A stretch of 62,911 nt of DNA, counting the filler, from Octopus bimaculoides (lineage: Eukaryota): assembly GCF_001194135.2 (NCBI RefSeq). It is 4 parts of 3 records of this genome, joined end to end, with 100 filler letters (N's around TTAATTAATTAA, not from the genome) between each part and the next. Parts side by side here need not be neighbours in the genome. Positions count along the whole stretch, not along the records: positions 13,631 to 19,797 come from NC_068988.1; positions 19,898 to 48,874 come from NC_068983.1; 2 more parts are not named here. One strand, 5' to 3'. Below the pieces are notes generated by a model. The model saw nothing but the letters and a program-made list of their open reading frames with translations, was not told where the DNA came from and ran no database searches. Shown piece by piece: positions 1-62,911 of this stretch (its first letter is position 1; each line of letters opens with the position of its first letter). The position numbers were made by a program, and so were the translations under genes.

Positions 1-90
1 TGTTTCACTGGTACTTAATTTGCAACGGGCAAAATACAGCTAAGCATTTCATCCAGCATGCTAACGATTCTGCCAGCTCAGTGCCTTACA
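1..90 (-). mobile_element. SINE family 1 (tRNA-type, ATT-tailed), 5' fragment with internal deletion
   Basis: Reverse complement of the head seen at about 59600 (GGC..GAGCTGGCAGAATCGTTAGC); near-identical to 499-647 but lacking about 60 bp. Confidence 0.75.
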
Positions 91-118
91 TAATAATAAT
101 AATAATAATAATAATAAT

Positions 119-400
119 ATGAATGTGGAATCTAAAAACAGAAACAATTCCTATCATAGTAGGTGCCTTAGGTATAATAAAAAAAATATTCAGACAAATA
201 CATAACAAAAACACCAGGACTTACAAATATATATAACATACAGAAAATTGCACTACTGGGCACTGCACACATCCTACGCAAAACACTTTCAATACAGTAA
301 CCATAAGAGCATCACAGCAAACCACAGCACATACCCAAGGCACACAGAGCTGCACTCGGCGGTGAAGTGAAAGCACGCTATAAAAATAAAACTACTGAAC
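119..400 (+). mobile_element. R4/Dong-like non-LTR retrotransposon family A, 5'-truncated 3' end
   Basis: Encodes MWNLKTETIPIIVGALG...RKTLSIQ* as in ORF 49056-49649; 3' UTR ends AAAATAAAACTACTGAAC; AAT repeats on both sides. Confidence 0.85.
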
Positions 401-430
401 GATAATAATAACAATGATAATAATAATAAT

Positions 431-647
431 CTTTTCTATTATAGGTACAAGAGCAAGTAATTATGGCGGAGGGAGGTAGTTGATTACATCTACCCGAGTG
501 TCTCACTGGTACTTAATTTATTGACCCTGAAAGGATGAAACGCAGAGTTGACCTTGGCGGAATTTGAACTCAGAATGTAGCAACGGGCGAAATACCGCTA
601 AGCATTTCATCCAGTATGCTAACGATTCTGCCAGCTCAGTGCCTTAC
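431..647 (-). mobile_element. SINE family 1, near-complete
   Basis: Reverse complement carries an A-box-like TGGCAGAATCGTTAGC, B-box GTTCAAATTCC and tail ...AGAAAAG(ATT)n. Confidence 0.8.
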
Positions 648-1319
648 AAATAAACAGAAAAAAGATGGTATAAACACACGCCAGAAAAGGTCACAGAAAA
701 CGAGAAAGCAACCATACTCTGGGATATGCCAATACACACAGATAGAGAAATTAAGGCAAATAGACCAGATATAGNNNNNNNNNNNNNNNNNNNNNNNNNN
801 NNNNNNNNNNNNNNNNNNNNNNNNNNNNNNNNNNNNNNNNNNNNNNNNNNNNNNNNNNNNNNNNNNNNNNNNNNNNNNNNNNNNNNNNNNNNNNNNNNNN
901 NNNNNNNNNNNNNNNNNNNNNNNNNNNNNNNNNNNNNNNNNNNNNNNNNNNNNNNNNNNNNNNNNNNNNNNNNNNNNNNNNNNNNNNNNNNNNNNNNNNN
1001 NNNNNNNNNNNNNNNNNNNNNNNNNNNNNNNNNNNNNNNNNNNNNNNNNNNNNNNNNNNNNNNNNNNNNNNNNNNNNNNNNNNNNNNNNNNNNNNNNNNN
1101 NNNNNNNNNNNNNNNNNNNNNNNNNNNNNNNNNNNNNNNNNNNNNNNNNNNNNNNNNNNNNNNNNNNNNNNNNNNNNNNNNNNNNNNNNNNNNNNNNNNN
1201 NNNNNNNNNNNNNNNNNNNNNNNNNNNNNNNNNNNNNNNNNNNNNNNNNNNNNNNNNNNNNNNNNNNNNNNNNNNNNNNNNNNNNNNNNNNNNNNNTTAT
1301 AAAAATAAAACTACTGAAC
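646..1319 (+). mobile_element. R4/Dong family A 3' portion spanning an assembly gap (775-1296)
   Basis: KRWYKHTPEKVTENEKATILWDMPIHTDREIKANRPDI before the gap; terminal AAAATAAAACTACTGAAC after it. Confidence 0.75.
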
Positions 1320-1334
1320 CATAATAATAATAAT

Positions 1335-1616
1335 ATGAATGTGGAATCTAAAAACAGAAACAATTCCTATCATAGTAGGTGCCTTAGGTATAATAAAAAA
1401 AATATTCAGACAAATACATAACAAAAACACCAAGACTTACAAATATATATAACATACAGAAAATTGCACTACTGGGCACTGCACACATCCTACACAAAAC
1501 ACTTTCAATACAGTAACCATAAGAGCATCACAGCAAACCACAGCACATACCCAAGGCGCACAGAGCTGCGCTCGGTAGTGAAGTGAAAGCACGCTATAAA
1601 AATAAAACTACTGAAC
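1335..1616 (+). mobile_element. R4/Dong family A 3' end
   Basis: About 97% identical to 119-400 with the same 5' truncation; followed by (AAT)n. Confidence 0.85.
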
Positions 1617-1654
<38 letters not shown>

Positions 1655-3340
1655 TAACCTTGGCTTATTTATTATGTAAGTTTGTAGCCAACTTTTAAAT
1701 GTCAATGGATAAAACTGTGATTGAACCAATTTCTGCTTCAAAAAAATTGAAACAGATTGAAGAGCAAAAGAATAAGATATTTCAGCACAAACTATAAATG
1801 CTAGGGAGAAGGAAGTGGAGATACTTGTGCCAGCAAGAAAAGATAGCAACTGATATAAATCTGAAAATATTCTGAAAGAGTACGTATGTAAAAAGGATTC
1901 TCTGCTTATAACAAAGTTGGTGAAAACTGTAAATGAGGAGACATGTCTTTCATGATGTTATCTTTATTATTAACAATAAAACCTATCTTATTGCTTGAAT
2001 TAAAGCTTTAGTTAATGCTGTAAAAACCTAAAGTAGGGTGGGGCAGAAAAAAGATGGTATAAACACACGCCTGATATTAGAATATACACCAGCCTTGAAG
2101 ACAGTTGCTCATAGATTACAACCACAGAATAAATAAATACATAAATAAATGAAAATGATAATAATAAAAAAAAAACTGGATATTAATAGACAGTCTATTT
2201 CAGAAAATAGAAGCATTTATTTATACCAAATTTCCGTTTGAAAAATATCAAGTGGCACGTGCAAAGAGTTGAAATGACCTATAATTAGTAAAAATTACTC
2301 CCTCGTGCAAAAAAAAAAAAAAAAAAAAAAAAAAAATGAACCAAAACGTTTAACTGATAGTTAATTTGGTGTTAAAGATTATGATTAAAGAGGTATTAGG
2401 TACATGAGAATAACATCTGTCAAAATGATTTATAGAAAATATCACAAGAATTAAAAAATAATACAGTTTATGGTAGCAAATGATTTAAGTTCATGCGACT
2501 AAAATTCAAAAAACACTATGAAAATAGTAAATGTATTTCAACTATTACATCAGTTGGAAAAACAAAAAGACAATAATCAATATAATTTATTTGATGATAA
2601 AATAAATAAAAGATTAGTTTAAAATTTCTGTAAATAATTTTCAAATCTTTTAACCTGAAAAAGAAAAGGAAGAGTAATATTTGTTTGTAACCGTTATAGA
2701 CCTGGGTGAGATCAATATGGGTGATATTACTCATCTGAATTTCTGTAGGTTGATGTTTGCTGGGAAGGTATGGGTGGATTAAATCAGTGGTTCTCAACTA
2801 GGGTTCATATGACTCTTGGGGGTCTACATAAGATTTTGTTGTTAAAATTATGCCCAATAAACCTGTTATACTTCTAGAATACACAAAATATTTTAACAAT
2901 TTTTTTTTATACAATGCTTAATAATATTGAATTATAAAGATATAGGATTTTTCAAAACAAGTGGCTATGAGGGTGCATCTGAGTAAAATAGGAATCATGG
3001 GGTGTCTATAGGTAAGAAATGGTTGAGAACCACTGGATTACACAAAGTGTTTAGAAGAAGATTTTAGGAATAAGTTATTGAAGAGATGAAATGACGTAAG
3101 TCAGGTACATCATCAGCTAGGTTTTGATGGGGTGATCCTTATAAAATGCTTGTTAAAGGAATGGAAACAATTATTGTATCAATGCAGAGATAAATGGAAG
3201 ATAGACTAGTAATAGTAGTATGTTGATTAAGAGAAGGTCATTATAGAAATGAATGTTTCTCAACACACACCTTTATGTATGTTTTATTTTGTTTTAAACC
3301 TAACTATAAAAATCTAAGGAATACAGCCTTGATCATCATC

Positions 3341-3548
3341 ATCATCATCATCATCGTTTAACGTCCGCTTTCCGTGCTAGCATGGGTTGGACGATTTGAC
3401 TGAGGACTGGTGAAACCGGATGGCAACATCAGGCTCCAATCTGATTTGGCAGAGTTTCTACAGCTGGATGCCCTTCCTAACGCCAACCACTCAGAGAGTG
3501 TAGTGGGTGCTTTTACATGTCACCTGCACGAAGGCCAGTCAGGCGGTA
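3341..3548 (-). mobile_element. RTE-type 3' tail (SINE or LINE end) with (GAT)n tail
   Basis: Reverse strand ...GGAAGGGCATCCAGCTGTAGAAAC...GCGGACGTTAAACGATGATGATG, typical of RTE-related 3' ends. Confidence 0.6.
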
Positions 3549-4178
3549 AAGAAATATTGTCAAGTATTGAGTAAAAGAATGCAAAAATGAATGCAGTATA
3601 ATATTTGATGAAGAGTAACATATGTCTTTGGGGTCTGTAAAGCAAAATTTTAGGAATCACTAAATAAAAATATTAAATGTTTCTGTTGAAGATATTAATA
3701 TCAGGGTAAATTAAATGGATGACATCTAAGTTTTGTCCATAAACAATTAACAAAAGACAAGATAGTGCATTTGTTCATTGCTTGTTATCAAAGTAATTTG
3801 AAATATGATCATAGACATTAAAAGCTATTTAGAGAGGAATAACTAATCCTCTGTTTAGTGGGCTGATCCACTACTCAGGAAGAAACTATTTTAAGAGTGC
3901 GTCCTGCCTTATCTTTGAAACGCCTAGTTTTAGAATAGAGGCAGCTGATGAAGGAATAATTCCATAAGTGGCTTGTTTGTTTCCCTATGTGTTTGTTCTG
4001 TTATCTGTAAACAAAGTCCGTTTTGTTTTTATGCTCCCGTTCATTTTTCTAACGTCCTGTACCCGAATATGCATCTATATATATACATGTAGATGTTGGT
4101 ATACATGCATATGCTTATATATCATTTGTTTATATATATATATATATAGATATATATATATACACACACACACACATA

Positions 4179-4590
4179 CAGGGTGTTCAGGTTAAATTTG
4201 ATGATTTTTCTGCGTCACAGTCAGCAACAGCTTGATGTATTTGTGAACAGTCAATGGTTTTGGAGAGCATATAGATTAAAGTTGTATTTGAGAAAGAGTT
4301 AGCAAACATGGAAGACTAGAAGCCATCTAAATATTGGAAAAGAGTCAGCTGTATCTTGATGGTTCATGCCTTGTATGAAAATATTGACATCATGACTGCT
4401 ACTCAATGCTCTGTGTAGAGGCTATAAGACATGACATGGACATCATGAAAACCAAGTTCCCTCATACTGTGATGGTCTATGGGTGTGTTTCCAATGAGGA
4501 TATTGTCATGGTGCCCCACATTTTTCAACGGGGCTTTAGGCTCAATTCAGATGATATGTGAGGCTGGTGGAAGGCCATATATATATAAGC
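4179..4590 (+). mobile_element. Internally deleted maT/DD37D Tc1-mariner remnant
   Basis: Starts TA|CAGGGTG; contains MKTKFPHTVMVYGCVSNE, homologous to MHTKFPANVMVLGVVNDEG of the 11357-12504 copy. Confidence 0.6.
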
Positions 4591-4624
4591 AGGGATGGCA
4601 GGGAAAGCCCATAATCCTAATCCC

Positions 4625-6080
4625 CACTATAGTTAATCAGGTTGTACTTGAAAGTATCATACCCAATGGCTGGTGTAGCAGCATTATAATCAACTACTAC
4701 AAGGGTAAAGGTGATGCTTTGGAGAGGAGTTATTACAGATATATCAAATTGCTGGGCTAGGTCTTGAAAGTTACAGAAAGAGTTATAGTTCAACTACTTA
4801 GGAAGAGAGTTAGAGTAGATGAGGTACAGTTTGTTTTGTGCCAGGAACAAGTACCATTGATACTCTCTTCTTAGTGAGACAGCTTGCAGTAAAAGTATTT
4901 AGCCACTGTACTTGGCTTTTGTCAACCTGGGAAAAAAACCTTTGACAGGGTTCACTTCTGATTTGATAGTTGCTGCAGAAGATAGGAGTAGATAAATGGC
5001 TTGTTAGAGCCATTCAAGTCATGTAGAGGGATGCTGTCAGTAAGATGAGAGTTGACAATGAGTACAATGACAAATTCAGTGAGCAAGTAGAAGTTCACTA
5101 GGGTTTGGTTCTCATTCCTCTCCTATGTCCTCCAGCTCATAAAAGAAAAGTTTCAAATCAGTTTTCACAAGAATCCCTTTATTCTGATGATCTAGTTCTT
5201 GTAGCTAAAACTGTAGTAGAATTAGAAAAGAAATTCCAGGAGTGGAAGCAAAACCTGGAACCAAATGACCTTAAAGTTAACTTAGAAAAGACCAGAGTTC
5301 TGGTTATCAAGAAAATAGACAGTATGCTTATCCCTTCAGGAGAATGGCCCTGTTCAATAAGTAGAGAAGGTGTAGATAGTAATTCAATATGATGTACCCA
5401 GTTCAAACTATGAACACACAAGAGATGGAGTGGAATCACTGGAAGATTAACAGAGAAAGTAGTCTTTGTGTGTGGCAGATGCACAGGAACAAGAACTCTA
5501 TGAACACACAGGAATTAGATTTTCTCAAATGATCAGAAAGATCCTTAGAGATAGTAGACAGTTATCTTGGTGACCTAATTAGCAGTAGAGGAGGATGATC
5601 TGCAAGCATACAAACCATCTGGAGAAAGTTTAGAGAGCTATTACCTCTGTTGGTAACAAAAGGCCTTTCTCTTAGGGTGAAAGGCAGATTGTATGATGCT
5701 TGTGTACAAACAACAATGCTACATAGTAGTGAAACATAGGGCATAAATGCAGAGGACATGTAAAGCTAGCATGCTCTGCTGGATGTGCAATATCAGAGAG
5801 CATATATGACAAAATGCAAATGTGTTGAGACAAAAATTGGGCACAAGGAGAAACAATTGTAGTATACAAAAGAGAAGACTGAGCTGGTATGGTCATGTGA
5901 TGTGTTATGGATGAGGACAGCTGCATAAAGAAGAGACAATCACTTAATGTGGATGAAATTCATGGAAGAGAAGGACCCAGGAAGATGTGGGACAAAGTAG
6001 TGAAAATCGAACTCAGGTTGTTGAGCCTCATGAAGGAGATGACAAAGGACCGAGATGAATGGTGATTCACCATGCTAAAG
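4625..6080 (+). mobile_element. RTE-clade LINE, degenerate reverse transcriptase and C-terminus
   Basis: IPNGWCSSIIINYYKGKGDALERS..IKLL, LYSDDLVLVA, KVNLEKTRVL and WPCSI..GVDSNSI motifs, with stops and frameshifts. Confidence 0.8.
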
Positions 6081-6623
6081 AAGGTGGTGGAGTTGGGGTT
6101 ACATCAGCTCTCAAATGACGGTATTCATTTCAGTTGAATAGACTGGAGTAACATGAAGTCAAATGCTTTGTTTAAGGATACAAAGTCCAGGAATCAAACT
6201 CATGACCTTTGTGATCATGAGCCAACCATGAGCTAAACACTCCAGCCATTGTATGTAGTGCTCTCTATGTACATAGAATTTCTTTGGTATATATTGAATT
6301 TTATTATCAACAAAGTTGGTTTGATTAATTATAAACTAAATAAAAGCAAACAAATTATTGAGTAAAAGTTGAATATGAAGTAAAAGTGCATGAGGAATGA
6401 GTCTAAAGACAGTTCTGCAACAATTAAATAGAAGCAAACACACAACAGAGGCAATTATGAAGTTAAATATATTAAAATGTCTTGGTTACTATAGGATAGA
6501 ATATGAGAATATTTCATTTTTATATTTGGTTTGCAAGATTCTTGATATGAACCCATGTGTTGAAACAGATTTCGCTGTATCTTGGGAGGGTCATTATACT
6601 AATAATAAACACATGGACTCCAT

Positions 6624-6775
6624 TACGTTCTGAGTTCAAATTCCACTGAGGTCGACTTTGCCTTTCATCCTTTTGGGGCCAATAAATTAAGTACCAGTTG
6701 CATACTGGGATCGATCTAATCGACTGGCCCCCCCGTCCCAAAATTTTGGGCCTTGTGCCTAAAGTAGAAAAGAAT
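6624..6775 (+). mobile_element. SINE family 1, 5'-truncated
   Basis: GTTCTGAGTTCAAATTCC..GAGGTCGACTTTGCCTTTCATCC core shared with 59600-59835. Confidence 0.8.
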
Positions 6776-7029
6776 AAACATATGCACTGGTTTTATTTCA
6801 CTTCTTTAATTATCTATTATTTATTAGTTAATCCTTTAACAAATAAATTGTTAGATTGTTTGGTTAATTAATTATTCAGTTGAGTTTGTCAGCCTGGAAT
6901 AGAGAAAGCATGTCATTGATGAAATTGCTAATGGCAATGAAAGGACTCTGACAAACCTGGCTGGGTGATTGACCAAACGATTAATCAAACAATCAATTAC
7001 TTAACTGATTAAATGTTAACGAATTGAGA

Positions 7030-7125
7030 TAATAATAGTTTCAAATTTTGGCACAAAGCCAGCAAGTTCAAGGGAGGAGGATGAGTCGATTACCTCGACC
7101 CCAGTGCTTGACTGATACTTAATGA
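7030..7125 (-). mobile_element. SINE family 1 3' fragment
   Basis: Reverse complement of the tail GGGTCGA..AATCGAC...CCAAAATTTGAAAC(TATT). Confidence 0.65.
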
Positions 7126-8549
7126 CCCTCTCAAGATACAATAATATTAGGCTTTCCAATCTGGTTTAATTAGTGAATCTCTTATATTATATTATATTAT
7201 ATTATATATANNNNNNNNNNTATGTATATATAAAGAACTCTTCAGTATCATCACTTCAGAAAAATAGCTATAAAACTGAACAGTAATTTTTATTGAAGGG
7301 CAAAAAGTCTGGATTATGAAATAAAAAAAAGATACTTGGTTAGATAGTTTTGAACTGTAAACATAATATGGCTGAAGAATAAACATATAATTGAAGATTC
7401 AAGATTAAGCTAATATGTTACAAGTTGGTATGAGCAAGAATAATGTTCTTTGAAAGGGCATCACCCTAGAGAATGTTGTCTGAAAGAGCATCAGTTAAAG
7501 AATGAAGTAGTTTGACAGTCAATGCACTTCAAGATGTATCCAAATGCAATGAAGATGTATGAACTGCAGTAGTAGAACAAGGTGAGAGTTAATAACCTGA
7601 AAAGTAACTACAGTTACCTGGAACTGCTAATTTATTAAAACCATGATTTAAAATGGAACCTGTTGTGGTTTCAAAGAAAAAAAATAACTGAAATGATGAT
7701 AATTGAAATGTAGGAAAAAGTGTAAGAAATATATTTAGTCTCAGAGAATTTGAACATGAATTCATAGTTTAAGAATATAATCTTGAATATTTAACAGTAA
7801 ACCTAACAGATTTGTAACATCACTTAACATACTTGACTAGATTTCAGATTGTTCAATGACAAACAACAGATATGTAACAAAGATAAAAATAAAACAAAAA
7901 AAGAGAACCAAGCTGGTTTACATTGTCAGAGAAATGAAACCTGAGAATAAAACATTGTAATTAGTATGCAGAGGTATACAGCTATTGTAAGATATGTTGA
8001 CATTTGTTGGTAAATTTGGTCTGAATTTACTGTTGGTTTTTCTTTTGTCAGATGCAAGGAAAAGAATTTTCAGATCTGGAACACTTCAAAATAGCTCTTT
8101 CTCATGCCAATGATCTAAAAGCTAAGTTATTAACTTATGATAACAATAACTAGAGGGAAGTGGATTAGCAGAATCATTAGAGCATTGGATAAGACTGCCT
8201 TGTGGTATTTTGTTACAGGCCTTTACATTCTATGTTCAAATCAATTTTGTCTTTCGTTCTTTCTTGGAGCATAAGTACCTGTAAATTACTGGGTTGATGT
8301 AGTTGAGGATATTTACTTCCCAAATTTGAAGCTTTGTGCTTATGTAAAAAGTTATTATTACAACAACTTTGCATTTCTCAACTCCATAAGGATCCCTCAT
8401 AAGTATCAGTGCAAATCATACTGTACAAATGTACTTAAATTTCACCATATTTTGTCATCAAAATATCAATACCCTTTAGAAATAGACACATAATTTGCTT
8501 TCAATATTTAAAGTAATTAAAAGGTTTTGAAATTACAGGTGCAAATATG

Positions 8550-8740
8550 GCTACATTGGCAAAGGCATGTCGGTGTAGTTAAAAAGTTTACTTTGCAACC
8601 ACATGGTTTTAGGTTCAATCCTACTGTGCTATACCTTGGACAAGTGTCTTCTACTACAGCCCCAAGCCAACCAATGACTTGGTAGATGGAAACTGTATGG
8701 AAGCCCAGCATGGTTGCAGTCCAATGACTGAAACAAGTAT
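8550..8740 (+). mobile_element. SINE family 4 (tRNA-type, microsatellite-containing), diverged
   Basis: GGTTCAATCCTACTG..CACCTTGGACAAGTGTCTTCTACTA..GGTAGATGGAAACTG, shared with 24540-24692 and 62080-62222. Confidence 0.7.
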
Positions 8741-8863
8741 ATATATATATATATATATANNNNNNNNNNNNNNNNNNNNNNNNNNNNNNNNNNNNNNNNN
8801 NNNNNNNNNNNNNNNNNNNNNNNNNNNNNNNNNNNNNNNNNNNNNNNNNNNNNNNNNNNCACG

Positions 8864-8909
<46 letters not shown>

Positions 8910-8919
8910 CGTACCTATA

Positions 8920-9090
8920 TATACGTACGACGGACTTCTTCCAATTTCCGTCTACCAAATCCACTCACAAAGGCTTTGGTCGGCCCGAGGCTAAAGTAGA
9001 AGATACATGCCCAAGGTGTTACACTGTGGGACTGAACGCGGAACCATTTGGTTGGGAAGCAAGCTTGTTATCACACAGCCACACCTGCGG
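8920..9090 (-). mobile_element. SINE family 4, 5' half
   Basis: TTTCCGTCTACCAAATCCACTCACAAAGGCTTTGGTCGGCCCGAGGC, also at 23270, 24540 and 62090. Confidence 0.75.
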
Positions 9091-9763
9091 CTATAAAAAA
9101 AGTTACAAGCAGGCGGCAGTGCGAATCGAACTCAGTAACTCTCAGATACCGGCTGAATGCTCTACAATTAAGCTAAACGGTCATTGACTGTTTATATATA
9201 TATACATGTATGTCTGTCTGTATGTATGTATGTATGTATGTATGTATATATGTGCGTGTGTGTGTGTGTATGTGTGTGTGTGTACACACATATGAATTGT
9301 TTATTATTTGATATTTGTATTTATCAAATATATAGATAATATAGTACATCTCTCTCAGGCAGTATATGATTCTGACCCCTCTAAATATGTCTTTACATTA
9401 TCTAATAATGCCCATACGGTTGCTGGTGTTTGCTTTGTCTTCGGATTTCGAGATCTGCTTTATATGTGTCGTGCTGTTAAATTCACAGAAATAACACACT
9501 ACCCATTGCCAACCCAATGTTACAGTTCTTATAACATAATCAAACTAAAAAAAAAAACAGGAAGACACACAGGCAGGTAGACAAAGACAAATATATAGCT
9601 AGATGAAAGTGAATCTGAATGTTTTTCACTCTCAACTGTAGCCTCNNNNNNNNNNTCTCATAAATAATGTCCAGATTTCAAATAAGGAGAACAAGTGATC
9701 AAATCTTATATTTTAAGGAAACTTAATCGTTTCCATGATTATCTATTACATCTTTCCATATAC

Positions 9764-10700
9764 TCATAAGCATTGTAATCCCATTAGTAAAAAAACCTTC
9801 GGTTTGGAAGAGAAGAACTCTGAAAGGTCAGTTTCGACTTCCTCAGTTGATTTGAGAGTTAATCCATCCAAATGATTCTGTAAACTACGGAACAAGTGGC
9901 AATCTGAAGGAGTAAGGTCTGGGGAATAAGGTGGATGAGCAATTTTCTCCCAGCCAAGTTCCTCGATCTTCTGTGGCATGATCTTTGCAGTGCGGGGTCT
10001 TGCATTGTCCTGATGAAACACCACTCCCTTTTTTTTCTTCAAAGCAGCGTTCAAACGCTCTAATTGTTGACACTAGATTTGAGCATTGATTGTTGCATTA
10101 CTTGGTAGCAACTCAAAATGGATGACTCCTTTGCAATCTCACCAAACAGAGAAAAGAACCTTCTTCCCATGGAGTCCTCTTTTCGGTTGTAGCTGGGCCT
10201 TTTCCCCTTCACCAAGCCAATGTCTACAACGCTTAACATTTTGATAAAAGACTCATTTTTCATCACCGGTCACCAGTTTGTCCAAAAAGGATTAGATGAA
10301 TTCACGAGAACGAGCAGAAGAGCAGATGTCCACTCGGGATTTGTAGTTGGCTTCAGGCACCCATGAGGCACCCATTTCCCGAGTTTTGGAACCTTTCAAA
10401 GCTGTTAAAGATGGAGGTTAACAATTGTATGGATTGAACGAAGCTTGCTTGCCAATTCTTCAACTGAGACTGCGTAATCTTTTTTCAAGTTCTGTCAAAT
10501 GGAGCTTGTCAGGAAACTTAGTTGGACCTCCTGTTTGAGTCTTATCTTTATGACTGAAATCTCCACGTCAAAATTTCCAAAACCATCTTTTGTAAGTTCT
10601 TTCATTCAGGCACTCTTCTCCATAAGCTGAGTGAATATTTCCAATCGCTTCATCTGCAGAGTTCCCTTATTTCAAGTAATAAAACATTATGTTTCAAATG
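9764..10700 (-). mobile_element. Mariner (DD34D) transposase pseudogene
   Basis: HQDNARP...HPPYSPDLTPSD with 34 residues between the second and third D; upstream LVTGDEK-like and WVP-like segments in broken frames. Confidence 0.9.
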
Positions 10701-11031
10701 ATCCTTAAACACTTCCATGTTTGAAAAGCTATAATTAGTACAATTTCAATTGGTTTATTCTACAAAATGAAATTTGATTTGTTTAAATATGTCCAAATGC
10801 ATATAAATATTACCTGATGCCATTAGATATTCTAAAATACTGATAAAGCATTTACTAATTGAAAAGTCCAGACATTACTGATATATATATAGATGTACTT
10901 GCATAACAAGTGACCTGATCGGAGATCGTGTGCTGGAACGAAAACAATAGAAGCGTGGAAGGTGTTTATAAGCCATTTAAGAAACACACAAAAACCCTTA
11001 GATTCACTTCAACATTTAAATTTCATTTGCA

Positions 11032-11138
11032 AAAATATTTTCGTCGCTTTGAGACCGCGACCTGTTCACTGACAAGATTCCGTGCTGCATCTCGGAATTT
11101 TGTCAGTGAACAGGTCGCGGTCAAAGCAAAAATATTTT
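11032..11138. repeat. Near-perfect inverted repeat (about 35-bp stem, 10-nt loop)
   Basis: GCTTTGAGACCGCGACCTGTTCACTGACAAGATTCCG (11046-11082) pairs with CGGAATTTTGTCAGTGAACAGGTCGCGGTCAAAGC (11093-11127). Confidence 0.9.
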
Positions 11139-11356
11139 GGCAAATATACATATATATNNNNNNNNNNNNNNNNNNNNNNNNNNNNNNNNNNNNNNNNNNN
11201 NNNNNNNNNNNNNNNNNNNNNNNNNNNNNNNNNNNNNNNNNNNNNNNTATATATATATATATATATATGTATACATACATAGAAATACATACATATATGT
11301 ACATATATATATACATACATATATATATACTCATATACATATATGTATATATGTAT

Positions 11357-12504
11357 GTAAGGGTGCCTAAGTTATTTGAGGACAGATTTATGTTTATAAA
11401 AATATCGATATATAATAACAGATAACTTTATTTATCAAAAAATGCTATTAGGATAAAAGTCGACCTTCTTTTCTATAATGTTATTCAATAAAGCCACCTT
11501 CAGCTTCTCAACTGCTTCTATATGAGATCTAAATCCTCTCCATGCTCGAATCAAGTGGTCCTGGTTCATTTTGGACATTACTCTCACTATGGCAACTTTC
11601 AAAGAATCTTTGGTGTTATAGGCGTTTTCATTGACCTCTCTCTCAACAACACTCCACGTGTAATAGTCCAATGGAGTGAGATCTGGGGAATTAGGAGACC
11701 AAATGTTAGGGGTTATGTGATCATGAAAATTGTCAGCCATCCTTTCCTGTGTTACTGGAGCCATGTGTGATAGTGCAGAGTCTTACTGAAAGACATGGCC
11801 GTCCATTGCATACACTGTCTATCCAGGGCTTAACAATTGTTTCCAGGACCTCAATGTGGGCGACAGAATTAACTCTAAGGCCTTGTCGAAAGAAGTAAAG
11901 AGGCATCACATGTCCTTCATCGTTGACAACCCCTAAAACCATGACATTTGCAGGAAATTTTGTATGCATAATGCTTACAACTTCAGAAGGGTCTGCACAT
12001 AACCATTTGTCATTTCTTCTGTTAACGTTTTGATCTTGGTCGAAGTTTTTCTCGCTTGAGAAAAACCAAATAAAATCTGCTGCATTTTTCAGTTTGTTTA
12101 AGAGCCTTTTAGATGTAGTGATGTAGTGATTTTCTCTTGTTTTTTTCTGACAAATTGACCTTTCCTCATCACATAAGACTTATATCTGATGTTTTTGTGG
12201 ACAAGATTTCTGACTGTTCCTTCTGACACATGGAGATCTTTTGTAACTGACCTCATGGACTTTTCTGAGATTATAATCAATAGTCTCTTACACTTGCAAG
12301 ACAAATTCAAGAGTTCTGATGATTTCAGAGCGTTTAGAATGATTTTTAGGCTTTGATACTGGTGATACGTTTCCATCTTCAGTCTCTAGCTCTGCAAACT
12401 TTGTAGACGAAAGATCTGGCAACTTTAAAAAATCGAGATATTTCTATATCGGTCTGCTCAGGCTTTATAACCACAATAGCAGAATGCCTCTTCATTTCTT
12501 GAGT
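11357..12504 (-). mobile_element. maT (DD37D) Tc1/mariner transposase pseudogene
   Basis: DSA...WSPNSPDLTPLDYY with 37 residues between the second and third D; N-terminal EMKRHSAIVV..EISRFFKVARSFVYKV HTH-like segment runs into the gap. Confidence 0.88.
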
Positions 12505-12877
12505 NNNNNNNNNNNNNNNNNNNNNNNNNNNNNNNNNNNNNNNNNNNNNNNNNNNNNNNNNNNNNNNNNNNNNNNNNNNNNNNNNNNNNNNNNNNNNNNN
12601 NNNNNNNNNNNNNNNNNNNNNNNNNNNNNNNNNNNNNNNNNNNNNNNNNNNNNNNNNNNNNNNNNNNNNNNNNNNNNNNNNNNNNNNNNNNNNNNNNNNN
12701 NNNNNNNNNNNNNNNNNNNNNNNNNNNNNNNNNNNNNNNNNNNNNNNNNNNNNNNNNNNNNNNNNNNNNNNNNNNNNATACGTATAAACATATACATATA
12801 TATAGAGACATATATGCATACATATATATACATAATACATATATGTGCATGTATGTATATGCATGGGCACACAATCA

Positions 12878-13170
12878 TGAGGTAGTGTGTTCGATTTCCA
12901 GACCTGGCTGTGTTGTGTTCTTGAGCAAAACACTTTGTTTCACGTTGCTCCAGTTCACTCAGTCGTAGAAATGAGTTGCGACGTCACTGATGCCAATCTG
13001 TAACAGCCTTTGCCTTGCTGTAGATAATATAAGTAGCATGGAGAGGAGAGGCTGGTATGCATGGGCGACTGCTGGTCTTCCATAAACATCCTTGTCCGGA
13101 CTTGTGCCTCAGAGGGCGACTGTCTAGATGCAATCCCGTGGTCATTCATGACCAAAGGGATTCTTTACCC
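12878..13170 (+). mobile_element. SINE-like element (distinct family)
   Basis: B-box-like GTTCGATTTCC followed by GTGTTGTGTTCTTGAGCAAAACACTT, a central-domain-like SINE motif; ends before (TATG)n. Confidence 0.6.
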
Positions 13171-13530
13171 TTTTATTCTATGTATGTATGTATGTATGTA
13201 TGTATTCCTGAGACTACGACCCATATTGCCACTGAATATCTTGCCCTGGTTTGTCTCTGGATCGTGTTAGTAGGGTGGACAGGGTTTGTGAGGTAATGTC
13301 GAAGCCTTATTGGACCTATCATTTTAACTTGTGCAATCGCCGGTGAGGCAACTATCCGATCTCCGGTTGAGTAGGAGGGCGCCGCGCCGAGCATGGAAGC
13401 CGAGGACGCGAACCCGGATGAAGCCGACTGCTAGTGCAATAACCGCTTACACTGACATTTTGCATAGGAAATGGACAGTATGGCCCTCCTCGGTCACGAC
13501 TGGGCAGCCATTATCCCATTATCCTCGTTT

Positions 13531-13630
13531 NNNNNNNNNNNNNNNNNNNNNNNNNNNNNNNNNNNNNNNNNNNNTTAATTAATTAANNNNNNNNNNNNNN
13601 NNNNNNNNNNNNNNNNNNNNNNNNNNNNNN
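13531..13630. other. Artificial scaffold spacer (44 N + TTAATTAATTAA + 44 N)
   Basis: Exactly 100 bp; the palindromic 12-mer gives stop codons in all six frames; identical at three sites. Confidence 0.95.
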
Positions 13631-13900
13631 CATTATGTTAAATGAATTGCTCTCACCAATTAATTTAAACTTTTGAAGCAATGAGTTGTCAGGCTTTGAT
13701 GTACATATTGGTATGTTTGATGTAAGACCGTCCGGTATAACTTTTTCTTGTTTGCATCTTTCCAGAAAGGATAGGTGGCTCTTGATTCTAGCACGAAAAC
13801 GATTAAGTTTTTTCACTGACAGAAATGTCGATTTCTCAATTTCTGATTCATATTTGAATGGTACGAAGTCCATTGGTCCAGGATTGGGTTCAACACTGGG
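13631..13900 (-). pseudogene. Probable Penelope-like element ORF N-terminus preceded by a 2A-like motif (SVEPNPGP-M)
   Basis: VEPNPGP at 13874-13894 immediately followed by ATG; HLSFLERCKQEKVIPDGL resembles the H-x-x-FL-x-x-C-x5-IP-x-GL motif I recall from Penelope/Neptune N-termini; cut by the scaffold end. Confidence 0.55.
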
Positions 13901-13917
13901 TTGTTGTTTTTGTTGTT

Positions 13918-14660
<743 letters not shown>

Positions 14661-14696
14661 TCTTACTAAGCCATAATTTCCACATCATCATCATCA

Positions 14697-14739
<43 letters not shown>

Positions 14740-14751
14740 TACTACTATTAC

Positions 14752-14825
<74 letters not shown>

Positions 14826-14863
14826 ATTATTATTATTTCTATTATTATTATTACTATTATTAC

Positions 14864-14909
<46 letters not shown>

Positions 14910-14930
14910 GTTGTTGTTGTTGTTGTTGTT

Positions 14931-15075
14931 GTTCAGTAGTTTTATTTTTATAACGTGCTTTCACTTCACTACCGAGCGCAGCTCTGTGTGCCTTGGGTAT
15001 GTGCTGTGGTTTGCTGTGATGCTCTTATGGTTACTGTATTGAAAGTGTTTTGTGTAGGATGTGTGCATTGCCCAA
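14931..15075 (-). mobile_element. R4/Dong family A 3' end
   Basis: Same terminal UTR; abuts the (ATT)/(GTT) microsatellite at 14690-14930. Confidence 0.85.
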
Positions 15076-15800
15076 TTACTGTAAAGTTGCTGTGGCATTC
15101 TCTTTAACAAAACCGTTATTTGTGATGATTTCCTCCTTTCTTTGATAATAAGATAGAGATTGATATGAATAATACTGTAGTAAAGACATACGTATGATAC
15201 AGGATTTGAGAAGGTTGCTGTTTCCGTGTTTATTATTGTCTTTGTTGGAGCATGTAGTGGCTTTCATGCTTATGCTCTCAATGATATTGTTCGTGTCGAA
15301 GAGCAACAATAGCTTTCCTTTATATTACAAGAATCTTTCAGGGTAGCTCCAAACTGGTTTTGGCCAATTGTGATCAAAGACGTTCTGGCAGAGATAATAA
15401 AACCCCGTTCATTCTATACATACTGTATATAAGACTACATATTTTACCAATGTGGACTACATTGTGAAATACCTTAAGACATTTAGCTGCTGAGTCATGC
15501 AGCTTCAGTGGCTATCTAGAAGTCACTATGTTGTTTTGACTGGCAATGGTGGTAATAATGATGGTGGTGCTGGTGAGGAAGATGACGGTGACAATGTTCG
15601 TTGCAGCAGTTATAGTGAAAGTTAGGTGAACATGATTGTGGCGCTTTTAAAACGACACAAGAAAATGTGGTATAGGCATCCATCCATCAATCCATCCATC
15701 CATCCATCCATCCATCCATCCATCTATACAAATACACACTCGTAAATACAGATATGTACACATGAGCATATATATATTCATATACATATATGTGTGTGGT

Positions 15801-15889
<89 letters not shown>

Positions 15890-15893
<4 letters not shown>

Positions 15894-16110
15894 TGTGTGC
15901 TTCGTTGTGATTCTGTTTGTCCCTATCCACTGTTTTACAGCCAAGGCTGCTTTGCTTACAGCCGCTTAATTTTACGCTTCGGCAAGGAAAAAAATAAGAT
16001 AGAATAATTATCACGCTTAAAAAGTAATTACTGGGTCCATTTACTGGACTAAGCTTTAGAGGGCAGTGCTCTAGCATGGTCGTAGTCCAATAACTGAAAC
16101 AGATAAAAGA
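15890..16110 (-). mobile_element. SINE family 4, 3' half
   Basis: TGCTCTAGCATGG..GTCCAATAACTGAAACAG end, as in 24295-24480 and 61780-61940. Confidence 0.65.
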
Positions 16111-16233
16111 TACAAGATAATGATAAAAGATACATATACATAGATGTACATGCACACATACACACATATATATACATAGTACTCACATAGATATATTCAT
16201 ACATACATGTGTATATGTGTGTGTCTGCGTGTT

Positions 16234-16273
<40 letters not shown>

Positions 16274-16499
16274 CACACACATGGTGGCCTTTTCACTGGT
16301 TTTGCTACTTGTGTTGCATATGAGGTGATACCATAATAGATGGTTGTTTCAACGTATATATATCATAGGTAAGGACAATTATACGGAAGACAGACAAAGG
16401 GGATACGTGACGTGACTTCAATACCGAGAACGTCAAAGCACACCGCTTTACTATTTAACATGTTCGTGGTATGACTACGATGATGAAGAATATTGGTGT

Positions 16500-17275
16500 A
16501 ATTGTTGATGTTGTTGTTGTCGTTTTTAGCGGTAGTAGTGAAAGTATGGATGGTGTTGGCGAAGGTGGTGGTGGTGCATAGCAATGATTATGGTTGTGAT
16601 TATTGTGACGGTGGTGGTTGTAGTGATCAGTGTGATGGTGTTCTTAGCTGTTTTGTGTGATACTGGCTCTGAATATCGTAATGAAGGAAGGTGGTACTAT
16701 TGTTTGTGACAGCTTTGGTTGTAGTGGTGGTAGTTTTGGCAGTGATAGTAATGGTGGCAGTTTTGAAACTTTGAGGGTAGCCACTGATAGGGAATCTAAT
16801 GGTGGCGGCGGTGAGTGTGTTGGTGTTGTTGTTAGTAGTATTGATTTTGATGGTGATTCTGGAATTGGAAGTAGTGATTGTGGTTGTGGTTGTGGTTGTG
16901 GTTGTAGTAGCGGTGGTGACTTGTTGTGGTAGTGGTTGTAGTGGTGGTGGTTGTGGTGGTGGTTGTTGTGATGGGAGTGGTAATGGTGGTTGTAGTGGCG
17001 ATTGCTGCTGTAGTGGCAGTGGCGATTGTGGTTGTGGTGGTGGTGGTGGTGGTGGTTGTGGTAGTGATTGTGNNNNNNNNNNNNNNNNNNNNNNNNNNNN
17101 NNNNNNNNNNNNNNNNNNNNNNNNNNNNNNNNNNNNNNNNNNNNNNNNNNNNNNNNNNNNNNNNNNNNNNNNNNNNNNNNNNNNNNNNNNNNNNNNNNNN
17201 NNNNNNNNNNNNNNNNNNNNNNNNNNNNNNNNNNNNTGCTGGTGGTGGTGGTGGTGGTGGTAGTAGTTGTAGTTG
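16500..17275. repeat. Compound trinucleotide microsatellite (GGT/GTT/GTA/GAT) with gap
   Basis: Read directly; explains the poly-T/H/P/V/G ORFs in the track. Confidence 0.9.
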
Positions 17276-19155
17276 GCTGTCCGTCGTAGGTCGACATTGA
17301 CCGTTCTTTTCCGCCAAACATCGTTTTGGACGGTGTGAAAGGCAGTTGGCATGTCCCACTACCAGACTGCCTCCTTGCGCCCTCCACCGGAGGTACCAAG
17401 TTGTGTACAAGAGTGCAATAAGGATGGTCGACTATAAGGTTGTCTTACAGCTCATTTGTTAGGTGAAAACCCAACTATTGTGTGATTGTACAGATCTTCC
17501 GCTTAGCCACAATAACCTTCAAGCCGTTGGCCGTTATCCAGCGCCTTGCTTCTGACGTATTCACTTTATCCCTGGCACGGAAGGCTAAGGGATTGATATC
17601 ACTTCCCCGAGGCACCACACCAGTCTGCGGTTGGAAGGAGCAACTTACTCTCCATTTAAGGTCGGCCACTGATGTGGGTGCCGTACTGTACTCAGTTGTT
17701 GTAGTAAGTGATCAATGAATGAAGAAATAAATATGCCCACCTTCGTAACTTGAGACAGTCGCCACTACTCACTAAACGCTACAAATTCGTCTTTCAGCCC
17801 AACTCTCTGTCAACCCCTTCCTGTCTAGTCCTTGATAACATCACACTCTCTTTGTCTTCCTTACATAACATTCAAATCCATTTGCTATCCACCTTGATTC
17901 CACGGTTAGGAGCACAAAGGTACCTATTGTATTTATCATGACGTGATTTCCGATGAACGGTCAATGGAAAATAGAAACCTTAGTGGTGCTTCTTTTAAGT
18001 TAGTTTAATTCGACGATTGCTTGAATCAAGTTTCTGTGTGCATAAAATTGATAACATGTGAAGAATATGGTCGTTAGTTTGCTTCGTGTGTGCACGCGTG
18101 TATGTTTATGTGCGTAAATGTTTGCATGTATGCAAGCACATGCTGAGAGCGATTTATTTAATATTTTGGAGATAAAAGACAAGAATTGTTAGAAATTGAA
18201 GAAATTAGAGAAAATACTGATTAAATTACTATTAAAATAGACCAAGCCACGAGTCCATTTTTGCTTTTATTTCTGTCACGGTATAGGAATGTGGAAAGGG
18301 ATAGCAGTAGTTGTGCAGAGAAATATAGAAAACGGAGAAATACAATATTATGGTTAGATAACATAGATAGATATATAGAAAAACACAAGATTCATTGTGT
18401 CTGGTTATAGGGGTAGAGAAAGAAAGAATGAGAGAAAGATTGAGAAATCAATGTGGAGAGTGGAAAAGGAAGAGAAAATGCAGGACCCGTTTGCAATTGA
18501 GGGAAAACAGGGAAATAGTGAAAGATAGAAAATAATGATATATGTGAGTGAAAGAGAACAATGAAAGAAAGTGCGTATGTCAGTGAGTGTGTGATATTAA
18601 TGAAATGAGAGAAAATACTGATCTACTTATATACATAATGAGAAATAGCAGACATAATGAAGCAGTAAGAGACAGAATGATAGTAACAAAAAATGTGAGT
18701 GAATGAGCGAATGAGTGAGACAGTAGGATTATTGAAACGAACAGACTTTTGACTTACACGAAAGGTCGAGTATATAGAGAAAGTCCAATATAATAAGAAA
18801 TTGTCAATCATAGAGAAACGGAACTACTAGTCTTGGAACTTCAGGAACAGGATGATGATGATTATTATTATTAGAGGGGCGTGAATGTAGGATTTGAGAT
18901 GAAGCATAGACAAATCCTGCGGAAGAAAGGACAACAAGAATCAGAAATACACGAAGAATAAAAATAGCTGTAAGAAGACAGGAGGAATATAAAGCTTTAA
19001 AGCAAGGAGATTAAGAATTACTGAAAGGAAACTAAAATAAATGCGGTTAGCTTCTACTAGTTCGCTCGCTGTAACCACACACACACACGGACACGCATAC
19101 ATACGCACGCACACACACACACACATGCACACACTCACACACACACAAGCATACA

Positions 19156-19212
<57 letters not shown>

Positions 19213-19219
19213 TAATAGT

Positions 19220-19797
19220 AATGGTAAGACAACAAAAGAATGACAGAGACCTCAATATTATGTAAATAGAGGAATTTATCTGTAATATTTGTGACAATTA
19301 TTCAGTTGCCATAATAAGACTGAGTTTCGGATGTCGTGGCGGAAAGCCGCTCTGGCACCTCGTCAATTATCGAAGCAATCAAAAAATGCTATGAAAATGA
19401 CCGTTAAATAAGGGGAAAAAACCGAAGGGGAGGAAGTAAAAAGTAAAGGAGTAAAAATGCTCTTAGCAATCGCGTATGCACGCAGGTGAATACACATGCG
19501 CACAGGTGCATACACATGCGCGCACGCACAATCACGTACATGCGCCTATATGCATATGCTCACTCACACTCGCATGAAACACATACATGTGCACCCACAT
19601 ATACGCCTATAGATCCACATATATATGCAACCATGCACGTACACGTATACATATCCACACACGCGCGCGCGTGCGCGCACACACACATCCATATACCCAT
19701 ACGCGCACATTTATATTCAACGAGATGCCCCGACATTCGAAACTCGGAGTCTTATTATGGTAACCGAATAATTGTCACATATTTTATTACATATATA
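19220..19797 (-). mobile_element. Hammerhead-bearing Penelope-type pseudo-LTR element (family H1) with short inverted copy at its 5' end
   Basis: 19290-19340 is the inverted copy of 19730-19779; homologous, including 19220-19290, to 42869-44322; CA/TG-rich body. Confidence 0.7.
19313..19371 (-). ncRNA. Type I hammerhead ribozyme candidate (H1)
   Basis: GAUAA-UUGACGA-GGUG..CAUC-C-GAAA-CUCAG-UC/UUAUU: stems I, II and a short III, GUC cleavage triplet, C3U variant. Confidence 0.7.
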
Positions 19798-19897
19798 NNN
19801 NNNNNNNNNNNNNNNNNNNNNNNNNNNNNNNNNNNNNNNNNTTAATTAATTAANNNNNNNNNNNNNNNNNNNNNNNNNNNNNNNNNNNNNNNNNNNN
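19798..19897. other. Artificial scaffold spacer
   Basis: 44 N + TTAATTAATTAA (19842-19853) + 44 N. Confidence 0.95.
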
Positions 19898-20870
19898 CTA
19901 GAAAACTATTATAAAATATCCACCATAGGACTGCAAAAATACCTACTCCAGAAACAAGGAAAACTAATACAAATAGCCACAAAATACGAGCAAAACAAAA
20001 AACTGTTTTCAGTATCTAAGGAAGCTGACAAATACAAACAAGAAATCAATCTACCTAACAAATACGAAGAAGAAGAAGAAGAAGAAGAAGAAGAAGAAGA
20101 AGAAGAAGAAGAAGAAGAAGAAGAAGAAGAAGAAACAGCAAAAGCTATAAAACAAATGAAATCCAAACTAAAACTAGAACAGCAACGGACCATGATAAAA
20201 CGATGGCAAGAAAAGCCCCTACATGGTAAATACTGGGCTAAATAAATGCAAAAGAAATAGACAGAGAAAAGGCCCAACAATGGTTGAGAAACCCAGGACT
20301 CAAAGCAGAGACTGAAGGATTTTTAATTACTGCACAAGACAAGAGCCTCCCCAACAGAAATTACCAAAAACACACAATGAAAAGAAACATAACAAGTAAC
20401 TGTAGAATATGTGGAGATCGACAAGAAACAATAAATCATATTATCTCTGGCTGCCCAGTCCTGGCTAAGAAGGAATATATTCACAGACATGACAGAGCTG
20501 GGACCTATATACACTGGAAGCTATGCCAACACTATGGAATAACAACAGAAAAAAGATGGTATAAACACACGCCAGAAAAGGTCACAGAAAACGAGAAAGC
20601 AACCATACTCTGGGATATGCCAATACACACATATAGAGAAATTAAGGCAAATAGACCAGATATAGTTGTNNNNNNNNNNAAACACCAGGACTTACAAATA
20701 TATATAACATACAGAAAATTGCACTACTGGGTACTGCACACATTCTACGCAAAACACTTTCAATACAGTAAACATAAGAGCACCACAGCAATCCACAGCA
20801 CATACCCAAGGCGCACAGAGCTGCGCTCGGTAGTGAAGTGAAAGCACGTTATAAAAATAAAACTACTGAA
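19898..20870 (+). mobile_element. R4/Dong family A, post-RT region, CCHC finger, RLE start and 3' UTR
   Basis: KPLHGKY, GLKAETEGF..AQD, CRICGDRQETINHIISGC (C-x2-C-x8-H-x4-C), LWDMPIH..NRPDIV; followed by (AAT)n/(GAT)n. Confidence 0.9.
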
Positions 20871-20872
20871 AA

Positions 20873-20916
<44 letters not shown>

Positions 20917-20920
20917 AATA

Positions 20921-20976
<56 letters not shown>

Positions 20977-20977
<1 letters not shown>

Positions 20978-21490
20978 CAGTGTCAGGCATTGGCTCTCAT
21001 GGCTTCTGATCTTAGCTGATTGGAAGTGTTATCATATACGATGTTTTGTCTTGGTATAAAAGATGGGCTATAGCAAATATTCTGCTCAATACCACAGACA
21101 TTTGCTTGTCATTTGCTTGACCCTAACCAGACGATATGTGTATCTCTGATCACGAGCAGAAGTAGTGGGAGAGCATCATAGCCACGTGAGGAATTCTTTG
21201 GGGTTTCGATAGTTCACCTTTGGAAACATGGGTGTTTCGTTCAACATCCTTAAACAACCCTTATTAAAGCACCTTTTGAGCGGGATGGACTACTGGACTT
21301 GAAGAAAATTCTAACTGAGTCCCACCTGCAATGTCATGCGCTGTTTATCTTGATACGAGATGACTATGTCACGCACATTTGGCTCTGATGCCTGGTGTAC
21401 CCTTATCAGACAGTAGTCATGATGGGTATACTGGGCTTCGTGTCTTTTACCCCAGTGCCATTTTGATGGCATGCCCTGCTCTCTCACTCA
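20977..21490. mobile_element. Non-coding interspersed element bounded by trinucleotide repeats
   Basis: Homologous to 58125-58460 (same strand) and 61265-61655 (opposite strand); ends CTCTCTCACTCAATAA. Confidence 0.75.
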
Positions 21491-23269
21491 ATAAGAATAA
21501 TAGTAAGTCTCTGGCTGAGACCCGCTCGGAAGCTAAAATAAAATGCAAATCAATCAGAAAATAACTGGTATTTCACATGTATTGAGAAGAACATTATCAC
21601 TGTGGGAACGCTAATCTTCCATGTAAATAATTTTGTTTCTGTACACAACTTATGTATTTCTGGTAGCAAATTGATTATTTTTATTTTTACCACCCACTGG
21701 CTAACGCATATTAGTATGAGGTCTAGTTACTCACTCTTTAGAGTGTTACCGAATCTTCCCGTAGAAGAAATCTCATCTCTGCCGAAACTTCTCCCATCAG
21801 ATAGGTTTTGGTCTACCTGAATGTTTCAATGCACTTTTCATTTGCTCTACGTTTCTAGTTTTCAGTCATATATTTCTGTGTAGAACCTTTTCTGTGCATC
21901 CTCCTGGATCTATTGTGGTTTTTTAGAGGACATTGTTCTTCCATTCTTGGTTAAAGAACTTTTAGCATTTTTCGAATTTTGTCGAAATAACGAATGCAAG
22001 AATAAATTATTCTCGCATTCGAACTGCGTTAGTGAAGTTGTTACCAGCAAGGCTTGCTAGACGCGGTATTAGCGTTATGCATGCTGTTGATGCTGGTGGT
22101 AGCAGCGGTGGTGGCAGTGGTAGTGATTGTGTCAACAGATGTGTAATATAAATACCTACAATGCTCAATTCATGTTGTAGAAATAATAAACAAATGCTTT
22201 TGGTAATAGACTTTTAAAATCACTATTGACTTGAAGTTAAACAACAATAACAATAATAAAAACAAGAACAACAACAAAACATATATCTCTCCATGTGAGG
22301 GCTTAGAAAAACTACGCATGAGAATCGAGTCACGTGTCATCACCACAGCAAATTATAAGAGAATAAGAACCACATATTACAATGATTTATGAAAAGTTTC
22401 ATCATCAAGAGGAAATAGTGGACAGTTTACAACGATTAGTCTCATAATTGAACACTGATTATCTTCCACAGAACGATAGCTTGTCACTCCCTGGTAAGCG
22501 TTACAGCTGTCTAATGGCCAACATCTAAATAACAGCAGCCAATTACAGAACACTCGACTGGAACAAGCCGTTATATTTCGAACAATATATTTTGCTGAAG
22601 AACTTCTTAAACAGGATATCTCATAATTCCGTTGCAACATAATATGGTCAGTAATCCATAATATAGAATAAGCAACATGGTTTTGAGTTCTTGCCAACCA
22701 ACTTTCTTTAACATCATACAATCTATTTCCTTTTTGTTCTGCGTCTTAAGCCTATTTAAATGTAATATCAGAATTAGCATTTTTACTGTGTTGGTTTTCA
22801 AATTTTGATAGTTATCGCTAACAAAATATGCAATCTGATAGCGACCCCTCACTTGAACTGCTTCGCATGCAATTGGATGCCATCAATAAATCATCAATAA
22901 ATACCACAATTTCTAAGTCATCTTCTATAAATGTGACTCACCATTCTTATCAATATTTTCTTCATCAATTTTTTTTATTGAGCATTGGTTATAATCCACT
23001 TTCACATATAGAAACGTTCATATCTTTGTCATGACAGGTTTTCGTTTATTATAGGTCGTCTGCTCCATTGTAATATATAATTATTACATAACAACTGAAA
23101 CTCACTTTTGTTGTTGCATTTTCGAATCTTCGATTCATATCAAATCTGCAATAGTTAAACCTATAAAACTATAAAATGTGGACGTTATCACCAAATTTTC
23201 ATTCCAGTTTTCGCTTGTTTCCTAATATTAGACAAAACAGAGATATCTTTTACTTCTTACTGCCTTATA

Positions 23270-23400
23270 TATAATCCACTCACAAGGCTTTGGTCGGTCG
23301 GAGATTATAGCAAACGATACTTGCACTAGCTGCCACGTAGTGGGAATGACCCCACAACCATGTGGTTGGGAAGCAAGCTTCTTACCACGAAACTACGCCG
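23270..23400 (-). mobile_element. SINE family 4, 5' fragment
   Basis: ATCCACTCACAAGGCTTTGGTCGG...CATGTGGTTGGGAAGCAAGCTTCTTACCAC. Confidence 0.7.
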
Positions 23401-24294
23401 GTGCCTTGTGTGTAAGCTCAAAAAGTAAGTTACTGAACTTGCATGGATTTATAATGATTATTTTCTGTCGCTATGAAATCTTTATCCAGACTACAAAGGG
23501 CGTGGGTTTGGGTTGTTTTTAAGAACTGAAGTAATTTTGAAATATCGTTTACACAACTCGAAGAAAACATTTTGACTAGAGTTGCAACGAAAATGTCTAT
23601 GACAGGCATGGATAACACCCATGTCATATTAAATTCTACATATAACTTAACATAACATCTCCAGGAAGAAAAATTCTTATTTTTATTTGTAAAATTGAAA
23701 TGTTTGTTGAATCCTATTTAGTATAAACCTAAAAGATCTAGGTAACTGATATAGATACATTTCCTTTAAGTATTGTAGAGATGTAAGACCTGCTTGACAC
23801 TTCTCCAAATAACCGACGAGAATACTACTATAATTATCGAAAGGAGGATTGATTAGTTATTTCGATTAATTGGTTACTTGTTTCGGTTGATAACGAAATT
23901 CAATTACTATCGATCTTGCTTACAAGTCACCTATTGATTTTGAACGAAGTATTTTATAGTATTAATTTCTTTCGAAATTTTTATTTTATTAATTTAGTTT
24001 CTAAAACTCTGATGAAAATCAAGGAATGTAAGATTTTTCATCTTGCCAAAATAAAAATCTTCTTTTCTTTTGCTTTTTGGCAAAAAATGAGAGAAAGTGG
24101 ATAAAAATATCTTCAATGCCTTTTCTTTTATGTTCAAGAGAAAGAAAATAGCCAAAATTGATTTATCACACCAGAGAGCTAGTTTAGGGAATATAATAGA
24201 TTTCTTTTAAAGGAAACATTCACATCTCATACACAAGGAAATACTAAGGTTACTGGATTACGATGTATATCTTACAATAAGAAATTACTGGCGC

Positions 24295-24692
24295 AAAAAC
24301 ATTTCTTTTACTTGTTAGTCATTTGACTGAGGCTTTGCTGGAGTACCGCCTTTTAGTCGAAGAAATCGACTTCAGGACTTATTATTTGTAAGCCTGGTAC
24401 TTATTCTATTGAGCTCATACGCCGAACCGCTAGATTACGAGGGCGTACACACACCAACATCGGTTGTCAAGGAATAATGGTAGTGGAACAAACACAAACA
24501 CAAAAACACACACATACATGCATACATACACGGCGGGCTTCTTTCAGTTTCTGCCTACTAAATCCACTCACAAGGCTGTGGTCGGCCTGAGGCTATAGTG
24601 GAAGACACCAGCCCAAGCTGCAACGCTGTGAGACTGAACCCAGAACCATTTGGTTGGGAAGCAAGCTTCTCACCACACAGCCACTCCTGCGC
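24295..24692 (-). mobile_element. SINE family 4, near-complete
   Basis: Reverse strand begins GGCGCAGGAGTGGCTGTGTGGTGAG (A-box-like), with B-box-like GGTTCAGTCTC and an internal CA microsatellite. Confidence 0.85.
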
Positions 24693-25162
24693 CTGTTGAA
24701 TAATTATCCATCTTTTCTTTCATAATTCAGCTTGATTCGAAATATCTATCTTGTTTAATACCCCTTCTCTATCTCTGTTTATGTGTGTACCTGTGTGTGT
24801 CTTCAAATTCTATATTTTTTCAGCTGAAATAGCATTGAATATTCTGGTTATATACAGCTTCATGCAATCGTATTTAATGAGAGAATGAATCGACGAGAGA
24901 ATGTTTGCCATTCCATTGTCATAACATTATTAAAACATTATAGTAACCAAGAGTGCATTTTGCACCAAAAGCCAATATGAGATTTTCTCTCATGGCAGCT
25001 ATTGCAGTATAGCTTGTTCTGACACAACATCTACGTTTGAGTAGGGATAAATATTACATCTCACCATTACGAACTATTATGACATTGATTGTCTTTCCTA
25101 TACCAGTAAATCTTATAAAAGTCGAGCCGATGAATTAACTTTCATATAAAACTAAATTAGTG

Positions 25163-25530
25163 GAGGCGCAATGGCCCAGTGGTTAGGGCAGCGGACTCGC
25201 GGTTTCGATTCCCAGGCTGGGCGTTGTGAGTGTTTATTGAGCAAAAACACCTAAAAGCTCTACGAGGCTCCGGCAGGGGATGGTGGCGAACCCTGATGTA
25301 CTCTTTCACCGCAACTCTCTTACTTCCTGTTTCTGTTGTGCCTGTAAGTCAAAGGGTCAGCCTTGTCACACTGTGTCACGCTGAATATCCCCGAGAACAA
25401 CGTTAAGGGTACACGTGTCTGTGGAGTGCTCAGCCACTTGCCCGTTAACTTCACGAGCAGGTTGTGCCGTTGATCAGATCAACTGGAACCCTCGACGTCG
25501 TAAGCGACGGAGTGCCAACAACAACAAAAC
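25163..25530 (+). mobile_element. SINE family 2 (tRNA-derived, (AAC)n tail)
   Basis: GGCGCAATGGCCCAGTGGTTAGGGCAGCGGACTC..TTCGATTCCC head; reverse copy at 47050-47400. Confidence 0.85.
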
Positions 25531-26297
25531 TAAATTAGCATGTCTATGCTAGGTGGATGAAAAATACGATCAATATCAATAGGATTTGCTCTCAATTCAT
25601 AAATAATTTTCAACATTTCTTGAACAAATTTTAACACGGAAGTATATTTATCTACGCGCATTCTATCTGATTCAATTGCACAAATTAAAGAAAATGGAAA
25701 ATCATCTATACTTTAATTGCATTGTTAAATCTAATTATTCTCATTACATTTTAATTATTGCTACTTTTCAACTATTATTCATTAAAAATATATTTTCATG
25801 TGTATCTATACTTTCTGAAAATTCGTCGTTATATGTAAAAACTCATATCTTTTAATTGTTCAAACAACATCAATTTCTTTTGTACTCAATAACGAATTAT
25901 TTTGACTCTATATTTATAGTCTGAACTTAAAGATTTTTTGTGTTATAATTTTCACTAAATAAGAGGAAATTCGCTTGCATACTTAAATTGTTATGGCATA
26001 AATTCATAGTCTGCTACATTGTTTTCAAAGATCGTTAACAAATCAGCAAAGTACACTCAAAGTAAGCGATTGATAAAACTTCGGTGTCACATAAATAACA
26101 CTCTCACACAGTCAAACACAGACAGTCAAACACAGACAGTCAAACCGAAATAAAAATCTTTTCTTCCCTTGCTTTTTGGTAAAATTCAGAGAAAACGTAT
26201 AAACGTATGTATAAACGTATTTTCAGAAAAAAGAAAATAACCAAAATCAATTATTTATCACCCCCACATATACATACACACACATATATATACATAG

Positions 26298-26384
<87 letters not shown>

Positions 26385-27500
26385 CGCGTCCGCAAATAAG
26401 CTGCATTAAGGACCCTCTTCCATGCACCACAAGTCACATGGCTTTTCTTCCTGAATTCACTATTGTTCTATAGTCTTCAGTGGTCATTAAGATTTGTATA
26501 TCTATATACGTTCACTAATCCACGCGTCCTTTTTACTTAACACTCCCCAGTACTGGATCAAGAGACAACAGTCAGTGTCGTTACCAAACTCCTTTACTGT
26601 AGTAGGTCATCGCAACGTTTATTGTGGTACGAGTTTCTGGACTGACCTGTAACGTACTAGGTTCGCTTGTTTTTTCCCGACTTGCCGCGTCCCCACTTCG
26701 AACATTCCTCATATGACTATATCATTTTTTACCCGGTTGTAGGAGAACACAATTTGTGTCTTTCCAAATGCAGAATTTTTTCTCGCTGCTCGATAAAGGA
26801 CAAGGGTAGAGATACACTTTTCTTTGTCACGCATCTATGCTAAACATATGTATTTTCCCGCCAAATACACTATATCTAGACGTATCTGTCTGAAGTGGCA
26901 CCAATAGAAGAAGGAAGATTGGAAGTGCCTTCCATGTTTCTGAACTGGAACCATTTATTAATGTTGCTCTTTCATTTTCTTTCACAAATGTGTGTGAGTG
27001 TGTGTGTTGTTTTTGTTGTTGATTTGTTTGCTTGTTTGTTATGCAAATTTGATTTTACAAATATCAAATTGCGACTGCCTTGCGAGTGTAACATTTTATT
27101 TCATTATCATTTTTCTTGTTTATGTTTTTTTCTAAAAATTCTGTAAAAATTTTGTAAAAATTCTGTATTTAAAAAAAAATTCTGTATTTAAAAAAAAATT
27201 CATTTTCATGCATTCGAAGATTAAATGACAGTTTCATTTTAATAATGTGTGTTTAGTGCTACATCTTTTGTTTCTTTTAACTCTTACTGCAGCTTTTGTG
27301 GAGAAAGCCATGTTGAAAATATTGTAAACACAATAAAATTTCAGTAAAATGTTAAAGCTGTGTTCAATAAAAGATCTCCCGTTTAACTCACATATAGAGG
27401 TAGACGTCCTGACGATCTAAATGTTTGCAAAATAATCCAATTTCCTTGACAGGTTCATTCACGCCAAAACAAGACAAATGATAATAATAATAATAATAAC

Positions 27501-27572
<72 letters not shown>

Positions 27573-27586
27573 CATAATAATAATAT

Positions 27587-28166
27587 GAAATAACAACAGA
27601 AAAAAGATGGTATAAACACACGCCAGAAAAGGTCACAGAAAACGAGAAAGCAACCATACTCTGGGATATGCCAATACACACAGATAGAGAAATTAAGGCA
27701 AATAGACCAGATATAGTTGTCAAAGATCATGAAGAAAAAAAATGCTTTCTAATTGATGTATCAATACCAGCAGATGACNNNNNNNNNNNNNNNNNNNNNN
27801 NNNNNNNNNNNNNNNNNNNNNNNNNNNNNNNNNNNNNNNNNNNNNNNNNNNNNNNNNNNNNNNNNNNNNNNNNNNNNNNNNNNNNNNNNNNNNNNNNNNN
27901 NNNNNNNNNNNNNNNNNNNNNNNNNNNNNNNNNNNNNNNNNNNNNNNNNNNNNNNATTCAGACAAATACATAACAAAAACACCAGGACTTACAAATATAT
28001 ATAACACAGAAAATTGCACTACTGGGTACTGCACACATTCTACGCAAAACACTTTCAATACAGTAAACATAAGAGCACCACAGCAAACCACAGCACATAC
28101 CCAAGGCGCACAGAGCTGCGCTCGGTAGTGAAGTGAAAGCACGTTATAAAAATAAAACTACTGAAC
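27587..28166 (+). mobile_element. R4/Dong family A 3' end (gapped)
   Basis: NRPDIVVKDHEEKKCFLIDVSIPADD; terminal ACTACTGAAC; (AAT)n on both sides. Confidence 0.88.
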
Positions 28167-28195
28167 AATAATAATAATAATAATAATATTAATAA

Positions 28196-30185
28196 TAGGC
28201 CGACAATTACAGGCCGATATCCTGTTTGCCACTTATGTGGAAGTTATTGACTAGAATTCTCGCAGAGTCAATATACGAACATCTGGAAAAAATGGAGTCC
28301 TGCCACATGAGCAGAAGGGTTGCAAGCGTAAATGCAGTGGTACCAAGAATCAACTCCTGATAATCAAAACTGTACTTAAAGACTATTGTAAAGCGTACAA
28401 TATTATCCCATATTCTTGGATTATGGAATGCATGAACCTATTTAGTATTGCATCGAAAGTTGAGCGATTGCTTGGAAAAAATATGCCGAAGTAGAGGACG
28501 GAACTGACAGCATATGGAAGAAGTTTAGGGACAGTAGAAATTAGGAGGGGCATCTTACAAGTGGACTGCCTGTCCCCACTGATCTTTGTACTGTACTTGA
28601 TACCACTAACACTGATTCTGAGGAAAGCAAAAGCTTGGTATGTATTGTATTCAAAAGCCGCTAACAAAAAGTCAACCATTTGTTATTCATTGATGACCTC
28701 AAACTTTATGGTAAGATGAATCCCAAGTCAGTTCCCTTGTTAATACGGTGTATACCTTCAGTGCTGATATCAGAATGGAGTTCGGACTGAGAAAGTGTTA
28801 GTATTGAAGAGAGGCAAAATAAAATGTATAGACGGGCAAACGATACCGCCAGGGAAGGTTATGAAGCAGATAGAAGAGACGGGCTATAAGTATTTGGGCG
28901 TTCTGGAAATGGATAAATTGATGGAGAAAGAAATGACAGACAAATTTACGGTGGAGTACTTGCGCAGACTGAGACTGATCCTTAAGTCGAAATTAAGATT
29001 GAAGCTATCAGCACCTGGGTGGTTTCACTCCTTAGATATGGAGCGAAGGTAATCGCATGGACAGTAGACGAACTAAACAGCTTAGACTGAAAGACAAGAA
29101 AGTTACTGACTAGATATGGGTCACTCCACCCAAAAAGTGACACAGACAAACTGTATGTACCAAGAAAAATAAGGAGAAGAGTTTTATTTGATGCGAACAC
29201 AGCATTAGAGCAGAAGAAAACAACATAGCATGGTATGTAAAAAATGCCACAGAACCGTTATTATTAGAAGTAAGAAGGTCATGCTTGTATAGGATGAAAG
29301 ATTACAAAGATAAAGCACTATACAAAAAATTAATAACGAATGAAACTGAAAATAGGTGGGTAAAGAAAATAATGCATGGTCAACTTCATAGGGATGTTGA
29401 AGATAAGACAGACAGAGAAGAAAGATGGCTGTGGATGACTAAAAGTGATTAAAAACCGGAAACGGACGCTCTAATCTGTGTTGCTCAAGAGCAAGTACTA
29501 AGAACAAACTACATAAAATATAGAATAGAGAATACAGCAGGAAGCGATAAGTGCAGAATCTGTGGACAAAACTGTGAAACCGTATGGCATATTACCAGTC
29601 AATGGACGCCACTAGCCCAGAGGGAATTTAAGAGACACCACGACAATATAGTTAGGCTTGTCAATTGGACACTTTGCAAACAAGTATGGACTTGACAGAG
29701 CAAAAAATTGGTACGACCACAAACCTGAAGGCATCGTCGAAAATAGAAATGCAAAGATCCTATGGGATTTTATGATTCAGTGCGACCATGACGTAGAGAA
29801 TAGGAAGCCAGACATAGTGTTAATTGAGAAAGAAAACAAACTGCTGGATCATAGATATAGCATGCCCAGCTGATAAGGAAGAAAGAAAAGTCGATAGATA
29901 TGACAGGCTAGCTTGGGTAGTTAAGCAGTTGTGGTCGATGAAAAAGGTGGTAGTAGTACCAATAATTGTCGGAGCTCTGGGAACAGTGTGCAAAAATATC
30001 GAGAAGTACGTGGAACAAATAGGGGCTGCAATAAGGGTGGAGAACTTGCAGAAAACAGCACTGCTTGGAACCGATCGAATACTCCGGAAGGTGCTCGAAA
30101 AATAAGAGGTGTTACCTTAGTTCACATGTAGTGAACAGCTGACACCGTAGTACATGTCAAGCGTTAGAAGCTGTGCAAAAGCAAT
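28196..30185 (+). mobile_element. R4/Dong-like family B, about 2-kb 5'-truncated copy (RT, CCHC, RLE)
   Basis: [77 protein letters not shown]; AAT/AAC repeats on both sides. Confidence 0.9.
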
Positions 30186-30215
30186 AATAATGACAACAAC
30201 AACAAAACAACAACA

Positions 30216-30255
<40 letters not shown>

Positions 30256-30271
30256 AATAATAATAATAACG

Positions 30272-30316
<45 letters not shown>

Positions 30317-30317
<1 letters not shown>

Positions 30318-31075
30318 GCTCAGGACTGAAAGCAGAGACTGAAGGTTTCATATTGACGGTGCAAGATCAAAACTTGCTTACCAAAAACTACTAGGCTAAC
30401 GTTCTTCCAAACGGTTTTGACCTTAAATGCTGATTCTGTGATGAATTTCATGAAACAATAGACCATCACGTCTCGGTATGTTCTGTGATGACACGAAAAG
30501 AATGCAAAAATCACCACGATAGGGTAGGATAATATTTACATTGGAAAATATGTAAACAGTACAAAATCATCACTCCTGCATCATCCTGAGCGAGTCGTTG
30601 AAGGTTAAAATGTCACTATCCTCTGGGATTTTCCAGTTAACAGTGACAGAACGATTCAAGATAATCGACCAGACATAGTCATTAAAGACTGAGAAGGAAA
30701 TACTTGTAGACTAATAGCTGTAAGTGTTCCTACTGATAAAAATATATCTGTAAAAGAATTTAACAAATTAAGTAAATATAAGGACCTGAAATACAAAAGA
30801 TGTGTCATCTTAAAGCGAGAACTGTTCCTGGTATGGTAAACATCTAGATAATATCCCAGGAGAACCATGTCTCAGGGAAATCCAAAAGATTGTGCTGACA
30901 TGTACTGCCCACACCCTTAGAAAAACCCTATCCATTTAAATGTATGTATTGTGTTGCATGAAAATATTTCGCTACTGCCCCTGCTACTTCTCTTCTCCAT
31001 GCTTTCAGTCATACTGTAACATCTCTGGGTGTGTCTCGGTGAGTGACTGTAATAAACATGCAGATTAAAAGTAGA
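30317..31075 (+). mobile_element. R4/Dong-like family D, 3' end
   Basis: SGLKAETEGFIL..QDQ, LWDFPV..DRTIQDNRPDIV, KEFNKLSKYKDL; starts directly after (AAT)n. Confidence 0.8.
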
Positions 31076-31091
31076 TTATATAATTATAATA

Positions 31092-31230
31092 ATAGTCTTT
31101 TCTAATATAGGCGCAGGGCCTGGAATTTTTGTGGAGGACGCCAGTTGATCACATCGACCCCAGTATTAAACTGGTTCGTATTTTACCGTTCCCGCAAGAG
31201 TGAAAGGCTCAGAAGACTTCGGTGGCGTAG
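31092..31230 (-). mobile_element. SINE family 1 3' part
   Basis: Reverse complement of CCAGGCCCTG.GCCTAT..TAGAAAAGACTATT as at about 60010-60040. Confidence 0.7.
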
Positions 31231-31239
31231 AAGAAAATA

Positions 31240-32450
31240 ATGCCTGACGGAGGCGATGGAAGCGATCACCACTTTTGTCAGACCTTTCATGAATTGCTTT
31301 CTGTTGGCTCATTTCTGGGTAAGATCGGTCATCCTGATAATCACCTCATCTCAGTTCTTTTCCACTTGGAATATATAGATCAAACCAGACAGCGAGCAAT
31401 TTAACCGGTCCGTCCGATTAGCGCCTCACGACACGGTTAGACTGAATGGACATGCCTCTTCAGTTGCCGAATCGCAGAACCACAAAATGTTTTGCTTGAA
31501 TTTGGCTTCTGTAACCGCTTCGTTGTCCATTACAACATTACAATCGACTCAATGTGCCCAATCTCCACCACTAAGTCATAGTGAGGATATTATGCCGACA
31601 TGGATTACAACGTCGTATGCCGAAACGGGTTTCCCGCATCCTAGTTCTCACCAGATGATCCGCGAAAACTCTAGTTTCCGTAGTTGTGGCTCAAGTATCA
31701 ATCCTACAAAAGACAAGAGGGGAGAGACTTGACGAACCGAGTGCAAAATACTAAATTACCCTGAGAGGTGTCCATTTACCCTAATCGCTGTACATTGCAG
31801 CAATTCAACCCCTTGGGAGACGGGACCGAGACCTGCTGCTGTGAGGACAGCGGCCACTTAAAACATTTGGCTGACCGAATTTAATCAGAACCTCAAGCAT
31901 GCCACGTCCCTTACTTTCTCTATGTTATATTTCATGAGATGGAGGTGTTGTGAATAGATCTGTTTAGGCGGGCGCATGTTTGTACATCGCCAATCAGACC
32001 TTCGCCAACAAAGTTCAATCTTTTGGCTAACGCGTCTATGAGATCTATGGACCAAAAACCTACCAATGTAATCCCTCTTGTTTGAGTCCTTTCTCAGTTG
32101 CGTCACTTCTCGATTCTCAATTTTACTGCCAGTTGGCGGGAGATATCTGCCAAGAGGTCTCCAAACCAGTCAGCCGTATAGAAGTATAACTTATAGGGGA
32201 GACTATCCAAAGCAGGCGATTTTCCCCACACTTCGTGCAGTCAACCATCGTTTTCCTTTATCTCCGCTGCTTTTACCGGTTATTAGCAACAATCCGTCTC
32301 TTTTGACAAGATTCCTGGTCAGCTGTCGAGGCTGCATTCCGGCCCGCCATTCATCCCGAACAGTCGAGCAAAGTGCTGCTGAAAAGATGCTCACACCTGC
32401 TTTGATCAGTGAACTGTATAGATACTTAGAAAAAAAGAGGGCTGCTACCT
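31240..32450 (-). mobile_element. Tx1/L1-clade LINE ORF2 RT fragment, degenerate
   Basis: Minus-strand AAVLTAAGLGP, RVNGHLS..FSILHSVRQ..SPLL, homologous to 50882-51223 and 57742-58058. Confidence 0.7.
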
Positions 32451-32689
32451 ATTGAACCGAACGGGTGCGAAATAGGAGACAGAGAACGAAAGATAATCTA
32501 ATTATCAGAAATTTCAAGAGAAGACAGACAAACTTGAGCATGGCACGTACGATATGATGCCACACTCTTGTATAACAAGAACAATGGAAATGAATGGAGT
32601 AGCAGAAACATGAGAAGCCTTATATGAAACAGTGTGAAATGTTGGTGAACTGAATTTACAGTAGGGAATCAGGTATTAAGAGAGACGAA

Positions 32690-34340
32690 AATCAAGAGAG
32701 GAACCTTCCAAGGGGACAGTGTATCCCCACTGACCTTTGTGCTGGGGATGATCTCCTTGAGTGAAATACAGTAAAAGACAAATTTGGGGCATGATCTGGG
32801 AAGCGGTAACGGAAAACTGAACACCTGCTCTTCAGGGATAACTTGAAGTTGTGCACAAAAAGCGAGGCAGAACTGGACAACATAGCCCAGTCTGTACGGG
32901 TTTTCTCGAATGATAACAAGATGGGGTTTGAATTCTCAAAATGTGCTACGATGGTGATGAGAAGGGGAAAGCTTGTCAGGACAGAAGGCATATATACGCC
33001 AAGTGATGAAAAGATGAAGGCAATTGAACATGAATCCGAATATAAATACCTGGGAATGCTTGAGGCAGATGGAATTAAACACAATGATATGAAAGAAAAG
33101 ACAAAGAAATAGGACCTGCAGCGAGTGAGAAAAATATTAAATTCAAAGCTGAATGCCAGAAACATAATTTTGGTAATAAACTCGTGCGCAGTCGCAGTAG
33201 TTTCGGTATGGTGCTAGAATTCTGAAGTGGACAGAGGAAGAGCTAAAGGATTTGGACAGGAAAACAAGAAAGCTCTTAACGATGCATGGGGCCCATCGTC
33301 CACGAGCAGACACTGATCGCCTATACATGAAAAGAACAAATGAAGGAAGGGGACTGATATGTGTGGAAGACTGCATACATATCGAACTCGGTAGTTTATT
33401 GAGATACCTATCCCAAAGTAAGGAAATCTTGCTAGTGTCAGTTAGGAATTAGGGAGTATTGAAAACAGACGAAAAATGAAAAACAAAGCAGGAAATACAA
33501 AAAGGACATGAAGAAGCATTATGTAACAAGGGACTACACAATCAATTCTATGTAGCCACAACTGAAGTTGCTGGAAAACAGGTGGGACTGACTGAAGAAA
33601 GGAGCATTGAAAAAATGATTGAGAGCACCATACTGGCATCGCAAGACCAATCTTTGGTCACAAATTGGAGGGTCAATATTAGGAAATAGTAAGTGTTTTC
33701 ACTGTGCCTCATCTGTAATAGAGTGGACGAAACCATTGCTCATATTGTAAACGAATGCCTTAGACTTGCCCCAAACCAGTACAAGTTGTGACGACACGAT
33801 GAGGTTGCGAAAGCGCTACATTGGAAACTCTATGAAAAGTAGGATCTAGAGAGAGGCAAAACGTGGTATGAGCAAAAACCACAAGGAGTGATGAAGTAGG
33901 AGACCCGCAAGATCCTATGGGATTTCCTAATTCAAACAGGTCAGGTGCTCCAGCATAACAAACCGGTGGTGGTGGACAAGGTGCACCGCATGTGCTGTAT
34001 AGTTGAATGTTGCGTGCCCCTTTGACCCACGAATAATTAAATGGAAGGCGATAAATAAATATAAGTTAGAAATAGCCCGTGAAGGCGAAGACAGTGCCAA
34101 TTATTGTTGGGTCCTTCAGGACAGTATCAGAAGGCATCAAGATGAATATAAAGGAAATCGGAATAGAATATCCAGCAGAACTGTTACATAAGGTTGCCTC
34201 CTTGGCACGGCTAGAATAACCAGGAAAGTATTAGACAGTTGAAAAGAACAGATAGCATGGTACTGTAAGCTGAAGGCAGCAAGCCCACTACGCATGCAAA
34301 ACTCCAGGAGTTCCAACAAAACCTGAGTTTAAAAGTATAA
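32690..34340 (+). mobile_element. R4/Dong-like family E (RT domain 4 through RLE and 3' UTR)
   Basis: RGTFQGDSVSPL, DNLKLCTK, MGFEFSKCA, YKYLGMLE, MDRKTRKLLTMHGAHRPRADTDRLY; ends before (GAT)n(AAT)n. Confidence 0.85.
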
Positions 34341-35889
34341 TGCTGAAGATGATGATGATGTGATGATGATGATAATAATAACTTTGTACTTCACCCTTGT
34401 ATTATAAGATATAATTAATATACCTCATGATATCACCGAATTGAAACACAAATGACTATTCTTAAGCACACAATTGATAATCACCCATTATCACTATATC
34501 ACACATACACCGTATTCATCCTATTTTCATACGTCCGCTACAAGAATTATACACTCTATAGATACTGATCTTTCCCTGTGGAGAAGGAAGCGAAAATCCT
34601 ATAAATTCTCAGCTGGTAGTTTCCAGCAAGCTAAAGGAGAATGCGTTTTCAAGTTACGTATAGACTAGTGATTTGAATTGATGCATAAACTTTATAATCA
34701 AACTGTATGATTTGCTGTTTAATAATATCATTGTGGCTATTGCGCTGTATAAACCTTGGAGTTTCATTGATTATAGAGTTGCTTTGCGTAGCTTTAGTTT
34801 TCATATTGTTTTGATATGAAGGTTATAACGACCTCAGTGTCTCAAACTGAATGTTATTTTGATCCTTGAATCATACTGACTATCATATTAATTGATATCT
34901 CTTGAAAAAGTGTATATTTTTGTATGGCTACGTGTACATTAGCGAGATTGTGTATTGAGAGAAAATATGCTCAGAATCAGCTAAAAGGATGTTCTGTTGT
35001 TTAAAGTAAAGAAGAGGAGGACTGATACTAGTAGGGGTGGAACTGAGTGTAAAAACCACTGAATATTCTATAGTTTGTACCGAAAATGATACATGTTCCT
35101 AGGTCTTAGTAGCTAAGGTACTTGGTGACAAATAATAGTGTTTAATGATCCTTGTGAATTAGTGATTTAAGGAAAGATCATGTATACTAAGAAGGTTCTT
35201 AGAAGTGTGGATTCCCAGAAGCGTTGATACCTGTGACAAATAGCTCCGACCTTATGCTCAAAGTAAGGTCATAAAGTAAACATGCGTGCACAAAAACGAC
35301 AAGGACTTAGAGTCATAATAATGTACTCACAAATGCATACACATACAACCATAGGCACACACATATATACACGTACACATACACACACATATAATATATT
35401 CTTGTCATTGATTGAACAGAACTTGAAGTCCTCTCACGTAAATTCCTGCCGGATGGTGTTTTGGCTTTAAGAGCTGTCACATCTGAATATATGCGTAGGC
35501 ATACTGGAACTAAGGCAACACAGTTCCTGAAAGAAGGTTAGGGTCACATATATATCTGACAAGGAGTGTGGTGAATAACTGAATCGATAGATCTCTAAAC
35601 AAAATATAGTGAAATGCAAGGAAATGAAAATCACAATTCATAACTGCTTTGTAACAACTTTTCTTTGCTCTATTCACCATCATCCCACATCATTTCAAGA
35701 GAGACAAATATTTCACACAAATTAAAGTTTCTACACAGAATACCAAATGTACTAACATCTGGGTTTTCATGTCCTTGTAAATGATTTACAGGATATCCAC
35801 AAGTTATGCCAATATGTCGAATACATTTCGGAATAATATTAGGTGACTCGTATTTTTTAGATTTTAGGTGTTTCAGCCTTTGGATGGCG

Positions 35890-36070
35890 GCCATATTGAG
35901 GCATTGCTTTAAAATATTTAGTCAAACAAATAGACCCAAGTATTCATTTTCAAGCGCGGTAATTATTCTATCTGTCACTTTGTTTCCGGACCGCTAGATA
36001 ACGGGAATGTAGACAAACCAAACCCGGTTGTCGATCGGTGGTGGTAGGCAAACACAAACACAAAGACACA
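35890..36070 (-). mobile_element. SINE family 4 3' half, diverged
   Basis: ATTCTATCTGTCAC..CCGGACCGCTAGATAACGGG..CGGTTGTCGA, homologous to 24400-24480. Confidence 0.6.
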
Positions 36071-36204
36071 CACACGTCATTGGGCGTAGGGAATAGAGCA
36101 GGTAAATATGCGCACATACAAACTCACGCGCACACAGATACATACATGCACAGATAATCGTTTAGGAATCCATACGTCAGGAAAAATAAGCACTTGTATA
36201 TTTG

Positions 36205-36240
<36 letters not shown>

Positions 36241-36752
36241 CATCAGAGACCTCACAAGTGACCTGACATATCTGACGTACTTGATATACCTGACATACCT
36301 ACCTACCGACATACATACGTACGTACATACATACATGCATACGTACGTACGTACATACATACATACATATATACATACATACATACATAGGCATGTATGT
36401 GTGTGCGTGTGTGAGGGGGGAAAGAAAGTGAGAGATAGAGAAAAAAAGAGAGAGAAAGTGATTGAGAGAGACAGAGAGATAGAGAGAAAAAGAGGGAGGC
36501 GGTTTGTATTTGCTTCCAGAAAATTGTAATTTAAAAGTCAGAATTTTGAAAATAATATTAAGAATTTAATTAGAATTAATAAATTTTCCATGTTCATTTT
36601 GCATTGGCTCAAAGTAACACATTTTGAAAAAAGTATTGCGAATAATTACATTTCTAGAGGAATATTCTTGTCATCGTAAGAATCACTAACCGTTGCAGAA
36701 GCAGTGACATCATCAACTTCATGAACATAATTCTAATTATCCTCACTAGGGG

Positions 36753-36847
36753 GATTCTTCTTCTTCTTCTTCTTCTTCTTCTTCTTCTTCTTCTTCTTCT
36801 TCTTCTTCTTCTTCTTCTTCTTCTTCTTCTTCTTCTTCTTCTTCTTC
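36753..36847. repeat. (CTT)n microsatellite
   Basis: Read directly. Confidence 0.95.
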
Positions 36848-37469
36848 TATATGTTGTTCACTTTCCATATTTTGTAATTCAATTTCCGGAGAGAAAGCTT
36901 AATTTCTGCTGCCTTAATTAAAACGAAGTGAGTCTCATGAAATGCGATAAAAATAACTTCCAACTCCTTACAATTATTTCATAGTTCTTTTTTTATTTTT
37001 TATTTACCCATTTTCAGTTTTAATAACAGTATTTCTATTTCTGAAATTACTTTCTAGAAGTTGAGTCTATTTTAAATTAAATTAATTACATTAACAAACT
37101 ATTAGATTATTGCTATAATAATTAAAATATTTTAGATAATGAGGCATCAAATATATACTCGCATGAATTACAAACGTGAGTAGATTTGGCTATTTTAACT
37201 ACACAACCTGAAGCGCCTACTTAAATGCTACTTCTGTTCCAATTATTCGATCATAAGAGTTCATGTAGTATGTTGGACTATTTTCTTTAAACGATAACCT
37301 TTTAGTCTAGTTCCATGACAATATATGTTATTAGCAATATGATAGTTACGAAAATCATTTTAAACAGAGGGAAAGGTTATTAAATGCAGAAATTGTGCCA
37401 AATTGACGGCCCTACTTAAAGTATTTTTGTACTTAATACAAAGAAGCAAATTTATATCATGTAGACTAT

Positions 37470-37560
37470 AATGGCCCCGAAAGGATGAAAAGTAAAGTCA
37501 ACCTCCACCGACTTACTCCCACCCCCAAAATTGCTGGGCATGTGCCACAATTTAAAACCA
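37470..37560 (-). mobile_element. SINE family 1 3' fragment
   Basis: CCCCGAAAGGATGAAAAGTAAAGTCAACCTC, reverse of the SINE-1 core. Confidence 0.65.
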
Positions 37561-37583
37561 ATATAATATAATATAATATAATA

Positions 37584-39650
37584 TCTATTATATATAAGAC
37601 GGAAGATGTGTGTGTGTATGTGACCGACCATTAGGTTGATCCCACGTAAAATCAATATTTTTCATCCGATTTCACGCTTGGCAAATACATCACTTATGTT
37701 CAATAAATGGTTCAACACTCTTTAGACCTTTTACTTATGGAGTAATATAGAGTTATGGGGGTTTCTAAAGAAAGGGTCAGAAAAACCTCTATTTCTGATG
37801 TTCGGTGACTATTATTGACAAGGGAAATAACTCTATGCGAAGTAACATTCAGAAATAGATTGTCTTCCTTACATTTGTATATACCTGCTACACATTTTTG
37901 GTTGACAGTTGGTGGGTCGTACACCATAGCAAGATGCTCTGCAAAACATTTCATGCACACATCAACGTAGAATTCCGTAATTCTGTCAAATCCATACGTT
38001 ACGTATGCAAGTACATTACCAAAAAATCGGACAAAGCCGTTTTTCAAATAAAATCTACACGATCAACAGGTTTTACAAATGATGAAGTGATTCTTTTTGA
38101 AACTGGACGCTTCATATCCACCAATGAAGCCATATGGAGAACCTTAGGATTCCCAATTCACGAATGTTACCCTCTTGTGATTCATCTCAGCGTTCATTTG
38201 GAAAATAGGCAGCGAATTTACTTCACAGAAGACAACCTCATTCAAGAAGCAGCTGTCCCGCCAAAGACCACTCTCACGGCCTTCTTTCACCTATGCAAAG
38301 TCGACCCCCTGCAAAGTCTATTTTGTACGTTGAAGTGCCGCATTATTATACATGGAATCAATCATCTTCCCAGTGGCAACGATGAAAACAAGGCCGAACT
38401 ACGCAGTTGGATCCAGCAATCGGATGCGTCTACACAGTTCACCACTTGAACTCCGAATGATTCCATCTGCAGCTCTTACTTCATGTCATTAAGGGACCAA
38501 CTTCCTTCGATAACCTTCGTACAGTGGACGGCTACCTATACGGCACTTTCAAAGATGCCTGCTCGAACGAGGACGTTTGGATATCAATATGATAATGCAC
38601 TCGAAGAGGCCTCTCTGTGTCGTTCTCTGCACAAGCTCCGACACCTCTTTGTAATAATGCTGGTTTTCAGCAACCTGACAAGCGCACATTCACTTTGGAA
38701 GAAATACAAAGACTCAATGTGCCATATTTTGCTGCAGACTCGCCAAATCACAGGTAGCGTTGACACTCCCACTACCCTTGCCATTTACAGCAGAGGACTT
38801 CTTCTCTTGGAAGACTTGGTTATGGCAACTGGAGGTCGACGATTGGACGCTTATCCTCTCAACATTCCAGACAGAAATGAAGACGCCTGTCCCAATCGCC
38901 TCGTTCTCAGAGAAACATCCTACAACATCTACAAACTCGAACAGTTCATTGCTGACAAAGAGCCCCTTCTGAATTCTGATCAAGCTGACATATACAATTT
39001 TGTCATCGGAAACATCTACACACACTTGCAGAATCTTCTTCTTAGACGCACATGGTAGAACTGGAAAAACACTCCTCCTAAATATTCTTGCGAAATTGCG
39101 GTATAATGGTGACCTTGTTATAGCTGTTGCGTCCTCAAGAATAGTCTCGGATCTTCTCGATGGTGGATGAACAGCACACTCTACCTTCAAATTGCCTTTC
39201 AATGAAGCACATCAAGAAAACCCAACGTGCCACATAATGCATGCATCGGATGAAGCGACAATTTTGAAAAAGTGCAAACTCATTGTTTGGGATGAAACAA
39301 CTATGTCCCATAAATGTTCCCTACAAGCACATGATACCACAATGAGAGACCATAGATCGAGCAACATCATTGGATGCGCGACTCTACTTCTTGCAGGAGA
39401 TTTTCGACAAATTCTGCCTATTGTACCCAAATGAACACCCGCCTATTATACCCAAATGAACTTAATGCCTGCCTTAAAAAAAACCCCTCCTTTGGTTGCA
39501 TGTCCAATCGAAACAACTCACCATCAACATGAGATCACTCATACAGACTGGTCAGCCTACAATCTCTTTTCGGCAATGAACAAATTACGTCCGATGCCAA
39601 CGGATATATTGACACTAACACCATTAGCCACACTGTCTTCATATCCATAT
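37584..39650 (+). mobile_element. Helitron, internally deleted Rep-helicase pseudogene
   Basis: 5' TC-start (TCTATTATATATAAGAC); Rep C-terminal HINVEF..SVKSIRYVCKY, GRFISTNEAIWR, VIHLSVHLEN; PIF1-type TGKT, AHSTFKLP, LIVWDE..M, LAGDFRQILP. Confidence 0.9.
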
Positions 39651-40351
39651 ATANNNNNNNNNNNNNNNNNNNNNNNNNNNNNNNNNNNNNNNNNNNNNNN
39701 NNNNNNNNNNNNNNNNNNNNNNNNNNNNNNNNNNNNNNNNNNNNNNNNNNNNNNNNNNNNNNNNNNNNNNNNNNNNNNNNNNNNNNNNNNNNNNNNNNNN
39801 NNNNNNNNNNNNNNNNNNNNNNNNNNNNNNNNNNNNNNNNNNNNNNNNNNNNNNNNNNNNNNNNNNNNNNNNNNNNNNNNNNNNNNNNNNNNNNNNNNNN
39901 NNNNNNNNNNNNNNNNNNNNNNNNNNNNNNNNNNNNNNNNNNNNNNNNNNNNNNNNNNNNATAACATTGATTATAGAACAAACATCAAATTCGAGTCAAC
40001 AACTTTATATAGTACCACGTTTCCATACATTTGATCATATATGAATATTACCATGGCCTTCAACATATAAAAAGAATGCATATATAAAAAAAACACTGAA
40101 AGTAAAAAATATATATGCAAATAAAAATACAAATATATAGAACGTCCTAACAAGAAGATATATATACAATCGACTAAAAATAAGCAATCCAAATGAATTA
40201 CTAAAGCTTGTCAGGCGACTAAAAACCTAAACAATGATATCAATCAACCAAAAATTTTTTTTACTCTTCTCAGTTAAAAATACGTTAAAAAAGTTCATTT
40301 CATAAAAAACCATGGTAGGTTGAAATTCAGGAGCGTAAGAGAATTCCACAA

Positions 40352-40442
40352 AATCAAGTCAAAACACATCTATGACCATAAATCGTAATCGGACCGCGGC
40401 AGAGAACTCCCGAAATGGCCATAGATGTGTTTTGACTTGATT
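40352..40442. repeat. 27-bp inverted repeat with 37-nt spacer
   Basis: AATCAAGTCAAAACACATCTATGACCA / TGGCCATAGATGTGTTTTGACTTGATT, one mismatch. Confidence 0.9.
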
Positions 40443-41899
40443 CAATGTAAAGATAGCATGTGCATATAAGGTAAGGAAGATAGTCCGATCATACGGTTTA
40501 TTATTGAATAGTCCGTTATCTATTTTAGTCCTCACACACACACAGAGACATACACGCAACACACACTCATACAAACTCATATGTAGACGATTCAGAAAGA
40601 AAACATGATATAACCTTTAAAGTCACTAATTAACTTGCTCATGAATGCTGAAAGTCAGTAAATAACGATTTTTAAAAAAATGAAGGGAAGTACATTTTGT
40701 TGCAACTGTAATTAGGTAATTATTCTCCAACTCCGAATTGAAATTACAATTCAGACACAGAACAACTTAGAATTTTATGATGACTATTAGAAAATATTAC
40801 AGAATGCAAATGATTAAATATATTATGAAACAGAGATGTTGCATCATTATAATTAGATTTTAAGCTATAAATTTCCATTGAGATACACGTATACAAACAT
40901 ATTCATACACACACAGATACGCACACACTCAAACACACGTATATATATATATATATATATATATNNNNNNNNNNNNNNNNNNNNNNNNNNNNNNNNNNNN
41001 NNNNNNNNNNNNNNNNNNNNNNNNNNNNNNNNNNNNNNNNNNNNNNNNNNNNNNNNNNNNNNNNNNNNNNNNNNNNNNNNNNNNNNNNNNNNNNNNNNNN
41101 NNNNNNNNNNNNNNNNNNNNNNNNNNNNNNNNNNNNNNNNNNNNNNNNNNNNNNNNNNNNNNNNNNNNNNNNNNNNNNNNNNNNNNNNNNNNNNNNNNNN
41201 NNNNNNNNNNNNNNNNNNNNNNNNNNNNNNNNNNNNNNNNNNNNNNNNNNNNNNNNNNNNNNNNNNNNNNNNNNNNNNNNNNNNNNNNNNNNNNNNNNNN
41301 NNNNNNNNNNNNNNNNNNNNNNNNNNNNNNNNNNNNNNNNNNNNNNNNNNNNNNNNNNNNNNNNNNNNNNNNNNNNNNNNNNNNNNNNNNNNNNNNNNNN
41401 NNNNNNNNNNNNNNNNNNNNNNNNNNNNNNNNNNNNNNNNNNNNNNNNNNNNNNNNNNNNNNNNNNNNNNNNNNNNNNNNNNNNNNNNNNNNNNNNTATA
41501 TATATATATATATATGTACAGCTATACAAACATACATTTATATTATATATAATATATACATACACACACATATATCGTTGAAAGCTTTCACGCACACACA
41601 TTACAATATACATACGTAATACATTGAAGATGTTAACCACATCATAACTTGCTGCTTGAAAATGTTGTCACAGTATTACTCTCCTATAAGACACGATGTC
41701 GCGACTAGAACACCATATATCAAGTCATTAAGAATGAAATGTCCGATTTTCTTATGCACCAAGTTTGACAGTCATTAACTCTAATGTTTTATTCTGACAA
41801 TTCTTTTACAACATTGAAGAGAGTGACAGCATGACTTTCCGAAATGCAATTAACCATGTCTGATTATATTGTGAGTTTTCTCTTGTAAATCGATTTCTG

Positions 41900-42325
41900 T
41901 GAACCCATGGATTGATAAACAATTCGTGTTGTTTATGAATATGGGTTCCATCGTGGAACCAATGCATCCCAGACCGCCCGAAACATTAATGAGGTGTTTG
42001 GTGAAGGTGTGACGAATGAGCGTCCTGTACGTTGATGATTTGAGAAGTTCCAGTTTGGTGATTTTACTCTTAAAAAATCAGCCCCGTGGTAGACCTGAGA
42101 CCAAGGTGGATAATGATGGGCTGGAAAATGTAGTGGAAACGGTTACAACTCAAACTACGCATGATTTAGAAGTAAGGTTTGATGTTTCGATTCCAACTGT
42201 ATTAGACCATCTGAAACAAATCGGCAAGGTAAAGTAGCTGGACAAGTGGGTACCACACGAACTGAACGAGTATCAAATGACATGTCGTCTGGAAACTTGC
42301 TGTTCTTTGCTGTCACTGCATAAAA
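41900..42325 (+). mobile_element. Mariner transposase N-terminal half
   Basis: ARNINEVFGEG, RGRPETKVD, TVLDHLKQIGKVK.LDKWVPHEL. Confidence 0.88.
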
Positions 42326-42836
42326 GTTTCTGTGTTGTTTTCAGACAGTTCAGCTTTGTTTATTAAAAGTTGCTCGGCACCGCCCTACACTCCCCTCTTT
42401 CCACTAGCCTGTTCATCAGTCAAAATGTTCGACTCACAATGGTCCTGGAAGAATTGGTTGAGGCAACTTGTGTGCAATTACTAGATAATATCTAGGCAAA
42501 GAATGGGCCTGTAGTTTCCTGCCATTTGGGTGATTTCATTTTTGGCAACAAGATTTGTCCTTGCTATAGCAAGCCATTGTGGTATATCAGTCTGACATTC
42601 CATAGTCCTTTTGAACATACATATGAACTGGTTTCTTCTACCAATATCCAACTATTAGGTCCCTTCCAGGTGCCTTCCCATTGTATGTATGTATGTATGT
42701 ATGTATGTATGTATGTATGTATGTATGTGTGTATGTATGTATGTATGTATTATGTATGTATGCATACATGTATGTATNNNNNNNNNNGTATGTATGCATG
42801 TATATATGTGTGTGTATATCTGTCTGTCTGATTGTC

Positions 42837-42872
<36 letters not shown>

Positions 42873-42891
42873 ACAATTATTCGGTAGCCAT

Positions 42892-42951
42892 GATAAAACT
42901 CCGAGTTTTTGATGTCGGGGGGAAACTCACGCCAGCATCTCTTCAGTTATC
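42892..42951 (-). ncRNA. Type I hammerhead (H1), GAAA mutated to AAAA
   Basis: GAUAA-CUGAAGA-GAUG..CAUC-AAAAA-CUCGGAG-UU/UUAUC. Confidence 0.6.
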
Positions 42952-43618
42952 GGGCTATCGAAAAAAATGCTATGAAAATGACCGTTAAACAAAGGGAAAT
43001 TACTGTCTGATTAACCGTTATTAAGACAAAAGAGCTATTAGAATGGCCGCTAAGTAAGGGGAGGGAGTAAAGGTAACGGAGTGAAAATGTTCATAGTAAT
43101 TGCGTAAGCGCGCATGTCCATACATACACATGCGCGCCCTCGCACCCGCGTACATGCGCCTATATGTATATACTCATCCATCCTCACTTGAAACACACAC
43201 AAGCTCATCCACACATTCGCCAAAAAATATATACATACCCGCATACACACTCGCACACACACACGCGCACAAAAACGGTTCATACACACGTCTATATACG
43301 CACATGCACAAGAAAAAACAGGACTAAAGGGAAGATACAGAAAAATGTGTAAAAAAGTGTAAAAAATAAGCAGCAAGAGTAAAACATATCCGCACACACG
43401 CACACAACCACACGCGCGCACAATTTCATTTTTGGCAACAAGATTTGTCCTTGCTAAAGCAAGCCATTCTGATATATCAGTCTGACATTCCATTGTCATA
43501 CATATAAACTAAATATGTACTAACTGCACACAAGTTGCCTCAACCAATTCCACTAGGACCATTGTGAGTCGAACATTTTTACTGATGAACAGGCTGGTGG
43601 AAAGAGGGGAGTGTGGGA

Positions 43619-43653
<35 letters not shown>

Positions 43654-43836
43654 GGTATGTGCGTATGTAGACGTGTGTGTGTGTGTGCGTGCATGCGAGT
43701 ATGTGCGTATATAGACGTGTTTTACTCTTATTACTTATTTTTTACATTTTTTTATACATTTTTCTGTATTTTGCCTTTAGCCCTGATTTTTCTTATGCAT
43801 GTGCGTATATAGACGTGTGTATGAACCTTTTTTGTG

Positions 43837-43878
<42 letters not shown>

Positions 43879-44163
43879 CGTGTATGCGGGTGTGTATATA
43901 TTTTTTGGCGAATGTGTGGGTGAGCATGTATGTGTTTCAAGTGAGGGCGGATCAGTATATACATAAAGGCGCATGTTCGTGGGTGTGTGGGCGCGCATGT
44001 GTATGTATGGACATGCGCGCTTACGCAATTACTATGAACATTTTTACTCCCTCCCCTTACTTAGCGGTCATTCTAATAGCTCTTTTGTTTTAATAACGGT
44101 CAATCACACAGTAATTTCCCTTTGTTTTAACGGTCATTTCCATAGCATTCTTTTCGATGGCCC

Positions 44164-44222
44164 AATAACTGAAGAGATGGTGGTGAGTTTCCGCCCCGAC
44201 ATCCGAAATTTGGAATTTTATC
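44164..44222 (+). ncRNA. Type I hammerhead (H1), intact core
   Basis: AAUAA-CUGAAGA-GAUG..CAUC-C-GAAA-UUUGGAA-UU/UUAUC. Confidence 0.72.
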
Positions 44223-44502
44223 ATGGCTACCGAATAATTGTCACATATTATATTTACAAATAAATTCCTCTATTTACATCATATCGATGTCTCTTTCATT
44301 CTTTTGTTGTCTTGCCATTTGTATTNNNNNNNNNNNNNNNNNNNNNNNNNNNNNNNNNNNNNNNNNNNNNNNNNNNNNNNNNNNNNNNNNNNNNNNNNNN
44401 NNNNNNNNNNNNNNNNNNNNNNNNNNNNNNNNNNNNNNNNNNNNNNNNNNNNNNNNNNNNNNNNNNNNNNNNNNNNNNNNNNNNNNNNNNNNNNNNNNNN
44501 NN

Positions 44503-44533
<31 letters not shown>

Positions 44534-45306
44534 GTGTGTATGTATGTATGTATGTATGTATGTATGTATGTACCGGGTGCGGCATATGCATTTATCCTTT
44601 ATTTAAACGTACTAAGTCATGTAGATTAGTAATGTAGATTAGTTAAGAAAAGATTAAGTAATATGGGAAAAGTAAAGGGTGATCATTTTGTATTGTAAAT
44701 ATAAGTAAAATATTGACAATAAATATAACAATCAAGTTGTAGACTTCCATTCACCAAAACCTAAACCTTTTTCATTTTATGATAAAATAAATAATGGCTA
44801 CCTATCCATGCCACACTCAGTACGTGTCTATGTATGACAGGTTTTAGCACTTGTCAAACCGAAGCGGAAATACAATGTACCTATCCCAAGTTTCGGCAGT
44901 GAGGGTGAACTCGAACCCATGTGAACATGAAGCAAACATTTTAGCTACTCATCTATACCTGCTCCAATATGAAGGTATAAAATCTATCTGAAATGTTAGA
45001 CTTTGACTCTTTTACCTCCTACGTTGTTTCTGTTTAGATAACTTTATATTAACTTTTTCGTTTTATGCCCATCCCCCTTTATTGCTAGTCGCGGACAATG
45101 AAAGACATCAGAAATAAAGAGATCAGAGCAATACTAATAACTGCGTGGGTTATATTGTTGATTACATCTGCAACCTACAGCTTCCGGACTACACATAGCA
45201 AACAGAAACAATAAGTATAACTTTATCTGACAATTTAGTTGCAAATAAAACTTTAGAAACCTTGTCAATTTTTAATATAATTAAACATTATTCTTATTGA
45301 CGTTGG

Positions 45307-45358
<52 letters not shown>

Positions 45359-47049
45359 TGTATGTGTATATATATATATATGTATTATATAGAATAGCTT
45401 TAGTTTTGAACAAAACCTCGAGGCGCCTGTTTGCCTTGCATTGCGAACAATCTAATTTTGAAACAATCTTATTGATAGCAACATTTTATTTTGATCTTCA
45501 ATTATCGACAACGAAACAATGATTTCTTTCTGATTTGCTAGTTTTGCTGTTATTCTAAATCTACCATTCTGTCTACAACAATAGATACATAAAATGCCTT
45601 TAGAAATACATCTACATTTCATTTGCTTAACACGTGGTGAGTTTCTCTCATATGATGAAGAAAGTATTTAAAATAACCTGACTTGTATTTGCTTAATACT
45701 TCACCTACACTCTTATAATCAATCGAAGGTCATCGAGGAATTATCGTGTTGAACAAATTCCATATAACGCCTGTGTACATTCCCAAAGTATGACAGTTTA
45801 TCCTCTATTGATAAATCACATTTGACACTTAGACGAAGACAGCTATCCAAGCAGTGCTGAAATTTCACGCAACATATACGCCTATTCATTCAACAAGATA
45901 CCATTAAACATACTTTAGGATGCGCGGGAATACATACACATACATATACACGCGCACAAATGCTTTCACTCGCACAGGAACCCACCTGGAACTTTTAAAA
46001 TAAAGCATTTTGAGGTCAAAACTTGGTTCATTCATCTGAGTTAATACTGCCAGAGAAATGAATTTAGATAACAGAAACGACATGCAATGAAGTTTATTGC
46101 TTATAATATTCAATTTAAATTATTGATTTTTCCCAATCGGAATTAAATAACTATTTGCGTCAACCTATCTAAAGTATTTAGTTCTACGAAAAGTGATAGA
46201 ATCAGTCAGTGCATTGTAGTATAAACCGAATCCGAGTGGAGGTGGGTATGATTGCACTGGTTCAGTGTTGGACTCTTTGAATGCACTCGGGTTTTCCACT
46301 TAACGTATACACTGAAACAATTATGTACAGTATATTCACAAGCTGTTACTCAGAGTTTCACGCAACCGTTTCAGCTATGGTAATACAGACTAGTAAAAAT
46401 ATTGATAAATTGTAATTTTCGGCTTCAGTAAAGTAGTATATTACTCTACCTTTGGTATTCGAGTACTATTTTTTCCACATTGTTTTACATCTATGTGCTT
46501 ACTTGTGTGTGTATATTTAAGTAGCTCCTAAGGATGTAAACATTACTGATGGCAAATTCTTAATGTATGTGTTTTGTTTAAAAGCTCTTTGGCTACGGTA
46601 TTTCGTCTCAGGAAAGTCCTTTTAAAACGCTGTGTTAAAAAACAAGGTTCAAACCAAGTCGAAATGAATCGGAGGATGATGACTATCGATATTTCAGTTA
46701 TTGTAGCTGATTCGAACAGGGGATGAATCGAATCGCCAGTTTATAACTATATACAAATAGCTTAAGAACCATTTACGGGTATGCCGCGGCGATATGAAAG
46801 TAAGGCTAAGTTCCCCTCTATGTTAGCCCGCATGGGTAATAAAAAATCAGATGTGAAAGTAAGGATAAATTCAATTACGAAATTAAACATTGTAAACGAA
46901 TATAAACTTTATAAACGAATATAAACGATAATACAAACATTATCGACCGCACATACTAAGTATGTTATCTTGTTTGCCGGTTCATTGCGACATTGCGCTT
47001 TGGAGATGAGTCTCTCGTAGCACTGGGTGTTAAAGCACATGAAAGTAAT

Positions 47050-47400
47050 AGTTGTTGTTGTTGTTGGCACTCCGTCGCTTACGACGTTGAGGGTTCCAGT
47101 TGATCCGATCAACGGAACAGCCTGCTCGTGAAATTAACGTGCAAGTGGCTGAGCACTCCACAGACACATGCACTCTTAACGTAGTTCTCGGGGACATTCA
47201 GCGTGACACAGAGTGTGACAAGGCTGACCCTTTGAATTACAGGCACAACAGAAACAGGAAGTAAGAGTGAGAGAAAGTTGTGGTGGAAGAGTACAGCCGG
47301 GTTCGCCACGAACCCCTGCCGGAGCCTCGTGGAGCTTTTAGGTGTTTTCGCGCAATAAACACTCACAACGCCCGGTCTGGGAATCGAAACCACGATCCTA
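47050..47400 (-). mobile_element. SINE family 2
   Basis: Reverse complement of 25190-25530, including the (AAC)n tail. Confidence 0.85.
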
Positions 47401-48068
47401 TNNNNNNNNNNNNNNNNNNNNNNNNNNNNNNNNNNNNNNNNNNNNNNNNNNNNNNNNNNNNNNNNNNNNNNNNNNNNNNNNNNNNNNNNNNNNNNNNNNN
47501 NNNNNNNNNNNNNNNNNNNNNNNNNNNNNNNNNNNNNNNNNNNNNNNNNNNNNNNNNNNNNNNNNNNNNNNNNNNNNNNNNNNNNNNNNNNNNNNNNNNN
47601 NNNNNNNNNNNNNNNNNNNNNNNNNNNNNNNNNNNNNNNNNNNNNNNNNNNNNNNNNNNNNNNNNNNNNNNNNNNNNNNNNNNNNNNNNNNNNNNNNNNN
47701 NNNNNNNNNNNNNNNNNNNNNNNNNNNNNNNNNNNNNNNNNNNNNNNNNNNNNNNATATATATATAGTTTAATGTACATAGTATATAGTTATGAGCTACT
47801 TGTAGTTTCATACACTGGAGATATTTTCTAGCCAGATCTAAATCACGCATCAAAAGAATATTTGTCATATGTTTACATTTTCTGAAATTCAGCAGTGGTT
47901 ACTTGTTTCACTGGATTGGTCAAGTGATATAGACACCTCTGATGAGAACCCAGTAAGTTTCGAAAAATTTTAAAACAAAATCGGCAGTCAGACTCGGCAC
48001 AAGTTACTGCCCGGTGGATCTATTTCTCGTTTGTGAAATGCACTAAAATTTTGCAGAATTGGGTCGAG

Positions 48069-48775
48069 GTTATAATTTAATTATCCAGTCTAATATAATA
48101 ATAATATTTCGAAATACAAAAATTCCTTCTTCAGATATCGCTAGGAATTGTTCGAGTCACTGCTACAATCGGTTTTCCAACAATTACTGAAATTTTTTTT
48201 CTAGAAGTGTCTTTGCAATGGTCTCACGAAGCTCCTTCCGGAATTCCTTCAGAAAACATCTAGACAGATGCCGGAACACCGATAGAAGCATAACAGTCAC
48301 AATTGAGGCCAATGAAAGAAATTTGGGTAATCTAAGAATTAAGGAAGCTATCCTCATAGACAACCTAGGGCCTCAAATTAACAACAGGCTGGAGGCTGGT
48401 AATCAGTCTATTATTTAGTTACATCTAGATGCGTGTAGGTTCATTTTTGATAACATGCTCATGTATTATTGAAAAAAAAGAAAGAAAAAAAAGAAACTGC
48501 ACGTATAATACATAACTTAGAAGCAGCGCTGCAGATGTGCCAACACTCGCGCTAGAGACATAACCACCCACACGCACTTCTCATGAGGAATTCTGGAAGG
48601 AGCTTCGTAAGACCACTGCAGAGACGCTTCCGGAACAAAAATCAGTAACCGTTGGAAAACCGATTGTAGCAGTGACTTGAACAATTCCTAGCAACATCTG
48701 AAGAAGGAATCTTTGTATTCCGAAATATTATTATTATTATTATTATATAAAAGTATGGATAATTAAATTATAACA
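48069..48775 (+). mobile_element. Penelope-like element 3' end: inverted pseudo-LTR (48069-48247), GIY-YIG C-terminus (about 48245-48418), pseudo-LTR (48587-48775)
   Basis: HLDRC...ERNLGNLRIKEAILIDNLGPQINNRLE fits the R-x3-E-A-x2-I-x4-P-x2-N end of Penelope GIY-YIG endonucleases; about 180-bp inverted repeat. Confidence 0.8.
48698..48732 (+). ncRNA. Minimal type I hammerhead core (family H2); second copy on minus strand at 48107-48134
   Basis: CUGAAGA-A-GGAAU(CUUUGU)AUUCC-GAAA-UAUU; stem II perfect; stems I and III are AU-rich and ambiguous. Confidence 0.6.
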
Positions 48776-48874
48776 GTTATTATAGTCCATTGTTGTTATT
48801 ATAGTGCATTGTTGTGCCATTCAAGACACATTATAAATAATTAAATAAATAAATAAATAAATATATATATATAT

Positions 48875-48974
48875 NNNNNNNNNNNNNNNNNNNNNNNNNN
48901 NNNNNNNNNNNNNNNNNNTTAATTAATTAANNNNNNNNNNNNNNNNNNNNNNNNNNNNNNNNNNNNNNNNNNNN
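48875..48974. other. Artificial scaffold spacer
   Basis: 44 N + TTAATTAATTAA (48919-48930) + 44 N. Confidence 0.95.
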
Positions 48975-49749
48975 GGACTCAAAGCAGAGACTGAAGGATT
49001 TTTAATTGCTGCACAAGACCAAAGCCTCCCCACCAGAAATTACCAAAAACACATAATGAAAAGAAACATAACAAGTAACTGTAGAATATGTGGAGATGGA
49101 CAAGAAACAATAAATCATATTATCTCTGGCTGCCCAATCCTGGCTAAGAAGGAATATATTCACAGATACGACAGATCTGGGACCTATATACACTGGAAGC
49201 TATGCCAACACTATGGAATAACAACAGAAAAAAGATGGTATAAACACACGCCAGAAAAGGTCACAGAAGACGAGAAAGCAACCATACTCTGGGATATGCC
49301 AATACACACAGATGGTGAAATTAAGTCAAATAGACCAGATATAGTTGTCAAAGATCATGAAGAAAAAAAATGCTTTCTAATTGATGTATCAATACCAGCA
49401 GATGACAACGTCTCTCTAAAAGAAATGGAAAAACTTTCAAAATACAAAGACCTGGAAATAGAGGTAACTCGAATGTGGAATCTAAAAACAGAAACAATTC
49501 CTATTATAGTAGGTGCCTTAGGTATAATAAAAAAATATTCAGACAAATACATAACAAAAACCACAGGACTTACAAATATGTATAACATACAGAAAATTGC
49601 AGTACTGCGTACTGCACACATCCTACGCAAAACACTTTCAATACAGTAACCATAAGAGCACCACAGCAAACCACAGCACATACCCAAGGCGCACAGTGCT
49701 GCGCTCGGTAGTGAAGTGAAAGCACGTTATAAAAATAAAACTACTGAAC
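48975..49749 (+). mobile_element. R4/Dong family A, best-preserved C-terminus (CCHC and restriction-like endonuclease; open frame to the stop at 49649)
   Basis: CRICGDGQETINHIISGC; NRPDIV..LIDVSIP..EKLSKYKDL (PD-D/E-K core); IPIIVGALG; AAT tail. Confidence 0.93.
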
Positions 49750-49803
49750 AATAATAATAATGATAATAGAGTCAACATTAGGAGGAATTACTTCAATCCT
49801 TTC

Positions 49804-49867
<64 letters not shown>

Positions 49868-50996
49868 GTAAAACTCTAATGACTGGATGTTAAAACTTGT
49901 CTCAGCATGAAAACAAGAAAGCATCATACTCAGTAACAAAGCAGGCAAAGGAATATCTAAGTGAATTCCAAATACAACAAATTAGACGTACAAGAAACAA
50001 GCGCAGAAAAAGCTAAGCGCATGAAAACCCTTGCTAAGACTGCTGACTTAGATATTCTGACTGATAAATTGCAAGAAAAACCTCTAAATGGCAAATAGCC
50101 TAAGAGAGCTAAGAGTGCTGATGTTGACAAAACACTTACCCATTAATGGTTAGTGTCTTCTGGCATAAAATCAGAAAAGAAGGGTTTATCATAGCAGCCC
50201 ACGATCAATACCTACCTACAAGGAACTACCAAGGCAACATATTAAAGAACGACAATAGTCGTGTATGTCAACAACAAAATGAAACCATTGATCATGTTGT
50301 CTTCATGTGCAGTCTTCTGTCGCTGGCAGAGTATCTCAGCATCATGATTGAGCAGCACAGTATATTCACTGGGTAATTTGCAAAAACTTGGACCTATCCC
50401 ATGATAAAAACTGGTGGGAACACAAACCAATTCCAGTACTTGAAAATGATCACATCTCACTCCTCTGGAACTTCACCATTCAAACTGACAGAAAGATAGA
50501 TGCAAATAGGCCAGACTACAGACAAAAATCATGCCTCCTCATTGATATGACTGTCCCAATCGATATAAAAGTATCTGTCAAGACCTACCAAAAACTGAGC
50601 AAGTATAAAGATCTTGAAATAGAAACTGGCAAATGTGGAACCTGAAGACTAATACAATACTTGTTGTCATAGGTACCCTAGGAATGATAACAAAAGGGGC
50701 TGATTCCCACCTAGCTCAGATACCAGGAAACCCCAAAATGGCAGAAATTCAAAAGATAGTGCTCATGGGAACTGCCCATATCCTACGTAAAATACTGTCT
50801 ATGTAATCTCAAATTTAAAAACAAACTCATAATTTTCTTATGTTTTCTTAAGTATTCTCTAGAACAATACTATGGGGAAAATCAAAGATATGACACCCTA
50901 GGCATAACACCTGCATTAACTTCTAACTCGTTGTCTCTTGAGGTCTCTGGGTGAGACCTGGAGCCAACTTGTACAAATACAAAGCAAAAGTCAAAC

Positions 50997-50998
<2 letters not shown>
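49868..50998 (+). mobile_element. R4/Dong-like family C 3' end
   Basis: KPLNGK, EGFIIAAHDQ, CQQQNETIDHV, LLWNFTIQTDRKIDANRPD, LIDMTVP..KLSKYKDLEIE; (AAT)n on both sides. Confidence 0.85.
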
Positions 50999-51031
<33 letters not shown>

Positions 51032-51033
<2 letters not shown>

Positions 51034-53275
51034 GTAAAGGCTCAATAGTCAATACGTGCAGAAGTGGGGAGGGAGGATAGCCTTGACGGACCGATCGGAA
51101 GATCTGAAACGGTTCCGAGAGGTGGCCATTAACTTTGACCCTCGGGCAGATGTCACTGTGCATTGCAACGATCCAACCTCTAAAGACGTAGCCGAAACCA
51201 GTCGCTTTGAGGACAGCATCCAAGTACTGATGGTCAACCCTATTAAATTCTTTCGATTGGTCGACCCTATTAAATGCTTTCGATTGATCTAAATTGATCA
51301 GCGCTCCATCGAAACCAGGTTTACACTCTACCCTTTCTATGATGTATCACATGAGGGGAAAGTTGTCGTGTATCGACCTGGTCGAGATTGCGCACGATTG
51401 CGCCTCCCCAACCAAGTCCTCGACGACAAACGCCAACCTCTTCACTAATTCTTTAGCCAAAATCTTAAACTCTGTGTTAAGCAAAGTTATGGTCCTGAAG
51501 TTGTCTAATGTGTCCCTCTCGTTTTCGTCTTTCCTTATCACGCCCTGGCTCACAGAACTGGGAATACTCCCATTCTGCTGCCATTTGCAATAGAGCGCTT
51601 CGGGAAGATCGGAGAACACGTCTGGCATATTTACGTAAAGCTCGTAAGCCAGACCATCTAAACCGAGTGTCTTGCGCCTCGTGGAGCCGACAAGGGCATC
51701 CTGAATTTCCGCTGAAGTTATCTGCCTTTCACAGCGCTCAGCGTCGGCCGTCGAGAGACGCGACTAGCCGTCGAGATAGGGACTGAATTTCACAACCGTC
51801 TCCGCCCTGCCACGCACCTTAGCTCTGACAATGCAACCATTATGTTTCACCATGAAGAACTGATCTAATGTCATTCTCGCTTCTAGCACGTCGGTTGCAA
51901 TGCCACTACAATACTCTGGTCTAATTTAGCTACTAACTCCGCCTCCTCTTTTCTATTTTTTCTAACGCTATTTCTTTACTAAACCCTATCGACATTATTC
52001 TAATCTCCCTTTTGAGTGCTGCCCACCACCTGTTGTTGATTACCCCGCCCCTGTCAACTTTTCCTTAACTAAATTGTTAACCTGGTCCCTTAAGCCTTAC
52101 GTGCCGGAAACGATATGTTCAGCTTCCAGTAACCGGGTCCTAGCCTACGCGTCTTATCTAGGGTCGACCGCACAGATTAAAAACTTATTGTCTGAATAGA
52201 CGACCGTTTTTAAAAGTGGACATCCTACACTGTTACTATGTATTTTTCTAGTTAAAATCCTATCTATATACGATATAGATGACCCTAAGCGATAGGTCCA
52301 GGTCCACACTGGCGCATTAGGGAAACCTCGTCGGTACCTGTCAGACAGCTCGAACTGGCTGATCAGGTGCTTGAGGCTTTTTCACCCGCTTCTATCAGCT
52401 ACCCTTACACAATCCCAGCGTTCGTCTAAGATTCCGTTCCAATCCTCTACTAACAGTAAAGGGCGAGACGTACCTAGAAAGGCTTCTAGACGCCTAAAAG
52501 AAATCCGGCCGTTTGGCGTAGACGGCCACTAGTCTGAAGACACCACCTTCACTATTGCTCACGTCCAGGATCACCAACTTCCTGTACGGGTCCAGGAAGA
52601 TCGATTTTATCTTGAGATCTAGTTAATTCCTAAACAGCACTGCTACTCCACCTCCCGTTCCCGGCCGATTAACTGATGCAAAAATCTGATAGTCGTCGAA
52701 AATGGGAGCCAGTGCGCGTGTATTGGAAATCCTGGTCTCACTGACAGCAATTACACATTCAATTCTAAAGACTTGAGGTCGTTGAGCAAACAACCTTGCT
52801 TCCAGGGCGACCCAGGCTTCGAACATTAAAATTTCCTACTCTTAATATGGATATGTTGGCAAGCTAAAGAGAGAAGAGAAAGGTTTACTACCTCCTGGTG
52901 TCTTGTGAAGGTCGGGTGATTCGACTTCCATAATTGTCGCGGGGTTTGGGGGAAACCCTTTTAAGAGTCTCGATGTGGGTCCCACGTTCATGGTTTCCAC
53001 ATGCCCAGGAAAGCGCTCTCGAATTTTTGTGTAGGAATCGAGCAACATTCGCACCAGAAGCAAATCTTCTGGCACGCGAAACGTGCTCGATTCGAAAATC
53101 ACTCCCCCAGTTTCAAATTCAATGTTTTGTGTTACGAGAGTCATCAGTTCCTCGTTGTCCCTTTTGATGAGTACGAAGTTGGGTGTTCTGTGTTGGTGTT
53201 GTTTTATTTGTCTGCTTGACTGTTATGGTGATGGTCATGTTGGTTCGGTTGTTTCTGTATGTGCTATGGGTGTGG
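51032..53275 (-). mobile_element. Tx1/L1-clade LINE copy 1: ORF1 C-terminus, APE endonuclease and RT up to domain 4
   Basis: VIAVSETR..GGGVAVL (APE N-terminus), GPGYWKLN, NFRTITLLNTEFKILAK, VNGHLSEPF..SVRQGYPPSPLL; truncated at (AAT)n. Confidence 0.88.
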
Positions 53276-53277
53276 TA

Positions 53278-55389
53278 TCGATTTCAAATTACCCCCACAC
53301 TGTTTACATTACCACCTCACTGATTTTGCTAAGATAATGAATTCTAAGACATACAACTCCTGATATTTTTATAATATTAAACACGGATTACATTCAAGAT
53401 TTTTAACTAATCTTAAAATACGGAAATAAGACAAAAATATTAGATCTTTTTAAACACATTTATGATGCGCTGAAAAAAAAACATATCGAATATCAGGATT
53501 TTGTGTTTACAGAATGTAACGATAAGAGATTGATTTGAAGAACGATATGTGTTTTATATACAAACCGAAATTTATTTATACACCTTAAATTGGTAACTAA
53601 ATGTATTTAAATACATTAAAATATCACTGCAGTTTTTTTTTTTTTTTTTTCAGTTTAGAGCTTTGGTATCTTGATTTTCGTGTTTTTTACTTACTGGTGG
53701 CTGCTCAATATATCGAGTGAAGTTGGTAGCATTTACTTTCTTTTCTAGTACTTTATTATTATTTGAAAGTCGATAAGTATTTTTGCCACAAACTTCTGCA
53801 ACAGTGTAAGGACCTCTGCGACGTTCCGTAAGATATCCTTCCTTTCTGTCCTCTCGAATTAGGTTTTTGAGCAGAACTTTATTTTCCAATACTCCAATAT
53901 TGAAATGCTGTTGCTCGTGTTTTCTATCGCATTGTTCTTTTCGAACAGACTGAGCTATTCTAATACTGGAGGCAACTCGAGAAATCATACTGTTCCGAAA
54001 AGCTGTCATAATATCAATTTTTCTGTATATAGATTGATCATTTCCAAAACTGTCCCGATCTTTGGCAGTTGGGCTGTGCTGTAGTTCAACTGGAAGTGAA
54101 GCTTGCCTGTTGTATAAAACTTGAAACGGAGTAAAATGTATTGAAGAATGTTTGGCTGTTCGATATCCAAACAGAACTGCTGGTAAGCGTTAAACTCAGT
54201 TGCCACGGTCCTCAAAGTATTCGATAAAAGTATCTTTTATAGAGCGATTCTGTCGCTCCACGAAGCCATTTGCTTGAAGGTGATACGCACTTGTTATGTG
54301 CTGCTTTGTTCCTGTCAGTTTATGTAGTTCTGCAGGCATTTTGCTTATGAATTCTCTTCCTTGGTCACTTATCTGAATTTTTATACAGCCATGCAGACAA
54401 ATAACATTCTCAAAGAGATACTTTTCCACACTTTCCGCTGTGTGATCTTTCAAAGGTCGAGCGCCAGACCATTTGTAATCCATTGCAACAACAATGCAAC
54501 AATAACCATCATATGCTTTCGGCAAATTGGTGATATCGACACCAATTTGGGCCATCACTTCATTTGGCACAGAAGCAGGATGAAGCTCTCCAACATTAAT
54601 TTTGTGAACAGGATTCACTTTTTGACACTGATCACACGACAAAACGAATTCTTTCGTGTCTTTGTCCACATTTTACTAATAAAACCTCTCTAAAATTTTA
54701 CCACTTGTTCTGTCGACACCAAAATGACTCTCAACCAGCGGGCAGTATCAGTATCTCATGTGAACACTTGAAACAATACTCTTCTGTTCATCCGGATTAC
54801 GAATGACAAAGACTTCTCGATATTCATTTTCAGAATTTCTTACTCTTTCTGTCTCTGTTCTGTAACGAAAGTAAGGTCGACCACTCCGTGCAACATACTG
54901 CTTAGAGAGCCTACGTAGGTTTGCCATTTCGTTTTTGGACATATGACGTCCATATTTATTGTTAACAACATAATCAAATTTCAAATTAATGTTGTCAGCT
55001 TTGTCTTGTGTACTAAAAGTAGCCATTCTGGATATCCTTCTTTCAAATTTCTTCAGCTTTAAGTAACTAATTGAAAACTCCAACTAAATGAAAGCTCTGA
55101 CTTTCTCTGTAATTTACATTACTTTCTCTTTCATTTACAAATGTACATTACTCATACACACACATAATAAACATCAACACCTACATTTAATGAGTTCACC
55201 CATTATCTCTTTTTGCTATCATGGTGACGAACATTTGGGAGAAGATTTTAGGTGGGGTAATCTGAAATCGTAGAGGATAACTTGAAATCGATTTCAAATT
55301 ATCCCCTGGGGTAATCTGAAAGCGATTTCAGTTTGCGGGGGTGGTGTATTAATCTGGATGAGAGGTAATCTAAAATCGCTATACCGGCG
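53278..55389 (-). mobile_element. Ginger/GIN-type DNA transposon (Gypsy-like DDE integrase without RT), degenerate
   Basis: N-terminal ANLRRLSKQY..VH, CDQCQK finger, IGVDIT..AMDY, ISDQGREF, SAYHLQANGFVERQN, C-terminal GPY..V (GPY/F); no protease, RT or RNase H upstream; repeated subterminal GGGGTAATCTGAAATCG motifs. Confidence 0.75.
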
Positions 55390-56165
55390 TAGGCAGCAGT
55401 GGAGGCCTTCGACCCCTTGTACCGTTTGTCACTTGAGGACAGATAGCTCGCAAATGAGTAGCTTCTCCACAAACAAAACAATGCGGCCTTCTGCCCTCAG
55501 TAATTATGTGCAATACCGTCCCGTTTTTGAAGACGAATGTGGTCCGAGATTCTTTTGAAGTTTTCGGGGTTTGATCTGGTGAAGTATCTCCAGATCCACC
55601 CCGGACCAGTCCTCCCGGGAAGTTTTTGACACCTTCATCGGGACGGTATCTGCCCCTTTCTCGATCACGCATCCCAGAAGCCACCACATGTCAAGTCCTG
55701 GTGGAATCCTGAGAATGCGGATACGTGCTATCGTTTTTCCCATATGGGATGGACACATAATGATCTTGCTGGTTTTGTAATGCATCACTGAGTGCTTCAT
55801 AGCGAGGTCTTCTGACTTAAAAAGCACTGAAATGGTGCCGTATTGTCTGTCCCTCGCTATGTATTCGGTATCATCCCTGAGCTTCAATATCTGCTTGTGC
55901 TACTAATGCTGATTTCTTTGTTTCTACTGAAATGCATCTGAAAGGAATCGTTTTTTTTTCTTCTCCGCTGCTTCAATTGCCTCTTTTGGTATGGTTAAGT
56001 CGGTCCAGCTTTGTTTAATGTTGATGACCTTCCAGGCATCTGCCAACTTTTCGTTTTTGTTTGTGAGGTCTATGCTGCAACGTGGCGTTGTCTTGACTGC
56101 TGTTGGTATTGTTGTTCTCGTTGGTGTTGTTCGTGATGATTTTATTGCTACTGCCGCAGTTGTTT
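55390..56165 (-). mobile_element. Tx1/L1-clade LINE copy 1: ORF1 N-terminal part with zinc knuckle
   Basis: EGRRPHCFVCGEATHLRAIC (CX2CX4HX4C); IRILRIPPG. Confidence 0.8.
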
Positions 56166-56260
56166 GTTGTGATGGTCATAATAACAACAACAATAATAAT
56201 AATAACAACAACAATGATAATAATAATAATAATGATAATAATAATAATAACAATAATAAT

Positions 56261-58060
56261 GATTTCATTTATTTTCCACAAGGGCGAAGGATGAGGGGTA
56301 CAATACAGAGACAGGCTTAAAGTGTGGGAGGTTTACATATGATAATGAAATTATAAAAAGAAGTATACACGGTATACACTAGAAAAGAAGAGACATGCAT
56401 TGCATACAATGGTACAAAAAAAAGTGGGAGCAGGAAGAAAATATAGATGTAGCCTTCCTGATATAGGAACGTCTCTAAGGATAATCGAGGAACCCCTATG
56501 AGCAAGTGCCCTCTCCAATTCCTTCTCTCCGACTCACAGGTACCATACACTCTTGCCATTTTCGCAACTTTCAACCAGCTTTCAATAAACTCACTCGAGG
56601 GCAACACTTCCCTCTCCACTCTCAAGTTCCTTTTCAAGTTAATGAGAGCTCTACCAAAGAGGAACGTATCTGTCCTCATGCCTTTCAACCTTGTCTACCA
56701 AACAATCTCTTTCAACACAGCCAATACGCAAAAGAAAACTGTCTTGCCTGCCCGATTGAAGGAGGGTGGCGATGCGTTCATCACTACAGTCTCAGCCGGT
56801 AGACGGATCAGTCCCACACATGACAGAAGCTGTTCAACATAACTCCACAAGTCAGCAATTCCCGGTCACTAAACGAGGGCGTGCAAAACGGTTTCNNNNN
56901 NNNNNGGTAACACCCATCGCTAGGCCAAGGACATTTGCAAATTAACCATGATAGTTATCGACCGGAAAATCCTCCGGAACAAACTAGCCAATCCGTTCTC
57001 ATCGGCGCGCAGAACTCCCCGAGAACGTTGTCGCACTTCCTCGCTACTAATCCTCTATAAATTTCTAAAGCGGAACATCCCATTGCCCGATCCCATTGCC
57101 CGACTGGTAGAGGTTTGTGAACGCCTGACGATATTCTAGGTGCCAGGCGCCCAGTCTCGATCTTTTCTTCACTCAGGATTGCAGCTACGTCAAGGAAACA
57201 TGTTGCGGAAAGACAAGTCTTACAAACGGAGCCCACACACACTCACCTTCCAGAAATCGTTGCAGGTGGCGTAACCTAAGAGCGTGTCTGCGCATTAGGG
57301 GCCACGGCATACCTAATCCGTCACTCAGACGATGCTGGCAATAGACTGACCGCCTGACCATTGGAATGCATCCCTACCACAAGAATCTAAATAAGAGACG
57401 CCCCAACCTGGTCAAGCAGTAACCGTGACAAAGCACGACGGTCAGGCGATAAATGATAACGGAGGCGATGTAAGCATTCGCCACCTCTGCCCGACCTTTC
57501 AGGGACAGCTTTCTTTCAGCCCATTACTGGGTAAGACTGGCCACCCTTTTCGCCACCTCGTCCCAGTTCTTATCAACCTGGAAGTCAGGACCATGCGAGA
57601 CCCCAAGCACTTTAACTGGTCCGTCGGTCCAGCGCCCGATGATGCCGTTCTATGGCATCGTTCTGCCTCTCCAGGAGCCCAACTCCAAGCCAACCGATTT
57701 GCCGGCGTTGATTTTAGCCCCTGCAACTGATTCATATTTCTTTAGGATGGTGCCGTCCGTCTCCACTTCGGAAGTGTCCGACACCATGACGGTGATATCG
57801 TCCCAGTTCGGAAGGGAATACCTCTTAGCTGTTCTAACTTCTGCAACACTGGCTCGGGCACCAAAACGCATAGAAGAGGCGACAACGGGAAGCCTTGACG
57901 GACCGAGCATAGCATGCGATGCCAAACGGCTCCGATAGATGGCCGTTTACTTTGACTACTGAACAGGTGCCGCTGAAAACGGCTCCGAAACCGCCTGCTT
58001 TCAGGACGGCTTCCAAGTAGGGATGGTCGACCCTTTCGAATACTATTAATTGATCCAAGT
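56261..58060 (-). mobile_element. Tx1/L1-clade LINE copy 2: RT domain 3 to 3' end with (ATT)n tail
   Basis: FERVDHPYL, SVRQGFPLSPLL, DDIT..KYESVAGAKIN..KS, ETVLHAL, NLKRNLRVERE; AATAAA then (ATT)n. Confidence 0.85.
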
Positions 58061-58124
58061 GAATCAGAGCACCCCGCGAAGCCAGTTGTGGTTTCAGCCC
58101 TCTCTGTGATGTATAGCATAAGGT

Positions 58125-58460
58125 GGAGGTAATGGGGGTGCATCATAGCCATGTGTTAAGAGGAATTCTGTGAGGTTTGAATAATTTACCACTGGACATA
58201 TGGGTGTTTCATTCAATATCCTTAAACAACCCTCATTCAGGGACCTCTTGATTTTGATGGGCTACTCAAACTGAAGAAAAGTCTAACTGAATTCCACCTG
58301 CGAGTTCATGCACTGTTTATCTTTATATGAGTTCATCATGTCGTACACATATGGTTTCGATGCATGTACCTGATTTACTCTTATCCGACGGGTAGTCATG
58401 ATGGGCTTTGTATATTTTATCCCAATGTCACTTTGGTGGCATGCACTGCTCTCTCACTCA
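58125..58460. mobile_element. Partial copy of the 20977-21490 non-coding element
   Basis: Shared GCATCATAGCC..GGGTAGTCATGATGGG..CTCTCTCACTCA(ATA)n. Confidence 0.75.
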
Positions 58461-58473
58461 ATAATAATAATAA

Positions 58474-59392
58474 TGGATCGACTACCGAAAGGCTTTTGAT
58501 AGCATTCTCCATACATGGATCATAGAAACACTAGCCATGAACAAGGTAGCACCAATAATTATGAAATACATAAGACACCCTATGAATAAATGGCAGACAG
58601 TACTACAGCTCCAAACAAAAGAGGAACTCATGAAAACCAAAGCCATCTCCATTAGAAGAGGAATATTCCAGGGAGAAACGCTCTCTCCACTCCTGTTCTG
58701 CTTGGCACTGACACTTTTATCTGATATGCTAAACAGAACTGGATGCGGATATAAATGTTACGCCAAAACAATCAGCCACCTTTTATATATGGATGACCTA
58801 AAACTGTACGCTACAAATGATAAACAGCTGGAAACATTACTACAGACAGTACATGGATTTACCAAAGAAATAGATATGAAATGTGGATTAGAAAAATGTG
58901 CCAAAGCAACCTTGAAAAGAGAAAAACTAGTTAAAAGTAGCAACATCACACTAGATAAAGCCAATGAAATAAGAGAATTAGACCAAAGTCAGACATTTCG
59001 GAATCAATGAACTAGATACGATACACCACACACAAATAAAAGAGAAAATAAAGAAAGAATACTATAGACGAGTTAGATTAATGCTGAAAACAGAGCTCAA
59101 TGCGAAAAACAAGATAATAGGTATCAACACTCTAGCCGTCCCAGTTATAAGTTACAGCTACAATATCCTTAACTGGACATTAAATGAACTAACCAAAATA
59201 GACAGGAAAACAAGAAAAATGACAGCATTTAGGATGCACCACCCAAAATCTGACATAGAAAGGTTATATATACAACGTATCGAAGGTAGTAGAGAACTTA
59301 TAAAGCTAGAAAACAAAACAAAACAAAATAACCACCATAGGACTGCAAAAATACCCACTTCAGAAGCAAGGAAAACTAATACAAATAGCCAC
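58474..59392 (+). mobile_element. R4/Dong family A, RT domain fragment
   Basis: WIDYRKAFD, RRGIFQGETLSPLLF, SHLLYMDDLKLYA, GLEKCAK; 59305-59392 overlaps the start of 19898-20870. Confidence 0.9.
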
Positions 59393-59544
59393 ACTATTCT
59401 TCTTTTAATTTTATACACGGGGTTTTGTGTTAAGCTCCACAAGGGACTTGTGTTGTATTGCCTCTTTTGTCTTGTATTCGGTCCTTGAGGCCAATAAAGA
59501 AAGCATCATTATAGTTGTTGTTGCTGTTGTTCTTCTTCTTCTTT

Positions 59545-60036
59545 TTCTTATTAAAGCGGCGAGTTGGCAGAATCATTAATACAACGGTGAGATGTATTAA
59601 GGCGGTGAGATGGCAGAATCGTTAGCGCGCCGGGCGAAATGCTTAGCGGTATTTCGTCTGCCGTTACGTTCTGAGTTCAAATTCCGTCGAGGTCGACTTT
59701 GCGTTTCATCCTTTCGAGATCATCCAATTAAGTACCAGTTACGCACTGGGGTCGATGTAATCGACTTAATCCCTTTGTCTGTTCTTGTTTGTCCCCTCTA
59801 TGTTTAGCCACTTGTGGGCAATAAAGAAATAAGAATCATTAATACAACGGATAAAACGCTTAGCTGCATTTCGTCCGCCCTTACGTTCTTAGTTCAATTC
59901 AAATTCCGCCGAGGTCGACATTGTCTGTCATCGTCTCGGGGTCGATAAATAAAGTACCAGTCGAGTACTGTGCTCAATGTAATCGCCTATCCCCCTCCCT
60001 TCAAATTCCAGGCCCTGTGCCTATTGTAGAAAGGAC

Positions 60037-60097
<61 letters not shown>

Positions 60098-60100
60098 GGT
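59545..60100 (+). mobile_element. Tandem SINE family 1 copies ending in (ATT)n
   Basis: Partial head about 59553, full copy about 59600-59835, further copy about 59835-60040. Confidence 0.85.
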
Positions 60101-60668
60101 TTCAAATTTTAACAAGACCGGCAAATAGTTTTATAATCAAGCAAAATTGCTAGGTGTGGTAAAGTGGGACACATTGGAAATAATGANNNNNNNNNNNNNN
60201 NNNNNNNNNNNNNNNNNNNNNNNNNNNNNNNNNNNNNNNNNNNNNNNNNNNNNNNNNNNNNNNNNAGGAGGAGGAGGAGGAGGAGGAGGAGGAGGAGAGA
60301 TAGGGAAGAGGGCTCACAAAGCGACTGATTGTGTGATGTTGAACTATTAATTTTCTCTCTGACAATTTGTCATGATCTAGAAATGCTTGTGTATGCATAT
60401 GTGTGTGACGTTTGAACCGTATCACAGTACTTTGAAACAGTAACTGCTTAACAGCTACGTGAACTCCCAGCTGTTTTAAAAGTTAAAAACGTTGGCAGCG
60501 GACACTATGCGATAACACAGGTAACATAAACCTGCTCGATTATTCCGCTTGTTCTCCAACTGACAAGTAACAGGTCACATCTCCGCCACCTCCATCACAA
60601 AAAATAAGTAAAAATATTAGTACAAACTTTGTCGCCACCCACACCACGTCGTTGTGGCCAATATTATT

Positions 60669-60729
<61 letters not shown>

Positions 60730-60734
<5 letters not shown>

Positions 60735-60895
60735 TAGTCTTATTTTACCACGTACTTTTACAGCACTACGGAGTGCAGCTCTGTGTGGTATAGGTGTGTG
60801 CTGTGGTTTGTTTTAGAGTTATTTTCACTGTATTGAAAGTACTTTACGGAGGATGTGTGCGGTGCTTAGAAGCAGACTTCCGAACCTGGTACTAT
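60730..60895 (-). mobile_element. Diverged R4/Dong family A-like 3' end
   Basis: TTCAGTAG..GCAGCTCTGTG..GTGCTGTGGTTTG..CTGTATTGAAAG next to (ATT)n. Confidence 0.7.
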
Positions 60896-61264
60896 TGTAC
60901 CAAATTTGGTACTTTTGGGGTACGATAATACTTTTGGTAATACGCTGCAATAATCTGGTACTTTTTTCAAATTTTCTCGCTTTATGTAAAAAAAAAATTA
61001 AGTTTATAGTTTATGTAAGTGAACAATGTAACAATAAATACATTACATTACTATTGGACTAACTATTTTTTATCAGAATATATTTTGCGACATTTTATAA
61101 CGCGCAGTTTATAGCTAATTGATATAGGACGTGTTCAATACATGTATCATACGTACCATCCAATATCGCTGGCTTGCCGCCTCTGATGCCACTCAGTAGC
61201 ATGTTTTATGCATAAATGACAAGTGCTTCCTTACTATCTCATTAAACTATTATCAATTCCTCTC

Positions 61265-61655
61265 AGCACATGGCTATTATGATGCTCACCTACCACTTCG
61301 TCAGGTCGAGTAACCCATCCTGCTCAAAAGGTCCCTGAATAAGGGTTGTTTAAGGATGTTGAACAAAACATGTTTCCAAAGGTGAATTATGTAAACTCCA
61401 AAGAATTCCTTTCAACTCATGGCTATGATGCTCCCCCACTACTTCTGCTCGTGATCAGAGATGCACATATCGTCAGCCACCAAGGGACATGCTCAACTGG
61501 TTAAGGTCAAACAACTGACAAGCAAATCTGTGGTATTGAGCAGAATATTTGCTATAACCCATCTTTTATAACAAAACAAAACAATGTACATGATAGCATT
61601 TGCAATCAGTTAAGATCGGGAGCCCTGAAAATCACTGCGTAGTACTGCATCAGGG
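61265..61655. mobile_element. Inverted partial copy of the 20977-21490 element
   Basis: Reverse complement of GGTATAAAAGATGGGCTATAGCAAATATTCTGCTCAATACCACAG; followed by ATT/ATC repeats. Confidence 0.78.
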
Positions 61656-61683
61656 TATTTATTGTTGTTATCATCATCATCAA

Positions 61684-61732
<49 letters not shown>

Positions 61733-61779
61733 GTTGTTGTTGTTGTTGTTGTTATTATCATTTTATTCTTTTACTTTTT

Positions 61780-62001
61780 TTCAGTTATTTGACTGAGGCC
61801 ATGCTAGAGCACCGCCTTTTAGTCGAGCAAATCGACCCCAGGACTTATTCCTTGTAAGCCTAGTACTTATTCTATCGGGTCTCTTTTGCCGGACTGCTAG
61901 TTACGTAAGCATAAAAAAACCAGCACCGGCTGTCAAGCGATGGTGGGGGAGGTAAGCACAGACACACAAGTACAGACACACAAGCACAGACACACAGACA
62001 C

Positions 62002-62036
<35 letters not shown>

Positions 62037-62041
62037 CACAA

Positions 62042-62072
<31 letters not shown>

Positions 62073-62222
62073 CAACGGGCTTCTTTCAGTTTCCGTCTAC
62101 CAAATCCACTGGTCGGCCTGAGGCTTTAGTAAAAGACACTTGCACAAGTTGTCACGCAGTGGGATTGAACCCAGAATGATGTGGTTGGTAAGCAAGCTAC
62201 TTACCACATAGTCACACATGCG
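61780..62222 (-). mobile_element. SINE family 4, near-complete
   Basis: Homologous to 24295-24692. Confidence 0.85.
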
Positions 62223-62244
62223 TCTATATTTACTACACAGCCAA

Positions 62245-62826
62245 GCGACGAAAGGCTGGTAGAATCTTTAGCACGCTGGACGAGGTGCTTAGCGGTATTT
62301 CACCCGTCGCTATGTTCTGAGTTCCAATTCCGCCGAGGTCGACTTTGCCTTTCACATTTTGAGGATCGATGAAGTACCAGTTATGCACTGGGTCGATGTA
62401 ATCGACTAGTCCCCTCTCCTCAAATTTTACTCCTTGTGCCTATAGTAGAAAAGATTATTATTATTACTAAGGTGGCGAAAGGCAGCGAGCTGCCAGGAGT
62501 GTTAGCACGCCGAGCAAAATTCTTCGCGACATTTCGTCCGTCTTTACATTCTGAGTTCAAATTCCGCCGAAGTCGACTTTGCTTTTCATCCCTTCTGGGT
62601 CAATGAAATAAGTACCAGTTGAGCACTGGGGTTGATGAAATCGACTAGCCCCCGCCCCCAAAATTTTATCCTCTGTGCCTGCGGCGAGCAGTATTTCGCC
62701 CGTTACTACGTCCTGAGTTCAAATTCCGCCGAGGTCGAAAAAATAAGTACCAGTTAAACACTGGGATCGATGTAATCGATTCTTTCCCTCCCCTAAAATG
62801 ACTGCCCTTGGGGCAAAATTTGAAAC

Positions 62827-62830
<4 letters not shown>
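62245..62830 (+). mobile_element. Three head-to-tail SINE family 1 copies
   Basis: GTTCCAATTCC/GTTCAAATTCC B-box three times; ATT tails at about 62457 and 62828. Confidence 0.85.
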
Positions 62831-62878
<48 letters not shown>

Positions 62879-62911
62879 GTTCAGTAGTTTTATTTTTATA
62901 ACGTGCTTTCA
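62879..62911 (-). mobile_element. R4/Dong family A 3' terminus
   Basis: Reverse complement of TGAAAGCACGTTATAAAAATAAAACTACTGAAC. Confidence 0.85.

Follow-up and report, generated by a model that had tools for sequence, protein, structure and literature searches.

The window (the whole analyzed stretch of 62,911 nucleotides from Octopus bimaculoides) contains four 5'-truncated copies of the 3' end of a repeat, here called H1, that is high-copy and carries a type I hammerhead motif; they lie as two head-to-head pairs. Each pair is likely the product of a single insertion into a (TA)n target by the RT and GIY-YIG of a Penelope-like element (PLE), likely of the Hydra clade, a reading to which we assign a probability of about three in four. 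The arrangement itself, broken-off PLE tail ends lying inverted in AT microsatellites, is of an already known kind, and the finding is ordinary in this respect, since hammerheads at truncated PLE ends are common in animals. H1 is apparently abundant in octopus and carries a ribozyme of Hydra type; the family is absent from the papers searched.

At the first locus, copy 1 (19214..19716, minus strand) is a 5'-truncated arm with a TG-rich non-coding body and the long 3' end, which lies at a (TA)n target (19190..19213). It is 69% identical to copy 4 over 438 columns (19214-19607), and up to 19709 it bears a weaker similarity to 43648-43720. Copy 2 (19717..19790, plus strand), a short inverted arm with the short 3' end followed by (TA)n and an assembly gap, is 84% identical to copies 1, 3, and 4 over approximately 70 nt. 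At the second locus, copy 3 (42870..43422, minus strand), a 5'-truncated arm without the tail whose 3' end lies at the (TA)n target 42839..42869, is 83-85% identical over 553-601 columns to copy 4 (43618..44325, plus strand), the longest arm, with at least 700 nt of non-coding sequence and the tail, followed by an assembly gap and then (TA)n. The optional tail of about 65 nt (44263..44325 on the plus strand and 19214-19276 on the minus strand) lies between the two 3' ends of the family and is carried by one arm only at both loci. Target-site duplications are unreadable, because the assembly gaps abut copies 2 and 4. An earlier note on this DNA had proposed four hammerhead motifs, one of them partial, and an inverted partner at both loci; the partners are confirmed by the copy-to-copy alignments and the motifs by a 28-nt pattern from the common 3' flank, which has exactly four matches in the window and none in 100 shuffles.

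The arms of one locus share variants: three informative sites group copies 1 and 2 against copies 3 and 4, and none supports either of the other two groupings. The spacer of the second locus contains a direct copy (43423..43497, plus strand) of the left flank 42533-42607, 94.7% identical over 75 nt, and an inverted copy (43514..43617, minus strand) of the left flank 42384-42487, 91.3% identical over 104 nt. At non-CpG sites, the spacer-to-flank divergence (4/75 and 9/102) equals the arm-to-arm divergence (19/320 and 10/107), and this locus, in which the twin arms and the copied flank are equally old, preserves a clear record of the way PLE insertions may be completed. The flank matching the direct piece is presumably an old R4/Dong-like RT fragment, judging by its translated motifs, and the spacer could come from another R4-like copy rather than from the local flank.

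At both loci the arms are inverted, their 3' ends lie in (TA)n, and only one arm has the tail, which matches PMC8557442 (Fig. 2 legend and text) and the arrangement of Pen2a in A. vaga (PMC3846280). In PMC11167929, where insertion completion is still unvalidated, priming on both strands explains inverted pairs, and the two H1 3' ends that run into (TA)n are those to be expected from the two RT start sites reported there. The hammerhead lies near the 3' terminus, with the predicted cut approximately 45 and 108 nt before the two ends; direct pLTRs arising from a partial tandem are absent from the two H1 loci. We suggest that the PLE protein would nick both (TA)n strands and begin cDNA synthesis twice: at the tail site, roughly 108 nt beyond the ribozyme cut, and at the short site, roughly 45 nt beyond the cut. 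Each cDNA would then stop early, and repair would link the two 5'-to-5'; at the second locus, this repair may have copied about 180 nt of the neighbouring flank.

The hammerhead core (CUGANGA, GAAA, and UH) is complete in copy 4 (44164-44222, or 44153..44234 with the extended stem I, plus strand; core at 44169-44175 and 44205-44208, predicted cut after 44217), where the fifth pair of stem I is an A.C mismatch, and it is also complete in the majority form of the family. It is broken in the other copies. Copy 1 (19313..19371, minus strand) has C3U, a 2-nt deletion in stem III, and a GUC site with a predicted cut at 19318/19317. Copy 2 is truncated, its partial motif (approximately 19717-19756, plus strand) beginning within the core, with stem II internally deleted and the palindromic stem III intact. 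Copy 3 (42892..42951, minus strand) has a GUU site and the best-preserved stems of the copies, and its G12A change makes GAAA read AAAA.

The majority form, as read from contigs of four public runs, is an intact type I hammerhead with a 5-bp stem I plus a distal extension, a long stem II (the core boxes stand about 30 nt apart), and a palindromic stem III of 4 bp with a 1-nt loop, ACUC-(G/A)-GAGU. In all three full copies, nine of the ten distal stem I pairs are kept, with one A-U/G-U/U-A switch. One extra base at the 3' foot of stem II can be read as a bulge after G10.1-C11.1 or as an insertion before G12; this rare core-adjacent variant, seen in 0/25 Hydra motifs and 1/56 PLE motifs, may harm catalysis. 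The stem III duplex gives -9.9 to -11.1 kcal/mol as a dimer and no fold as a monomer. The source RNA would be cut after GU(U/C) only as a dimer formed through the palindromic stem III, possibly helped by the element protein; the copies in the window are probably dead and decaying.

The motif coordinates of the earlier note were confirmed, and the GUC site is indeed kept in two copies, but several particulars needed correction. The quoted stem I, GAUAA/UUAUC, occurs in one copy only, the extra base before GAAA was given as C but is A in copy 3, where GAAA itself is lost, and copy 1 has C3U in the core together with the stem III deletion. The AUU..AAU stem III at 44208-44216 is present but private to copy 4 (1-11% of depth), so that the proposed stem covariation is decay in one copy and gives no support for selection. 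The supposed 3-bp stem III is one pair short, and stems I and II are much longer than was thought. Since inserted copies decay neutrally, the conservation of core against neighbouring positions among copies is an inapt refutation test; two of 33 core positions are changed in the three full copies, and some flanks are equally invariant.

The family picture was drawn from the contigs of these four runs, contig depth not being taken as copy number, with 40 of 129 substitutions and 15 of 40 joints listed. In two DNA-like runs, 3,115 and 7,311 contigs fit the H1 stretch, and H1 appears to be a high-copy family. C at 44209 and G at 44215 make up 89-99.5% and 95-99.5% of contig depth, respectively, in the four runs; the majority letters restore the motif by repairing exactly the paired and core positions, and structure-compatible changes separate the two loci. 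The most variable sites are unpaired, namely 44163 in an internal loop, 44212 in loop III (G>A, 7-52%), and the indels of loop II. For the T>C change at 44154 (49% in run X13 and 62% in X15), the 40 listed substitutions include no partner change, which counts against the outer distal stem I in that lineage. Loose ends enter (TA)n at two points: 45 contigs in X13 do so behind 44262, and 82 contigs in X13 and 18 in X15 do so behind 44324. Of the 15 listed joints, five switch strand, at differing positions. Two runs that are presumably RNA gave 1,082 and 89 matching contigs, which were not used as evidence because contigs show neither transcription, strand, nor ends; two contigs of one of them have a loose end into poly(A) behind 44311. 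Pattern scans for H1 in metagenome, viral, and genome contig collections gave no matches. The collection of Lunse et al. 2017 reportedly holds roughly 150,000 variants, and the H1 motif may be among them.

By its ribozyme type and target, H1 comes closest to the Hydra clade, which is suggestive but not defining alone. Hydra-clade PLEs (PMC8557442, Files S1, S2, and S7; for instance, Hydra-2_Amil, Penelope-16_HM, and Hydra-1_Obim) share with H1 a type I motif near the 3' end, a 4-bp palindromic stem III with a 1-nt loop, and the (TA)n target, the latter being found in 26 of the 27. According to the same source, all 25 Hydra families have a palindromic stem III of 3-4 bp, five of the 25 have ACTC-N-GAGT (identical in two as ACTC-G-GAGT), and U17 is present in ten of the 25 motifs. 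An inverted 5'-truncated partner, as in H1, was noted for Hydra Penelope-13_HM. H1 differs from the clade by a longer stem II, a longer TG-rich non-coding region, and no linked ORF; the non-coding sequence upstream of its motif, at least 540 nt, is longer than in the six Hydra consensus sequences compared. Hydra-1_Obim was rejected as the parent of H1, as its stem II, stem III, and short 3' end differ.

Other PLEs resemble H1 in part. The pLTR hammerheads of Penelope/Poseidon and Neptune (PMC4209133) are likewise of type I, with a long stem II, and dimer-dependent. Minimal hammerheads left by truncated PLEs are widespread, occurring singly or close together on opposite strands (PMC4209133). 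H1 is not of the minimal type: it has no additional base between A9 and G10.1, it possesses a true stem III, and it resembles the Hydra-clade hammerheads instead. PAc, a Poseidon of Anolis (PMC11167929), has two 3' ends past the ribozyme, an optional tail, and an AT-rich target, as H1 does; its tail is 30-40 nt, and its ORF starts in stem II, whereas the candidate H1 ORF from the stem II AUG was rejected, being closed after about 20 codons. The octopus elements Naiad_Obim, Naiad_Ovul, and Naiad_Omin (PMC8557442) share the (TA)n target and inverted insertions with H1 but are without a canonical hammerhead, and the 3' end of Naiad_Obim is unlike that of H1. Naiad_Obim and Naiad_Ovul were rejected as parents, having in common with the motif only a 14-nt word near their 5' end, taken as chance, and four H1-specific words had no matches in the supplement of PMC8557442.

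The H1 body contains no Pfam-matching ORF, in line with the earlier note, which saw no ORF there. No RT or GIY-YIG sequence accompanies any H1 copy within the up to 540 nt upstream, all copies being truncated, and a six-frame motif scan for the Hydra RT/EN features (RWK, DKT, CxCX5C linker, no CCHH) found none; thus the Hydra clade assignment rests on ribozyme type and target only. Copies 3 and 4 contain stretches free of stops (123-140 aa), which were discarded as TG-rich read-through with no Pfam match, and a PLE N-terminal fragment at 13652-13900 was discarded as a partner, with one relative (P0001), no locus found, and no H1 link. The earlier suggestion of a Penelope-dependent ribozyme repeat, 5'-truncated or ORF-less, is supported, with the balance between a source having its own upstream ORF and an ORF-less one about even.

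A source that is ORF-less and non-autonomous, measures less than about 1 kb, relies on a PLE protein supplied in trans, and has come to outnumber its partner is quite conceivable, at somewhat under an even chance. It would account for the lack of a coding trace in copy 4 and for the thousands of fitting contigs, the one described octopus Hydra family having a different, short 3' end, and both trans-acting pLTRs and non-autonomous PLE derivatives are described (PMC8557442, PMC3846280, bioRxiv 10.64898/2026.07.22.740005). However, H1 shows no fixed 5' end, its arms stopping at different places; T-rich, microsatellite-rich 3' UTRs could hide an upstream ORF, and in a neighbouring family the GIY-YIG end is still present, about 300 nt ahead of the motif. 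The strongest version, in which H1 is an ORF-less, very high-copy satellite of a Hydra-clade Penelope in octopuses, with an active hammerhead variant tolerating the extra base and insertions that record double-strand priming at two RNA start sites and templated flank capture, and so would provide thousands of natural footprints of how PLE insertions finish, we regard as unlikely.

Animal non-LTR retrozymes (PMC7229834; bioRxiv 10.64898/2026.07.22.740005) are, like H1, PLE-related non-coding repeats with a type I hammerhead, and they are defined by same-strand tandem units and circular RNA. That H1 is such a retrozyme, with tandem monomers cut and circularized elsewhere and stray monomers left in the window, is improbable. 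The paired stem III and extended stem I agree with it, retrozymes have their origin in PLE pLTRs and leave monomers behind (bioRxiv 10.64898/2026.07.22.740005), and one contig passes from 44245 to 44157 across a joint whose kind is not displayed; yet the window contains no same-strand tandem, none of the 15 listed of 40 joints is a go-back, the family 3' ends enter (TA)n rather than a next unit, and the H1 body exceeds the 150-450 nt monomers of PMC7229834. The small or circular RNAs envisaged in the earlier note are unlikely from these loci, because tandem monomers are absent from the window, the two ribozymes of each pair point in opposite directions, and none of the four copies is undamaged; read-through RNA would form a long duplex. 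The inverted pairs, if read through, would supply long dsRNA, with 477 pairs predicted between the arms.

Movement by other machinery, with H1 as a SINE-like passenger of, for example, the abundant Dong/R4-like LINEs and its hammerhead vestigial, is a poor prospect. Fragments that we take to be R4/Dong-like are common in the window and adjoin both loci, and the poly(A) loose end would suit such a passenger, but the LINE fragments end in (AAT)n and share no 3' tail with H1, and H1 resembles PLEs in its two fixed ends, its tail on one arm only, and its head-to-head pairing.

The four motifs are not chance, and a fortuitous hammerhead resemblance is extremely improbable even counting the four copies as one observation because they belong to one family: a type I descriptor recovers the three full copies, the strict descriptor matches three times in 400 simulated windows and never in 20,000 simulated element bodies, the majority letters repair the motif, its position near the 3' end is that of PLEs, and its stem III is identical to described Hydra motifs. 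On the other side, single copies fold no better than shuffles (z from +1.1 to -1.1), the hammerhead fold not being favoured, and the Rfam run advised in the earlier note gave no hammerhead at E<=1 in the window or at E<=10 in 44060-44325, only microsatellite-driven miRNA matches. The missing Rfam hammerhead reflects low sensitivity, since GIY-YIG-linked motifs at 48134 and 48698 were missed too. These belong to the neighbouring second family (47760-48875), which has the same layout as H1 and encodes a GIY-YIG C-terminus that shares 81% identity with an Octopus protein, and whose motif, unlike that of H1, is of the minimal pLTR hammerhead type (PMC4209133).

The high-copy repeat family H1 behaves as the 3' end of a Penelope-like element (PLE), as judged from its insertion signature together with its ribozyme. 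It forms an inverted pair at each of two loci, copies 1 (19214..19716, minus strand) and 2 (19717..19790, plus) at the first and copies 3 (42870..43422, minus) and 4 (43618..44325, plus), separated by a spacer, at the second. All four motif positions of the earlier note were borne out. The 3'-flank pattern common to the copies has four matches in the window and none across 100 shuffles, and within-window BLAST found no fifth copy. A relaxed type I descriptor matched the three full copies (1, 3, and 4) and two motifs of other families, five matches in all, with one match over 30 simulated windows; a strict descriptor gave 3 matches per 400 simulated windows and 0 in 20,000 simulated element bodies. 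The H1 motif is not a product of chance, and its four copies, being one family, constitute a single observation. Rfam, proposed earlier as a check, returned no hammerhead match for H1; this silence weighs little, since Rfam also missed the GIY-YIG-linked motif of a second family. No folding signal was found in single H1 copies.

The five pairs of stem I are separated by a small internal loop from a distal helix, in which nine of ten pairs are kept in all three full copies and one pair switches between A-U, G-U, and U-A. Stem II has four basal pairs and a mismatched extension, the core boxes lying about 30 nt apart. The single extra base preceding GAAA (C, C, and A in the full copies; also T and A in loose contig ends) is either a bulge after G10.1-C11.1 or an insertion preceding G12. 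A lone stem III does not fold, and its self-duplex in copies 2 and 3 reaches -9.9 to -11.1 kcal/mol; these energetics suggest a dimer-dependent design, with cleavage predicted. Each copy is damaged: copy 1 by C3U and a stem III deletion, copy 2 by loss of the 5' half of the motif, copy 3 by G12A, and copy 4 by a stem I mismatch and a stem III weakened to -4.0 kcal/mol.

The stretch 43880-44325 is present in 20 of the 24 sequencing runs listed (three organisms). Contigs fitting H1, collected from four of the 24 runs at an 80% likeness threshold, number 3,115, 7,311, 1,082, and 89; by these numbers H1 is abundant and dispersed, depth not being equivalent to copy number. Listed were 40 of 129 substitutions, 12 of 22 indels, 15 of 40 joints, and, for loose ends, 24 of 707. 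The damage in copy 4 is reversed by the majority letters, which are G at 44164 (93-98.5%), C at 44211 (95-96%), and, across the four runs, C at 44209 (89-99.5%) and G at 44215 (95-99.5%). Given the majority C and G at 44209 and 44215, the AUU..AAU form of stem III, previously read as covariation, is therefore decay private to copy 4; the majority form is ACUC-G-GAGU. Its loop base changes G>A at 7, 52, 7, and 19% of depth in the four runs, and among the changes listed the unpaired base 44163 and loop II are also highly variable. No T>C at 44217 occurs among the 40 of 129 substitutions listed, from which GUU is probably the commoner predicted cut site. The commonest changes in two DNA-like runs, C>T and G>A, resemble neutral decay. 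The two loci differ at four sites (N7, N17, a G-C/G-U pair, and the switched distal pair), and all are structure-compatible, which is thin but genuine evidence that the source lineages were under selection; contrary to selection, two runs show T>C at 44154 while the substitutions listed include no matching change in its partner.

The inverted partner described earlier at both loci holds: the copies are paired 5'-to-5', with 3' ends inside (TA)n. An optional tail of about 65 nt is found on copies 1 (19214-19276, minus) and 4 (44263..44325, plus) and is lacking in copies 2 and 3. Among the loose ends listed, contigs continue as (TA)n past 44262 (45 in run X13, 7 in X15) and past 44324 (82 and 18); strand switches make up 5 of the 15 joints listed (of 40). 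Assembly duplication as the origin of the paired arms is ruled out by their 6-9% difference. Across the block that all copies have in common, three informative sites pair the arms by locus and none supports other groupings. The spacer between copies 3 and 4 contains a direct piece (94.7% of 75 nt) and an inverted piece (91.3% of 104 nt) matching the left flank, and its divergence from the flank equals that between the arms; therefore, judging from these alignments, arms and spacer likely arose in one event. Assembly gaps adjoin copies 2 and 4, covering any target-site duplication. Behind 44309, five X13 contigs leave the tail through a pyrimidine-rich stretch with AG at its end and go on into sequence other than (TA)n, with an agreement of only 0.65; this continuation could be the inner part of a tandem source, or possibly reflect a splice acceptor.

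PLE insertions with a tail at one end and an inverted truncated partner are described in PMC8557442 and PMC3846280. As reported in PMC11167929, a protein of a Poseidon element makes nicks in each strand of AT-rich DNA, extends from them, and uses two internal start sites bounding the tail, and the Poseidon hammerhead cuts only with the protein and is dispensable for insertion in vitro; weak cleavage of PLE hammerheads, as dimers, is given in PMC4209133 and PMC6765202. At the H1 loci, opposite nicks in (TA)n may prime two cDNAs, both of which would be truncated before repair, involving templated synthesis at the site, connected them. Circular RNA, suggested earlier, is unlikely from both loci, since the ribozymes lie on opposite strands and, in the predicted fold of a read-through transcript from the second locus, 477 pairs join one arm to the other. 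Tandem units are the defining trait of retrozymes (PMC7229834; bioRxiv 10.64898/2026.07.22.740005); none are seen in the window.

By analogy, H1 likely belongs to the Hydra clade. In File S2 of PMC8557442, a palindromic stem III of 3-4 bp occurs in 25/25 Hydra-clade families, ACTC-N-GAGT in 5/25, and U17 in 10/25; File S1 gives a (TA)n target for 26/27 families. In contrast to H1, none of those 25 motifs has an extra base before GAAA. In PMC4209133 (Fig. S3), which shows 56 PLE motifs, an extra base follows A9 in most and stem III is nearly absent; AGAAA occurs in one of the 56, in an unassignable row, so the 3'-side extra base has a precedent in that figure. The natural hammerhead insertions named in PMC3088659 differ from that of H1. 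Identity with the described octopus families Hydra-1_Obim and Naiad_Obim was rejected. No description of H1 was found in the literature searched; Repbase, Dfam, the PMC13282606 library, and Lunse et al. 2017 may contain it. For cephalopod hammerheads, PMC6962438 gives Rfam counts only, for giant squid, and the O. vulgaris repeat paper PMC13282606 lists Penelope families, with ribozymes unmentioned in its main text.

A second PLE family forms a head-to-head pair at 47760-48875, with 84% inverted arms, (TA)n on both sides, and a tail on the plus arm alone. Its minimal-type hammerheads (~48134, minus; ~48698, plus) carry an extra A after A9, and a GIY-YIG C-terminus (48251-48412, plus; 81% identity to an Octopus bimaculoides protein) lies about 300 nt upstream of its ribozyme. 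The protein match points to an octopus-like host. This family is an internal control: the inverted-pair layout arises from PLEs in this genome. Its relatives have a Cys-rich linker ahead of the endonuclease and are presumably Neptune-like. A third hammerhead-like motif (6870-6975, plus; core at 6916) with C3U and an extra A after A9 lies within a long hairpin (-30.5 kcal/mol), as a single copy flanked by SINE-like pieces.

A fragment at 13652-13900 (minus) has 89% identity to the N-terminus of database protein P0001, which we take to start with a 2A-like SVEPNPGP motif, followed by a stretch resembling a cysteine protease and then by a PLE-like N-terminal motif; no Pfam match was obtained. A PLE with a 2A peptide and a protease domain may deserve attention. 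In the Octopus database protein P0002, a MAP7-domain host protein is fused with the thumb/GIY-YIG region of a PLE, either a gene-model artefact or an exonised PLE fragment.

The window is animal DNA rich in repeats and microsatellites, interrupted by numerous assembly gaps (3,089 N) and containing LINE, DNA transposon, and Helitron fragments; Pfam matches were found in 13 of the 150 longest ORFs among 251 kept after a complexity filter. Several 3' fragments of one RLE-type LINE, presumably Dong/R4-like (20242-20870, 27579-28197, 48975-49780, and 105-760), end in (AAT)n and have zf-RVT matches; one keeps an open 224-aa C-terminus. Finally, a Helitron-like fragment at 37859-39431 (plus) matches PIF1 helicase.
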